DNA from: Candidatus Nanosynbacter lyticus
GTDB taxonomy: Bacteria; Patescibacteriota; Saccharimonadia; Saccharimonadales; Saccharimonadaceae
Direction of reading: 5' to 3'
NCBI RefSeq assembly: GCF_030253515.1
Contig: NZ_CP124549.1
Coordinates: 60,001 to 92,000 of the forward strand
DNA length: 32,000 bases
This document shows positions 1 through 32,000 of this stretch, piece after piece. Each line of letters opens with the position of its first letter. Positions within the stretch are counted from its first letter, which is position 1. Under the pieces are notes generated by a model, which worked only from the letters and a program-made list of their open reading frames with translations, was not told the origin of the DNA and searched no databases. The position numbers and the translations under genes were made by a program.

Positions 1-962
1 TTTGTAAGGCCTGGAGTTTTGATGAAATTGACGCCAATGTGGCACGACTGGGTAATGTGCCAATTGAGCGACGCTACGTCGAGAGCGAAACTGAAGTGCC
101 AGGCAAGGCCTTGATCAAAGAAAAAACCCCAGAGGTCTTTACTGAGTCGGACGGTGCATATATCTTCAAGGGTAGCCAGTACGGTGCGTTTGATAATGTG
201 TTCATCGGTTCGCATGGCAACGGGTTGTATGGTGCGCACGACATGGGGCTGATCCAGCTGAAGCGCCAAGATTATCCAAACCTAGACCTATCAATTACCG
301 TCAATGGCGAAGAGCAGGCGGCGTATTTCCGCGGGGTGATTGCCGCTAGTGAATTGGCAATTCCAGAACTGAAGGGTAAATTGTTTAATTATGCGACTGG
401 CCTCGTCAAATTAACGACTGGTAAAATGAGTTCGCGTACTGGCGAGGTGATTACCATCGATTGGTTATTTAACGAGTTTAAAAAGGCCATCACGCAAGCT
501 GGCGGTGAACCAACCGACGAAGTAGTGGCTGGCGCACTGCGCTATCAATTTTTGAAGGTCAAAATTGGTAGCGATGTGGTCTTTGACATTAACGATGCGG
601 TTAGTTTGACAGGTAACACCGGTAGTTACCTACAGTATGCACACGCTCGGGCACGGGGTATCTTGGCGAAATCTGAGCAAGCAGTTGCGTTCCCGACGGA
701 ATTGTTCGACGAAGATCGGCTGCTCGTTAGGAAACTGAGCGAATACGCTGAGGCGGTTAACCGTGCTACCGAAAGTTTGGAGCCGCATCATATCTGCGCC
801 TATTTGTTTGAGCTGGCACAAGAATTCAACCGCTACTATGAGAAAAATCAAGTTGTTGGCAGCGACAAAGAAGCGCACCGCGTTGGCTTGGTAGCGGTGT
901 ATGCTGACATCTTGAAGGCGGGACTCACCATTCTTGGTATCGTCGCCCCCGATAAGTTGTAA
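1..962 (+). CDS. argS: Arginine--tRNA ligase, C-terminal part (5' end lies upstream of the window)
   Basis: Frame 3 is open from base 3, with no stop before the listed GTG at 39, so the gene enters truncated. It has a KMSKS-type loop (GKMSSRTGEV) and DALR anticodon-binding domain motifs (ALRYQFLK, YLQYAHARARGIL, HHICAYLFELAQEFNRYYE). Stop TAA 960-962. Confidence 0.93.
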   Translation, partial: CKAWSFDEIDANVARLGNVPIERRYVESETEVPGKALIKEKTPEVFTESDGAYIFKGSQYGAFDNVFIGSHGNGLYGAHDMGLIQLKRQDYPNLDLSITVNGEEQAAYFRGVIAASELAIPELKGKLFNYATGLVKLTTGKMSSRTGEVITIDWLFNEFKKAITQAGGEPTDEVVAGALRYQFLKVKIGSDVVFDINDAVSLTGNTGSYLQYAHARARGILAKSEQAVAFPTELFDEDRLLVRKLSEYAEAVNRATESLEPHHICAYLFELAQEFNRYYEKNQVVGSDKEAHRVGLVAVYADILKAGLTILGIVAPDKL

Positions 963-985
963 AATATTAGTAAATATTGTATGAT

Positions 986-1576
986 ATGTCAGAGATGGAA
1001 AAGTATATTTCTGCTAATTTGATGACGCCTAAACGGCAATTAGTTAAGGCTGAGCCAGGACTACGACGTGAACTTTTATTAGACTCGCAGCAGCTGAAGT
1101 TGATTCGTGCAGTGTATGAACAGTCTCCGCAGACGTATGATGCTGCAACGAAGGCGGCAGTTGATATAGCACGGGTGGTACGACAAACGGTGGATTTTGC
1201 TCCGACTTCGGCTGATTCACCGCTACTCGATGCAGTTGAAGTTGCTGGTTGTGAGGCTACAAATTGTTTTGGCCATGTCATTATTGCGTCAGAGTGTCTG
1301 GAGCAGCTCGGCATTGAGCATTTTGTTAGTTATGCGAATCAGCACGCTATGGTTACACTATTTGATTGGAGTAGTAGGCGAGCCTTTTTGCTCGATGTGG
1401 CAACAGAGGAGTTGTGCTGTGATATGACCGGCGTGATTGGCAGCGGTGCGCCCAACCCGCTTGACCAGCTGGCGATGGGTGAGTTGCGGGCAGTGAATAC
1501 ATTTTTTTCGGGGGAACTCTTGAAACGACTACCGCCGTCGATCGATAGGCAAAAGTTTATGAGCTCAAGGCCATGA
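986..1576 (+). CDS. Hypothetical protein with a possible transglutaminase/papain-like Cys-His-Asp core
   Basis: The ORF-track frame runs 977-1576. The start is uncertain: TTG 977, ATG 986 or ATG 995. TGTATGAT at 978-985 looks like a -10 box, which would favour ATG 995. NCFGHVIIASECLEQLGIEHFVSY...HAMVTL...FLLDVAT matches the spacing of the C..FA...LR..GIPAR.V.GY...HAW.E...DPT transglutaminase-like core. It ends at TGA 1574-1576, which is in frame with the next ORF. Confidence 0.6.
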   Translation: MSEMEKYISANLMTPKRQLVKAEPGLRRELLLDSQQLKLIRAVYEQSPQTYDAATKAAVDIARVVRQTVDFAPTSADSPLLDAVEVAGCEATNCFGHVIIASECLEQLGIEHFVSYANQHAMVTLFDWSSRRAFLLDVATEELCCDMTGVIGSGAPNPLDQLAMGELRAVNTFFSGELLKRLPPSIDRQKFMSSRP

Positions 1577-1672
1577 CTGTCATTTGATGCTATTGATGCG
1601 GCACAATCTCACGAATATAAGCCCCGAAATCGGATATTACAGTTCTTAACATTACCCTCAGTACCGGGGCGT

Positions 1673-2065
1673 ATGTTGTTGATTCAGCAATACAATGCTG
1701 CCCGGCGAGCGGAGTGGGGTGAAATCGAAACGGCGAGCGAGGAGCTATCAGAATTATCAGGGATATATCTTGATGTTGATTCGCGAAATGGCCTGAAAGA
1801 AGTTGATGGGTTGTGTCGTCGGCTAATAATAGCAGGAAAGTATGACGAAGCGGTTGAGCTAGCGACTATGGTGGACGAGAGCTTGGTCCCAGATGACAAA
1901 TCGAAGAATAAGTTGTTTTTGCCAGATGTTATGCGAAAAATTGCCAAACAGAAGGGCGACAAGAGACTTGCCCAAGAAGCCATTGCACTATATGAGGCGA
2001 AACCGCCAAATAGCCTGCGCAACGGCAAGCTTGCTGCAGCCATAAAACTTTTAGATAATTTGTAA
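1673..2065 (+). CDS. Hypothetical helical (TPR-like) protein; possibly the downstream part of the 977-1576 reading frame
   Basis: 130-aa ORF in the same frame as 977-1576, with no stop in the 96 nt between them. The helical-repeat-like sequence includes AGKYDEAVELA and AQEAIALYEA. Only a weak GGGG-type ribosome-binding site precedes ATG 1673. Confidence 0.55.
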   Translation: MLLIQQYNAARRAEWGEIETASEELSELSGIYLDVDSRNGLKEVDGLCRRLIIAGKYDEAVELATMVDESLVPDDKSKNKLFLPDVMRKIAKQKGDKRLAQEAIALYEAKPPNSLRNGKLAAAIKLLDNL

Positions 2066-2072
2066 AGTTTTA

Positions 2073-2081
2073 TGCTACAAT
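2073..2081 (+). promoter_or_regulatory. Extended -10 promoter (TGcTACAAT) for mscL
   Basis: TGCTACAAT lies 30 nt upstream of ATG 2112, followed by a leader with SD AAGGAG at 2101-2106. Confidence 0.5.
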
Positions 2082-2111
2082 CAAGGTACTACTTAACATA
2101 AAGGAGTTTTT

Positions 2112-2546
2112 ATGGCAGAGAAAAAAGTAGCCAAAAAGGCGACTACTAAACAGACGACCGCTAAGAAATCAATTGTGAAAAAACCAAGTGTGGCGGCACT
2201 GAAAGAAAAAGCGGCAGCAGTCAAGGGCCATGGCGGCGGTTTTATGACATTTATCCGTGAGCAGGGCGTGGTTGGCTTGGCTGTCGGTCTGGCGATCGGT
2301 ACTGCGGCTGGTGACACGGTCAAGAAATTGGTGACAGCATTTATCGATCCGCTCGTTCAGCTGATTGTCGGCTCGCAGGAAGGTTTGCAGGCAGCATCAT
2401 TCTCCGTTGAAATTGCTGGTCGTAAGGGTGAGTTTCTGTACGGCGCATTCGTTAGCTCGCTGATCACTTTGTTGGCGGTGGCGTTTGTGGTGTATGCAAT
2501 TATTCACTTTTTGAAGCTGGATAAATTAGACAAGAAAAAAGACTAA
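2112..2546 (+). CDS. mscL: Large-conductance mechanosensitive channel MscL with a Lys-rich N-terminal extension
   Basis: GFMTFIREQGVVGLAVGLAIGTAAGDTVKKLVTAFIDPLV matches the MscL N-terminal helix/TM1 signature (F..F..RGNV.DLAVG..IG.AF...V.S.V.D...P). A second TM (LITLLAVAFVVYAIIHF) follows. About 40 residues of Lys/Ala/Thr-rich sequence precede the conserved core. SD AAGGAG. Confidence 0.88.
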   Translation: MAEKKVAKKATTKQTTAKKSIVKKPSVAALKEKAAAVKGHGGGFMTFIREQGVVGLAVGLAIGTAAGDTVKKLVTAFIDPLVQLIVGSQEGLQAASFSVEIAGRKGEFLYGAFVSSLITLLAVAFVVYAIIHFLKLDKLDKKKD

Positions 2547-2563
2547 TTGGGCCTTGAAAACAG

Positions 2564-2592
2564 ATCCGCCGGATAAATACGGCGGATTTTTT
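2564..2592. terminator. Rho-independent terminator between convergent mscL and pyrH
   Basis: ATCCGCCG (2564-2571) pairs with CGGCGGAT (2580-2587) across an 8-nt loop, followed by a T-run to 2592. It lies 18 nt after the mscL stop and 49 nt beyond the pyrH stop. Confidence 0.8.
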
Positions 2593-2640
2593 ATGTAAAA
2601 CGATCTAGGCTGGAACAAGATGCGTACTGTACTCAGCAGG

Positions 2641-3345
2641 CTAGGAAATCAGCGTGCCGACTATCTCGCCGCGAGCGGCCCGGGCGATGTTGCCGTCGGT
2701 GAGCAGGTCGCAGATGATGACCGGTTTGTTCTCCTCGGCGGCCAGTCCAATGGCGGCCTTGTCCATAACAGTGATGTCAGGATTGGTGAGAATTTGGTCG
2801 TAATGAAGACGATCGAACTTAATGGCGTCAGGGAATTTAGCTGGGTCTTTGTCGTATACACCGTCGACTTTCGTCGTTTTGATCACAACGTCGCACTGCA
2901 TCTCGAGGGCGAGGTTGAGAGCGGCGGTATCGGTAGTCAGGAAGGGTCGGCCAGTGCCACAGGCAACGATGACGATGCGGCCCTTCTTGATATGACTAAG
3001 GGCGCGGCGGAAGGTGTATTGGTCGATGAATTGATTAATCTCCACGGTGGACAGGGCGCGGGTCGGTAGGGCAGCGTCGTTGAACACATCGGCCAGAGCG
3101 ATGGCGTTCATCAGAGTAGAGAGCATGCCGATGTTATGGGCCGAGACGGGCTGGATACCGTGGCCAATGATTTGGTTGCCGCGGACATAATTGCCGCCGC
3201 CAACCATGATGACGACTTCGGCGCCGCTGCTCAAGGCCGGTTTGATTTGTTCGGCGATCCAACGAGCCCGCTTAGGATCGAAGCCGCTGGCGAACTCGCC
3301 CTGGAGCTGCTCGCCGGATAATTTGAGAAGGATACGTTTTGCCAT
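2641..3345 (-). CDS. pyrH: UMP kinase
   Basis: Motifs KRILLKLSGE, VVIMVGGGN, GRPFLTTDTAAL and KVDGVYDKDP. The ORF-track start at 3405 reads through the promoter. I place the start at ATG 3345 (MAKRILLKLSGE), 6 nt downstream of a TGcTACACT box. Confidence 0.93.
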   Translation of the reverse strand: MAKRILLKLSGEQLQGEFASGFDPKRARWIAEQIKPALSSGAEVVIMVGGGNYVRGNQIIGHGIQPVSAHNIGMLSTLMNAIALADVFNDAALPTRALSTVEINQFIDQYTFRRALSHIKKGRIVIVACGTGRPFLTTDTAALNLALEMQCDVVIKTTKVDGVYDKDPAKFPDAIKFDRLHYDQILTNPDITVMDKAAIGLAAEENKPVIICDLLTDGNIARAARGEIVGTLIS

Positions 3346-3388
3346 AACTTTAGTGTAGCATGCTGCAAGGAAGTGGTAAAATAGAAAC
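3346..3388. promoter_or_regulatory. 43-bp divergent spacer with two extended -10 boxes (pyrH and orn), both leaderless-type
   Basis: Minus strand: TGcTACACT (3360-3352), a 6-nt spacer, then ATG 3345. Plus strand: TGgTAAAAT (3374-3382), a 6-nt spacer, then ATG 3389. Neither spacer has room for a Shine-Dalgarno sequence. Confidence 0.6.
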
Positions 3389-3943
3389 ATGAAAGCGAAA
3401 TTCAAGCCGCAGCGAATTTTATGGCTGGATATGGAAATGACCGGGCTAGATCCGGTGGAGGATTTTCCGATTGAGGTGGCGATGATTGTGACCGACTGGG
3501 GGTTTACGGAAATTGCTCATTTTGAGGGTGCAGCGCACTGGTGTAGCAAGAAAATGCAAGCACGATTTGATAAGAATAAATCATTTTGGTATGGCGATGG
3601 TGCGGCTGCGCGAGAGCAGCTGATAGCGCAAAACAAGATCACCAAGACAACTAAGGCGCAGCTCGAGCGCGATATCTTGGCATTTTTGGATGAGTATTTT
3701 GATGATGCACCAATTTTATTGGCGGGTAATTCAATTCATCAAGACCGGCGCTTTATCGATCATTGGTTCAAGAAATTTTCAAAACGCCTCCACTACCGAA
3801 TGCTGGATGTTAGTGCCTGGAAGGTGGTATTTGAAGGTAAATATGGCAAAAAATTTGCCAAGCCAGAGGATCATCGAGCGCTGGAGGACATCCGCGGTAG
3901 TATTCAAGAATTACAATATTATTTGAAGAAGGTGAAACGCTAG
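3389..3943 (+). CDS. orn: Oligoribonuclease (DEDDh 3'-5' exoribonuclease)
   Basis: Motifs ILWLDMEMTGLDP (Exo I), LAGNSIHQDRRFI (Exo II), HYRMLDVS and HRALEDIRGSIQEL (Exo III with His). 184 aa is typical for Orn. Confidence 0.9.
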   Translation: MKAKFKPQRILWLDMEMTGLDPVEDFPIEVAMIVTDWGFTEIAHFEGAAHWCSKKMQARFDKNKSFWYGDGAAAREQLIAQNKITKTTKAQLERDILAFLDEYFDDAPILLAGNSIHQDRRFIDHWFKKFSKRLHYRMLDVSAWKVVFEGKYGKKFAKPEDHRALEDIRGSIQELQYYLKKVKR

Positions 3944-3978
3944 GTTTACCAGTCGGCATATTCACGGCTGCTGAGTTA

Positions 3979-4006
3979 TTTGACAAGAGTGTACTTATCT
4001 GATACT
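3979..4006 (+). promoter_or_regulatory. Sigma-70-type promoter for the 4030 gene
   Basis: TTGACA (3979-3984), a 16-nt spacer, then GATACT (4001-4006). It is followed by SD AAGGAG and ATG 4030. Confidence 0.45.
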
Positions 4007-4029
4007 CTCCTGAGAAAAGGAGTTGGAAA

Positions 4030-4743
4030 ATGCATGCAGTAAGTTCTGAGTTACAGCAATATATGACCGGGCTAACGAATGAGATTTCGCGCGGTCATTT
4101 TGATGAGGCTGTGCGGCTTGGCGAGAAAGCGCTGATAATGGAGGAGCTGCATGGTGAGGGTAACGAGTCACTGCTAGGGGAGGTGTATCGCAATATGGCC
4201 GCCGTAAGTGATCGTTTGGGCCGAACTGACGCGGCGCTTAACTATATCGATCAGGCATATGACATCCATGATATAGCAACTAACAATGACCCCGGGATTG
4301 AGACGCTACGCGAGCGGTCAGCCACGGCATCGTATGTTGGTGTGTTTGCTTTAAAGGCGTATCTGTTAGCGGAGGGTCGGGATGAAGCGTTGGCGGACAA
4401 GGCGCGGCTCATGACGCGGCAGGCCGAGCAGGACATGGCAAAAGTAAACCAGCTTTCTAAAGAAGAGGACGCTGACCAGTACGAGATAAATATGGCATCC
4501 CGCTGGGGTATGGTTGAAAGTCTAGTGGGTGACAAGCAGCGAGGCTTGGCGCTGGCGGGCCGGGCAATTCGATTGGCTCGGCAATCAGAGCGGGATCAAC
4601 AAAAGGGCTTGACTGGGCGAGATGTTCTCAGGGCGCGAACACGAGCGGCGCTTCGTGGTATGGCGGCCGTGGCGGTAAATGCTGCGAGCCGATTTGGCGC
4701 GACGCGGGGCATGGCTGAGAAAATTGCTCTCAAGACATTGTGA
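4030..4743 (+). CDS. Hypothetical TPR-like helical-repeat protein
   Basis: 237-aa ORF with a good SD (AAAAGGAG). TPR-like stretches include FDEAVRLGEKAL and LGRTDAALNYIDQAYDIH. No enzymatic motif recognised. Confidence 0.75.
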   Translation: MHAVSSELQQYMTGLTNEISRGHFDEAVRLGEKALIMEELHGEGNESLLGEVYRNMAAVSDRLGRTDAALNYIDQAYDIHDIATNNDPGIETLRERSATASYVGVFALKAYLLAEGRDEALADKARLMTRQAEQDMAKVNQLSKEEDADQYEINMASRWGMVESLVGDKQRGLALAGRAIRLARQSERDQQKGLTGRDVLRARTRAALRGMAAVAVNAASRFGATRGMAEKIALKTL

Positions 4744-4744
4744 T

Positions 4745-4752
4745 TGTATACT
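4745..4752 (+). promoter_or_regulatory. -10 box TGTATACT, leaderless-type, for the MmcQ/YjbR-like gene
   Basis: The box starts 2 nt after the upstream stop (TGA 4741-4743). A 6-nt spacer (GAGAGC) separates it from ATG 4759. Confidence 0.55.
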
Positions 4753-4758
4753 GAGAGC

Positions 4759-5094
4759 ATGACCCATAAACAATTTGAAGAGTTTATCCTGAGTTTGCCC
4801 GGTGTGTGGCTGGATTATCCGTTTGGCGAGGATGTTGCGGTGTATAAGTTTGGTAAGAATAATGACGGCGCAGGGAAGATGGTAGCTCTGGTGGCTGAGG
4901 GCTCGAAGCCGCTCAGGGTTAGTCTGAAGTGCGACCCACTACTGGCTGAGAATCTCCGCGAGAAGTACGAGACGGTGCTGCCGGGGTATCATCTGAATAA
5001 GAAGCATTGGAATACCATCATTTGCTCGGGGCAATTGAGTGATGAAGAAATTTTTGATTTGGTGCGGCTAAGTTATCAGCTGGTGGCGGAGTGA
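4759..5094 (+). CDS. MmcQ/YjbR family (predicted DNA-binding) protein
   Basis: LPGVWLDYPFGEDVAVYKFG...KMVALV...LKCDP..AENLREKYE.VLPGYHLNKKHWNTI matches the YjbR/MmcQ family pattern. The ORF-track TTG at 4744 lies inside the -10 box, so I use ATG 4759. Confidence 0.82.
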   Translation: MTHKQFEEFILSLPGVWLDYPFGEDVAVYKFGKNNDGAGKMVALVAEGSKPLRVSLKCDPLLAENLREKYETVLPGYHLNKKHWNTIICSGQLSDEEIFDLVRLSYQLVAE

Positions 5095-5165
5095 GTAAAA
5101 CAGCATAAACTGAGTGCCGGGAGAAATAGTGCTGCTCCGACCGACTTGTGCCGCATCGTGCGTGG

Positions 5166-5786
5166 TTATGACTTGTCCGAATCACCGGTGATCGCCATGA
5201 GCTGCTTGCGTACGTTGGTGAGGTCGGAAATGGTTTTCTCAAGAAAGTCAATTGTGCTTTTGCTGCGCGAACCCTCTTTGATACGATTCATCATCAAGAG
5301 CGTATCAGCCAGTTCGGTATTCATGGTGTAGGCATAGGTGTTGTCGAGGTCGGCATTGAGATAGGCCTCCTCAAATTTTTCCTCGAGTTTTGTCGGTGGG
5401 TCGAGCGCGGTGATGTTTTTGAGGTCTTTTTTGACGTCGATGTTCTGGGCGGCGGCCGGCGTCTCGATGGACTTATTGGCAGTGGTGAGTACGGCCGTGA
5501 GCGAGCTATTAGCGTCTTGGAGCTGGCTGGATTTGAGGCGGGAAGTAAATTTCTCAGAGACGGTTTGGAGTTTTTGTAGACGAGCAATGAGGTTATTTAA
5601 TGAAGGGCCGCGGGAGGCGTTTTGGGTGGCGTTGATGATAAAGGCCAGGCCGAGTAGTCCAATGATGCCGAGAATGAGCAAGATAATCTTTGTCTTTTTA
5701 TCAAAGCCTTGCGGTGCTGGCGGTGCAGAAATTTGATTGAGATAATCAATACCGGTTGGCACGTCGTAGTCATTGTGTGGCTGCAT
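5166..5786 (-). CDS. Hypothetical single-pass membrane protein (N-in anchor, helical ectodomain)
   Basis: 206-aa ORF with one TM (IILLILGIIGLLGLAFII) after a ~30-aa N-terminus. The remainder is polar and helical. Leaderless-type promoter upstream. Confidence 0.75.
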   Translation of the reverse strand: MQPHNDYDVPTGIDYLNQISAPPAPQGFDKKTKIILLILGIIGLLGLAFIINATQNASRGPSLNNLIARLQKLQTVSEKFTSRLKSSQLQDANSSLTAVLTTANKSIETPAAAQNIDVKKDLKNITALDPPTKLEEKFEEAYLNADLDNTYAYTMNTELADTLLMMNRIKEGSRSKSTIDFLEKTISDLTNVRKQLMAITGDSDKS

Positions 5787-5840
5787 ATACCCATTAAAGC
5801 ATAAACAACAACAGAGGTAAAGAGTGATATAATAAAAACC
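5787..5840. promoter_or_regulatory. 54-bp divergent spacer with two extended -10 boxes (membrane protein gene and dnaG)
   Basis: Minus strand: TGcTTTAAT (5801-5793), a 6-nt spacer, then ATG 5786. Plus strand: TGaTATAAT (5825-5833), a 7-nt spacer, then ATG 5841. Confidence 0.6.
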
Positions 5841-7574
5841 ATGAATGATGCCAAAGAAGAAGTGCGGGCGCGGCTAAATATCGAGGACGTGATCGGCGAA
5901 TATGTTCAGCTGAAGCGGGCGGGTCGTAATTTGAAGGGACTGAGTCCATTCACTGATGAGCGGACGCCGAGTTTTATGGTCAGTCCGGAAAAGCAGATTT
6001 GGCATGATTTTTCTTCGGGCAAGGGAGGCGATATTTTTACGTTCGTGATGCTGGTGGAGGGGATGGATTTCCGGCAGGCGTTGGAACATTTGGCGCGCAA
6101 GGCAGGCGTGGATTTGAGTTTGTTTTCTCATGGTGATGGGCGCACGGCCAAGCGGCGGGCGCGGGCAGGGGAGGCGCTGAAATTGGCCGCGAATTTCTAT
6201 CAGCAAAATTTGGTGAAAAATTCGGCAGCACGAGAATACGCGGTGAAAAAACGGCGGCTGAATCGGCAGACGATCGGTGATTTTATCATCGGCTATGCGC
6301 CGGATCAGGGCGATGCGCTGACGAAAGCGCTGGAAAAGCGGGGATTTTCGCGCCGGGAACTGGCTGACGCGGGGCTGGTGAATCGGTTTGGCGGCGACTT
6401 GTTTCGGGGGCGGATGATGGTGGTCTTGAGTGATAGCAGCGGCGAGGTGGTTGGCTTTACGGGGCGAATTATTCGTGATGATCCGCGCGCGCCAAAGTAT
6501 CTGAACACGCCGCAGACCCTGCTATTTGATAAATCGCGCCATATTTTTGGGCTGTATCAGGCGAAAGAGGCGATTCGTAGGAGCGACGCGGCGGTGATTG
6601 TCGAGGGGAATCTGGACGTGGTTAGTAGCCACCAAGCTGGCGTCAAAAACGTGGTGGCGACGGCGGGAACGGCGATGACCCTGCAACATCTGAAGGTGCT
6701 GAGCCGGTTGGCGGGGCGGATTCGTGTGGCATTTGATGGCGACCGGGCGGGCGTGAGCGCGACGGAGCGGGCCATCAATTTGGCGCAGGAAATTGGTGTG
6801 GAATTAGAGGTGGTGAGTCTGCCGGACGGCGTGAAAGACCCGGATGAATTGATCCAAAAAGACCCAGCCCTGTGGCAAGCGGCGGTTGAGCGGGCGCAGC
6901 CGGCGGTGGACTGGGTAATCGCTCGGCACGCCGAGATGGAAGATTTGGCGACGGCCGAAGGGAAGCGGCGATTTTCGACAACTGCATTGAGAATCGTGCG
7001 CGGCCTGAAAGATCCGGTGGAGCAAGAGCATTACTTGGCGGTAATTTCTAAAGAAACTGGTGCTAGTCTCGCGGTCTTGCGAGCGAAGCTTGGCGCTGAG
7101 AGATCAACGCCGCCCGCTCAGCTTAAAAAACCAAAGATTGAAAAGGCGACTCCGAGTAAACCTCGTGACGAATTAGCGGACATCATCGTCGGTCTGGCGC
7201 TTAGTCAGCCGTCGACTCGGCGCTGGGTCGGGGCGCTCGAGGCGGCTAGCTTGGACGAGCCAGCTCGAGCAGTGGTGACGGCGCTGCAGGCTGAGCCGCT
7301 ACTTGACATAGAAAAATTACCCCGTCCCTTGCAAAAATTTGAGCAGTATGTGAAAATAGTACAGTTAAAAAGTGAACGCCGCTACATGGACTGGGAGCCG
7401 GAAGCTCTGGACAGTGAAATGGCGCGTTTGGTAAAGCAATTGATACGTAAACACCGCGACACAAAAAAACAACAATTATTAGAAGATTTGCGTGAGGCTG
7501 AGGAGCTCAGCGATGAGGCGCGGGCGCGTATCTTGCGGCAGCAGCTGAACGCACTGATTAAGGAGAATGTGTGA
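5841..7574 (+). CDS. dnaG: DNA primase DnaG (zinc-ribbon ligands all substituted)
   Basis: N-terminal primase zinc-binding-domain homology ([36 protein letters not shown]). TOPRIM region ([32 protein letters not shown]). Its stop TGA 7572-7574 overlaps the rpoD GTG. Confidence 0.93.
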
Positions 7575-8536
7575 ACAACGACCAGCAATACACCCCGACC
7601 AATGACGATCCACTCGAGCCAGATCTGACGGCGGTACATGATGACGAGGAGATAGAAGATCTCGAGGCGTTGAGCGCTGGCCAGTATCTGGATGACATTT
7701 CGGACGATTCGGTGCGGTTGTATCTGCGTGAGATTGGTAAAATCCCGCTGTTAAGCTCGGACGAGGAAATGGAGCTGGCGCGGCGGATCATTGAGGGCGA
7801 TAAGAAGGCCAAGGACAAGATGGCCGAGGCGAACATGCGTTTGGTGGTGTCGATCGCTAAGCGCTATTCGGGCCGTGGGTTGGATTTTCTGGACCTGATT
7901 CAGGAGGGAAATACTGGTCTACTTCGGGCCGTGGAGAAGTTTGATCCGGACAAGGGCTTTAAGTTTTCGACCTACGCGACGTGGTGGATTCGCCAGGCGA
8001 TTACCCGGGCGATCGCTGATCAGGCGCGGACGATTCGCATCCCCGTGCATATGATTGAGACAATTAATAAGCTGGTGCGGACGCAGCGACGGCTCACCCA
8101 GGAACTGAACCGCGAGCCGACGATGGAAGAATTGTCCAAGGAGATGGACATGGAGCCGGAAAAGATTGAATACATCAATAAAATTCGACAAGAGACGTCG
8201 AGTTTGGATGCTGGCATTGGGCGTGATGGTGACGAGGAAGATTCGGTGTTGGGCGATTTTATCGAGGATGAAGATACAATTTCGCCAGAAGAATCAGCGA
8301 CCAATCAGCTGCTGAAAGAAAAGGTCGCCGAGGTGCTGTCGAGTCTGTCTGATCGCGAGCAAAAAATTGTGCGCATGCGGTTTGGGCTGGATAATGGCGG
8401 TAAAAGCCATACGCTCGAGGAAGTCGGTCAGCAATTTGCTGTGACGCGCGAACGTATCCGCCAGATCGAGGCGAAGGCTTTGGCGAAGCTGAGGAAGCAC
8501 AAAGACGCTAAGAAGTTGTATGAGTATTTGAGCTAG
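7571..8536 (+). CDS. rpoD: Primary-type RNA polymerase sigma factor (sigma-70 family)
   Basis: Region 1.2/2 ([65 protein letters not shown]), region 3 and region 4.2 ([24 protein letters not shown]). The GTG start lies 5 nt after SD AAGGAG (7560-7565) and has a 4-bp GTGA overlap with dnaG. Confidence 0.93.
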
Positions 8537-8552
8537 ATTGACGGGCGATAAT

Positions 8553-8584
8553 AAAAAGGCCAGGCGGGTATGTCTGGCCTTTTT
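8553..8584. terminator. Bidirectional rho-independent terminator between convergent rpoD and the kinase gene
   Basis: AGGCCAG (8557-8563) pairs with CTGGCCT (8574-8580) across a 10-nt loop. An A-run lies on the left and TTTT on the right. Confidence 0.8.
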
Positions 8585-8597
8585 GGTGCGTTGTGAT

Positions 8598-9185
8598 TTA
8601 ACACTGCTCAGGTGCCTTACAAAAATGCTCGTGGTGAGTGACGGCCTCTAGCTGAGCGTACAGTTTATCTAGCCCACGGTCGTTCATCACAAAATAGTCG
8701 GCAATGGCGATTGGCCCGCCTTTTTCTAGGTTTTCAATTTCTGACCAATCGCGCTGGTCGACTTCGCGTGGCTGCATCGGCCGCTCGGGGCGTTTGGCCA
8801 TGCGTTGATAGCGCAGGTGCTTTGGTGTGACGACGGCGATGACGGACATCTGGCCGGGGAATTCGTGCTTGAGGATTTTATACTCGCTCCAAGTGTATAA
8901 GCCATCCAGGACAATTTTATTTTGTCCGGCATTGATCAAATCGCGAATGTTCTTAATTACGCGCTTGATAACGAAATCTTTGCCTTCGCGCTGGCGGATT
9001 TCTTCGCGGAATTTTTGCTGATTGTCCCAGGTTGGTTCAATACCAGCTTCTTCCATGGCTTTGTAAATAACACCGCCAAAATAAACTTTGGGGAAGCCTT
9101 TTTTTGTTAAATATTCGACGGCCGAACTTTTGCCGCTACCAGCCAGACCGACGAGGGCGATGATTTTTGCGTGTGGTTGTGTCAT
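8598..9185 (-). CDS. P-loop nucleotide kinase (dephospho-CoA kinase / UPF0200 adenylate-kinase-like)
   Basis: Walker A IIALVGLAGSGKSS at the N-terminus. The layout (GIEPTWDN...FREEIRQREG, VLDGLYTWSEY, RYQRMAKR...P, ERD..E...GGPIAIADY) resembles small dephospho-CoA-kinase-like kinases. The exact substrate is not determinable from the sequence. Confidence 0.7.
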   Translation of the reverse strand: MTQPHAKIIALVGLAGSGKSSAVEYLTKKGFPKVYFGGVIYKAMEEAGIEPTWDNQQKFREEIRQREGKDFVIKRVIKNIRDLINAGQNKIVLDGLYTWSEYKILKHEFPGQMSVIAVVTPKHLRYQRMAKRPERPMQPREVDQRDWSEIENLEKGGPIAIADYFVMNDRGLDKLYAQLEAVTHHEHFCKAPEQC

Positions 9186-9219
9186 GTTGCTAGTATAGCA
9201 AATTTGCTATACTGAGTAT
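9186..9219. promoter_or_regulatory. 34-bp divergent spacer: two back-to-back TGcTATACT boxes forming a perfect 22-bp palindrome
   Basis: The layout is CAT-gttgct-AGTATAgCAaatTGcTATACT-gagtat-ATG. The palindrome AGTATAGCAAATTTGCTATACT spans 9192-9213. Each -10 box lies 6 nt from its ATG (9185 on minus, 9220 on plus). Confidence 0.65.
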
Positions 9220-11754
9220 ATGAAACGTTTGGCGGTTATCGACGGAAAATCAGTGTTTTACCGAGGGTATTATGCCATGCCGGGGCTCAGTACGGCGGAT
9301 GGTACGCCGACTGGCGGGGTGTATGGGTTTGTAAGTTTGGCGATTGAGCTGATCAAAAAATTAGAGCCGGATTATGTGGCGGTGGCATGGGACAAGCGCG
9401 GCACCAACATCCGTAAGCGGCGGGAACTATATCCAGACTACAAGGCCGGTCGCAAGCCAGCACCGGATGATTTTTATCAGCAAATTCCGATTTTGATGGA
9501 ACTGCTGGATGCCTTTGGCTGGCCGCTGTATGAACTCGATGATTATGAGGCGGACGATATCATGGGCGCGTTTGCCAGGCAAGCGGAGGCGCGCGGCGTG
9601 CAGACCTGTCTGCTGACGTCGGATTTGGATGCGCTGCAATTGGTGTCGCCGCTGACCAAAGTCTACGCCATGAAAAATGGTCTGAGGAACATAGAGGAAT
9701 TTACGGCGGAATATTTTGAACAAAAATATGGCATTCGGACGGATCAGTTTTTGGATTTGAAGGCGCTGAAGGGTGATTCCAGCGACAATTTGCCGGGCGT
9801 GCCGGGAGTTGGTGAAAAGACAGCGGTGAAATTATTGCAAGCATATGACACGCTGGACGGCGTGTATGCGCATGTGGATGAGCAAACAGGCGCCCTACGG
9901 ACAAAGCTTGAAGCGGGCCGCGAGTCGGCGTATTTGACCAAGCAGGTGGCGGAGATTTGGACGGACGCACCGGTGGAGCTAGACTGGGAGGTGGCTGATG
10001 TTAACGACTGCGACTTTGCTAGAGTGGCGGAGATTTTGCGGAAACTGGAGTTTCATTCGCTGATTGGGCGATTGCCGAAGACAATGCAGGCGGTGGATGA
10101 GGCAGTGGAGACGGCGGAGTTGGAGTTGCCACGTGTTGAAAATTTACCGGCTGAGCCGCTGTTTGAGGCAGAAAATAGTATCTATATTGATCCATCGGAG
10201 CCGGACATAGTCTATATTAATTCCAAGCCTGGCGTGGCGTGGCGGGCGAAGATGAGTGAAATTGGCTGGTCGGTTTGGCAATTGTTGGCGCAGGGTGTGG
10301 TGATCGCGGTGGACGTCAAGGGGCTGTATCACGCGCTGGATACTCACGGTGTGACGGTGCGATTTCATGAGGTGTGGGATGTTGGGCAGGCGGCGTTTTT
10401 GATCGATCCACTGAGGCGCGACCGTCGTTTAGCGGCGCTGGCGGGCGATTTTTCTGAGGATAATTCCGCGTTGCGGCAGTTGGCGCGGCTTCGTCAAATT
10501 TACCGCCAGCAGCAGGATTATATGGCGGCGCATCAGCAGATTGCCAGGGTGCTTCGCGAGTTTGATTTTCCAGTGATTTGGCCGCTGTTTCAGATGGAAA
10601 AGCGCGGCATGAAGCTGGACACAGTGCTGCTTGAACAGATGGGTGAGGAGCTGAGGGCGGAGGTGAGCCAGCTTGAACAACAAATGTATACGATGGCTGG
10701 GCGTGAATTCAATGCCGCCAGCCCGGCACAGCTGTCTGAGGTGTTATTTACCAAACTTCAGCTGCCGACGACCGGTATCAAAAAAGGTAAAACCGGCTAT
10801 TCGACGGGGCAGAAAGAGCTGGATAAGCTGCGCGGGCGACACCCGATCATTGAGCTGATTGAGCGGTATCGGGAGCTGACTAAATTGATCAGCACCTACA
10901 TTGAAGCGCTGCCGAAATTGGTGGCTGAGGACGGTCGGATTCACACCACGTTTAATCAAAACGTCACCAGCACCGGGCGGTTGAGTAGTACCAATCCCAA
11001 CCTACAGAATATTCCGGTGCGCACAGAACTGGGCCGGAAGATTCGTCAGGCGTTTGTGCCCAGTCAGGGCAAGGTGTTTGTTGGTGTGGATTATTCACAA
11101 TTTGAGCTGCGGCTGGCGGCGGCACTGGCGGGCGATGAGCAGCTGATTAACGATTTTAATAGCGACGTGGATATTCATACCAAGACGGCGGCCGAGACCT
11201 ACGGCGTGCCAATGGCTGAGGTGACAAAATTGCAGCGGCGCGCGGCCAAGGTGATCAACTTTGGTGTGCTGTACGGCATGAGTCCGCACGGCTTGGCGGC
11301 AGCTACCGGCATGACCTTTACTGAGGCGAAACAGTTTATTGAACACTATTTTGCGGTACGCCAGCCAATCCGCCAGTATTTGGACACAATTTTAGTTCAA
11401 GCGCGTGAACGAGGTTTTGTCGAGACCTATTTTGGTCGGCGCCGACCAACGCCCGACGTTAAGTCGAGCAACTTTATGGTGCGTTCAGCGGCGGAGCGGG
11501 CGGCGATGAACATGCCGATTCAGGGAACGGAAGCGGATTTGATGAAGCTGGCGATGATTCGGCTGGAGGACAAGTTGGCTGGGCTGGCTGAGCCAGTCCT
11601 GCAGGTTCACGACTCAATTTTGGTGGAATGCGCGCCGGAAGACGCCGAGCGAGTCGGTGAAATCATGCGCAGAGAAATGGAAGGTATTTGTCCGGAGTTG
11701 CCAATTCGATTGAAGGTTGATATTGAAGTGGGGTATAATTGGGGTAGTCTATAA
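9220..11754 (+). CDS. polA: DNA polymerase I (5' nuclease + degenerate 3'-5' exo-like linker + family A polymerase)
   Basis: 5' nuclease/H3TH motifs (YKAGRK, DLKALKGDSSDNLPGVPGVGEKTA). Polymerase motif A VGVDYSQFELRLAA, motif B RRAAKVINFGVLYGM, motif C VLQVHDSILVE. The Exo I position reads AVDVKG rather than D.E, so proofreading is probably absent. Confidence 0.95.
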   Translation: MKRLAVIDGKSVFYRGYYAMPGLSTADGTPTGGVYGFVSLAIELIKKLEPDYVAVAWDKRGTNIRKRRELYPDYKAGRKPAPDDFYQQIPILMELLDAFGWPLYELDDYEADDIMGAFARQAEARGVQTCLLTSDLDALQLVSPLTKVYAMKNGLRNIEEFTAEYFEQKYGIRTDQFLDLKALKGDSSDNLPGVPGVGEKTAVKLLQAYDTLDGVYAHVDEQTGALRTKLEAGRESAYLTKQVAEIWTDAPVELDWEVADVNDCDFARVAEILRKLEFHSLIGRLPKTMQAVDEAVETAELELPRVENLPAEPLFEAENSIYIDPSEPDIVYINSKPGVAWRAKMSEIGWSVWQLLAQGVVIAVDVKGLYHALDTHGVTVRFHEVWDVGQAAFLIDPLRRDRRLAALAGDFSEDNSALRQLARLRQIYRQQQDYMAAHQQIARVLREFDFPVIWPLFQMEKRGMKLDTVLLEQMGEELRAEVSQLEQQMYTMAGREFNAASPAQLSEVLFTKLQLPTTGIKKGKTGYSTGQKELDKLRGRHPIIELIERYRELTKLISTYIEALPKLVAEDGRIHTTFNQNVTSTGRLSSTNPNLQNIPVRTELGRKIRQAFVPSQGKVFVGVDYSQFELRLAAALAGDEQLINDFNSDVDIHTKTAAETYGVPMAEVTKLQRRAAKVINFGVLYGMSPHGLAAATGMTFTEAKQFIEHYFAVRQPIRQYLDTILVQARERGFVETYFGRRRPTPDVKSSNFMVRSAAERAAMNMPIQGTEADLMKLAMIRLEDKLAGLAEPVLQVHDSILVECAPEDAERVGEIMRREMEGICPELPIRLKVDIEVGYNWGSL

Positions 11755-11766
11755 AAAGGAGGGTTA

Positions 11767-11774
11767 GACTAGTG
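11767..11774 (+). repeat. Left copy of the 8-bp direct repeat GACTAGTG bracketing the low-GC insertion
   Basis: An identical octamer recurs at 13623-13630. This copy overlaps the GTG start of the nuclease gene. Confidence 0.4.
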
Positions 11775-13544
11775 TCTGGATTTAAGGCTCGTGAAGCAAC
11801 ATTACAAAACTTATTTGACAGTGGTGACTATGATCAGTTTGTAATTCCGCATTATCAACGCAGCTATGTGTGGGGCCAGGACGAATTGGAGAATTTCTGG
11901 AATGATTTTATTGAACGTAAAGAAGTAGGACAGCTTTATTTACTCGGCTCAATCATTGTCAGTAGGACAAAACAAAAACGTTCTTTTGGGGTTGTGGATG
12001 GTCAACAACGTCTTATTACAAGCTCGGTGTTTATAACAGCCTTGAAAGATGTTTGGAGCGAAAAGTTTGGTCGTGATGAAGAATATTTCTCTTTAGAAAG
12101 ATTTATTAAAAAGAGGGTATTAGGGAGCAATAGTGCCATCTTTAAGATAGATGTTGCGGGCAGCTTGAAGCAATGCTATATTGACATGATTATTTCAGGA
12201 AGTACTAAAAAGGAGTATAAGAACGAAGATCAGAAAAATCTTCATCGTGCATATAATTACTTCAAAGATAAGTTACGTGACTCGTATGATGCAAATCAAG
12301 CTAATGATAATCAACGAAAAAAGTTGCTGCTACAAAAACTTGAGAATCTTCTAGATACTAATCTAGTGCTGGTTATTCTTGATGATGAGGACGATGCTTA
12401 CGAAGTGTTTGAGGGGTTCAATGCTCGTGGCGTAGATCTTTCTATCTCGGACTTGTTTAAAAACCTTTTTCTACAAAAGATAAAAGGAACAGAAGAAGAA
12501 AAAACAAGAGCGCTTGAAGAGTGGGATAATATTATTCAGATAGTTACAGAATTGCGGATCCCAAAGTTTACGATCAATACGTTTATTAGGTATTATTGGA
12601 TAAGAAACCACTCGTTTATAGGCGAGCGTCAGCTTTACAAGAAAATTAAGAAAGAAACGAAGAACTATAGGGAATTGCTATCTGATATGCATCAGATAGC
12701 AGAAGCTTTAAGGGTATTATTTAATGGATCACCGTATGAGATAAGGGATTTTCTTGGGCACCCGGAGGCGAAAGCAGAATATGCAAAATCTATAAGTGAC
12801 TCATTACGTGCTTTGAGGGTTATGAATACTCAGAGCTATATGGTTTGGCTGATGTCTATAGCAGCTAAGCGAAATAAAGAATTTATTAGTCTTAAGATGT
12901 TTGCTCGATCGCTTGGTCAAATAGAAAGATTTTCATTTAGGTATTTTGTAGTTTCAAAATTACCAGCAAATCGTGTTGAAAAAATGTATGCTAAATTTTC
13001 AAATGAATTATTTAAATTGTCCGATATTCGAGATAAACAAAGAATAGCAACTTTATTAGATAAGGGGATCTTGGACAGAATTGAACAAGATAAACTTCTA
13101 CCTCCAAGAGAACAGTTTATTGCTGATTTTGGTTTATTGTGCCTAAAACCTAATAATAATAAAAATCTTGTTCGGTACATTTTAACCCAAATAGAAAATC
13201 AGTTAAGCAGCGGCGAGAAGGGCGTTACTCAAGAAGTTGTTACAATTGAGCATATTATGCCCCAGAGGTTAAACAAGGGGTGGAATATATCGCAAACCGA
13301 TCATAAAAACTGTGTTAATATGCTTGGTAATTTGACAATCCTAAAAGGTGCGTCAAACTCATCTGCAAGCAATAAAGCAATTAACGAAAAGATTCGTCAT
13401 TTTAAAGATTCAGACTTAAAGATGAATGGTGATCTGGTTGATCTAATAAATAAAAAAAGCGATTGGGGTAAAGACGAAATAATAGAAAGACAAAATGCTT
13501 TTGCAGAAGCATCTGATGGTATCTGGTCTGTAGATAAAAGATAA
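11772..13544 (+). CDS. GmrSD-type nuclease (N-terminal DUF262/ParB-like NTPase domain + C-terminal DUF1524 His-Me/HNH nuclease domain); candidate type IV modification-dependent restriction enzyme
   Basis: DUF262 motifs FVIPHYQRSYVWGQDELENFWNDF and VVDGQQRL. DUF1524 motifs VTIEHIMPQ and NMLGNLTILKGASNSSASNK. GTG start lies 9 nt after a strong SD AGGAGG (11757-11762). GC is much lower than in the neighbours. Confidence 0.85.
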   Translation: MSGFKAREATLQNLFDSGDYDQFVIPHYQRSYVWGQDELENFWNDFIERKEVGQLYLLGSIIVSRTKQKRSFGVVDGQQRLITSSVFITALKDVWSEKFGRDEEYFSLERFIKKRVLGSNSAIFKIDVAGSLKQCYIDMIISGSTKKEYKNEDQKNLHRAYNYFKDKLRDSYDANQANDNQRKKLLLQKLENLLDTNLVLVILDDEDDAYEVFEGFNARGVDLSISDLFKNLFLQKIKGTEEEKTRALEEWDNIIQIVTELRIPKFTINTFIRYYWIRNHSFIGERQLYKKIKKETKNYRELLSDMHQIAEALRVLFNGSPYEIRDFLGHPEAKAEYAKSISDSLRALRVMNTQSYMVWLMSIAAKRNKEFISLKMFARSLGQIERFSFRYFVVSKLPANRVEKMYAKFSNELFKLSDIRDKQRIATLLDKGILDRIEQDKLLPPREQFIADFGLLCLKPNNNKNLVRYILTQIENQLSSGEKGVTQEVVTIEHIMPQRLNKGWNISQTDHKNCVNMLGNLTILKGASNSSASNKAINEKIRHFKDSDLKMNGDLVDLINKKSDWGKDEIIERQNAFAEASDGIWSVDKR

Positions 13545-13622
13545 ATACTGCCCTAAGTAAGGTAATATTAAGGTATTAGTATGCTAATCTGACTGTACTA
13601 AATAATGTAGGATATCCCTGGT

Positions 13623-13630
13623 GACTAGTG
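13623..13630 (+). repeat. Right copy of the 8-bp direct repeat GACTAGTG
   Basis: Identical to 11767-11774. It sits at the point where AT-rich insert sequence gives way to the promoter of the next native gene. Confidence 0.4.
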
Positions 13631-13647
13631 CAAAAAATCTAATATTA

Positions 13648-13656
13648 TGGTATAAT
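13648..13656 (+). promoter_or_regulatory. Extended -10 TGgTATAAT, leaderless-type
   Basis: A 6-nt spacer (CGCCCC) separates it from ATG 13663. Confidence 0.55.
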
Positions 13657-13662
13657 CGCCCC

Positions 13663-14310
13663 ATGAGGCGTACGTATAATTCTTTTAATTCCTTTTCTCG
13701 GTTTGTGCCGATTTTACTAGTCATCATTATCACTATCGTGACGATCGTCGCAATTATCAGCATCAGCCGGTCGATATTTGGTGGCGACGAGCAAAAACAG
13801 CAGCAGGAGACGACTGAGCAGAAAAAAAGCGACTTGCTACAAACCGACGAGAGTCGAGCGGTCAGACTGACAGTGCGTGGCCCGATCGTCGCTAATGAGA
13901 AATTCCGTTCGTATCAAATAACCATTGCGCCGTCGTCGCGGGTGATGACGACGTATGAAGGATATGTCGAGAAGCAGCTGAACACCAAGCAGCTGAATAA
14001 TAACGCCAAGGCTTATGAAGAGTTGGTGTACGCACTGGATAAGCGCAAGATGATGGAAGGGCGACAGCTGAGCGATGAGCAGAATGACCTGCGCGGTATT
14101 TGTGCGACGGGCAAGGTGTATAAATTTGAATTGTTGATGAATGGAACATCGATCAAGGCGCTGTGGACGTCGGATTGTAGTGGTTCTAAAGGCTCGGCGG
14201 TTGCTAATGTCGAGGAAATCGTCGATATGTTTATCAAGCAAATCCCTGACGGTAGCAAAATGGCCACCGCTATCGGGCTGTACCAGCGGGATACGCTGTT
14301 CAAGTTTTAG
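13663..14310 (+). CDS. Hypothetical single-pass membrane protein
   Basis: MRRTYNSFNSFSRF followed by a TM (VPILLVIIITIVTIVAIISI), then a polar ectodomain with two Cys. The ORF-track start GTG 13621 reads through the -10 box, so ATG 13663 is preferred. Confidence 0.75.
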   Translation: MRRTYNSFNSFSRFVPILLVIIITIVTIVAIISISRSIFGGDEQKQQQETTEQKKSDLLQTDESRAVRLTVRGPIVANEKFRSYQITIAPSSRVMTTYEGYVEKQLNTKQLNNNAKAYEELVYALDKRKMMEGRQLSDEQNDLRGICATGKVYKFELLMNGTSIKALWTSDCSGSKGSAVANVEEIVDMFIKQIPDGSKMATAIGLYQRDTLFKF

Positions 14311-14319
14311 GGGCGTCTG

Positions 14320-15207
14320 ATGCCGGAACTTCCCGAAGTCGAAACAGTTCGCAGCGGTTTGGCGGAGCTACTGCCGGGTCGAGTGGTGGCGCGAGTGGCA
14401 GTGTTTGATTCGCCAAAAAGCTTTCCGAATGCGCCGGCTGATGTTGAACAATTTTTGTATGGTGCGCGCGTGACGGCGGTGCGGCGGCGAGCGAAAGTAC
14501 TGATGATTGATCTGGACACTCGCTACTCGCTGGTGGTGCATTTGAAGATGACGGGGCAGCTTATCTTTCGTGGGCAAGAAAGTTTTGCTGGCGGGCATCC
14601 AAACGATAGTTTGATTGGCAAGCTGCCGGATCGGTCGACGCGGGTGCAGATTGATTTTATCGATGGGTCACGGCTGTTTTTCAACGATCAACGTAAGTTT
14701 GGTTGGGTAAAATTGCTGCCGACTGATGAGGTGAAGAACTTGCCGTTCATGCAAAAAGTAGGGCCGGAACCGCTTGATCCTCAGACACGCGCCGAGGATT
14801 TCATCCAGCGGATTCGTCACCGTCAAAACTCGATGATTAAGCCGGCTTTTCTTGACCAGACGGTGATCGCTGGGGTTGGCAATATTTATGCTGACGAGGC
14901 ATTGTGGGCGGCGCAGATTCATCCACAGACGCGGGTGAAAAACGTTAGCGACCAGCAGCTGAATACATTATTTACTGAGCTACGGCGCATCTTGCAACTC
15001 AGTATTGATCAGGGCGGCTCGACTGATAAAAATTACGTTGATGCCGAGGGTCGAAAAGGAAATTATCTAACATTTGCTCATGTGTTTCGCCGCGAAGGTC
15101 AAGCCTGCCATCGCCACCCCGACCAAGAAATCATCAAGCTAAAAGTCGGCGGTCGCGGTACGCATATTTGTCCAGTGTGCCAGAAGACACCGATATTTGA
15201 CAAATAG
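14320..15207 (+). CDS. mutM: Formamidopyrimidine-DNA glycosylase (Fpg/MutM)
   Basis: N-terminal MPELPEVETV (catalytic Pro2/Glu3), H2TH region (FLDQTVIAGVGNIYADEALW), and a C-terminal zinc finger CHRH...CPVC. ATG lies 9 nt after the upstream stop, so the gene is probably co-transcribed. Confidence 0.92.
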   Translation: MPELPEVETVRSGLAELLPGRVVARVAVFDSPKSFPNAPADVEQFLYGARVTAVRRRAKVLMIDLDTRYSLVVHLKMTGQLIFRGQESFAGGHPNDSLIGKLPDRSTRVQIDFIDGSRLFFNDQRKFGWVKLLPTDEVKNLPFMQKVGPEPLDPQTRAEDFIQRIRHRQNSMIKPAFLDQTVIAGVGNIYADEALWAAQIHPQTRVKNVSDQQLNTLFTELRRILQLSIDQGGSTDKNYVDAEGRKGNYLTFAHVFRREGQACHRHPDQEIIKLKVGGRGTHICPVCQKTPIFDK

Positions 15208-15217
15208 TAGTTTATAG

Positions 15218-15225
15218 TGTAGAAT
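15218..15225 (+). promoter_or_regulatory. -10 box TGTAGAAT, leaderless-type
   Basis: An 8-nt spacer separates it from ATG 15234. It lies 10 nt after the mutM stop. Confidence 0.45.
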
Positions 15226-15233
15226 ACAATATT

Positions 15234-16115
15234 ATGACAAGAGGAGAGCACCCATTACATGGTGAATTTGATCGGCCAAGGGCTAATTTAGATCAAGAGT
15301 GGGTAAAATACCTGATAGCGATGGGGGAAGGAGAAGAGACAGTCTCCGGACTTAGAGAGGCTCGGCTGAAGGTCAATGGCATGCTAGACAAGCACGAAGT
15401 GGACACAATTTATCGGCCAGGATTGAGCGGAGAAGAGCTGCTTGAGCGAGGGAGGGGCGTTCTTAATAGTGGTCTACGACGCCTAGAAAGTAATGATTTT
15501 AGCACGTTGGATTTATCAGATTATGAAGGCCATTGCAATGGTGATCCAGAACTAAAGAGGACAACCGCTCGACAAGTAATAATGTATCAAATTCTCGAGC
15601 GTGTCTTGATGGAGAGATCCGCGATAGGCGTGTCGTTAGTTGAAATGGCTTCTCGTACAATAACAGGTAATACGATTGAACCAATGAGGAAAATAGTCGT
15701 GATCACAGAGCGTCTGCTCGACCTTAAGGAGACGGTCCGCTCGCCTTGGTTTGGTTTTCTCAATGAAGTACTTGGTGGTGAGGATGTTTCGCCAGAACAG
15801 GTGGAACAGGCAATGAAGACTCAAGCCGCCGCCAATAAGACAGGGGATCAGGATGCTAAATTTCTCGAGCTTCTTGATGGTATATTTATGGAAACTGGTG
15901 GCGGGCTCTCTGATGAGCAGATGTTGTCTGTGGCAAGCAATGTGACTAGCCTTGCGGTCATAGAAGAGAAGGGCGGTCAGGGTCATAAAGAGGGGTTCTT
16001 ATACTCAAATTATATGGCAGAACTGAAGGGTATTGGCTTATCCGATCAGCAAATCACTGAGCTAATAGCTGCACATAAAGAGATTATGCAAAAGCCGAGT
16101 AACGCGGAAGAATAA
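15234..16115 (+). CDS. Hypothetical soluble acidic protein (orphan)
   Basis: 293-aa ORF with no TM and no recognisable motif. GC is lower than in flanking mutM/holA (27/60 in the hand-counted line 15241-15300). Confidence 0.7.
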   Translation: MTRGEHPLHGEFDRPRANLDQEWVKYLIAMGEGEETVSGLREARLKVNGMLDKHEVDTIYRPGLSGEELLERGRGVLNSGLRRLESNDFSTLDLSDYEGHCNGDPELKRTTARQVIMYQILERVLMERSAIGVSLVEMASRTITGNTIEPMRKIVVITERLLDLKETVRSPWFGFLNEVLGGEDVSPEQVEQAMKTQAAANKTGDQDAKFLELLDGIFMETGGGLSDEQMLSVASNVTSLAVIEEKGGQGHKEGFLYSNYMAELKGIGLSDQQITELIAAHKEIMQKPSNAEE

Positions 16116-16151
16116 ATCAGTACACCGAAAGGCATGGCTTAAGGGGGTATT

Positions 16152-16160
16152 TGGTATAAT
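16152..16160 (+). promoter_or_regulatory. Extended -10 TGgTATAAT, leaderless-type, for holA
   Basis: A 6-nt spacer (TAAGTC) separates it from GTG 16167. Confidence 0.55.
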
Positions 16161-16166
16161 TAAGTC

Positions 16167-17078
16167 GTGATCTATCTCTTTTATGGCGACAACGAATTTG
16201 AGAAACGGGCGGCGCTTGCGGCGCTGGTTGGTGATATGGAGGTGGTGCGGCGTGACGGTGAAGAACTGACGGCCGCCGAGGTCTGTGAGGTGGTGATGGG
16301 GCAAAGTTTGTTCGCCGTCAAGCAAGCAGTGGTCATTACTGATGCGAGTCAGAATGTGGCTCTGTGGCGTGATTTGCCGGAGCTACTGGGTGATACGGCA
16401 ACCACGGTTGTCCTTCTGGAGACGAAGCTTGATAAGCGCACAAAAACGTATAAGTGGCTGCAAAGCCATGCCGAGGTAAGGGAATACGCTCATTTCACTG
16501 AACGTCAAAAGCCGCAGCTGAGCGCCTGGTGTGTTGAGCGGGCCACGGTGTATGGGGCCGTGTTGACAGAGGCACAGGCAACAACGTTGATCGATCGGTT
16601 GGGGTTTGACCAGCTGCGACTTGATTTGGTGTTGCAGCAGTTAGCCTTGGCTGGCGAGTCGAATGATGAGCTGATTGATATGCTGGTGCCGCTCGCTCCG
16701 GCTGAAAGTGCGTTTGAGCTGTTTGCGGCGATGATGGATGGTGACCAGGGAAAAGTGCGCGCGATCATTACCTATCTCGAGGCGGAGAGCGGTGATGATG
16801 GGGCGTACCAGACGCTGGGGTTGTTGGTTTCACAGTTGGTGCAGCTGAACGCGTTGGTGCTATCTGGTGGTGATACGGAGGCGGTGGCTCGTGATTTTGC
16901 GGCCCATCCGTATGCGCTAAGAAAGGTAGCGCCGTATGCAGCGCGGACGACATCGACGCAACTTGCGGTAATTAACTCTGCCTTGGCGCAGGCTGATGAA
17001 CATATGAAGACAACCCGTGTGTCGCCGTGGCTGTTGGTTGAGGCGGCGCTGATTGATGTGACTAGGATAGATCGCTAA
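16167..17078 (+). CDS. holA: DNA polymerase III delta subunit
   Basis: The N-terminus IYLFYGDNEFEK matches the typical HolA start (.YL.YGEE..L). Size (~300 aa) and the helical C-terminal domains fit. Overall similarity was judged by eye only. Confidence 0.72.
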   Translation: MIYLFYGDNEFEKRAALAALVGDMEVVRRDGEELTAAEVCEVVMGQSLFAVKQAVVITDASQNVALWRDLPELLGDTATTVVLLETKLDKRTKTYKWLQSHAEVREYAHFTERQKPQLSAWCVERATVYGAVLTEAQATTLIDRLGFDQLRLDLVLQQLALAGESNDELIDMLVPLAPAESAFELFAAMMDGDQGKVRAIITYLEAESGDDGAYQTLGLLVSQLVQLNALVLSGGDTEAVARDFAAHPYALRKVAPYAARTTSTQLAVINSALAQADEHMKTTRVSPWLLVEAALIDVTRIDR

Positions 17079-17101
17079 GCCAGCATAAGCCATTTATATG
17101 C

Positions 17102-17130
17102 TTGACAAAATAAGTATGATATAGTACAAT
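17102..17130 (+). promoter_or_regulatory. Sigma-70-type promoter for the 17175 gene
   Basis: TTGACA (17102-17107), a 17-nt spacer, then TACAAT (17125-17130). A ~40-nt leader with SD AAGGA follows. Confidence 0.6.
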
Positions 17131-17174
17131 GCAAACTACTATTAGTTTACTAGAAAGGTAAAAAGGAATTAGCC

Positions 17175-18032
17175 ATGGTCTTCAAAGATACGGAGCTTGA
17201 TACGCAGGGGTCTGATAAACAACAGTCTTTAGACGAACGGCAAAAGCAATGGATGGAGCTGGGGCTCGAGGAGAAAATGGCTAGAAAAGAAACAGAGATT
17301 AGCCGAGGAGCTATTGACAATGAGCCTGCGTTAGTGATCGCCGAGATGGCAAAGTATGTTGGCGAAGAGTGTCCTCATCTCGTTCAGGTATTTGAGGAGA
17401 CTAAACGTATGCGACTATCTGACAAACATCTGAGCTCATTAGCGGCAAATATAGACATAAGGTTAAATGAAACAAGACCCGAAGAATTGTATGAGATTGC
17501 CGGGGAGATCAAGGATAACTATGATACGTGGGCCGAGGGAAGGGCTGCACCGCCAATTGGCTCAAGAGGTCCACGTGGTGACGGTTATAAAACTCAGTAT
17601 TTGTATGAAAGTATGATGGGGAACGGGCTTCCTAAGGAATTTTTTGACAAAATGGCCGTGGCATCCGTTCATTTTAATTATGTTTATCACCCAGACTCTC
17701 CGCAGAGTCAGATATATCAACAAATGCGACTTAACTCAGGGCGAGTGTCTGACATTGATGAGCTACAGGAGCAAACACTGAGAATTGCTGATGAAAGTCT
17801 TTATGATGCGGTAAAGCTGGTTATAGGGAAAAAAGAGCATGTGATTCGTGGAGTTTTTTGTGAGACGGACAATTATTACCCACAGCTCGTAACTCGGATG
17901 ATAACAACGCTCGAGGTAGATAAGGGCTTGCCACAAGGGGTTCTGTTGGAGCGAGTTAATATGGATGACTTGTTCCATAGAATAAAGGAGGATCTTGGCC
18001 CGCGAACAAGCACTAGACTTTCTCGGTACTAG
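17175..18032 (+). CDS. Hypothetical soluble protein (orphan)
   Basis: 285-aa ORF with its own consensus promoter and SD. No TM and no recognised motif. GC is lower than in neighbours (23/60 in line 17641-17700). Confidence 0.7.
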   Translation: MVFKDTELDTQGSDKQQSLDERQKQWMELGLEEKMARKETEISRGAIDNEPALVIAEMAKYVGEECPHLVQVFEETKRMRLSDKHLSSLAANIDIRLNETRPEELYEIAGEIKDNYDTWAEGRAAPPIGSRGPRGDGYKTQYLYESMMGNGLPKEFFDKMAVASVHFNYVYHPDSPQSQIYQQMRLNSGRVSDIDELQEQTLRIADESLYDAVKLVIGKKEHVIRGVFCETDNYYPQLVTRMITTLEVDKGLPQGVLLERVNMDDLFHRIKEDLGPRTSTRLSRY

Positions 18033-18048
18033 GGCTCACAAATTGTAA

Positions 18049-18076
18049 AATACTCCCGCCAACCGACGGGAGTATT
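18049..18076. terminator. Bidirectional terminator hairpin between the convergent 17175 gene and rpsT
   Basis: AATACTCCCG (18049-18058) pairs with CGGGAGTATT (18067-18076) across an 8-nt loop. The minus-strand reading is followed by TTTT. Confidence 0.75.
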
Positions 18077-18096
18077 GTTGATGCAAACGTGAATGG

Positions 18097-18465
18097 CTAG
18101 TTAGCCTCTTTGGCAGCTGGCTTTTTTGCAGCTGATTTTTTGGTAGCGGTTGATTTCGCGGTGGTTTTTGCCGCCGTCTTTACTGGGGCTTTGGCAGCTG
18201 GTTTTTTGGTCGCTTCAGGCTTAACACCGGCTTTTTTCGCGATAGCTGAGAGGGTACTCTTGCGCCGGGCAGCAGTATTTTTCTTCAGCAGGTTCTTCTT
18301 GACAGCGGTGTCGAGCTCACTGTGAGCAGCGGCTAGCGCCTCAGCACTCGGCTCAGCCATGAAAGCTTTGACGGCTGACTTGATGTCGCGCTTGATACCG
18401 ATATTGCGCTCGCGGCGCTTTAGGGTTTGTTTGGCCCGTTTGATGGCGGATTTGATGATTGGCAT
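18097..18465 (-). CDS. rpsT: 30S ribosomal protein bS20 with an Ala/Lys-rich C-terminal extension
   Basis: MPIIKSAIKRAKQTLKRRERN...KSAVK is the S20 signature. The protein is 122 aa, and its last ~40 aa are AKKPAAKAPVKTAAKTTAK-type repeats. Confidence 0.9.
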   Translation of the reverse strand: MPIIKSAIKRAKQTLKRRERNIGIKRDIKSAVKAFMAEPSAEALAAAHSELDTAVKKNLLKKNTAARRKSTLSAIAKKAGVKPEATKKPAAKAPVKTAAKTTAKSTATKKSAAKKPAAKEAN

Positions 18466-18510
18466 AGATTTCCTTTACCTCTATAAATTTGTTTCGCTAA
18501 TCAAGGATGG

Positions 18511-18518
18511 ATTATACA
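18511..18518 (-). promoter_or_regulatory. -10 box TGTATAAT for rpsT (leadered)
   Basis: The reverse complement of 18511-18518 is TGTATAAT. A ~40-nt leader with SD GAGGTAAAGGA precedes ATG 18465. Confidence 0.5.
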
Positions 18519-18565
18519 GAAAAACCCAATAAAAGTAAAGAGTGGCTCGCATTGACGATAATCTA

Positions 18566-18594
18566 TTGACTTTCCTGAAATGCTTATGTATAAT
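18566..18594 (+). promoter_or_regulatory. Sigma-70-type promoter for the 18636 gene
   Basis: TTGACT (18566-18571), a 17-nt spacer, then TATAAT (18589-18594). Confidence 0.6.
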
Positions 18595-18635
18595 GTGACT
18601 CAACGGTATAAACAAAAATAAACAGGGACACAACA

Positions 18636-20402
18636 ATGGCGAGCCAGTCACAAAAGCAGCAGATCATTCAGAGCATCAAAGATGTGACTAATATCTTGGT
18701 GACGGTGAGCGCTGACCCATCGGTGGACGAGCTGTCGGCAGCGTTGGGGCTGACAATTTTCCTAAATAAACTGGGCAAGCACGCCACGGCTGTTTTTAGT
18801 GGCAAAGTCCCGCCGGCGATTTCATTCCTCGAGCCTGACGAGACGTTTGAAGCTACAGCGGACAGCCTGCGTGATTTTATCATCGCGCTTGATAAGGAAA
18901 AAGCCGACCATCTGCGCTACAAGGTGGTTGATGATGCAGTGAAGATTTTTATCACGCCGTACCGGGCGACAATTACCGAGGCTGATCTAGAGTTTTCGCA
19001 GGGCGATTATAACATTGAATTGGTGCTCGCATTGAACGTTGAGAGTCAGGATCATCTCGACAAGGCGCTGACGGCTCATGGCAAGATTTTGCATGATGCA
19101 GTGGTATCGACGGTGACCGCCGGTATGGTGAGGAGTAATCTCGGGACGGTTGATTGGCATGACGATAAGGCGTCAGGCGTCAGCGAGATGCTGGTTGACC
19201 TGATTGATGAGTTACGAACACCGAAAGTGACCATGGATGAGCAGATCGCAACGGCGTTACTGACCGGTGTTGTGGCGGCGACGGAGCGGTTTAGTAATAA
19301 CTTGACGTCGTCGCGGGTGATGACGTTGGCGGCGGAGCTGATGGCGGTTGGCGCGAACCAGCAACTGATTGCTACTAAGTTGGCCGAGGGGCAGGCGATC
19401 GAAGCTGAGGAGCACTCAGAGTCAGAGCAATCAAAGCAGGCGGCCGATGTAGCTGATGATAAGACGGATAATGACGGCCAGGATGGCGCTAATTTTAAGG
19501 TTGAACGAGGGAAACGCTCGAAGCCAGCCGAGCCAAAGAGGGATGATAGCGCGCTATCAATCAGTCACGAGCGGCGGGGTAGCCTTGATGAGGTGGCCAA
19601 GCAGACTCGGGCCGAAGAGCAAGATGCGGCGGCCCGCGCGGCCACGGCGCAGCTTGAGCGCCTTCGAGCAGCGTCAGCGACGAGCGGACGGAGCAGTGCG
19701 ACATCGACATCGCAACCAATCAGTGCGTCGGTGTCGGCTGAGCCAGAGACAGCTGCTCCGCTGCTGGGCGGAACACTGAATGCGACAACCGAGCGAGCGG
19801 CTGAGGATAAGCGCCGCGATCTTGATACTGATCAAAACAAGACTATCTTGCATCATGGCACCTATGTCGGTGCGTCGCGGCCGGCTCTCGGCGAATCGCC
19901 GTTGAATGCTGCCATGGGGAAGTCTGATGAACCACCGAGCGTTGACCCGTTTGCGACCACCAACAAAGACGAAGCGGTCATTGCCGCGCTGAAGGAGGAA
20001 ACGCAGGCGCTGGCTGACAAGCAGACTCAATCTACCGCGCCGCCATCACTGCCAGATTCTGAGCGCGACGCCCGAGCGGCAATTACCGAGGCGCTGGCTG
20101 CTGCACCGCCGCTTGAATCTGCGGCTTCGCCCGCTCCGGTAGTTTCACCTTCGCCACTACCGACAGTGTCGTCTGCTCCGGCTACGCTCGCCGATATTGA
20201 GTCTAATGTGATGCATGGCCTGCCACCGCTGCCTGATTTCTCTGACTTCTCAGGATCAGGTTTGCCACCACTGCCGCCAGCTCCGGTCGGTACTGCAGAT
20301 GGTGGACTACCAGCGTTGAACACATCGCCTTCAGTGCCGTCCACCTCTACACAGTCGCGCACCTTTAATCCGTCCCAGTTCCAGATCCCGGGGCAAAAAT
20401 AG
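18636..20402 (+). CDS. NrnA-like DHH-domain protein with degenerate catalytic motifs, fused to a long Ala/Pro/Ser/Glu-rich low-complexity tail
   Basis: The N-terminal ~250 aa align by eye to the DHH phosphoesterase fold. ILVTVSADPSVDELSAALGL corresponds to H..PDGDA.GS, KIFITPY to the IDHH position, and IATALLTGVVAATERF to IATALYTGIVTDTGGF. The catalytic Asp/His residues are replaced. No DHHA1 GGGH motif is present. The C-terminal ~330 aa are low complexity with two GLPPLP motifs. Confidence 0.8.
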   Translation: MASQSQKQQIIQSIKDVTNILVTVSADPSVDELSAALGLTIFLNKLGKHATAVFSGKVPPAISFLEPDETFEATADSLRDFIIALDKEKADHLRYKVVDDAVKIFITPYRATITEADLEFSQGDYNIELVLALNVESQDHLDKALTAHGKILHDAVVSTVTAGMVRSNLGTVDWHDDKASGVSEMLVDLIDELRTPKVTMDEQIATALLTGVVAATERFSNNLTSSRVMTLAAELMAVGANQQLIATKLAEGQAIEAEEHSESEQSKQAADVADDKTDNDGQDGANFKVERGKRSKPAEPKRDDSALSISHERRGSLDEVAKQTRAEEQDAAARAATAQLERLRAASATSGRSSATSTSQPISASVSAEPETAAPLLGGTLNATTERAAEDKRRDLDTDQNKTILHHGTYVGASRPALGESPLNAAMGKSDEPPSVDPFATTNKDEAVIAALKEETQALADKQTQSTAPPSLPDSERDARAAITEALAAAPPLESAASPAPVVSPSPLPTVSSAPATLADIESNVMHGLPPLPDFSDFSGSGLPPLPPAPVGTADGGLPALNTSPSVPSTSTQSRTFNPSQFQIPGQK

Positions 20403-20405
20403 CCC

Positions 20406-21062
20406 ATGGATGAGGTGCTGCTCATTGATAAACCAGCTGGTATGACGAGTTTCGGGGTAGTAGCGCGGTTGCGGCGAGTGCTCAGCCAGGCGGCGGGCAA
20501 GAAAGTGAAAGTTGGCCATACTGGTACGCTCGATCCGTTTGCTACGGGACTGATGATTATTGTGACGGGCAAGAAGTGTCGCGAGGCCGATACCTTTACC
20601 AAGCTCGATAAGTGGTATGAAGCAGAAATCATGCTTGGCGAGATATCGACGACTGGTGATCCTGAGGGTGAACTGACTCGCGTGTCGGAGCGGCAGCCGC
20701 CTCGCAGTGAGGTTGAAGCGGTACTCGGTACGTTTGTGGGTGAAATCAAACAACGACCGCCAGTGTTTAGTGCTATCAAGATCAATGGCCGTCGGGCCTA
20801 TCAGCTGGCACGTCAGGGTCAGCCGGTCGATATGCCAGAGCGCACCGTGTCGATCTATGCCTTGGAGCTTGTCACCTATGCGTATCCTCGCCTGGTGATT
20901 CGAGCGCATGTTTCGAGCGGTACGTACATTCGGAGCCTAGCGGTTGATATTGGTCAGAAGCTGGGAACAGGGGCCTACTGCTGCCAGCTACGCCGCCAGG
21001 CTATCGCCGAGTATGACGTTGCCCAGGCAAAACCATTAGCGGATTTTGGGATTTTGTCTTGA
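20406..21062 (+). CDS. truB: tRNA pseudouridine(55) synthase, short form without a PUA domain
   Basis: LLIDKPAGMTSFGVV and VGHTGTLDPFATGLMII (catalytic Asp), then YIRSLAVDIG. The 218-aa product ends before the usual PUA domain would begin. Confidence 0.9.
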   Translation: MDEVLLIDKPAGMTSFGVVARLRRVLSQAAGKKVKVGHTGTLDPFATGLMIIVTGKKCREADTFTKLDKWYEAEIMLGEISTTGDPEGELTRVSERQPPRSEVEAVLGTFVGEIKQRPPVFSAIKINGRRAYQLARQGQPVDMPERTVSIYALELVTYAYPRLVIRAHVSSGTYIRSLAVDIGQKLGTGAYCCQLRRQAIAEYDVAQAKPLADFGILS

Positions 21063-21064
21063 AG

Positions 21065-21073
21065 TGCTATTAT
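21065..21073 (+). promoter_or_regulatory. Extended -10 TGcTATTAT, leaderless-type, for the pilin gene
   Basis: It starts 3 nt after the truB stop. A 6-nt spacer (CAAAGC) separates it from ATG 21080. Confidence 0.5.
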
Positions 21074-21079
21074 CAAAGC

Positions 21080-21574
21080 ATGGGTAGGCAGACAGGTTTT
21101 ACAATCGTTGAATTATTAATTGTGATGGTCGTGATCGCGATTTTGGCGGCCATCGGTATTGTGGCGTATTCAGGCGTGCGCCAGGATGCTACTGATACTA
21201 AGATCCGTTCCATCGTCAAGATTGCTGGGGATGCGCTGCAGATATATGACACACAGAAACGAACGCTGCCGTCAGGACAGGGGACGTTCAATAACGCTAA
21301 TGGCGTTGACTCGCTTGTACCGCAGTATATCCAGCCAGGATATCGTGAGGGTGTCAGCAGCAAGAACGCGTCTGGTCCGGATGATATTTTTGTCTGGTAT
21401 CCGTGCAAAGATACCTCTGGTAAGATAACAGGTATTGCGGTATTTGCGGCCCTTAATTCCGCCAAGCCGCAGGAGGCAGCTCAGGTTAATGCGGTCAAGG
21501 CGACCTGCAACATTCCGGGCGCAGCCGTGCCGACTACGGGTAAACCAGCCTATAATTACGTGCAGACATTTTAG
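21080..21574 (+). CDS. Type IV pilin / pseudopilin (prepilin-type N-terminal cleavage/methylation domain)
   Basis: MGRQTG|FTIVELLIVMVVIAILAAIGIVAY is a class III signal with Gly-1, Phe+1 and Glu+5. A two-Cys C-terminal region is present (YPCKD...KATCN). The ORF-track start 21059 overlaps truB and the -10 box. Confidence 0.88.
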   Translation: MGRQTGFTIVELLIVMVVIAILAAIGIVAYSGVRQDATDTKIRSIVKIAGDALQIYDTQKRTLPSGQGTFNNANGVDSLVPQYIQPGYREGVSSKNASGPDDIFVWYPCKDTSGKITGIAVFAALNSAKPQEAAQVNAVKATCNIPGAAVPTTGKPAYNYVQTF

Positions 21575-21608
21575 TAAATGCGGTTGATTTGCGTTTTTAG
21601 CGTAGCAT

Positions 21609-21617
21609 TGGTATAAT
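21609..21617 (+). promoter_or_regulatory. Extended -10 TGgTATAAT for rpsO (very short leader)
   Basis: A 9-nt spacer separates it from ATG 21627. Confidence 0.5.
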
Positions 21618-21626
21618 GACGAGGCT

Positions 21627-21893
21627 ATGATTAGCAAAGACGATAAAGCGAAAGCAATTGCTTTGACTCAGGTCAGCAAGGACGACGTTGGCAGCCCGCA
21701 GGCGCAGGTGTCGATCTTGACGGCTCGTATCAAAGAGGTCACCAAGCACCTGAAGGCGAATAAGCACGACTTCATGGCACGCCGTGGCTTAATCCAGATG
21801 GTTGGCAAGCGTAAGCGCCTGCTCAAATACCTGGAGCGAACTGATTTTGAGAGTTATAAAGCGGTTGTGGCTGCCCTGGGTCTGCGTAAATAG
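21627..21893 (+). CDS. rpsO: 30S ribosomal protein uS15
   Basis: GSPQAQVSILTARIKEVTKHLKANKHDFMARRGLIQMVGKRKRLLKYL is the S15 signature. 88 aa. Confidence 0.93.
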   Translation: MISKDDKAKAIALTQVSKDDVGSPQAQVSILTARIKEVTKHLKANKHDFMARRGLIQMVGKRKRLLKYLERTDFESYKAVVAALGLRK

Positions 21894-21915
21894 TCGCGCC
21901 TCGGTAGTTGTACGG

Positions 21916-21950
21916 ATATCCACCTTGATATATCACGAGGTGGATATTTT
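21916..21950 (+). terminator. Rho-independent terminator after rpsO
   Basis: ATATCCACCT (21916-21925) pairs with AGGTGGATAT (21938-21947) across a 12-nt loop, followed by TTTT. It abuts the sortase stop on the other strand. Confidence 0.8.
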
Positions 21951-21953
21951 GAT

Positions 21954-22547
21954 TTAACGTGGCGTAGCTACAAAAACCGTCCGGCCGTCGGCTGCGCCGC
22001 CAAGCGTGCATGAATAGAGGGTGAGCTGTGGCTTGTTGGTTCGGTTTTCGATGTGAACGGCATCCGGCTTGACATCAAATAGCCGGGATATGACGTAGGT
22101 ATAGCGCCTGCCACGGTAGTCAATGATTATTTCATCGCCAATGCGTAGTTTATCAATATTGTAGAATGGTGATTTTTGGATGGTTTGCTGCGGCGTCAGG
22201 CCCATGATAAATCGATGGGCCGACAAGACGAAGTTGCCGCCGTCGACTGGATTGCCATTCTCTGGCCGACGCCACCATGCACCTCGCTCCATAGTTTCGG
22301 CGCCGCCAGTAGCGTACGGTACGCTAATGTCAATTTTGGGGATGTAGAGGCGGTCCTCGGTGATGCTGGTTTCTGGCGTAGCGGCGAGAAGCTGGGTGGT
22401 TTCGTTACGCGTTGGATCAATGAGCTGAGCGCGAAAGAATGGACTAAACGCCGTGATGAGTGTGTAGCCGCCGCCAGCGAGCATGATGATAGCCAGACTC
22501 ATACTGAGCCATCGGCGGCGGTTTTTGGCGTGGGTTGTCTGCTTCAC
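21954..22547 (-). CDS. Sortase-family transpeptidase
   Basis: N-terminal TM anchor (WLSMSLAIIMLAGGGYTLI). Catalytic His (FVLSAHR), Cys in TLYSCT (TLxTC-type) and a downstream Arg (DGRTVFVA). GTG start at 22547. Confidence 0.85.
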   Translation of the reverse strand: MKQTTHAKNRRRWLSMSLAIIMLAGGGYTLITAFSPFFRAQLIDPTRNETTQLLAATPETSITEDRLYIPKIDISVPYATGGAETMERGAWWRRPENGNPVDGGNFVLSAHRFIMGLTPQQTIQKSPFYNIDKLRIGDEIIIDYRGRRYTYVISRLFDVKPDAVHIENRTNKPQLTLYSCTLGGAADGRTVFVATPR

Positions 22548-22553
22548 TTGTTA

Positions 22554-22562
22554 ATTGTAGCA
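22554..22562 (-). promoter_or_regulatory. Extended -10 TGcTACAAT, leaderless-type, for the sortase gene
   Basis: The reverse complement reads TGCTACAAT-taacaa-GTG, a 6-nt spacer. Confidence 0.5.
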
Positions 22563-22631
22563 TGGGCGGGTCAGCCTAGCAGCATGGGTCGTTGTTTTAC
22601 CGGGGTGAGCCGATCTGTTTTTTGGTGTTGT

Positions 22632-22660
22632 TTGACTTTTTATAGTTTTTATGCTAAATT
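22632..22660 (+). promoter_or_regulatory. Full consensus promoter, leaderless-type, for the 22668 operon
   Basis: TTGACT (22632-22637), a 17-nt spacer ending in TGc, then TAAATT (22655-22660). A 7-nt spacer leads to ATG 22668. Confidence 0.65.
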
Positions 22661-22667
22661 ACAAAGT

Positions 22668-23288
22668 ATGAATGAATACGCGCCGCGGGCTGATAAATTA
22701 CCGCCAGATGTGGCTAAACAAGCGGCAAGAGTCAGTGAAGTTGTGGCTGCTGTTAAGAAGCAGATTGGTCCGGATGGGGGACGATTAAGTGATGGCCCGC
22801 TGCATCTTGAGAGGTTGGAAGAGCTGAGTGCTGATGATCATAATTCAAGATTTACAGATGCGGATGATTTTTGGAAAAACGGTATGGATCCGTCGCGAGC
22901 AAATCCGTCACAAGACGAATCTGATACATCTGAAAAACTGCCGAGTAAATTTGTTAATAATTTTTGGCAGTACTTCTTTCCGGATGAAATGTTTGAGAAG
23001 GATGAGCTGTTGGGCTCGGTTGTGCTAAGCAAACCACCGCGACAACGGTTGAAGCTGGCGGGAGGAGAACTCCTCACATCGGTTCAGCAGCTGTTTGGGA
23101 TGTTATTTGAGGATACCAATATTGATAGCCACAAACTTGTTACCCTGGAGTCAGCAGCTGATGAAGAGCACCTTGCCGATCTTAAGGAGGCAATGTTTAT
23201 GCTCTATGTGCTGGCACTACATACGGTTACTCAACAAAATGTTATTGAAGTTGAGTGCTCAAGTGCGCATGAGTATTTGTGCAAATAG
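22668..23288 (+). CDS. Hypothetical acidic soluble protein (first gene of a two-gene orphan operon)
   Basis: The ORF-track frame 22176-23288 is trimmed to ATG 22668 (MNEYAPRADKL), because the upstream part is antisense to the sortase gene and contains the promoter. 206 aa, no TM, acidic. Confidence 0.7.
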   Translation: MNEYAPRADKLPPDVAKQAARVSEVVAAVKKQIGPDGGRLSDGPLHLERLEELSADDHNSRFTDADDFWKNGMDPSRANPSQDESDTSEKLPSKFVNNFWQYFFPDEMFEKDELLGSVVLSKPPRQRLKLAGGELLTSVQQLFGMLFEDTNIDSHKLVTLESAADEEHLADLKEAMFMLYVLALHTVTQQNVIEVECSSAHEYLCK

Positions 23289-23297
23289 GAGTTTGTC

Positions 23298-24077
23298 ATG
23301 GTAAGAAATATGAATGCAGAGCCACCAAGGGTAAGTCGGCGCGGTCTATTATGTGGTGCGGTTGGGGTAGCGGCGGCCACAGCTGGTGGGCTGCTTATGA
23401 ATCGTGGCGATGAAAGTCAACGGAGAGTATCGGTAGAGACGAATGCTCCGAAGCTTGACCTTGATGGGGCGTATGAGATATATAATGCGGCGTACGATAT
23501 GTTCCTACGATGTATTAGAGAAGTGCCTACGACTCCCGTATTTACTGGTCGTGAGCCATTAGCGCTACCACCGCCAGCCTCAGTATCGCGCACTGGCGGG
23601 AAGGGGTATGGATTTATGACCGGAGAAGCAGTGGTGAAAAATGGTAAGAGTAGTTTTCACATGGAGTCTGTGATGGTGTCGGCTCCTGACGATGATTCAC
23701 AAGTTGAAGTGGGGATTCGTCTTTTGCTCCAAACTGGCCAGCCAAGCCTTACGGTAGCTGAAATGAATGCGACGTGGACTGTAGCGCGGGTGGCGATGCG
23801 AACGGATAAGGATTTTTTGAAACATATCGAGCGGTATGCTCCAGACGTGATTGCTTTGTCTTTCGTGCCAGAGTTGGAGCGGCCGCCACACGTTTCACAT
23901 GGTAGCGAGCAGAACTATGAGAGGTATACGCTGGCACCGGGTGTGGAGGGCTTTACGATTAGTCATCGAGGTGGGCATGGGTTACAGTGGCTTTCACCGA
24001 CAGATGAAACGCTCTCTGGTGTTAGTGAAGTTTTTGGTAGTATTCAGAACGAGCTTCGTGAGGCTGACTTTCTATAA
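23298..24077 (+). CDS. Hypothetical exported or membrane-anchored protein with a twin-arginine-like signal
   Basis: SD AGGAG overlaps the upstream stop, and ATG 23298 lies 6 nt after it. The N-terminus PPRVSRRGLLCGAVGVAAATAGGLLM is an S-R-R-x-L-L motif plus a hydrophobic region. The remainder has no recognised motif. Confidence 0.75.
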   Translation: MVRNMNAEPPRVSRRGLLCGAVGVAAATAGGLLMNRGDESQRRVSVETNAPKLDLDGAYEIYNAAYDMFLRCIREVPTTPVFTGREPLALPPPASVSRTGGKGYGFMTGEAVVKNGKSSFHMESVMVSAPDDDSQVEVGIRLLLQTGQPSLTVAEMNATWTVARVAMRTDKDFLKHIERYAPDVIALSFVPELERPPHVSHGSEQNYERYTLAPGVEGFTISHRGGHGLQWLSPTDETLSGVSEVFGSIQNELREADFL

Positions 24078-24091
24078 CGTGTGTGGCGCTG

Positions 24092-24100
24092 TGATATAAT
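24092..24100 (+). promoter_or_regulatory. Extended -10 TGaTATAAT for pnp, giving a ~100-nt leader
   Basis: TGATATAAT at 24092-24100. ATG 24206 is preceded by SD GAGAGGA. Confidence 0.5.
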
Positions 24101-24205
24101 GGATGGTACGAAGCATAACCCGCAGACGGTGATGGATGTGTGGTGTGTTGATAGTAAACCAGCACGCGTACACCTGTTACTGTCTTTGCGAGAAAGAGAG
24201 GATCT

Positions 24206-26323
24206 ATGGCAATTATTAATCCAAGTGGTAAGGAGATTTTTTCGGTTACGACGGAATTATGCGGGCGGCCGTTGACGCTGGAGGTCAACCGTGTTGGTTT
24301 TCGGACGACCGGTAGTGTGCTGGTGCGCTATGGTGATACGGTGGTTTTGGGCAGTGCTCAGGTGGGCAGCCGGCCGGTGCAGCTAGATTATTTCCCGCTG
24401 TCGATTGATTATGAAGAACGGTTTTATGCGGCGGGTAAAATTTCTGGCTCGCGGTTTATTAAGCGCGAGGGTCGGCCGAGCGACGAGGCGGTGCTGATCG
24501 GCCGGTTGATCGACCGTCCGATTCGGCCGCTGTTTCCAAAGGGCTACCGCCAAGAAGTGCAAGTAGTGGCGACAGTCTTAAGCATGGATCCGGATTTCCG
24601 CCCGGACGTGGTGGCGATGATTGCAGCGTCGAGTGCCTTGATGCTGACCGGCACGCCGTTTGACGGGCCGGTGGCGGGCCTGCGGGTGGGTCGTGTGAAC
24701 GGCGAGTTTAAGGCCTTTTTGACGCCGGAGGAGCGTGAGCAATCTGATTTGGATCTGGTGGTGGCTGGTATCGAGAGTGGTATCACCATGGTGGAGGCCG
24801 GCGCTCGGGAGGTGTCAGAAGAGGTGATCGTCGATGCGATGGTGTGGGCGCACCAGATGATGCAGCCAGCGATTCAGGTGCAGCGAGAGTTGGCAGCCAA
24901 AGTGGCGCCAGCCGCACAAGAATATGAATTAGTTTTACCTGATGAAGCAATTCAGCAGACGGCTGATGCGTGGGTTGATGGCAAGCTGGGCGAGAAAATT
25001 CGCCGACCATATCCGGAGCGCAACGAAATGATTAGCAATATTTGCGCTGAATTTCATGAAGCGATGGCCAAAAAACTTGGCATAGACGAAGAAGAATATA
25101 GTGAAGTTCGCAATGATTATGATGAGGCGTTCACATTGGCGCTACACAAAGATGTGCGCCGCGGTATCGTTGAGGAAGGTAAGCGCCCAGATGGCCGCTC
25201 CTTGACGGAAATTCGCCCGCTCAGCTCAGAAGTTGGTTTGCTGCCACGAGCGCACGGCTCGAGCTTGTTTACTCGCGGCGTGACTCAAGGTATGAATATC
25301 GTGACTTTAGCGCCGTTGAGTTACGCGCAGCTGGTTGATACTATGGAGGTCAACGACGGCGAACGGCGCTACATGCATCATTACAATGCGCCGGGCTATA
25401 CGGTTGGCGAGGTCAAGCGGATGGGCAGCCCGGGCCGGCGCGAGATTGGCCACGGCTACTTGGCGGAGCGAGCCTTGACGCCGGTGTTGCCGAGCGAAGA
25501 AGACTTCCCGTACGCCATTCGCAGCGTTACCGAAATTATGAGCCAGAACGGTTCGACGTCGATGGCAGCGACCTGTTCGAGCTGTCTGGCGTTGATGGAT
25601 GCTGGCGTGCCTCTCTCGGCACCAGTTAGCGGTATCGCCATGGGTCTGATGATGGACGGTGATACACCGTACGTATTGAGCGATATTGCCGATGCCGAGG
25701 ACTTTGCCGGTGACATGGACTTCAAGGTGACTGGTACAGCCAAGGGCATCACGGCGCTGCAGATGGATATGAAGGTGCATGGTTTGCCGGTGGCAGTGCT
25801 GCGCCAAGCGATTGAGCAGAGTAAGGCTGGCCGGGCATTTATCCTTGACCATATGCTAAGTATTTTGCCAGCGCCGCGCGAAGTACTCAGCCCATACGCG
25901 CCGCGGATTGAAAAGCTAAAAATTGACCCAGATAAAATCGGTGCGGTCATTGGCAAGGGCGGCGAGGTGATTAACAAGATCACCAGCGAGACTGGCGCCG
26001 AGGTTGATATTAAGGAAGACGGCTTGATCACCATCGCCAGTCCGAACGGCGAATCAATTGAGAAGGCGCTCAACTGGATTAAAAGCCTGGTCGAAGAGCC
26101 AGAAGTTGGTAAAATCTACGAAGGTACGGTAGTCAGCATCAAAGATTTCGGGGCCTTCGTGAATATTTTGCCGGGGATTGACGGGATGGTGCATATCTCG
26201 AAGCTGGCCGATCATCGCGTGGCTAAGGTGACTGATGTGGTCAAGGAAGGACAAACCGTTCGCGTGAAAATCACTGGTATTGATGAGCGCGGTAAGATTA
26301 ACTTGACGATGATCGGGTTGTAA
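24206..26323 (+). CDS. pnp: Polyribonucleotide nucleotidyltransferase (PNPase)
   Basis: Two RNase PH domains (FPLSIDYEERFYAAGKI.GSRFIKREGRPS, RPDGRSLTEIRPL, SSLFTRG), a KH domain (IGAVIGKGGEVINKI) and an S1 domain (YEGTVVSIKDFGAFVNI). 705 aa. Confidence 0.96.
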   Translation: MAIINPSGKEIFSVTTELCGRPLTLEVNRVGFRTTGSVLVRYGDTVVLGSAQVGSRPVQLDYFPLSIDYEERFYAAGKISGSRFIKREGRPSDEAVLIGRLIDRPIRPLFPKGYRQEVQVVATVLSMDPDFRPDVVAMIAASSALMLTGTPFDGPVAGLRVGRVNGEFKAFLTPEEREQSDLDLVVAGIESGITMVEAGAREVSEEVIVDAMVWAHQMMQPAIQVQRELAAKVAPAAQEYELVLPDEAIQQTADAWVDGKLGEKIRRPYPERNEMISNICAEFHEAMAKKLGIDEEEYSEVRNDYDEAFTLALHKDVRRGIVEEGKRPDGRSLTEIRPLSSEVGLLPRAHGSSLFTRGVTQGMNIVTLAPLSYAQLVDTMEVNDGERRYMHHYNAPGYTVGEVKRMGSPGRREIGHGYLAERALTPVLPSEEDFPYAIRSVTEIMSQNGSTSMAATCSSCLALMDAGVPLSAPVSGIAMGLMMDGDTPYVLSDIADAEDFAGDMDFKVTGTAKGITALQMDMKVHGLPVAVLRQAIEQSKAGRAFILDHMLSILPAPREVLSPYAPRIEKLKIDPDKIGAVIGKGGEVINKITSETGAEVDIKEDGLITIASPNGESIEKALNWIKSLVEEPEVGKIYEGTVVSIKDFGAFVNILPGIDGMVHISKLADHRVAKVTDVVKEGQTVRVKITGIDERGKINLTMIGL

Positions 26324-26383
26324 CTTTTGCTTTTTAGCAAAGTACGCTACAATAGGAGAATATAAGACTAATTGAGGGGGATT

Positions 26384-27262
26384 ATGGACGATAAGAATAA
26401 TAAAAACGTACCACAACCGACAGCAACACCGCCAGCAGCAAATGAGCAGGCTGCTCCAGTAGTACCACAGCCAGTACCATCGGCTCCACAATCGCAGCAG
26501 CCGCTGCAGCAGGGTGCGCCAATGCAGCCCAAAAAGGGCTTGAGCAAGGGTGCGCTATGGGGTATCATCGGTGGCTCAATTGGTTTGATAGTCATTGTCG
26601 TTGGTATCGTGTTGGCAGTTATATTCCTTGGTGGGCCATCAAAGGCTGATTACCAAGAAGCTGCTAAGGCCATGAAAGAGTTTGACGGCAACAGCCTCAA
26701 CTCGGCACTCAAGTCGTCGAATGCTGATAACGCAAAGAAGCTGATTGAAGAGGCGGTGGAGCGTGCTGATACAATGATGAAAAAACTTGATGCATCAAAG
26801 ATTATGCGCGACGAGGAGACTAAAAAATCTTTCGGTGAATACAAAACTGCCTACGAAAAAGTACGCCCGAATTTGCTTGCCATTGCCAGTCTGATAGGAG
26901 ATATGAAGGACTTTTCTAAGAAGTGCGCACCAAGCTTCTTCGGCTATGTCGGTAAGTCAGGAGACGAAGTAAAGAAGCTCTACGATGAAAAGATGAGCGA
27001 CTGCTATAAGCTACTCGATAACGTTGCCAAATCAGAACAGAAAGAAGCACAGGACTTTGGCAAGCAAATGAAAGAGTATTACAAGTTGCTGGGTGACTAC
27101 TTCGTGGCACGCGCTAATAAAGACTACACTACTCGGGTACCGCGTCTACCGTCGGGTAGCTCAAATCCACTGGCCGGCTTTGCTAAAAAGATTCAAGAGT
27201 CAAACCTACAGAAACACGAGCGAGAATTCATCAACTTAGTGAAAGAAAAAGCTGAAAAGTAA
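26384..27262 (+). CDS. Hypothetical single-pass membrane protein with a Pro/Gln-rich N-terminus and a Lys/Glu-rich helical ectodomain
   Basis: ATG 26384 lies 3 nt after SD GAGGGGG; the ORF-track TTG 26372 overlaps that SD. TM ALWGIIGGSIGLIVIVVGIVLAVIFL. No enzymatic motif. Confidence 0.75.
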   Translation: MDDKNNKNVPQPTATPPAANEQAAPVVPQPVPSAPQSQQPLQQGAPMQPKKGLSKGALWGIIGGSIGLIVIVVGIVLAVIFLGGPSKADYQEAAKAMKEFDGNSLNSALKSSNADNAKKLIEEAVERADTMMKKLDASKIMRDEETKKSFGEYKTAYEKVRPNLLAIASLIGDMKDFSKKCAPSFFGYVGKSGDEVKKLYDEKMSDCYKLLDNVAKSEQKEAQDFGKQMKEYYKLLGDYFVARANKDYTTRVPRLPSGSSNPLAGFAKKIQESNLQKHEREFINLVKEKAEK

Positions 27263-27282
27263 TTTTCGCCTCAGCATCAAGC

Positions 27283-27312
27283 AAAACACCTCGCATAGTG
27301 ACGAGGTGTTTT
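27283..27312 (+). terminator. Rho-independent terminator that overlaps the next promoter
   Basis: AAAACACCTCG (27283-27293) pairs with CGAGGTGTTTT (27302-27312) across an 8-nt loop. The T-tail runs directly into TGTATAAT. Confidence 0.8.
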
Positions 27313-27319
27313 GTATAAT
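27312..27319 (+). promoter_or_regulatory. -10 box TGTATAAT, leaderless-type, for the UDG gene
   Basis: A 6-nt spacer (AGAAAT) separates it from ATG 27326. Confidence 0.55.
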
Positions 27320-27325
27320 AGAAAT

Positions 27326-27904
27326 ATGGATGAGGCAGCGCAACTGGAGGTTTTGGCGGCAGAGATTATCGCTGGTGATATTTGTCATGACTTGGCGCTG
27401 CAGGCGACGCAGCTGGTGATGGGTGATGGTCGGGCTGACGCAGACATTGTATTTATCGGTGAAGCGCCAGGAAAAAACGAAGACCTTCAGGGCAAACCAT
27501 TCGTTGGGGCAGCTGGTACATTTCTTGACGAGATGTTAGCCGCAGCCCAGTTACGTCGTCAAGATGTCTATATCACCAATATCGTTAAATATCGGCCGCC
27601 AAACAATCGTGACCCGCTGCCGGAGGAGAAGCGCGCTTTTTGGCCGTATTTGATGCGCCAATTGCAAATTATTCAACCAAAGGTAGTCATCACACTGGGT
27701 CGGCATAGTGGCATGGCATTCATTCCTGACTTGGCGATCTCGCGTGATCATGGCAATCCGCGCTGGGCACAGTTCAACGGTTTGAAGTTCTTGGTAATTC
27801 CGCTGTATCATCCGGCAGCGGCGCTGTATAACGGGGCGTTGCGGCAGACGTTAATTGATGATTTTGTGCGGGCAGCACAACTGGCCGTCCAAGCCAGCGC
27901 TTAG
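27326..27904 (+). CDS. Uracil-DNA glycosylase superfamily protein, family-4-type motifs but lacking the Fe-S cysteines
   Basis: IVFIGEAPGKNEDLQGKPFVGAAGTFLDEML (GEAPG...E...G.PFVG.AG motif A), NIVKYRPP.NR.P and LYHPAAALYN (motif B). There is only one Cys in 192 aa. The ORF-track TTG 27311 lies in the promoter. Confidence 0.85.
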   Translation: MDEAAQLEVLAAEIIAGDICHDLALQATQLVMGDGRADADIVFIGEAPGKNEDLQGKPFVGAAGTFLDEMLAAAQLRRQDVYITNIVKYRPPNNRDPLPEEKRAFWPYLMRQLQIIQPKVVITLGRHSGMAFIPDLAISRDHGNPRWAQFNGLKFLVIPLYHPAAALYNGALRQTLIDDFVRAAQLAVQASA

Positions 27905-27910
27905 GCTATT

Positions 27911-27940
27911 TTGACAAGAGCTGGCATCCTGTGCTAGAAT
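27911..27940 (+). promoter_or_regulatory. Sigma-70-type promoter for RNase J, giving a ~100-nt leader
   Basis: TTGACA (27911-27916), an 18-nt spacer ending in TGc, then TAGAAT (27935-27940). SD GGAG at 28031-28034 precedes ATG 28045. Confidence 0.6.
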
Positions 27941-28044
27941 GGTCTTAATTGTTAAGGGATAGATTTGTTGTACGTTGCCCCCGTGTCTATCACTTGTCAT
28001 TCTAATTTTGCAAGGTATATTTTTATAAAAGGAGAACAATACGC

Positions 28045-30213
28045 ATGGGCCAGAGACGACTTGCGACGCCGAAGGGCGATGATCAGTCAAAACGACCAGC
28101 TGCCAAAAAAAGTAACACAGCGGTGATGAATAGTACCACTACTCGCAAGGGCGAGGTGTTTCGGGCGCAGCGGCGGACGAGCGAGAATGTTAATCTCAGG
28201 GCGTCGCAGCACGTGATCGATATTCCGGTCAATAAATCAGTTTACAACGGCTATGGCGGCGAGCAATTTAGCGCCAAAATGCAGCCAAAACGCACTCGCG
28301 GCGGCAAGCCAAAACTACGGATTATCCCAATCGGCGGTGTCGGCGAAATGGGCATCGGAAAAAACATGAACGCCATTGAGTATGACGATGAAATCATCGT
28401 TGTGGACATGGGTTTCCTGTTTCCGGGTAGTGATTATCCAGGTATCAACTACATCACGCCAGATATCACCTGGCTGGAGGAAAATAAACATAAAATCAAG
28501 GCGCATGTGTTCACCCACGGGCACCTTGATCACATCGGTTCTTTCCGGCACTTTATTCACCGAATTCCAGCGCCGGTGTACGGGTCAAAGTTCACTATCG
28601 GTATGCTAGATAAGTCGATGGCTGATGCGGATACCGATTTTCAGCCAGATTTTCGGGTGATGGATCCATTGAGCCATGAAATTATTCAGGTGTCGAAGCA
28701 TTTTTCCGTGGAGTTGGTACGGGTTAATCACTCAATTCCAGATTCAACGGCGGTGATTATTCGAACCCCGCTGGGTGTGATTATTGACTCTGGCGACTGG
28801 CGATTTGAGGAAAGTCCGGTTGACGGTCAGAAATTTGACCTCAAGCGGATGACTGAAGTGGCGTCCAAAGAAGGCGTCTTAATGTTCATGAACGAATCGA
28901 CCAACTGTGAATCGGCCGGTACGCATACTCACACCGAGTTTGATATTCAATATTCCATCGGCCAGGTGATGGATAAATTCAGTAACAGCCGAGTGATTTT
29001 AAGCTGTTTCTCGTCGCAGGTGCATCGTTTGCAATTGATTTTGGAAGAAGCGCATAAGCATGGACGCAAGGTGGCGTTTGCGGGATTTTCGATGATCCAG
29101 AACTTGGAAGTGGCGCTGCGTTCAGGCACCATTAAGATCCCGAAAAATACTGTCATGAAGATGGAAGATATCATCAAGCTGCCGGATAGCCAGATCACCG
29201 TGGTTTGTACCGGTTCGCAGGGTGAGTTTAATGCCGTGCTCAGTCGTATGGCGACTGGCGCGCATAAATACATGAAGATTAAAGGCTCTGACGTGGTGGT
29301 GTTTAGCTCTAATCCGATTCCGGGCAATGAGAAAAACGTAGTGCGAACCGTTGATGGTTTGATGCGCGAAGGTTCTGATGTGATTCAGAACGGCAAGACA
29401 CACTTGACGGGGATTGGGCCGCTGCACTTGTCGGGACATGGTTATTACGATGATCACGTCAAGTTGATTAACGCGTTGAACCCAACATACTACATGCCAA
29501 TTCACGGTGAATTCCACATGCTGGTGCACAATGCGCGGCTGGCAGAGAAAGAGTGTGGTATTCCGAGGAAGAATATCTTTGTGTGCGACGCTGGCGATAT
29601 TATTGAAATTGATATTGAACGGCAGGCTAAGAAAGCCGGTCGAATTCAGGCTGGCGGCGTGATGTATGATGATACGGGCGCAGTGGTTTCCGAAGTGGTG
29701 CTGAAAGACCGCATTCACATGTCTCAAGAGGGAATGTTTGTGGTGGTATTGACGGTGCAACGCGGCACCGGGCGGTTACTAACCAGTCCAGACATTATTT
29801 CCCGCGGTTTCATCTACCTGCGTGATTCCGAGGAATTGATGAATATGATTCGCCAGTACTTGAAGCAAAAAGCGGCGCGCAGTTTTGCTGGCAAGTACGA
29901 CCTTGATGTAGTAAAGAAAGAAATTAAGGACGAAGTTACGCATATTTTGTACGACCAGACGCGCCGGACACCGATTGTTATTCCGGTAATTAATGAGGTG
30001 GGTGGCTTGAAGACAGTAAAATCGGCCGCTACCTCGAGTGTTTCTACCACAAAAGCACCGGCGCGCAGTAAAAAGGTTGTGACTAACTCGGCGGCGGAAC
30101 CGAAAATGACGCTACCAACTATGCCGCGCCGCCGTTTCCCGCGCCGCCAGGTGCCAGACACCGAGGCGAATGATACCAAGGCTCGAGAGGTCGGCCGAGT
30201 GCGCGCGTACTAG
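28045..30213 (+). CDS. rnj: Ribonuclease J (metallo-beta-lactamase / beta-CASP) with basic N- and C-terminal extensions
   Basis: LRIIPIGGVGEMGIGKNMNAIEY, VFTHGHLDHIG (HxHxDH), the beta-CASP region and HLSGHG. About 90 aa of basic sequence precede the core, and ~60 aa of basic tail follow it. Confidence 0.93.
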   Translation: MGQRRLATPKGDDQSKRPAAKKSNTAVMNSTTTRKGEVFRAQRRTSENVNLRASQHVIDIPVNKSVYNGYGGEQFSAKMQPKRTRGGKPKLRIIPIGGVGEMGIGKNMNAIEYDDEIIVVDMGFLFPGSDYPGINYITPDITWLEENKHKIKAHVFTHGHLDHIGSFRHFIHRIPAPVYGSKFTIGMLDKSMADADTDFQPDFRVMDPLSHEIIQVSKHFSVELVRVNHSIPDSTAVIIRTPLGVIIDSGDWRFEESPVDGQKFDLKRMTEVASKEGVLMFMNESTNCESAGTHTHTEFDIQYSIGQVMDKFSNSRVILSCFSSQVHRLQLILEEAHKHGRKVAFAGFSMIQNLEVALRSGTIKIPKNTVMKMEDIIKLPDSQITVVCTGSQGEFNAVLSRMATGAHKYMKIKGSDVVVFSSNPIPGNEKNVVRTVDGLMREGSDVIQNGKTHLTGIGPLHLSGHGYYDDHVKLINALNPTYYMPIHGEFHMLVHNARLAEKECGIPRKNIFVCDAGDIIEIDIERQAKKAGRIQAGGVMYDDTGAVVSEVVLKDRIHMSQEGMFVVVLTVQRGTGRLLTSPDIISRGFIYLRDSEELMNMIRQYLKQKAARSFAGKYDLDVVKKEIKDEVTHILYDQTRRTPIVIPVINEVGGLKTVKSAATSSVSTTKAPARSKKVVTNSAAEPKMTLPTMPRRRFPRRQVPDTEANDTKAREVGRVRAY

Positions 30214-30240
30214 CTCACGCTTGCTATTTGTTGTAAAATA

Positions 30241-30274
30241 TGCTACAATGTGAATGTCGGTAAAGTGATATAAT
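30241..30274 (+). promoter_or_regulatory. Tandem extended -10 boxes upstream of ftsK
   Basis: TGcTACAAT (30241-30249) and TGaTATAAT (30266-30274). The second lies 10 nt from ATG 30285. Confidence 0.45.
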
Positions 30275-30284
30275 AAAAGTAGTT

Positions 30285-32000
30285 ATGCCAAAAAAACGAA
30301 AATCTACCCGCAAGAAATCAGTTTCCACAGCTCCAAAGCATGATGTGCCGAGCGGCTTTTGGGCGCAAGTCGGCGCGGTGCTTCTCGTTGTGTTGTCGCT
30401 TCTTCTGATGGTGGCGTGGTTTGGTGTTGGTGGCCCGGTGCTGGAGTGGCTACATAAGGCGACTCTGAGCATGCTTGGTTACGCGATGTATGGGCTGCCG
30501 ATTTTGCTGATATATATTGCTGTGGAGATTTTCCGGGCGGAGAATAATCGGTTGCCGCTGGCGATGAAATTAGCAGCCATCCTCGAGGTGGTGTGGTTGT
30601 CTGGTTTGTTTGGATTATTAAAGACACCAACCCGCCCAAATGCTGGTGGATTTATCGGTGATACGGCCAATCGGGCGATGAGCGCCATGGTCGACCCGGG
30701 CATCGCTGCTTTGATATATGTGGTCCTCATCATTATTACCGCGCTATTTATTACTCAGACGTCGCCGTTTATGGTGATCAAGAAAATCGCCGAGGCGCTC
30801 AAGCGCGACCACTCCGAGGAGGATAACAATGCGGCGGTGATGAAGAAGGCGGCTCGTGAAGATGCGGCCAGCGCCAAATCATCGAGCGACATCAAGTTGA
30901 ATGCCGGCGTCCCAACCGTCGATCCGGTTACGCCAAAGGATAAAAAGGCATCGCCGTTGAGCAGTCTGCGTGGTAGTGTAGCGCGGGATAAGGCAGCTGA
31001 GGAGCAGGCAGCACTGGTGGCGGCACACGACCCGAATTGGCAGGCACCGAGCCTTGATCTATTGGAGAAGAAGCAAAGTCCAGCTGATGCTGGTGATATT
31101 CGGCAGAATGCGCAGATTATTCATGATACCTTGGCAGAATTTAACATTGATGTGGAGATGGAAGACGCAAATATTGGACCAAAGGTGACGCAGTATACCT
31201 TGCGGCCGCCGAGTGGTGTGAAATTGACACGCATCACGGCACTGGAGACGAATATTGCTTTGAATCTGGCGGCACAGAGCTTGCGGATTGAAGCGCCAAT
31301 TCCTGGGCAAAAAGCCGTTGGTATTGAGGTGCCAAATCGCCGAGCGGCTGATGTGCGGCTGTATGGCGTGTTGGATTCTAAGCAGTGGAAGAATGCTCGC
31401 GAGCCGCTGAGCTTTGCAATTGGTAAGGACATCTCTGGTGAAGCAGTGGTCGGTGAGCTCAACAAAATGCCACATATGTTGATCGCTGGACAGACTGGTT
31501 CTGGTAAGTCGGTGATGATTAATACCCTACTGACCAGTTTGCTATATCGCAACAGCCCGAGCGATATGAAGTTGATTTTGGTTGACCCAAAGCAGGTGGA
31601 AATGGCGCCGTATGAAGACATTCCACATTTGCTGACCCCGGTGATTACTGAGCCAGAAAAGACTATTTCGGCCTTGAAATGGGCGGTCAATGAGATGGAG
31701 CGGCGCTATAAATTACTGGCGGCGGAGAAGATTCGTGATATTAAAGGGTATAATCAACGGCTAGCCACGCGAGCTAAAAAAATCCCGGTAGCGGACGCTG
31801 ATGGCAACATTCAACAGCACGAAGACGGGGCGATGCCGTACATCGTTATTGTAATTGATGAGCTAGCCGATTTGATGATGGTGGCAGCACGCGACGTCGA
31901 GGCACTGATTGTTCGCTTGGCGCAGAAAGCGCGGGCGGTGGGTATTCACTTGGTCCTGGCAACGCAGCGGCCAAGTGTTGACGTAATTACTGGCCTGATC
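30285..32000 (+). CDS. ftsK: DNA translocase FtsK/SpoIIIE, N-terminal and motor part (3' end beyond the window)
   Basis: Absent from the ORF track because no stop is reached. My own translation from ATG 30285 gives MPKKRKSTRKK, several TM segments, then QNAQIIHDTLAEFNIDVEM, Walker A MLIAGQTGSGKSVMIN, LILVDPKQVEM, Walker B YIVIVIDELADLMM and HLVLATQRPSVDVITG. Confidence 0.93.
   Translation, partial: MPKKRKSTRKKSVSTAPKHDVPSGFWAQVGAVLLVVLSLLLMVAWFGVGGPVLEWLHKATLSMLGYAMYGLPILLIYIAVEIFRAENNRLPLAMKLAAILEVVWLSGLFGLLKTPTRPNAGGFIGDTANRAMSAMVDPGIAALIYVVLIIITALFITQTSPFMVIKKIAEALKRDHSEEDNNAAVMKKAAREDAASAKSSSDIKLNAGVPTVDPVTPKDKKASPLSSLRGSVARDKAAEEQAALVAAHDPNWQAPSLDLLEKKQSPADAGDIRQNAQIIHDTLAEFNIDVEMEDANIGPKVTQYTLRPPSGVKLTRITALETNIALNLAAQSLRIEAPIPGQKAVGIEVPNRRAADVRLYGVLDSKQWKNAREPLSFAIGKDISGEAVVGELNKMPHMLIAGQTGSGKSVMINTLLTSLLYRNSPSDMKLILVDPKQVEMAPYEDIPHLLTPVITEPEKTISALKWAVNEMERRYKLLAAEKIRDIKGYNQRLATRAKKIPVADADGNIQQHEDGAMPYIVIVIDELADLMMVAARDVEALIVRLAQKARAVGIHLVLATQRPSVDVITGLI

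Follow-up and report, generated by a model that had tools for sequence, protein, structure and literature searches.

We have analyzed the gene starts in a window of 32,000 nucleotides (the whole stretch of DNA under study) from Candidatus Nanosynbacter lyticus, a tiny oral bacterium of the phylum Saccharibacteria/TM7, whose members are epibionts of actinobacterial hosts. Many of these genes have a putative extended -10 sigma-70 promoter that abuts the start codon and very probably yields a leaderless mRNA, and the genes that are operon-internal or lie behind long leaders use a Shine-Dalgarno (SD) sequence. Direct observation covers the motif, its position, its statistical excess and its conservation, and also that the start codons are correctly placed; from these we infer where transcription would begin and that translation would be leaderless. 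The sequence comparisons suggest that the box at the start is not specific to this window and is how gene starts are normally laid out in Candidatus Nanosynbacter lyticus and in Saccharibacteria as a whole.

An earlier note on this DNA had listed 14 genes with such a box, and a direct reading of the window reproduced the sequence, coordinates and spacer length of all 14. Its description of them as extended -10 elements is accurate for 10 of the 14, where the canonical TGnTAnnnT is present (pyrH, orn, dnaG, the kinase, polA, the 13663 gene, holA, the pilin, the sortase and the 22668 gene), but not for the other four. At yjbR, the 15234 gene and UDG the TG immediately adjoins the hexamer (TGTATACT and similar) and is thus one base off; since it falls outside the canonical T-15 G-14 register, these three were scored as plain -10 hexamers. 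The A at -11 of the -10 hexamer is normally invariant, and in the membrane gene (TGc followed by TTTAAT) it is replaced by T; this is the weakest of the 14 cases. Two looser cases, rpsO and ftsK, do have the spacers of 9 and 10 nt ascribed to them. The start codons of the 14 box-led genes are 12 ATG and two GTG, with no TTG. An alignment of the boxes yields T-15 G-14 n T A t A a/c T-7, the consensus of an extended -10 sigma-70 promoter, and the -35 is weak (TTG). The product of rpoD (7571-8536) matches Pfam Sigma70_r2, r3, r4 and r1_2, and region 3 is thus present in the resident sigma factor. Gene identities in the window were likewise confirmed with Pfam.

Four divergent pairs have no co-directional gene upstream. 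In the pair pyrH/orn, pyrH (minus strand, 3343..3360) has the box TGCTACACT at 3352-3360, a 6-nt spacer and ATG at 3343-3345, and orn (RNase_T; plus strand, 3374..3391) has the box TGGTAAAAT, a 6-nt spacer and, at 3389, an ATG that is the first start codon of its ORF. The membrane gene (minus strand, 5784..5801; TGC and TTTAAT at 5793-5801, 6-nt spacer, ATG 5786) is paired with dnaG (plus strand, 5825..5843; box TGATATAAT, 7-nt spacer, ATG 5841). The kinase (AAA_18; minus strand, 9183..9200; box TGCTATACT at 9192-9200, 6-nt spacer, ATG 9185) and polA (plus strand, 9205..9222; box TGCTATACT, 6-nt spacer, ATG 9220) have their boxes back to back, forming a near-palindrome. The start codons of these three pairs are separated by 43, 54 and 34 bp, respectively, so that there is no space for a separate promoter and leader. 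The fourth pair consists of the sortase (minus strand, 22545..22562; box TGCTACAAT at 22554-22562, 6-nt spacer, GTG 22547) and the 22668 gene (plus strand, 22652..22670; box TGCTAAATT, 7-nt spacer, ATG 22668), which also has TTGACT at -35.

Four other box-led genes, all on the plus strand, lie 15-51 nt downstream of a co-directional gene. For yjbR (4744..4761; TATACT hexamer at 4747-4752 with abutting TG, 6-nt spacer, ATG 4759) the box overlaps the final codons of the preceding gene. The 15234 gene (15197..15236), which is variable and has few relatives, is preceded by TTGACA (-35), 17 nt, TAGAAT at 15220-15225 and an 8-nt spacer to the ATG at 15234, a promoter that matches the consensus at 11 of 12 positions. 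The others are holA (16152..16169; box TGGTATAAT, 6-nt spacer, GTG 16167) and the type IV pilin (21065..21082; box TGCTATTAT, 6-nt spacer, ATG 21080). Also on the plus strand are the 13663 gene (13648..13665; box TGGTATAAT, 6-nt spacer, ATG 13663), UDG (27311..27328; TATAAT hexamer at 27314-27319 with abutting TG, 6-nt spacer, ATG 27326), rpsO (21609..21629; box TGGTATAAT, 9-nt spacer, ATG 21627), predicted to be near-leaderless with a leader of 2-3 nt, and ftsK (30266..30287; box TGATATAAT at 30266-30274, 10-nt spacer, ATG 30285), for which a short leader is predicted.

The genes with an SD sequence are organized differently. All of the SDs that had been claimed, for mscL, the 4030 gene, rpoD, the nuclease, the 23298 gene, pnp, the 26384 gene, rnj and rpsT, are present in the sequence, and AAGGAG-like sites occur 3-10 nt before the start of ten genes in all, none of them among the box-led ones. 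The same type of box is found in SD-led genes, 21-105 nt upstream of the start. Thus mscL (plus strand, 2073..2114) has the box TGCTACAAT at 2073-2081 and a 30-nt leader with AAGGAG before ATG 2112; the GmrSD nuclease (plus strand, 11731..11774) has a TATAAT ending at 11739 and a 32-nt leader with AAGGAGG before GTG 11772; and the 26384 gene (plus strand, 26345..26386) has CGCTACAAT and a 30-nt leader with GAGGGGG before ATG 26384. The leaders of pnp (plus strand, 24092..24208; TGATATAAT at 24092-24100, 105 nt with SD-like AGAGGA, ATG 24206) and rnj (plus strand, 27932..28047; TGCTAGAAT at 27932-27940, 104 nt with AAGGAG, ATG 28045) are longer, and an Rfam scan at gathering thresholds that included both of them gave no matches. 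Box-to-start distances are therefore bimodal, either 6-10 nt, which leaves no room for an SD, as had been pointed out, or 21-105 nt with one. Together with the contrast between box-led and SD-led orthologues described below, this supports the proposal that two modes of initiation coexist.

Orthologues keep the box-to-start distance down to 38-58% protein identity. The box was found in 16 of 16 distinct orthologous contexts of pyrH (all at 6 nt), 32 of 36 of orn (at 6-7 nt), 31 of 32 of dnaG (at 5-9 nt, to 50% identity), 43 of 43 of the kinase (as low as 38% identity), 56 of 57 of polA (52 at 6 nt), 23 of 23 of the 13663 gene, 14 of 15 of the pilin, 20 of 20 of rpsO (17 at 9 nt), 22 of 22 of the sortase and 4 of 4 of the 22668 gene, raw counts that exceed the number of independent observations because the loci share a phylogeny. 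For pyrH, dnaG, the kinase, polA, the 13663 gene, the sortase and rpsO the counts refer to a box lying 5-9 nt ahead of the aligned start. Relatives of the membrane gene retain TGnTTAAAT with a spacer of 6 to 10 nt. The flank upstream of the box is often unrelated among orthologues while the spacing to the start persists, and where a start is shifted by a codon the box shifts along with the ATG; in polA of loci L058-L080 the two are displaced together. The same search applied to genes that are SD-led in the window found a box in only 1 of 18 contexts for rpsT, 0 of 11 for rpoD, 0 of 13 for pnp and 1 of 12 for mscL. Two genes occur in both forms among the relatives: for yjbR, 16 contexts have the box and 19 an SD (GAAGGTG), and for holA, 21 have the box and 20 are SD-coupled to fpg. 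Both are SD-led directly behind another gene and otherwise box-led, and are thus natural toggle cases, passing between an SD-led and a leaderless-type start as the neighbour changes.

In 8 of the 14 genes no other start codon of the ORF precedes the one next to the box, and Pfam domains begin within residues 1-6 in four products: the AA_kinase domain of PyrH at residue 3, the Zn-ribbon of DnaG at residue 6, the 5'-3' exonuclease domain of PolA at residue 4 and the N_methyl motif of the pilin at residue 1. The NCBI annotation has the box-adjacent start in all six genes checked (pyrH, 234 aa; yjbR, 111; holA, 303; pilin, 164; sortase, 197; UDG, 192). It had been noted that six-frame ORFs over-extend through these promoters, which is true of a naive ORF listing and is confined to it. 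Over-extension in public annotations is ruled out for the genes that were looked up, both by the NCBI starts and by a collection of 15 billion proteins in which none of the long forms of pyrH, yjbR, pilin and UDG was found (0 of 4). The GTG start of holA is forced: the frame is closed by a stop codon two codons before it, and the GTG is the first codon of the conserved N-terminus V/M-IYL..G(D/E)N. That of the sortase is likely, and at the aligned N-terminus of relatives there is an ATG or a GTG; its rival is an ATG at Met16, preceded by a weak GGTG, and gene calls differ accordingly (197 aa from the GTG at NCBI, 182 aa from Met16 in Logan/ENA). The earlier note considered leaderless-type GTG starts unexpected. 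We set aside the view that they are anomalous, since in mycobacteria a 5'-terminal ATG or GTG has been found both necessary and sufficient for translation (PMC4633059).

The excess of boxes was assessed over 31 gene starts in the window, with all other window ATG and GTG codons and 5000 shuffles of the upstream regions as controls. TAnnnT occurs at a spacer of 6-8 nt in 13 of the 31 starts, 10 of them at exactly 6, against 0.89 expected from the other ATG and GTG codons and 2.75 from the shuffled regions (maximum 10 in 5000; binomial P = 1e-12). In the window, TGnTAnnnT, for which a genome-wide scan against shuffled controls had been proposed as a check, gave a still stronger excess, 10 of 31 starts at spacers of 6-8 nt versus 0.08 and 0.20 expected, respectively (P = 7e-19). 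Independently of annotation, TGNTANNNT-N6-ATG occurs 316 times in 1.4 Mb of related loci, compared with about 60 at other spacers, and in the same loci there is no N6 peak for GTG, TTG or CTG. In the 32-kb window alone the spacer histogram of the loose TANNNT has no peak; one becomes visible with the 1.4 Mb or with ORF awareness. A box-blind rule, in which the first ATG of each long ORF is taken and the 5-8 nt upstream are then inspected, finds a box in 34% of the window genes and in 37% of 354 genes from 17 divergent Saccharibacteria loci, with an excess in 17 of 17 loci and a peak of 73 at spacer 6 versus a background of about 8; in E. coli, of similar GC content, the same rule finds it in 5% of 82 genes. 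This rule replaced a statistic on ATGs that open a 100-aa ORF, to which in-frame internal ATGs contribute a background of 3-nt periodicity, in E. coli too. A generic two-hexamer promoter scan returned 19 sites versus 16 +/- 3.6 in shuffles, in keeping with the poor -35 of these promoters, and recovered only those of the 15234 gene, the GmrSD nuclease and mscL among the promoters described here.

These results support the core reading of the earlier note, that boxes abutting starts give leaderless or near-leaderless mRNAs, by geometry, statistics and conservation alike. RNA polymerase would initiate on the A (or G) of the start codon, which the modal 6-nt spacer would place at the seventh base past the hexamer, the canonical start position. 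In a promoter survey, model scores peak when the -10 element is placed 7 bp before the transcription start; for the TM7x strain of N. lyticus its set of starts was derived indirectly, from RNA-seq coverage, and is stated to lack precision (PMC12641261). The resulting mRNAs would have neither a 5' leader nor an SD, and a ribosome carrying initiator tRNA would attach directly to the AUG or GUG at the 5' end; genes that are operon-internal or preceded by leaders of 21-105 nt would use the AAGGAG-type SD. Where the spacer is 7-10 nt (dnaG, the 22668 gene, the 15234 gene, rpsO and ftsK), there may be a leader of 1-4 nt instead of none.

Among the alternatives, the boxes might be real but minor promoters, with most of the protein made from longer upstream or read-through transcripts by an internal start that is SD-independent or coupled. 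Read-through is likely for yjbR, the pilin, the 15234 gene and holA, given their position just behind a co-directional gene, and no terminator was identified upstream of yjbR, the 15234 gene or holA in a scan of positions 2000-17000, outside of which the pilin lies. We nevertheless consider this explanation unlikely, because the four divergent pairs have no such upstream gene and because the exact 6-nt spacing is conserved despite differing upstream neighbours, as is expected only if the box-to-start distance is under selection. Moreover, yjbR and holA gain an SD once they become operon-internal, suggesting that an AUG in an internal position needs one.

Less probable still, and in our view very improbable, is that TAnnnT serves as a non-SD ribosome-binding or translation-enhancer element on leadered mRNAs, as in the Bacteroidetes-type group B of GeneMarkS-2. 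The motif is A/T-rich and sits at the position of a ribosome-binding site, and promoter and ribosome-binding signals share the 6-8 nt distance according to GeneMarkS-2 (PMC6028130). However, with its TG at -15/-14 it fits the sigma-70 extended -10 consensus at each position; it cannot act as a ribosome-binding site where it lies 21-105 nt before SD-led genes; it occurs in only 0-1 of 11-23 contexts of SD-led window genes such as rpoD, rpsT, pnp and mscL, unlike the group B motif, which precedes all genes (PMC6028130); and a separate promoter and leader would not fit between the closely spaced divergent pairs. There remains the idea that chance, or A/T-rich intergenic DNA and a reader choosing starts beside boxes, produced the pattern, to which we attach almost no credence even though upstream regions are A/T-richer than coding DNA and starts were picked by eye in the first reading. 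The shuffles never exceeded 10 when 13 were observed, the boxes are concentrated in a sharp spike at spacer 6 instead of being broadly enriched, the box-blind rule reproduces the pattern in Saccharibacteria and not in E. coli, and the NCBI starts were arrived at independently; shuffles, orthologue conservation and the box-blind test thus refute this reading.

The preferred reading, promoters that abut start codons and give leaderless mRNAs, reveals no new mechanism. The layout is already known in Actinobacteria and Deinococcus, and no description of it was found for Saccharibacteria/TM7: a full-text literature search found leaderless initiation connected neither with Saccharibacteria or TM7x nor with Patescibacteria or the candidate phyla radiation (CPR), the co-occurrences examined being reference lists or unrelated, and a TM7x transcriptome preprint contains nothing on transcription start sites, promoters or UTRs. 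Leaderless initiation might be the default for operon-first genes throughout Saccharibacteria, and possibly in the wider CPR/Patescibacteria, a suggestion to which we give slightly less than even confidence; its Saccharibacteria-wide part is supported by the 17 of 17 divergent loci. If so, this lineage would join Actinobacteria and Deinococcus-Thermus as a third large bacterial group whose transcriptome is pervasively leaderless, and the epibionts would share a gene-start grammar with their actinobacterial hosts. CPR/Patescibacteria have reduced ribosomes, and the group would add a deep-branching lineage of this kind for the study of leaderless initiation; to our knowledge, cultured and genetically tractable members are found in no CPR group other than Saccharibacteria. 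In practice, about a third to 40% of genes look leaderless, which can guide annotators to gene starts, where the sortase illustrates a possible disagreement. Transcript 5' ends are best sought at start codons, and an expression cassette could be designed as TGnTATAAT, 6 nt and ATG, for which a ribosome-binding site should be unnecessary.

Among known systems, the closest likeness is to group C of GeneMarkS-2, exemplified by Actinobacteria (Mycobacterium, Corynebacterium, Streptomyces) and Deinococcus-Thermus. In E. coli-type extended -10 promoters (TGnTATAAT), sigma-70 region 3.0 makes the contacts and the -35 is dispensable; the same consensus (T-15 G-14 n T-12 A-11 t A a T-7), a weak -35 and an RpoD with region 3 are found here. 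The E. coli element, however, is normally followed by a leader of 20-50 nt, and leaderless mRNAs there are scarce and inefficiently translated (PMC4633059), whereas the promoter adjoins the start codon in about 40% of the genes here. Group B (the FCB group/Bacteroidetes) resembles the present case in an A/T-rich motif a few nt before starts and in few SDs at those genes, but according to the GeneMarkS-2 report its motif precedes all genes, operon-internal ones included, and is not a promoter (PMC6028130), whereas the box described here is absent or rare at SD-led genes, which carry the canonical AAGGAG. For group C the same report describes a Pribnow box 6-8 nt from the start and puts the predicted leaderless share of transcripts at 25-50% (PMC6028130). 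Here, too, a -10 box lies 6-8 nt before operon-first genes without an SD, internal or leadered genes have an SD, about 34-42% of genes have the box, and ATG and GTG are in use with no TTG, as in mycobacteria (PMC4633059). Our case differs in that Saccharibacteria (CPR/Patescibacteria) are not named among the group C taxa in the main text of that report (PMC6028130), in a GC content that is about 50% and not high, in the rarity of GTG, which has no N6 peak in the related loci, and in the unusual regularity of the TGn extension in the window.

The earlier note had listed 14 gene starts closely preceded by a -10 promoter box and had read them as leaderless-type, with the mRNA 5' end at or next to the start codon. 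All 14 boxes are present with the sequences and spacers claimed, upstream of pyrH, orn, yjbR, a membrane gene, dnaG, a kinase gene, polA, holA, the pilin, sortase and UDG genes and the genes starting at 13663, 15234 and 22668; the observation is confirmed and its interpretation is supported. Ten boxes have the canonical extended -10 form, TGnTAnnnT. The TG adjoins the hexamer in yjbR, 15234 and UDG, one base off the canonical register, and the membrane-gene box, TGc-TTTAAT, has a T at -11, a position that is normally invariant. The hexamer of this last box (5793-5801, minus strand) reads TTAAAT in relatives, again with T at -11, and TGnTTAAAT is kept upstream of the gene across many Saccharibacteria at spacers of 6-10 nt; it is a putative -10 variant, atypical yet conserved. 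The looser case of ftsK also stands, with its ATG at 30285, 10 nt after TGATATAAT. A second ftsK box, TGCTACAAT, lies at 30241-30249, 16 nt upstream of the proximal one, and the gene may have tandem promoters, one with a ~35-nt leader.

The hexamer TAnnnT occurs at a spacer of 6-8 nt before 13 of the window's 31 gene starts, and at exactly 6 nt in 10 of those 13, against an expectation of 0.89 from all other ATG and GTG codons of the window or 2.75 from shuffled upstream regions (P ~1e-12). The extended form TGnTAnnnT is likewise enriched, with 10 starts observed and 0.08-0.20 expected. The hexamer-aligned consensus is T-15 G-14 n T A t A a/c T-7, and its -35 signal is no more than a faint TTG, which is why a standard -35/-10 scan found no enrichment (19 sites versus 16 +/- 3.6).

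With a 6-nt spacer, the A of the ATG is the seventh base after the hexamer, where transcription canonically starts. The model of a promoter survey scored best when the -10 element lay 7 bp upstream of the transcription start site; the only set of such sites found for N. lyticus is derived from RNA-seq coverage and described as imprecise (PMC12641261). Boxes of the same type also stand 21-105 nt upstream of mscL, the GmrSD gene, pnp, rnj and the genes at 4030, 17175 and 26384, all led by a Shine-Dalgarno (SD) sequence, so that box-to-start distances are bimodal. The start codons of three divergent gene pairs are separated by only 34, 43 and 54 bp. The 34-bp kinase/polA spacer (9183-9222) is a near-perfect palindrome with two back-to-back TGCTATACT boxes (9192-9200, minus strand; 9205-9213, plus strand); the -35 region of each therefore overlaps the -10 of the other, and there is no room for leaders. 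Leaderless mRNAs from extended -10 promoters are the best explanation of this arrangement, from which we infer both the point of transcription start and leaderless translation. Spacers of 7-10 nt (dnaG, 22668, 15234, rpsO and ftsK) would give mRNA leaders of 1-4 nt, and internal and long-leader genes would be initiated at AAGGAG-type SDs. Clear extended -10 boxes precede the ~105-nt leaders of pnp and rnj (24101-24205 and 27941-28044), which may be autoregulatory and of an uncharacterised kind; a gathering-threshold Rfam scan of the whole window matched no known RNA family.

Conservation was assessed on orthologues from 80 related Saccharibacteria loci, anchored on the aligned first residue, by counting distinct contexts with TAnnnT 5-9 nt before the aligned start. 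The box is kept in 16/16 contexts for pyrH, 32/36 for orn, 31/32 for dnaG, 43/43 for the kinase gene, 56/57 for polA, 23/23 for 13663, 14/15 for the pilin gene, 22/22 for the sortase gene and 20/20 for rpsO. Among the SD-led controls the counts are 1/18 (rpsT), 0/11 (rpoD), 0/13 (pnp), 1/12 (mscL) and 1/11 (4030), and an SD-like-led control, 18636, gives 1/23. The box-to-start distance is maintained even where a different neighbouring gene makes the upstream sequence unrelated, and in polA of loci L058-L080, where the ATG is shifted by one codon, the box has shifted along with it. For rpsO (21609-21629 and orthologues) a 9-nt gap between box and ATG is seen in 17 of the 20 distinct contexts across the genus, which points to a short conserved leader of 2-3 nt and not to an mRNA that is leaderless in the strict sense.

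Two genes, yjbR and holA, act as natural switches between the two kinds of start. The former follows a box in 16 contexts, and in 19 it stands directly behind another gene and is led by an SD, GAAGGTG; the latter is box-led in 21 contexts, including the window, and in 20 it is translationally coupled, through GGTGGAGG, to the fpg end. The variable 15234 gene (15234-16169 region), which has no Pfam match and only five weak relatives, stands between fpg and holA in the window. Where it is missing, holA is SD-coupled and either overlaps the fpg stop or abuts it; where fpg and holA are separated, a -10 box lies 6-9 nt upstream of holA. On this comparison of loci (L001, L006, L009, L040 and others), the way in which an essential gene is initiated therefore seems to have been switched by an insertion.

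The box-adjacent codon is the earliest possible ORF start in eight of the 14 genes. Alternative upstream starts in the other six are TTG or GTG codons, and for yjbR and UDG the upstream TTG belongs to the box itself. Pfam domains begin at residues 1-6 of PyrH, DnaG, PolA and the pilin. For each of the six genes looked up, the NCBI annotation has the box-adjacent start (pyrH, 234 aa; yjbR, 111; pilin, 164; UDG, 192; holA, 303; sortase, 197). The NCBI pipeline runs GeneMarkS-2+, and it had already chosen these starts. The long six-frame forms of pyrH, yjbR, pilin and UDG, the four looked up, are absent from a collection of 15 billion proteins; the predicted over-extension of ORFs through promoters therefore touches naive ORF lists, not existing annotation.

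Two of the starts are GTG. In holA this start is forced by a stop two codons upstream and by the conserved N-terminus V/M-I-Y-L-x-x-G-(D/E)-N, which begins at the GTG codon; many SD-led relatives also have GTG at the same position. For the sortase, the GTG lines up with N-termini that are ATG-led in relatives, and starting there retains the basic residues that precede the membrane helix; in another lineage (L004, L011) the start is GTG too, 7 nt after TGTTATAAT. The rival start, Met16, has a weak GGTG in front. Public calls for this gene (21954-22547, minus strand) differ: NCBI gives 197 aa from the box-adjacent GTG, and Logan/ENA members of the same cluster 182 aa from Met16. Leaderless GTG starts had been called unexpected, but there is a precedent in mycobacteria, where a 5'-terminal ATG or GTG is both required and sufficient (PMC4633059).

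The Pfam-confirmed genes of the window encode PyrH, an RNase_T exonuclease, YjbR, DnaG, RpoD, PolA, a GmrSD nuclease, Fpg, HolA, S20, TruB, a type IV pilin, S15, a sortase, PNPase and UDG. The source organism is an oral TM7 epibiont (CPR/Patescibacteria); in a species-representative genome collection all relatives of PolA are Candidatus Saccharibacteria/Nanosynbacter, from 96% down to 58% identity, and six proteins of the window have exact matches in a Candidatus Nanosynbacter lyticus genome of 823,929 bp. Window GC is ~50%, and falls to 0.37 in the 12-14 kb bin, a low-GC island holding the GmrSD-family type IV restriction gene (11772-13544). This gene has its own -10 box (TATAAT ending at 11739), a 32-nt leader and AAGGAGG; it had no tblastn match in the 80 related loci and so looks recently acquired between polA and 13663. 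The convergent genes mscL and pyrH have between them a 10-bp GC-rich hairpin (2562-2589) with T-runs on both strands, which resembles an intrinsic terminator working in both directions. The MscL Pfam match (2112-2546) begins at residue 43 of a 144-aa ORF that follows AAGGAG; either the protein has a ~40-aa N-terminal extension or the true start lies further downstream.

The pattern extends across Saccharibacteria. An annotation-free search of 1.4 Mb of related loci found 316 occurrences of TGNTANNNT-N6-ATG versus ~60 at other spacers, and no N6 peak before GTG, TTG or CTG. Under a box-blind rule, which takes the first ATG of each long, non-overlapped ORF and seeks TAnnnT at 5-8 nt, the motif precedes 34% of window genes, 37% of 354 genes in 17 loci with a PolA identity of only 58-64% and, in E. 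coli sequence of similar GC, 5% of 82 genes, there with a flat spacer profile. The 17 divergent loci have 73 cases at spacer 6 over a background of ~8, with an excess in every locus.

Leaderless initiation was not found linked with Saccharibacteria, TM7x, Patescibacteria or CPR in full-text searches of a collection that includes few subscription journals; co-occurrences of the terms, where examined, were in reference lists or unrelated. Knowing starts of this type helps annotation, the design of constructs and comparative work on translation initiation; genetic methods exist for naturally competent Saccharibacteria (PMC10633639). The pattern differs from the non-SD ribosome-binding sites of GeneMarkS-2 group B genomes, since genes with an SD in the window show the motif seldom or not at all. 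It matches group C, described in Actinobacteria and Deinococcus-Thermus, in which a Pribnow box lies 6-8 nt from the start, the remaining genes have an SD and 25-50% of transcripts are leaderless (PMC6028130); transcription start and leaderless translation are here deduced. What we describe is thus the known group C pattern and not a new mechanism.

Follow-up and report, generated by a model that had tools for sequence, protein, structure and literature searches.

In bacterial DnaG primases, the CHC2 zinc site counts as a defining and essentially universal feature: the N-terminal domain is named for zinc, and its Pfam description reads "CHC2 zinc finger". Among other essential zinc-ribbon proteins, Cys-minus forms of ribosomal proteins such as L31, L33, L36, and S14 were reportedly described by Makarova et al. 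in 2001; these are usually found as paralogue pairs that are switched by zinc availability. The LID of adenylate kinase is held together either by a Cys4-Zn site or by a His-Ser-Asp-Thr hydrogen-bond network with Asp in third position (PMC11526920), and the C-terminal domains D8 and D9 of E. coli topoisomerase I have a zinc-ribbon fold without cysteines (PMC10969213). Metazoan Twinkle, a T7 gp4-like helicase with a homologue of the DnaG/T7 zinc-binding domain, has also lost the zinc cysteines (PMC5737085). For primases, reviews regard the question of what precisely the metal contributes to template recognition as unresolved (PMC6163395), and our literature search found no earlier report of a zinc-less DnaG domain.

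The window analyzed here, a stretch of 32,000 nucleotides from Candidatus Nanosynbacter lyticus, encodes a DnaG in which all four zinc ligands are replaced. The relevant features are as follows.

5841..7574, + strand: dnaG, full-length DNA primase (ATG start, 577 aa, 0 Cys)
5856..6119, + strand: N-terminal zinc-ribbon-type domain, residues 6-93, without zinc ligands (PF01807, E 1.3e-26)
5943..5954, + strand: first knuckle, Ser35-Pro-Phe-Thr38 in place of Cys-Pro-Phe-His (1D0Q alignment)
5943-5945, + strand: Ser35, at a canonical Cys ligand (codon AGT)
5952-5954, + strand: Thr38, at the canonical His ligand (codon ACT)
6000..6023, + strand: second knuckle, Trp54-His55-Asp56-Phe57-Ser58-Ser59-Gly60-Lys61, canonically Tyr-His-Cys-Phe-Gly-Cys-x-Glu (1D0Q alignment)
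6006-6008, + strand: Asp56, at a canonical Cys ligand (codon GAT)
6015-6017, + strand: Ser59, at a canonical Cys ligand (codon TCG)
6195..6854, + strand: RNA-polymerase core, DNAG_N and Toprim, with intact catalytic residues (alignment to the E. coli DnaG core, 1EQN/1DD9)
6909..7067, + strand: DnaB-helicase-binding helical subdomain (PF10410, E 1.3e-10)
7131..7571, + strand: C-terminal helicase-interaction domain, fast evolving, helical in the AF2 model
7571..8536, + strand: rpoD, overlapping the dnaG stop by 4 nt (GTGA; Pfam sigma-70 regions 1.2-4)

The open reading frame scores above the equivalog cut-off of the NCBIfam model TIGR01391 for dnaG (364.4 bits vs. 283.6, residues 5-404), and its product is 95-98% identical to entries named [quoted passage not shown]. 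Pfam matches to Zn_ribbon_DnaG, DNAG_N, Toprim_2, and DnaB_bind fall in the order PF01807, PF08275, PF13155/PF13662, PF10410, which is the three-domain DnaG architecture. The product is probably the housekeeping, and probably the sole, replicative primase of this Saccharibacterium.

A phmmer search of the PDB aligned residues 5-95 without gaps to residues 10-100 of the Geobacillus stearothermophilus domain 1D0Q (E 1.7e-30), and gapless mapping onto both 1D0Q and the Aquifex aeolicus structure 2AU3 puts S35, T38, D56, and S59 at the ligand positions. None of the Cys-His-Cys-Cys (CHC2) ligands is present (0/4), two Cys/His residues per knuckle are not found, and the only His residues in the first 100 are H55, H83, and H97. 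The initial annotation had placed the altered motif at 5943-6032, which is exactly residues 35-64, and had named the same four ligand positions that the 1D0Q alignment gives. Its description of a scaffold that is kept with all four ligands gone agrees with both the domain match and the ligand mapping, and its statement that no tetrahedral Cys/His site is possible is borne out by the lack of any Cys in the whole protein. A shift of the alignment register, which it had raised as a way to refute the claim, rescues no site, and alternative ligands are ruled out, as the alignment is gapless, no Cys is available, and His55 is not invariant.

In other respects the protein resembles canonical DnaG. 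The two N-terminal domains are 56% identical in the structural alignment with 1D0Q and share five predicted strands plus helices with 1D0Q and 2AU3; in both, the ribbon stands ahead of a DNAG_N/Toprim core, the C-terminus binds DnaB, and dnaG lies in an operon with rpoD. An Ile-aromatic pair occupies the template-specificity position, here residues 53-54 (I53-W54), which align with Ile58/Phe59 of the Geobacillus domain. The differences are the four ligand positions (Ser, Thr, Asp, and Ser for Cys, His, Cys, and Cys), Ser in place of the knuckle Gly, Trp as the specificity aromatic, and the absence of Cys.

The alignment of DnaG N-termini that had been proposed as a check shows that the zinc-less state is lineage-wide rather than private to one genome. 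All 120 close relatives have STDS at the ligand positions, and S-x-D-x occurs in 33 of the 150 best representatives of 50%-identity clusters. Among 80 GTDB species-representative Saccharibacteria genomes, every one has S-x-D-[S/A/T], and Cys and His are absent from all four positions. Nearly all of these genomes are titled Saccharibacteria, Saccharimonadales, Nanosynbacter, Nanosyncoccus, Nanogingivalaceae, Nanoperiomorbaceae, or Saccharimonas, with a few titled only "uncultured bacterium", and they come from mouth, rumen, gut, soil, groundwater, and reactors. The ligand-less ribbon is thus shared across Saccharibacteria and is neither a one-off nor a decaying copy; the same state in 120/120 relatives and 80/80 genomes excludes chance or sequencing error. 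Four representatives had appeared to be partial-loss forms (CHCS, CHCA, or CHCG), but they were rejected as such: they carry a one-residue insertion, C-F-G-x-C, and keep all four ligands.

The replacement residues are themselves conserved, to different degrees. Among zinc-less homologues, Ser35 and Asp56 never change (112/112, and 80/80 genomes for each), and Ser58 and Trp54 are likewise invariant across the 112 sequences. Position 59 is Ser, less often Ala or Thr, and position 38 is free to vary (T, S, N, G, A, K, or Q). The form S-G-D-A, with Ala at position 59, was found in 13 of the 80 genomes and is the pattern of Nanosyncoccus-type proteins. The substitutions Y54W, G58S, E61K, and N48S co-vary with ligand loss, and the codon for Ser35 alternates between AGY and TCN from lineage to lineage while the residue stays the same. 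The invariance of Ser35 and Asp56, which the initial annotation had not anticipated, points to a selected substitute rather than relaxation.

Within DnaG, purifying selection is strongest on the ribbon domain. Pairwise identity reaches 0.80 in the domain as a whole and 0.84 in the ribbon, compared to 0.67-0.70 in the catalytic core and 0.41 in the C-terminal domain. Against four close genomes, for which dS is saturated, the domain has a dN of 0.009-0.014, the core one of 0.062-0.065, and the C-terminal domain one of 0.41-0.43. The core aligns with that of E. coli through the motifs KYLN (K219, Y220, N222) and FRGR (R189, R191) and the acidic Toprim motifs EGNLD (E255, D259), DGD (D299, D301), and DPD (D333, D335). 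These catalytic residues are invariant in the 123-sequence alignment except for R189, which is nearly so.

The genomic position, like the catalytic motifs, is orthologous to that of canonical DnaG. The gene order RNaseT-YjbR-small(-)ORF-dnaG-rpoD-AAA-polA-fpg is common to the window and six CHCC lineages, and in most of the 80 related genomes, as in the CHCC relatives, the gene immediately downstream of dnaG is rpoD. The cultivated Southlakia epibionticum ML1 belongs, like the window, to the oral G1 clade and has the same gene order; its syntenic dnaG, SEML1_0062, was found to be essential by Tn-seq at all three time points (PMC10633639, Tables S1/S2). [quoted passage not shown] SEML1_0062 is presumably zinc-less, as are all surveyed G1 relatives.

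Structure prediction gives a zinc ribbon. The AF2 model has pLDDT 85-94 in the blocks of the zinc-ribbon domain, with strands at residues 24-27, 30-34, 43-48, 53-56, and 61-63. In Foldseek its best match is 2AU3, followed by the RPD cores 5GUJ, 3B39, and 1DD9, and it superimposes on 1D0Q_A with TM 0.89 and rmsd 1.9 A over 98 columns. Because AF2 is biased by training on zinc-bound ribbons and the alignment included 11 CHCC rows, a confident ribbon is not independent proof of a stable apo fold.

Taken with the conservation of the replacement residues, we consider it likely that the replicative DnaG of Saccharibacteria keeps the zinc-ribbon fold, binds no zinc, and has a polar network around Asp56 instead. 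The two knuckles, normally stapled by metal, would be held by this network, centered on the third ligand position: Asp56 may accept hydrogen bonds from Ser35, from Ser58/Ser59, and from backbone amides of the knuckle, while Lys61, a Glu in canonical relatives, would neutralize its charge and Trp54, a Tyr in canonical relatives, would add packing. The ribbon domain would then read the initiation trinucleotide and pass the template to the unchanged Toprim active site, as in other DnaGs. Metal absence, the hydrogen-bond geometry, and retained primase and template-recognition activity are what we infer. In the S-G-D-A proteins of the Nanosyncoccus type, only Ser35, Asp56, and Ser58 would be left for the network, so a four-residue picture is too simple.

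A parallel for such a network is the adenylate kinase LID, also a small beta-hairpin with Asp at the third ligand position and hydroxyls elsewhere; the same combination, Asp at one ligand position and hydroxyls at others, is conserved in the zinc-less DnaG clade. Adenylate kinase belongs to a family of unrelated descent and function, however, and both of its interchangeable states are widespread and structurally proven, whereas the DnaG state is known from sequence. Domains D8 and D9 of topoisomerase I likewise keep an ssDNA-binding fold after losing their Cys ligands, but they are degenerate repeats beside functional zinc ribbons, whereas it is the only ribbon of the Saccharibacteria DnaG that has lost them. 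Unlike the Cys-minus ribosomal paralogue pairs, this DnaG is a single orthologue converted lineage-wide.

Another way to dispense with zinc would be for the oxygen-rich Ser/Thr/Asp/Ser pocket to bind a hard cation (Mg2+, Ca2+, Na+, or K+) in place of the zinc staple. In its favor, each of the window's four substitutes can donate oxygen, Asp56 never varies, and certain sites for monovalent or divalent cations do combine one carboxylate with hydroxyls and backbone carbonyls. However, we give this reading little probability, given that position 38 accepts G, A, K, Q, or N without restriction, that the S-G-D-A genomes (13/80) are left with one hydroxyl and one carboxylate at the ligand positions, and that the positive charge brought next to Asp56 by E61K fits a salt bridge better than a bound cation.

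Very improbable, in our view, is weak zinc binding through non-canonical His55, Asp56, and Glu40 together with water. Zinc sites made of Asp, His, and Glu exist in enzymes, and the 123-sequence alignment shows His55 and Glu40 to be conserved; yet both are equally conserved in CHCC primases, where they are not ligands, and several zinc-less representatives have Lys or Tyr where His55 would stand (WKDFSS, WYDFSS). The zinc-less clade shows no third or fourth conserved donor of its own.

There is hardly any chance that the domain is a relic, primase function having been lost and another enzyme doing the priming. The precedent would be Twinkle, whose structures 7T8B and 8E2L are distant Foldseek matches of the window's DnaG model and which lost the zinc cysteines of the homologous domain (PMC5737085); moreover, T7 primase requires its zinc motif for template-directed synthesis (PMC6163395). 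Twinkle, though, has lost primase activity along with the catalytic residues of its RNA-polymerase domain, whereas the strongly constrained DnaG of Saccharibacteria keeps all of these residues, invariant or nearly so, and the ribbon is its most conserved part (dN ~0.01). The essentiality of the Southlakia orthologue, in a genome with no other primase annotated by sequence or structure, also stands against this reading. An artefact of sequencing or assembly, of reading frame, or of alignment register is refuted and carries practically no weight, since the reading frame is intact, the alignment to two solved structures is gapless, and independent assemblies, produced by many projects, use different synonymous codons for identical residues.

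The initial annotation had suggested a lineage-wide relaxation of metal-cofactor dependence, which is overstated because Fpg and RNase J in the window keep their metal ligands: the Fpg finger (C263-x2-H266-x17-C284-x2-C287) has four competent ligands, and RNase J retains the HxHxDH metal motif. It had also called the window's uracil-DNA glycosylase (UDG) cysteine-less. This family-4 enzyme (TIGR00758, 186 bits) has a single Cys and so is without Fe-S ligands; it alone fits the trend seen in DnaG. Cys accounts for 0.55% of the window's proteins, which we judge to be low but not absent. At most, Cys-ligated structural or cluster sites tend to be lost, which is less than a general loss of metal dependence.

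The number of losses differs from tree to tree. The canonical CHCC relatives are placed by shared synteny and by neighbor-joining (NJ) trees. One related lineage that shares the dnaG gene order has the form S-T-C-S. An NJ analysis of the DnaG catalytic domain from 148 representatives, in which deep branches are unresolved, gave at least two transitions in 200/200 bootstraps. The tree from RpoD alone has one transition of the zinc-site state, and that from RpoD plus the DnaG core has two, because the S-T-C-S locus nests among CHCC loci (76% support for the six CHCC loci with S-T-C-S, 6% for the CHCC loci alone). A bolder reading, which we regard as speculative and rather unlikely, is that removal of the zinc site was adaptive and repeated: S-T-C-S and S-K-D-S, the latter of uncertain placement, would have arrived at one Ser / x / (Cys then Asp) / Ser solution in parallel with the main Saccharibacteria clade, the Tyr-to-Trp change at the template-specificity position would bring a new initiation preference, the drivers in an epibiotic lineage would be a saving of zinc or thiols or a replisome that resists oxidants, and the cysteine-poor UDG would be a second symptom.

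The zinc-less DnaG has several practical consequences. The motif W-H-D-F-S-S is a simple sequence marker of the lineage, and a cysteine-free, oxidation-insensitive primase could be of use in biochemistry. Annotation, metalloproteome prediction, and zinc-ejecting inhibitor strategies all assume that DnaG has its zinc site, and call for caution here. More generally, a species-rich lineage that includes cultivable human oral strains has a primase ribbon more conserved than the active site, with its ligands gone; very probably, an essential primase here does without a metal that has been seen as a constant of the family. The DnaG of Saccharibacteria is thus a natural experiment that splits the fold from the metal. 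If the recombinant protein were to prime normally without zinc, the role of zinc in DnaG would be purely structural.

The genome belongs to Candidatus Saccharibacteria (TM7), of the oral taxon 488 / Nanosynbacter type, and the zinc-less protein is clearly a DnaG. Its best protein matches share 95–98% identity, several being named [quoted passage not shown], and the NCBIfam dnaG model scores it at 364 bits, above the cutoff of 283.6.

Features of the dnaG locus; domains are Pfam matches, and codons are those at the CHC2 (Cys-His-Cys-Cys) ligand positions.
5841-7574 (+), dnaG, 577-aa ORF with the full DnaG architecture
DnaG residues 6-93, Zn_ribbon_DnaG (E 1.3e-26)
DnaG residues 119-242, DNAG_N
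DnaG residues 252-338, Toprim_2
DnaG residues 357-409, DnaB_bind
5943 (+), Ser35 codon AGT
5952 (+), Thr38 codon ACT
6006 (+), Asp56 codon GAT
6015 (+), Ser59 codon TCG
7571-8536 (+), rpoD, overlapping the dnaG stop codon by 4 nt

Using phmmer against the PDB, DnaG residues 5-95 align gaplessly to residues 10-100 of the Geobacillus zinc-binding domain 1D0Q (E 1.7e-30); they align without gaps to Aquifex DnaG (2AU3) as well. The ligand positions are occupied by Ser35, Thr38, Asp56 and Ser59, which upholds the S-T-D-S state read in the initial annotation, whose ribbon coordinates (5943-6032) and sequence string were both exact. There is no cysteine in the entire 577-aa protein, and a change of register therefore cannot restore a zinc site; the shift that had been named beforehand as contradicting the reading is ruled out by this and by the gapless alignment.

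Alignment of DnaG N-termini across relatives, as had been proposed, showed the loss to be common to all close relatives (S-T-D-S in 120/120, 83–98% identity). We also searched 1.84 billion cluster representatives exhaustively and classified the best 150 matches: 33 carry S-x-D-[S/A/T], two more carry S-T-C-S, and the remainder are canonical. A partial-loss reading (CHCS/CHCA/CHCG) of four representatives was rejected; in P0199, P0251, P0157 and P0175 the second knuckle is C-F-G-[S/A/G]-C, a one-residue insertion (CX3C vs. CX2C) that keeps all four ligands. Scanning a single genome for each GTDB species with a profile of the zinc-less domain, one of whose two patterns fits canonical domains too, gave at least 598 matching stretches. 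The 80 best loci span mouth, rumen, gut, soil, groundwater and reactor sources; almost all bear the names Saccharibacteria, Saccharimonadales, Nanosynbacter, Nanosyncoccus, Nanogingivalaceae, Nanoperiomorbaceae or Saccharimonas, and a few just "uncultured bacterium" or "bacterium". None of these 80 has Cys or His at the four positions (STDS 37, SSDS 19, SGDA 13, SGDS 6, SNDS 2, SADS 2, SADT 1).

The replacement residues are themselves conserved. When the window protein was aligned with 122 homologues (112 zinc-less and 11 CHCC sequences in all), Ser35, Trp54, Asp56 and Ser58 were invariant across the zinc-less set, position 59 was Ser, rarely Ala or Thr, and position 38 was free; N48S, Y54W, G58S and E61K co-vary with ligand loss. 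The Ser35 codon is AGY in some lineages and TCN in others, and one genome with an identical domain sequence has synonymous differences in the ligand-position codons. A relic domain would give the reverse of the constraint ranking found.

Constraint by DnaG domain: pairwise identity among zinc-less proteins, and dN of the window DnaG against four close genomes.
Zinc-ribbon domain: identity 0.80 (ribbon alone 0.84); dN 0.009-0.014
Catalytic core: identity 0.67-0.70; dN 0.062-0.065
DnaB-binding subdomain: identity 0.45
C-terminal domain: identity 0.41; dN 0.41-0.43

Because dS is saturated (>1.4), the ratio of ~0.006 for the zinc-ribbon domain is indicative only.

Structure prediction of the N-terminal region, also proposed initially, gave a five-stranded ribbon (AlphaFold2 on the 123-sequence alignment; mean pLDDT 88, 85-94 across the ribbon domain). 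The top Foldseek match was 2AU3 (E 3.5e-26), and 1D0Q_A superposed with TM 0.89 and rmsd 1.9 Å over 98 columns. This evidence is consistent rather than independent, since the predictor learned zinc-bound ribbons and the alignment contains CHCC rows. The most economical model, judged from sequence, is that a buried network of hydrogen bonds and salt bridges would staple the two knuckles in place of zinc, given a carboxylate that never varies at the third ligand position, hydroxyls that are fixed at 35 and 58 and usual at 59, and Lys in place of Glu two residues further on; Trp54 would add packing. Swapping a structural zinc site for a polar network is already known in other families: adenylate-kinase lids use either Cys4-Zn or a His-Ser-Asp-Thr network (PMC11526920), the same solution proposed here, and the ribbon is similar to domains D8/D9 of E. 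coli topoisomerase I, which are zinc ribbons that lack cysteine (PMC10969213). A hard cation in the pocket is an unlikely substitute for zinc, as Gly occurs at position 38 together with Ala at position 59 in the S-G-D-A loci. Also unlikely is a cryptic zinc site using His55, which is conserved to the same degree in canonical DnaGs and gives way to Lys or Tyr in some zinc-less proteins. The Ile-Trp pair at residues 53-54 lines up with Ile58/Phe59 of the Geobacillus domain, which determine the initiation trinucleotide; ribbon geometry beside the old zinc site is thus still functionally important, which accounts for the strong constraint on the domain. The invariant Trp54 may shift initiation specificity.

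Alignment to the E. coli core (1EQN/1DD9) shows that the catalytic motifs are kept: FRGR (R189, R191), KYLN (K219, Y220, N222), EGNLD (E255, D259), DGD (D299, D301) and DPD (D333, D335). Across the 123 aligned sequences none of these residues varies apart from R189, which is almost constant, and the protein looks catalytically competent. A Twinkle-like "dead primase" reading fails on this point, since Twinkle lost its catalytic residues as well (PMC5737085), whereas zinc-less DnaG has them. Artefactual ligand loss is excluded, as independent assemblies carry the same replacement.

The window's gene order (RNase T-like, YjbR, a small minus-strand ORF, dnaG, rpoD, AAA kinase, polA, fpg, holA, S20) also occurs in six lineages with canonical CHCC DnaG (L081, L082, L088-L091), which makes the zinc-less gene a positional orthologue of the canonical primase, not a paralogue. 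Southlakia epibionticum ML1 is an oral G1 Saccharibacterium that has been cultivated and whose genome is complete; its published tables give a matching order (SEML1_0058-0072; PMC10633639). Its "DNA primase", SEML1_0062, was essential in Tn-seq at 3/3 time points (insertions 0, 0, 1), and "primase" appears nowhere else in the sequence-based or structure-based annotation tables (PMC10633639). From all surveyed G1 relatives, we infer that SEML1_0062 is zinc-less.

Several other features of these loci were observed. A baeRF-family (bacterial eRF1-like) gene lies between YjbR and dnaG in L081, L082, L085, L088, L089 and L091 and is absent from the window. In the CHCC relative L082 (JGI; 13453-17041), dnaG-rpoD is followed by two further sigma-70-like genes, one of which (445 aa) has sigma regions 1.2 and 2 plus a WhiB domain. 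Contigs of CHCC and S-T-C-S relatives carry biosynthetic genes (ispDF, relA; putative purF/purB-type in L090), which suggests that their genomes are less reduced. A GmrSD-type restriction endonuclease gene (GmrSD_N + GmrSD_C; 11772-13544, +) sits between polA and fpg in a low-GC stretch (0.37 vs. about 0.50); it is apparently a defence island that was inserted, as the published Southlakia gene table has no GmrSD-type gene at the corresponding place. GC skew stays positive across all 2-kb bins of the window (1-32000; 0.07-0.26), and almost every gene is on the plus strand. The window lies on a leading strand and its strand bias is strong.

A neighbor-joining tree of RpoD plus the DnaG core from 73 synteny-defined loci set the six CHCC loci, together with one S-T-C-S locus, apart from 65 Saccharibacteria with S-x-D-x (76% bootstrap); the six CHCC loci alone grouped in only 6% of replicates. 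That S-T-C-S locus (L085, protein P0132) has Ser35, Thr38, Trp54, Ser58, Ser59 and Lys61 but retains Cys56, and is either a misplaced intermediate or a parallel loss. The S-K-D-S locus L083 (P0151) diverges more than the CHCC loci in RpoD, PolA and DnaG. Trees of the DnaG core only, which are poorly resolved, never gave one single transition. The simplest reading is a change from canonical to zinc-less, with Cys56 lost last. Two DnaGs are S-T-C-S, each with one Cys left, at the third position: L085 (8001-9743) has the synteny of the Saccharibacteria type but its place in the tree is among the CHCC relatives; L087 (1908-3656, P0255) lacks rpoD downstream of dnaG and may belong to an unrelated lineage in which the loss was independent.

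The initial annotation extended the loss to a lineage-wide relaxation of metal-cofactor dependence. Within the window, Fpg and RNase J speak against this. Fpg (14320-15207, +) does have the CHCC finger that had been read, C263-x2-H266-x17-C284-x2-C287 (residues 263-287); the E. coli finger is C-x2-C-x16-C-x2-C, so one Cys has become His and all four ligands are still good. RNase J retains its HGHLDH metal motif. The uracil-DNA glycosylase (27311-27904, +) is of family 4 (TIGR00758, 186 bits vs. a cutoff of 125; GEAPG motif), in which four Cys hold a 4Fe-4S cluster. It was described as cysteine-less; it has a single cysteine, Cys25, and hence lacks the usual Fe-S ligands, making it a predicted second case of lost Cys ligands beside DnaG. 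Over all proteins of the window, the cysteine content is 0.55%.

Reviews of DnaG call the CHC2 residues highly conserved, and full-text literature searches turned up no DnaG zinc-binding domain described as lacking its ligands. The zinc-less DnaG reveals no new kind of system; it would surprise replication specialists, and it opens the long-standing question of zinc's role in primase to direct testing.

What the first reader, a model, noticed from the sequence alone, without database searches (positions are those of the whole stretch)
11755..13630. Low-GC 1.86-kb insertion behind polA carrying a solitary GmrSD-type nuclease, bracketed by an 8-bp direct repeat
Seen in the sequence:
- GC drops sharply between the polA stop (11754) and the promoter of the next native gene (13648). 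Hand counts of single 60-nt lines give 20/60 (12241-12300) and 21/60 (13021-13080) inside, against 36/60 (11581-11640, polA) and 39/60 (14341-14400, mutM) outside.
- The only gene inside (11772-13544) has DUF262 motifs (IPHYQRSYVW, DGQQRL) and DUF1524 His-Me nuclease motifs (EHIMPQ, GNLTIL...N). This is the architecture of GmrSD/BrxU-type type IV restriction enzymes, which attack modified DNA.
- It uses a strong SD (AGGAGG) and a GTG start, unlike most neighbours, which are leaderless-type.
- GACTAGTG occurs at both edges (11767-11774 and 13623-13630), as expected for a target-site duplication or a recombination seam.
- There is no integrase, transposase, methylase or partner gene.

Interpretation: this looks like a minimal single-gene defence cassette dropped precisely into a ~60-bp housekeeping spacer by an unidentified mechanism. 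A TATAAT inside the polA 3' end (11734-11739) could drive it.
Basis: partly seen in the sequence, partly recalled or inferred. Interest (0 to 1): 0.7.

Follow-up and report, generated by a model that had tools for sequence, protein, structure and literature searches.

The report
polA-linked GmrSD nuclease cassette in Saccharibacteria
A single AT-rich gene for a GmrSD/HEC-06-type DNA nuclease sits right behind the DNA polymerase I gene of an oral Saccharibacterium; it is a real present-or-absent cassette, but it spreads by ordinary homologous recombination, and the 8-bp "target duplication" is a chance match.

Summary
The raw observations hold. GC falls from about 0.54 to 0.34. The only gene inside (11772-13544) has GmrSD_N and GmrSD_C domains, with intact DGQQR and EH…N…N motifs. 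GACTAGTG occurs at both stated positions. The interpretation needs correcting in three ways.

1. Eight closely related genomes have empty sites. They show that the foreign tract starts inside polA at about 11712, replacing its last ~14 codons, and ends at about 13645.
2. No empty site contains GACTAGTG. A shared 8-mer between the two edge zones is an 8-11% chance event, so it is not a target-site duplication.
3. The placement is not arbitrary. Six of the seven more distant homologues whose context I read (45-71% identical) also lie 9-23 nt behind polA in divergent Saccharibacteria, and a 97% allele occupies this same locus.

Among nine carriers the cassette has 4 variable sites in 2 kb, while the flanks differ by 5-14%. 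Near-identity ends at different points in different carriers. That is the signature of homologous recombination, and Saccharibacteria are experimentally naturally competent.

The replaced polA tail carries a conserved TTGAAG-N18-TATAAT promoter-like site.

Verdict: a new member of a known defence family in an interesting but explicable population-genetic setting.

The parts
11712..11754 (+). Replaced 3' tail of polA (last ~14 codons, ...LKVDIEVGYNWGSL*). It is part of the imported tract.
   Evidence: GC is 0.37 against 0.51 for the preceding 100 nt. The tail is 49-53% identical to the tails of empty alleles (…LKVDVGVGLHWDEV*), about 70% (my count) to the L092 tail, and 91% to L183.
11710..11739 (+). 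Sigma-70-like promoter candidate TTGAAG-N18-TATAAT embedded in the polA tail.
   Evidence: It is the best consensus match in 11500-13800, at 10 of 12. Both hexamers are kept in L183 and L092 and are absent in empty alleles (CTAAAA…CTACAC). Its function is inferred, not shown.
11758..11763 (+). Shine-Dalgarno sequence AGGAGG, 8 nt before the GTG start.
   Evidence: Read directly. L092 has AAGGAGG before an ATG at the aligned position.
11772..13544 (+). GmrSD/HEC-06-like nuclease gene (590 aa): DUF262 NTPase domain, helical linker, DUF1524 His-Me nuclease domain.
   Evidence: Pfam hits for both domains. PADLOC HEC-06 hit at 298 bits over the full length. DGQQR 76-80, EH 493-494, N520, N529 and N534 are invariant in the clade. 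The AlphaFold model (pLDDT 83) best matches DndI, SspE and BrxU.
13545..13645 (+). AT-rich 3' non-coding tail of the cassette plus a diverged copy of the native spacer.
   Evidence: Alignment to empty sites resumes only at GGTGA…GTGCAAAA and becomes clean at ATGGTATAAT. There is no terminator and no Rfam hit.
11767..11774 (+). Left GACTAGTG copy. It overlaps the GTG start codon and is a chance match.
   Evidence: L092 has GGAGGCGTATG at this position. Chance of a shared 8-mer is 8-11%.
13623..13630 (+). Right GACTAGTG copy. It is a diverged form of the native spacer (GGTGAGTG or AATAAATG in empty sites).
13651..13665 (+). Extended -10 box (TGgTATAAT) and ATG of the native membrane-protein gene, which looks leaderless. 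This is the right-hand homology arm.
   Evidence: The sequence is conserved in filled and empty alleles.
11272..11711 (+). Left hitch-hiking shoulder: native-type polA sequence co-transferred with the cassette.
   Evidence: Diversity (pi) is about 0.02 among carriers, against 0.06-0.18 among empty alleles and 0.05-0.14 further out. Tract ends lie at 11151, 11244, 11274 and 11661.
13646..14471 (+). Right hitch-hiking shoulder, covering the membrane-protein gene and the start of mutM.
   Evidence: Diversity (pi) is 0.01-0.04 among carriers, against 0.065-0.127 among empty alleles. Tract ends lie at 13724 and 13962.

Best explanation
The window comes from an oral Saccharibacterium (TM7, 'oral taxon 488' group). 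Positions ~11712-13645 form an accessory allele of the polA-to-membrane-gene junction. The allele has four pieces:
- a divergent, AT-rich replacement of the last ~14 polA codons, which carries a promoter-like TTGAAG-N18-TATAAT;
- a Shine-Dalgarno sequence;
- one gene for a GmrSD/HEC-06-type enzyme, with a DUF262 NTPase domain and a DUF1524 His-Me nuclease domain;
- about 100 nt of non-coding tail.

No mobile-element machinery inserted it. It is exchanged between strains and sister species by homologous recombination. The crossovers fall in polA on the left and in the membrane-gene promoter, membrane gene or mutM on the right. The most likely route is natural transformation.

The allele ultimately derives from a Saccharibacteria-specific GmrSD clade that has long resided directly behind polA.

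By homology, the protein acts as a stand-alone, NTP-dependent nuclease against foreign DNA, probably modified phage DNA.

Shown: the anatomy, the empty sites, the boundaries, the diversity trough, the variable tract ends, the conserved polA linkage, and the domain and motif integrity.

Inferred: transformation as the route, use of the promoter, and the enzyme's substrate and antiphage role.
For: Empty sites:
- L011 (93.5-95% nt identical in the flanks) and seven GTDB species representatives have polA stop + 46 bp + membrane gene.

Boundaries:
- The polA tail is 49-53% identical to native tails but about 70% to the tail of L092, which carries a 71% GmrSD homologue. The spacer re-aligns at GTGCAAAA…ATGGTATAAT.

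Recombination signature:
- Nine carriers have 4 segregating sites across 11672-13671. Diversity (pi) is 0.05-0.14 in the far flanks and 0.01-0.04 in the shoulders. Empty alleles show no such trough.
- Near-identity to the window ends at four different left positions and two different right positions.
- Carriers are no closer to the window in their flanks (92-95%) than the empty L011 is.
- A second haplotype, L183, is 86-93% identical in the 5' part of the gene and 99.5-100% in the 3' part, so it is a mosaic.

Route:
- Saccharibacteria take up DNA through ComEC and integrate cassettes flanked by ~1-kb homology arms (PMC10633639).

Conserved linkage:
- Homologues of 71, 53, 49, 46, 46 and 45% identity all lie 9-23 nt after polA, in genomes whose polA C-terminus is only ~58% identical to the window's.

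Function:
- Pfam and PADLOC hits, invariant catalytic motifs and fold matches to DndI, SspE and BrxU.
- HEC-06 is a stand-alone antiphage gene that needs its DGQQR and EH residues (bioRxiv 10.1101/2024.01.29.577857).
Against: - No donor with a nearly identical cassette in a different, AT-rich genome was found, so the source lineage is unknown.
- The right-hand junction is short and diverged. An illegitimate or microhomology join at the first acquisition cannot be excluded.
- The same diversity pattern would arise if one carrier lineage kept the cassette while its flanks were overwritten by imports from non-carriers. That is still homologous recombination, but in the opposite direction.
- All the data are metagenome assemblies, which can blend strains.
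- The persistently low GC of the gene in every lineage (0.33-0.44, against flanks of 0.35-0.58) fits poorly with long vertical residence and is unexplained.
- No expression or activity data exist.
Confidence: 0.75

Rival explanations
1. A tiny mobile cassette was inserted by a transposition-like or site-specific event into the polA-to-membrane-gene spacer, duplicating GACTAGTG.
For: The octamer is present exactly at 11767-11774 and 13623-13630, occurs nowhere else in the window, and is also present at both ends in haplotype L183.
Against: - Eight empty sites have GGTGAGTG, GGTGAGCG or AATAAATG instead of the octamer.
- The left copy contains the gene's own start codon and lies downstream of its SD. 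A duplication there would mean the gene arrived without a start codon.
- The polA tail upstream of the left copy is also foreign.
- L092, which is collinear and 70% identical, lacks the octamer.
- The chance of such a match is 8-11%.
- There is no recombinase in the window neighbourhood and there are no terminal inverted repeats.
Confidence: 0.03
2. polA-GmrSD is an ancestral, vertically inherited gene pair of Saccharibacteria. On this view the 'empty' relatives are deletion derivatives and the window simply retains the old state.
For: - Seven of eight clade members examined, the window included, sit directly after polA across deep divergence.
- Window versus L092: GmrSD is 70% nt identical, similar to the membrane gene (75%) and mutM (74%).
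- A 97% allele with core-like divergence exists at the same locus.
Against: - None of the 80 GTDB species representatives nearest by polA has it.
- Empty alleles have a different polA tail, so a simple deletion cannot produce them.
- The window haplotype is invariant across backgrounds that differ by 5-14%.
- The GmrSD and polA pairwise identity rankings disagree among L094, L095 and L176.
- GC3 has not moved towards the host value.
- The rival is probably true for the deep history of the clade, but not for how this window's copy came to be where it is.
Confidence: 0.15
3. The enzyme is not primarily antiphage. On this view it belongs to a polA-linked DNA and nucleotide hygiene neighbourhood that processes modified or damaged incoming DNA in an organism dependent on scavenged nucleotides.
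For: - The slot after polA in other Saccharibacteria holds NUDIX, dUTPase, HAD hydrolase and MazG-like genes.
- Homologues are followed by dUTPase/DCD, NUDIX or dCMP deaminase genes.
- mutM is always nearby.
Against: - The gene shows presence/absence polymorphism and a rapid sweep-like spread, which is typical of defence genes.
- The best full-length profile match is to the experimentally antiphage HEC-06.
- A neighbourhood of housekeeping genes may be coincidental in a ~0.8-Mb genome with very few intergenic slots.
Confidence: 0.07

Closest known systems
HEC-06 (GmrSD-like single-gene antiphage system; Payne et al., bioRxiv 10.1101/2024.01.29.577857)
   Same: - Full-length match to the PADLOC HEC-06 profiles (298, 293 and 272 bits; residues 4-588).
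- Same size.
- DGQQR motif, and EHIMP here against EHICP in HEC-06.
- Acts as a single gene without a partner.
   Different: - The tested HEC-06 was found embedded in Hma/RM systems of Proteobacteria. This one is solitary behind polA in a Patescibacterium.
- Activity here is untested.
- Identity to the tested protein was not measured.
GmrSD (Eco94GmrSD/EcoCTGmrSD) and BrxU type IV restriction enzymes
   Same: DUF262 + helical linker + DUF1524 architecture. Fold match to BrxU 7p9k (E 4e-6).
   Different: - Only about 12% identity to BrxU.
- PADLOC's type IV model matches only residues 192-304 (37 bits).
- There is no BREX context.
- Preference for hmC or glucosyl-hmC DNA is unknown.
DndI and SspE (phosphorothioate-sensing DUF262/DUF1524 effectors)
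   Same: These are the closest solved structures: 9jfl DndI (sequence E 2.5e-7, Foldseek E 5e-17) and SspE 7drs/6jiv.
   Different: Both work with dnd or ssp modification genes. None of these is in the 32-kb window or in the related loci. Identity is 14-19%.
Accessory genes exchanged by flanking homology in naturally competent bacteria (gene-specific sweeps; core-gene-flanked hotspots)
   Same: - A cassette between conserved core genes.
- A diversity trough with shoulders.
- Variable tract ends.
- No recombinase.
   Different: - The slot holds one gene, not an island.
- The other occupants are nucleotide-metabolism genes rather than defence genes.
- The left seam lies inside an essential gene whose tail is swapped along with the cassette.

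Membership tests
GmrSD family (type IV restriction, DUF262-DUF1524) | N-terminal DUF262/GmrSD_N domain above the Pfam gathering score | tested here: met
   PF03235 at 113.2 bits (cutoff 33.2), residues 12-234.
GmrSD family (type IV restriction, DUF262-DUF1524) | C-terminal DUF1524/GmrSD_C His-Me nuclease domain above the gathering score | tested here: met
   PF07510 at 94.5 bits (cutoff 23), residues 446-579.
GmrSD family (type IV restriction, DUF262-DUF1524) | DGQQR NTPase motif and (D/E)H…N…N nuclease motif intact | tested here: met
   D76 G77 Q78 Q79 R80, E493 H494, N520, N529 and N534 are invariant in the 12-sequence clade alignment.
GmrSD family (type IV restriction, DUF262-DUF1524) | Cleaves modified (hmC, glucosyl-hmC or 5mC) DNA and spares unmodified DNA | not testable with these tools
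   This needs biochemistry or phage assays.
HEC-06 subfamily | Full-length match to the HEC-06 profile HMMs, better than to other GmrSD-like profiles | tested here: met
   PDLC04154 at 297.9 bits over residues 4-588. The next family, 'Orf5', scores 236 bits, SspE 61 bits and mREase_IV 37 bits.
HEC-06 subfamily | Stand-alone antiphage activity | not testable with these tools
   Shown for the E. coli-tested homologue only.
SspE/DndI PT-sensing effectors | Genetic linkage to sspABCD or dndBCDE modification genes | tested here: not met
   No such genes occur in the window or in the ±10-kb flanks of 10 carrier loci. The rest of the genome was not seen.
BrxU | Embedded in a BREX (or Hma/RM) locus | tested here: not met
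   The neighbours are polA, a membrane protein and mutM.
Transposon / insertion element with target-site duplication | The direct repeat at both ends is present once in the empty site | tested here: not met
   Eight empty sites lack GACTAGTG. Chance of the match is 8-11%.
Transposon / insertion element with target-site duplication | Own recombinase or terminal inverted repeats | tested here: not met
   The cassette holds a single ORF. There are no edge inverted repeats.
Defence island / hotspot | The same slot holds different defence systems in related genomes | tested here: not met
   The slot is variable, but its other occupants are NUDIX, dUTPase, HAD, LMW phosphatase and methyltransferase genes. 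Those proteins were not scanned against PADLOC.

The most novel reading that the evidence does not exclude
The polA-GmrSD pair is a selected two-gene arrangement specific to Saccharibacteria. The nuclease gene's promoter is written into the polA coding tail, so that tail and gene travel as one unit. Adjacency to an essential, highly conserved gene serves as a built-in homology arm, letting a recombinase-free defence gene spread by transformation across species boundaries. Alternatively, or additionally, the adjacency couples the nuclease functionally to Pol I and nucleotide-sanitising enzymes in a nucleotide-auxotrophic epibiont.
Probability: 0.2. Interest if true: 0.55.

Novelty: new member of a known kind. 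Interest (0 to 1): 0.35.

Why it matters
Saccharibacteria and other Patescibacteria mostly lack CRISPR, and their defences are poorly known. This case shows a HEC-06-like GmrSD nuclease circulating in human oral TM7 populations. It also gives a clean natural example of a defence gene crossing roughly species-level divergence purely by flanking homology, consistent with the recently demonstrated natural competence of these bacteria.

The conserved position behind polA and the promoter-bearing swapped polA tail are small but testable additions. For genome annotation the lesson is practical. A low-GC, single-gene 'insertion' with a short edge repeat need not be a mobile element, and the real seam can lie inside the neighbouring essential gene.

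Tried and rejected
- Target-site-duplication model: rejected.
- Phage origin: a scan of IMG/VR with the clade alignment found no relative.
- JGI metagenome scan with the clade alignment: besides two copies of the same cassette, it returned only homologues of ≤31% identity, none next to polA. It did not reveal a donor.
- NCBIfam: no model matched the protein or the membrane-protein neighbour.
- Rfam on 11000-14500: no hit.
- Intrinsic terminator after the gene: none found.
- Repeat search: only short, chance-level pairs. A 14-nt near-repeat, TAATATTAAGGTAT (13563) and TAATATTATGGTAT (13640), may be a relic of a duplicated promoter, but about one such pair is expected by chance in 2 kb by my estimate.
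- 'Defence hotspot' idea: the slot is variable but filled with nucleotide-metabolism genes.
- Literature: no paper in the library mentions GmrSD together with Saccharibacteria. The 'gene-specific sweep' search gave nothing relevant.
- Error corrected: my first tblastn with the membrane protein used a query shifted by one base, so its identity values are invalid.
Full report
**1. What is at the coordinates**

The window belongs to an oral-type Saccharibacterium (TM7).
- Its polA C-terminal 399 residues are 92-96% identical to uncultured Saccharibacteria genomes, and 94% to 'Candidatus Saccharibacteria bacterium oral taxon 488' CP128407. They are about 86% identical to Nanosynbacter.
- GC in 300-nt windows is 0.53-0.57 over polA. 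It falls to 0.31-0.39 from about 11750 to 13700 and returns to about 0.50.
- The gene's GC3 is 0.31, against 0.625 for polA.
- The only long ORF inside is 11772-13544 (GTG start, 590 aa).

**2. The protein**

Domains and motifs:
- Pfam gives GmrSD_N (113 bits) and GmrSD_C (94.5 bits), both far above their gathering scores.
- PADLOC's best models are the full-length HEC-06 profiles (298 bits, residues 4-588). Next come 'Orf5', SspE and a type IV model.
- In an alignment with its eleven nearest database relatives, DGQQR (76-80), EH (493-494), N520, N529 and N534 are invariant.

Structure:
- An AlphaFold model built on that alignment has mean pLDDT 83.
- Its best PDB matches are DndI (9jfl, E 5e-17), SspE (7drs, 6jiv) and BrxU (7p9k). 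Nothing unrelated scores below E 0.1.
- Sequence search of the PDB agrees.

HEC-06 is a GmrSD-like protein shown to protect E. coli from phages on its own. That protection is lost in DGQQR (Q79A, R80A) and EH (E471A, H472A) mutants (bioRxiv 10.1101/2024.01.29.577857, read).

So the domain assignment is right. The most precise label is 'HEC-06-like member of the GmrSD family'. Substrate specificity cannot be inferred.

**3. Empty sites and true boundaries**

The identical 590-aa protein is on record in 41 collection blocks. In all 10 places shown (of 23 contigs read), the order is polA, GmrSD, 215-aa membrane protein, mutM.

Looking up the window's own mutM protein returned L011, a contig without the gene.
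- There, polA's stop is followed by 46 bp (ccggggcggtgagcgcaaaactgacagaatatggtataatcaaccc) and then the membrane-protein ATG.
- Seven GTDB species representatives have the same empty arrangement: L014, L023, L025, L026, L028, L030 and L033.

- BLASTN of the window against L011 breaks at 11696 and resumes at 13646.
- Multiple alignment puts the left break at about 11700-11712, inside polA.
- Filled alleles end …PIRLKVDIEVGYNWGSL*. Empty alleles end …PIALKVDVGVGLHWDEV*.
- The last 43 nt have GC 0.37 and are 49-53% identical to native tails. The preceding 100 nt are 75-88% identical.
- On the right, the empty spacer reads GGTGAGTGCAAAACTGACAGAATATGGTATAAT. The filled one reads GGTGACTAGTGCAAAAAATCTAATATTATGGTATAAT. 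This is a diverged homologue of the spacer, not a clean junction.

So the foreign tract is about 11712-13645, and it includes a substitute polA tail.

**4. The 8-bp repeat**

The repeat is a chance match, for four reasons.
- None of the eight empty sites contains GACTAGTG.
- The left copy overlaps the gene's GTG start and lies downstream of its SD.
- In L092, a collinear locus with a 71% homologue, the aligned sequence is GGAGGCGTATG, without the octamer.
- A shared 8-mer between the two edge zones arises in 7.8% of shuffles and in 10.6-11.3% of comparable zone pairs from the window.

**5. How it moves**

I aligned nine carrier loci: the window plus L001-L008.
- Across 11672-13671 there are 4 segregating sites (pi about 0.000-0.006).
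- The shoulders (11272-11671 and 13672-14471) have pi 0.01-0.04.
- Regions further out have pi 0.05-0.14.
- Seven empty alleles aligned over the same coordinates show no trough (pi 0.06-0.18 in the shoulders).

Relative to the window, near-identity ends at 11151, 11244, 11274 or 11661 on the left. It ends at 13724 or 13962 on the right, depending on the carrier.

In the flanks, carriers are 92-95% identical to the window. That is no closer than the empty L011 at 93.5-95%.

A second haplotype, L183 (97% protein identity), sits at the same locus.
- It has the same kind of polA tail and both octamers.
- It is 86-93% identical over 11572-12371 but 99.5-100% over 13172-13771, so it is a mosaic within the gene.

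Variable endpoints, hitch-hiking shoulders, mosaicism and decoupling from the background are what homologous recombination produces. A site-specific element does not produce them.

Saccharibacteria are naturally competent. ComEC-dependent integration of cassettes flanked by ~1-kb homology arms has been shown experimentally (PMC10633639).

The data cannot tell whether the cassette entered new backgrounds or the backgrounds recombined around it. Both amount to one recently derived haplotype plus flank recombination.

**6. The position is not arbitrary**

After the protein's own 90% cluster (98 members), the homology search finds a small clade at 45-71% identity. It then drops to 35% and to about 30%.

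I retrieved contexts for the clade members.
- L092 (71%), L093 (53%), L094 (49%), L095 (46%), L176 (46%) and L179 (45%) all place the gene 9-23 nt after the polA stop, on the same strand. In those genomes the polA C-terminus is only about 58% identical to the window's.
- The exception is L181 (48%). There the gene follows what looks by eye like a tRNA 3' end and a terminator hairpin; I did not run a tRNA scan.
- The 35% relative follows pyrG.
- None of about 80 more distant homologues from the metagenome scan is near polA.

L092 is collinear with the window over the whole locus. Nucleotide identity is 70% through the polA tail and GmrSD, 75% in the membrane gene and 74% in mutM. Its polA tail shares GYNW.

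The clade therefore appears to have lived behind polA for a long time. The window's copy is best seen as an allele introgressed from a relative that already had that arrangement, which explains why a polA tail came with it.

Against simple vertical descent:
- None of the 80 nearest GTDB species representatives carries the gene.
- The pairwise identity rankings for GmrSD and polA disagree among L094, L095 and L176.

**7. Expression**

The replaced polA tail contains TTGAAG-N18-TATAAT (11710-11739).
- It is the best promoter-like match in the region, at 10 of 12. The number of matches in the region is not above the shuffle expectation.
- Both hexamers are retained in L183 and in L092, despite 30% divergence.
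- They are absent from empty alleles, which encode the same Leu-Lys with CTAAAA and have LH (CTACAC) instead of YN (TATAAT).

This gives a rationale for the tail and the gene travelling together, but it is an inference.

Co-transcription with polA (17-nt gap) is equally possible.

Native genes here are a mixture of leaderless-looking genes (a -10 box 6-8 nt before the ATG, as at 13651-13663) and SD-led genes.

**8. Unexplained**

In every lineage examined the gene is AT-richer than its flanks. Gene GC is 0.33-0.44 against flanks of 0.35-0.58, a deficit of about 2-20 points that is smallest in L181 and 6-20 points in all the others.

More distant family members show a mean deficit of only 4 points.

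A long residence next to polA should have let GC3 drift towards the host value. Continuing import from an unseen AT-rich reservoir, or selection for AT-rich sequence, would each explain the pattern. Neither was tested.

**9. Verdict**

The finding is real and the gene call is right. The proposed mechanism (precise drop-in with an 8-bp duplication) is wrong.

It is a new member of a known defence family, in a phylum where defences are little studied. It spreads by flank homology and has a conserved, unexplained attachment to polA.

Noticed in passing
window 17058-18041 (ORF 17175-18032): This is a second presence/absence polymorphism. The 285-aa gene has no Pfam hit on record (precomputed annotation) and lower GC (0.42-0.47). 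It is absent from L004, L006 and L010. Where it is present, it is only 67-95% identical.
   Followed up: partly
window 14320-15207 (mutM): mutM exists as 295-aa and 325-aa alleles about 86% identical among otherwise similar strains. This indicates mosaic recombination through the whole region.
   Followed up: no
L012, L013, L015, L017-L020, L022, L024, L031, L034, L059, L064 (just after polA): This is a third allele of the same slot. A 136-aa NUDIX gene starts 1-2 nt after the polA stop, and polA has yet another tail (…QIGKNWEET*). In more distant Saccharibacteria the slot holds dUTPase, HAD hydrolase, LMW phosphatase or a methyltransferase.
   Followed up: partly
L181/L182 1-340: The one clade member not behind polA (48% identical) follows what looks by eye like a tRNA 3' end plus a terminator hairpin, then about 250 nt of AT-rich DNA. 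The contig is AT-rich throughout. It may be an island or the AT-rich reservoir; no tRNA scan was run.
   Followed up: no
L093, L094, L095, L179 downstream of the GmrSD homologue: The homologues are followed by dUTPase/dCTP-deaminase, NUDIX or dCMP-deaminase genes. This is a recurrent nucleotide-metabolism neighbourhood.
   Followed up: no
window 13563-13576 and 13640-13653: A 14-nt near-repeat, TAATATTAAGGTAT and TAATATTATGGTAT, lies 77 nt apart. The second copy is the membrane-gene promoter. The first could be a relic promoter in the cassette's 3' tail, or chance.
   Followed up: no
L009 805-1548 versus window ~2641-3405: In one carrier the minus-strand amino-acid-kinase gene is replaced by two small plus-strand ORFs (163 and 61 aa).
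   Followed up: no
L183 5847-6519: In the second GmrSD haplotype the membrane-protein gene is called as two fragments (85 and 121 aa). This suggests a frameshift or an assembly error.
   Followed up: no
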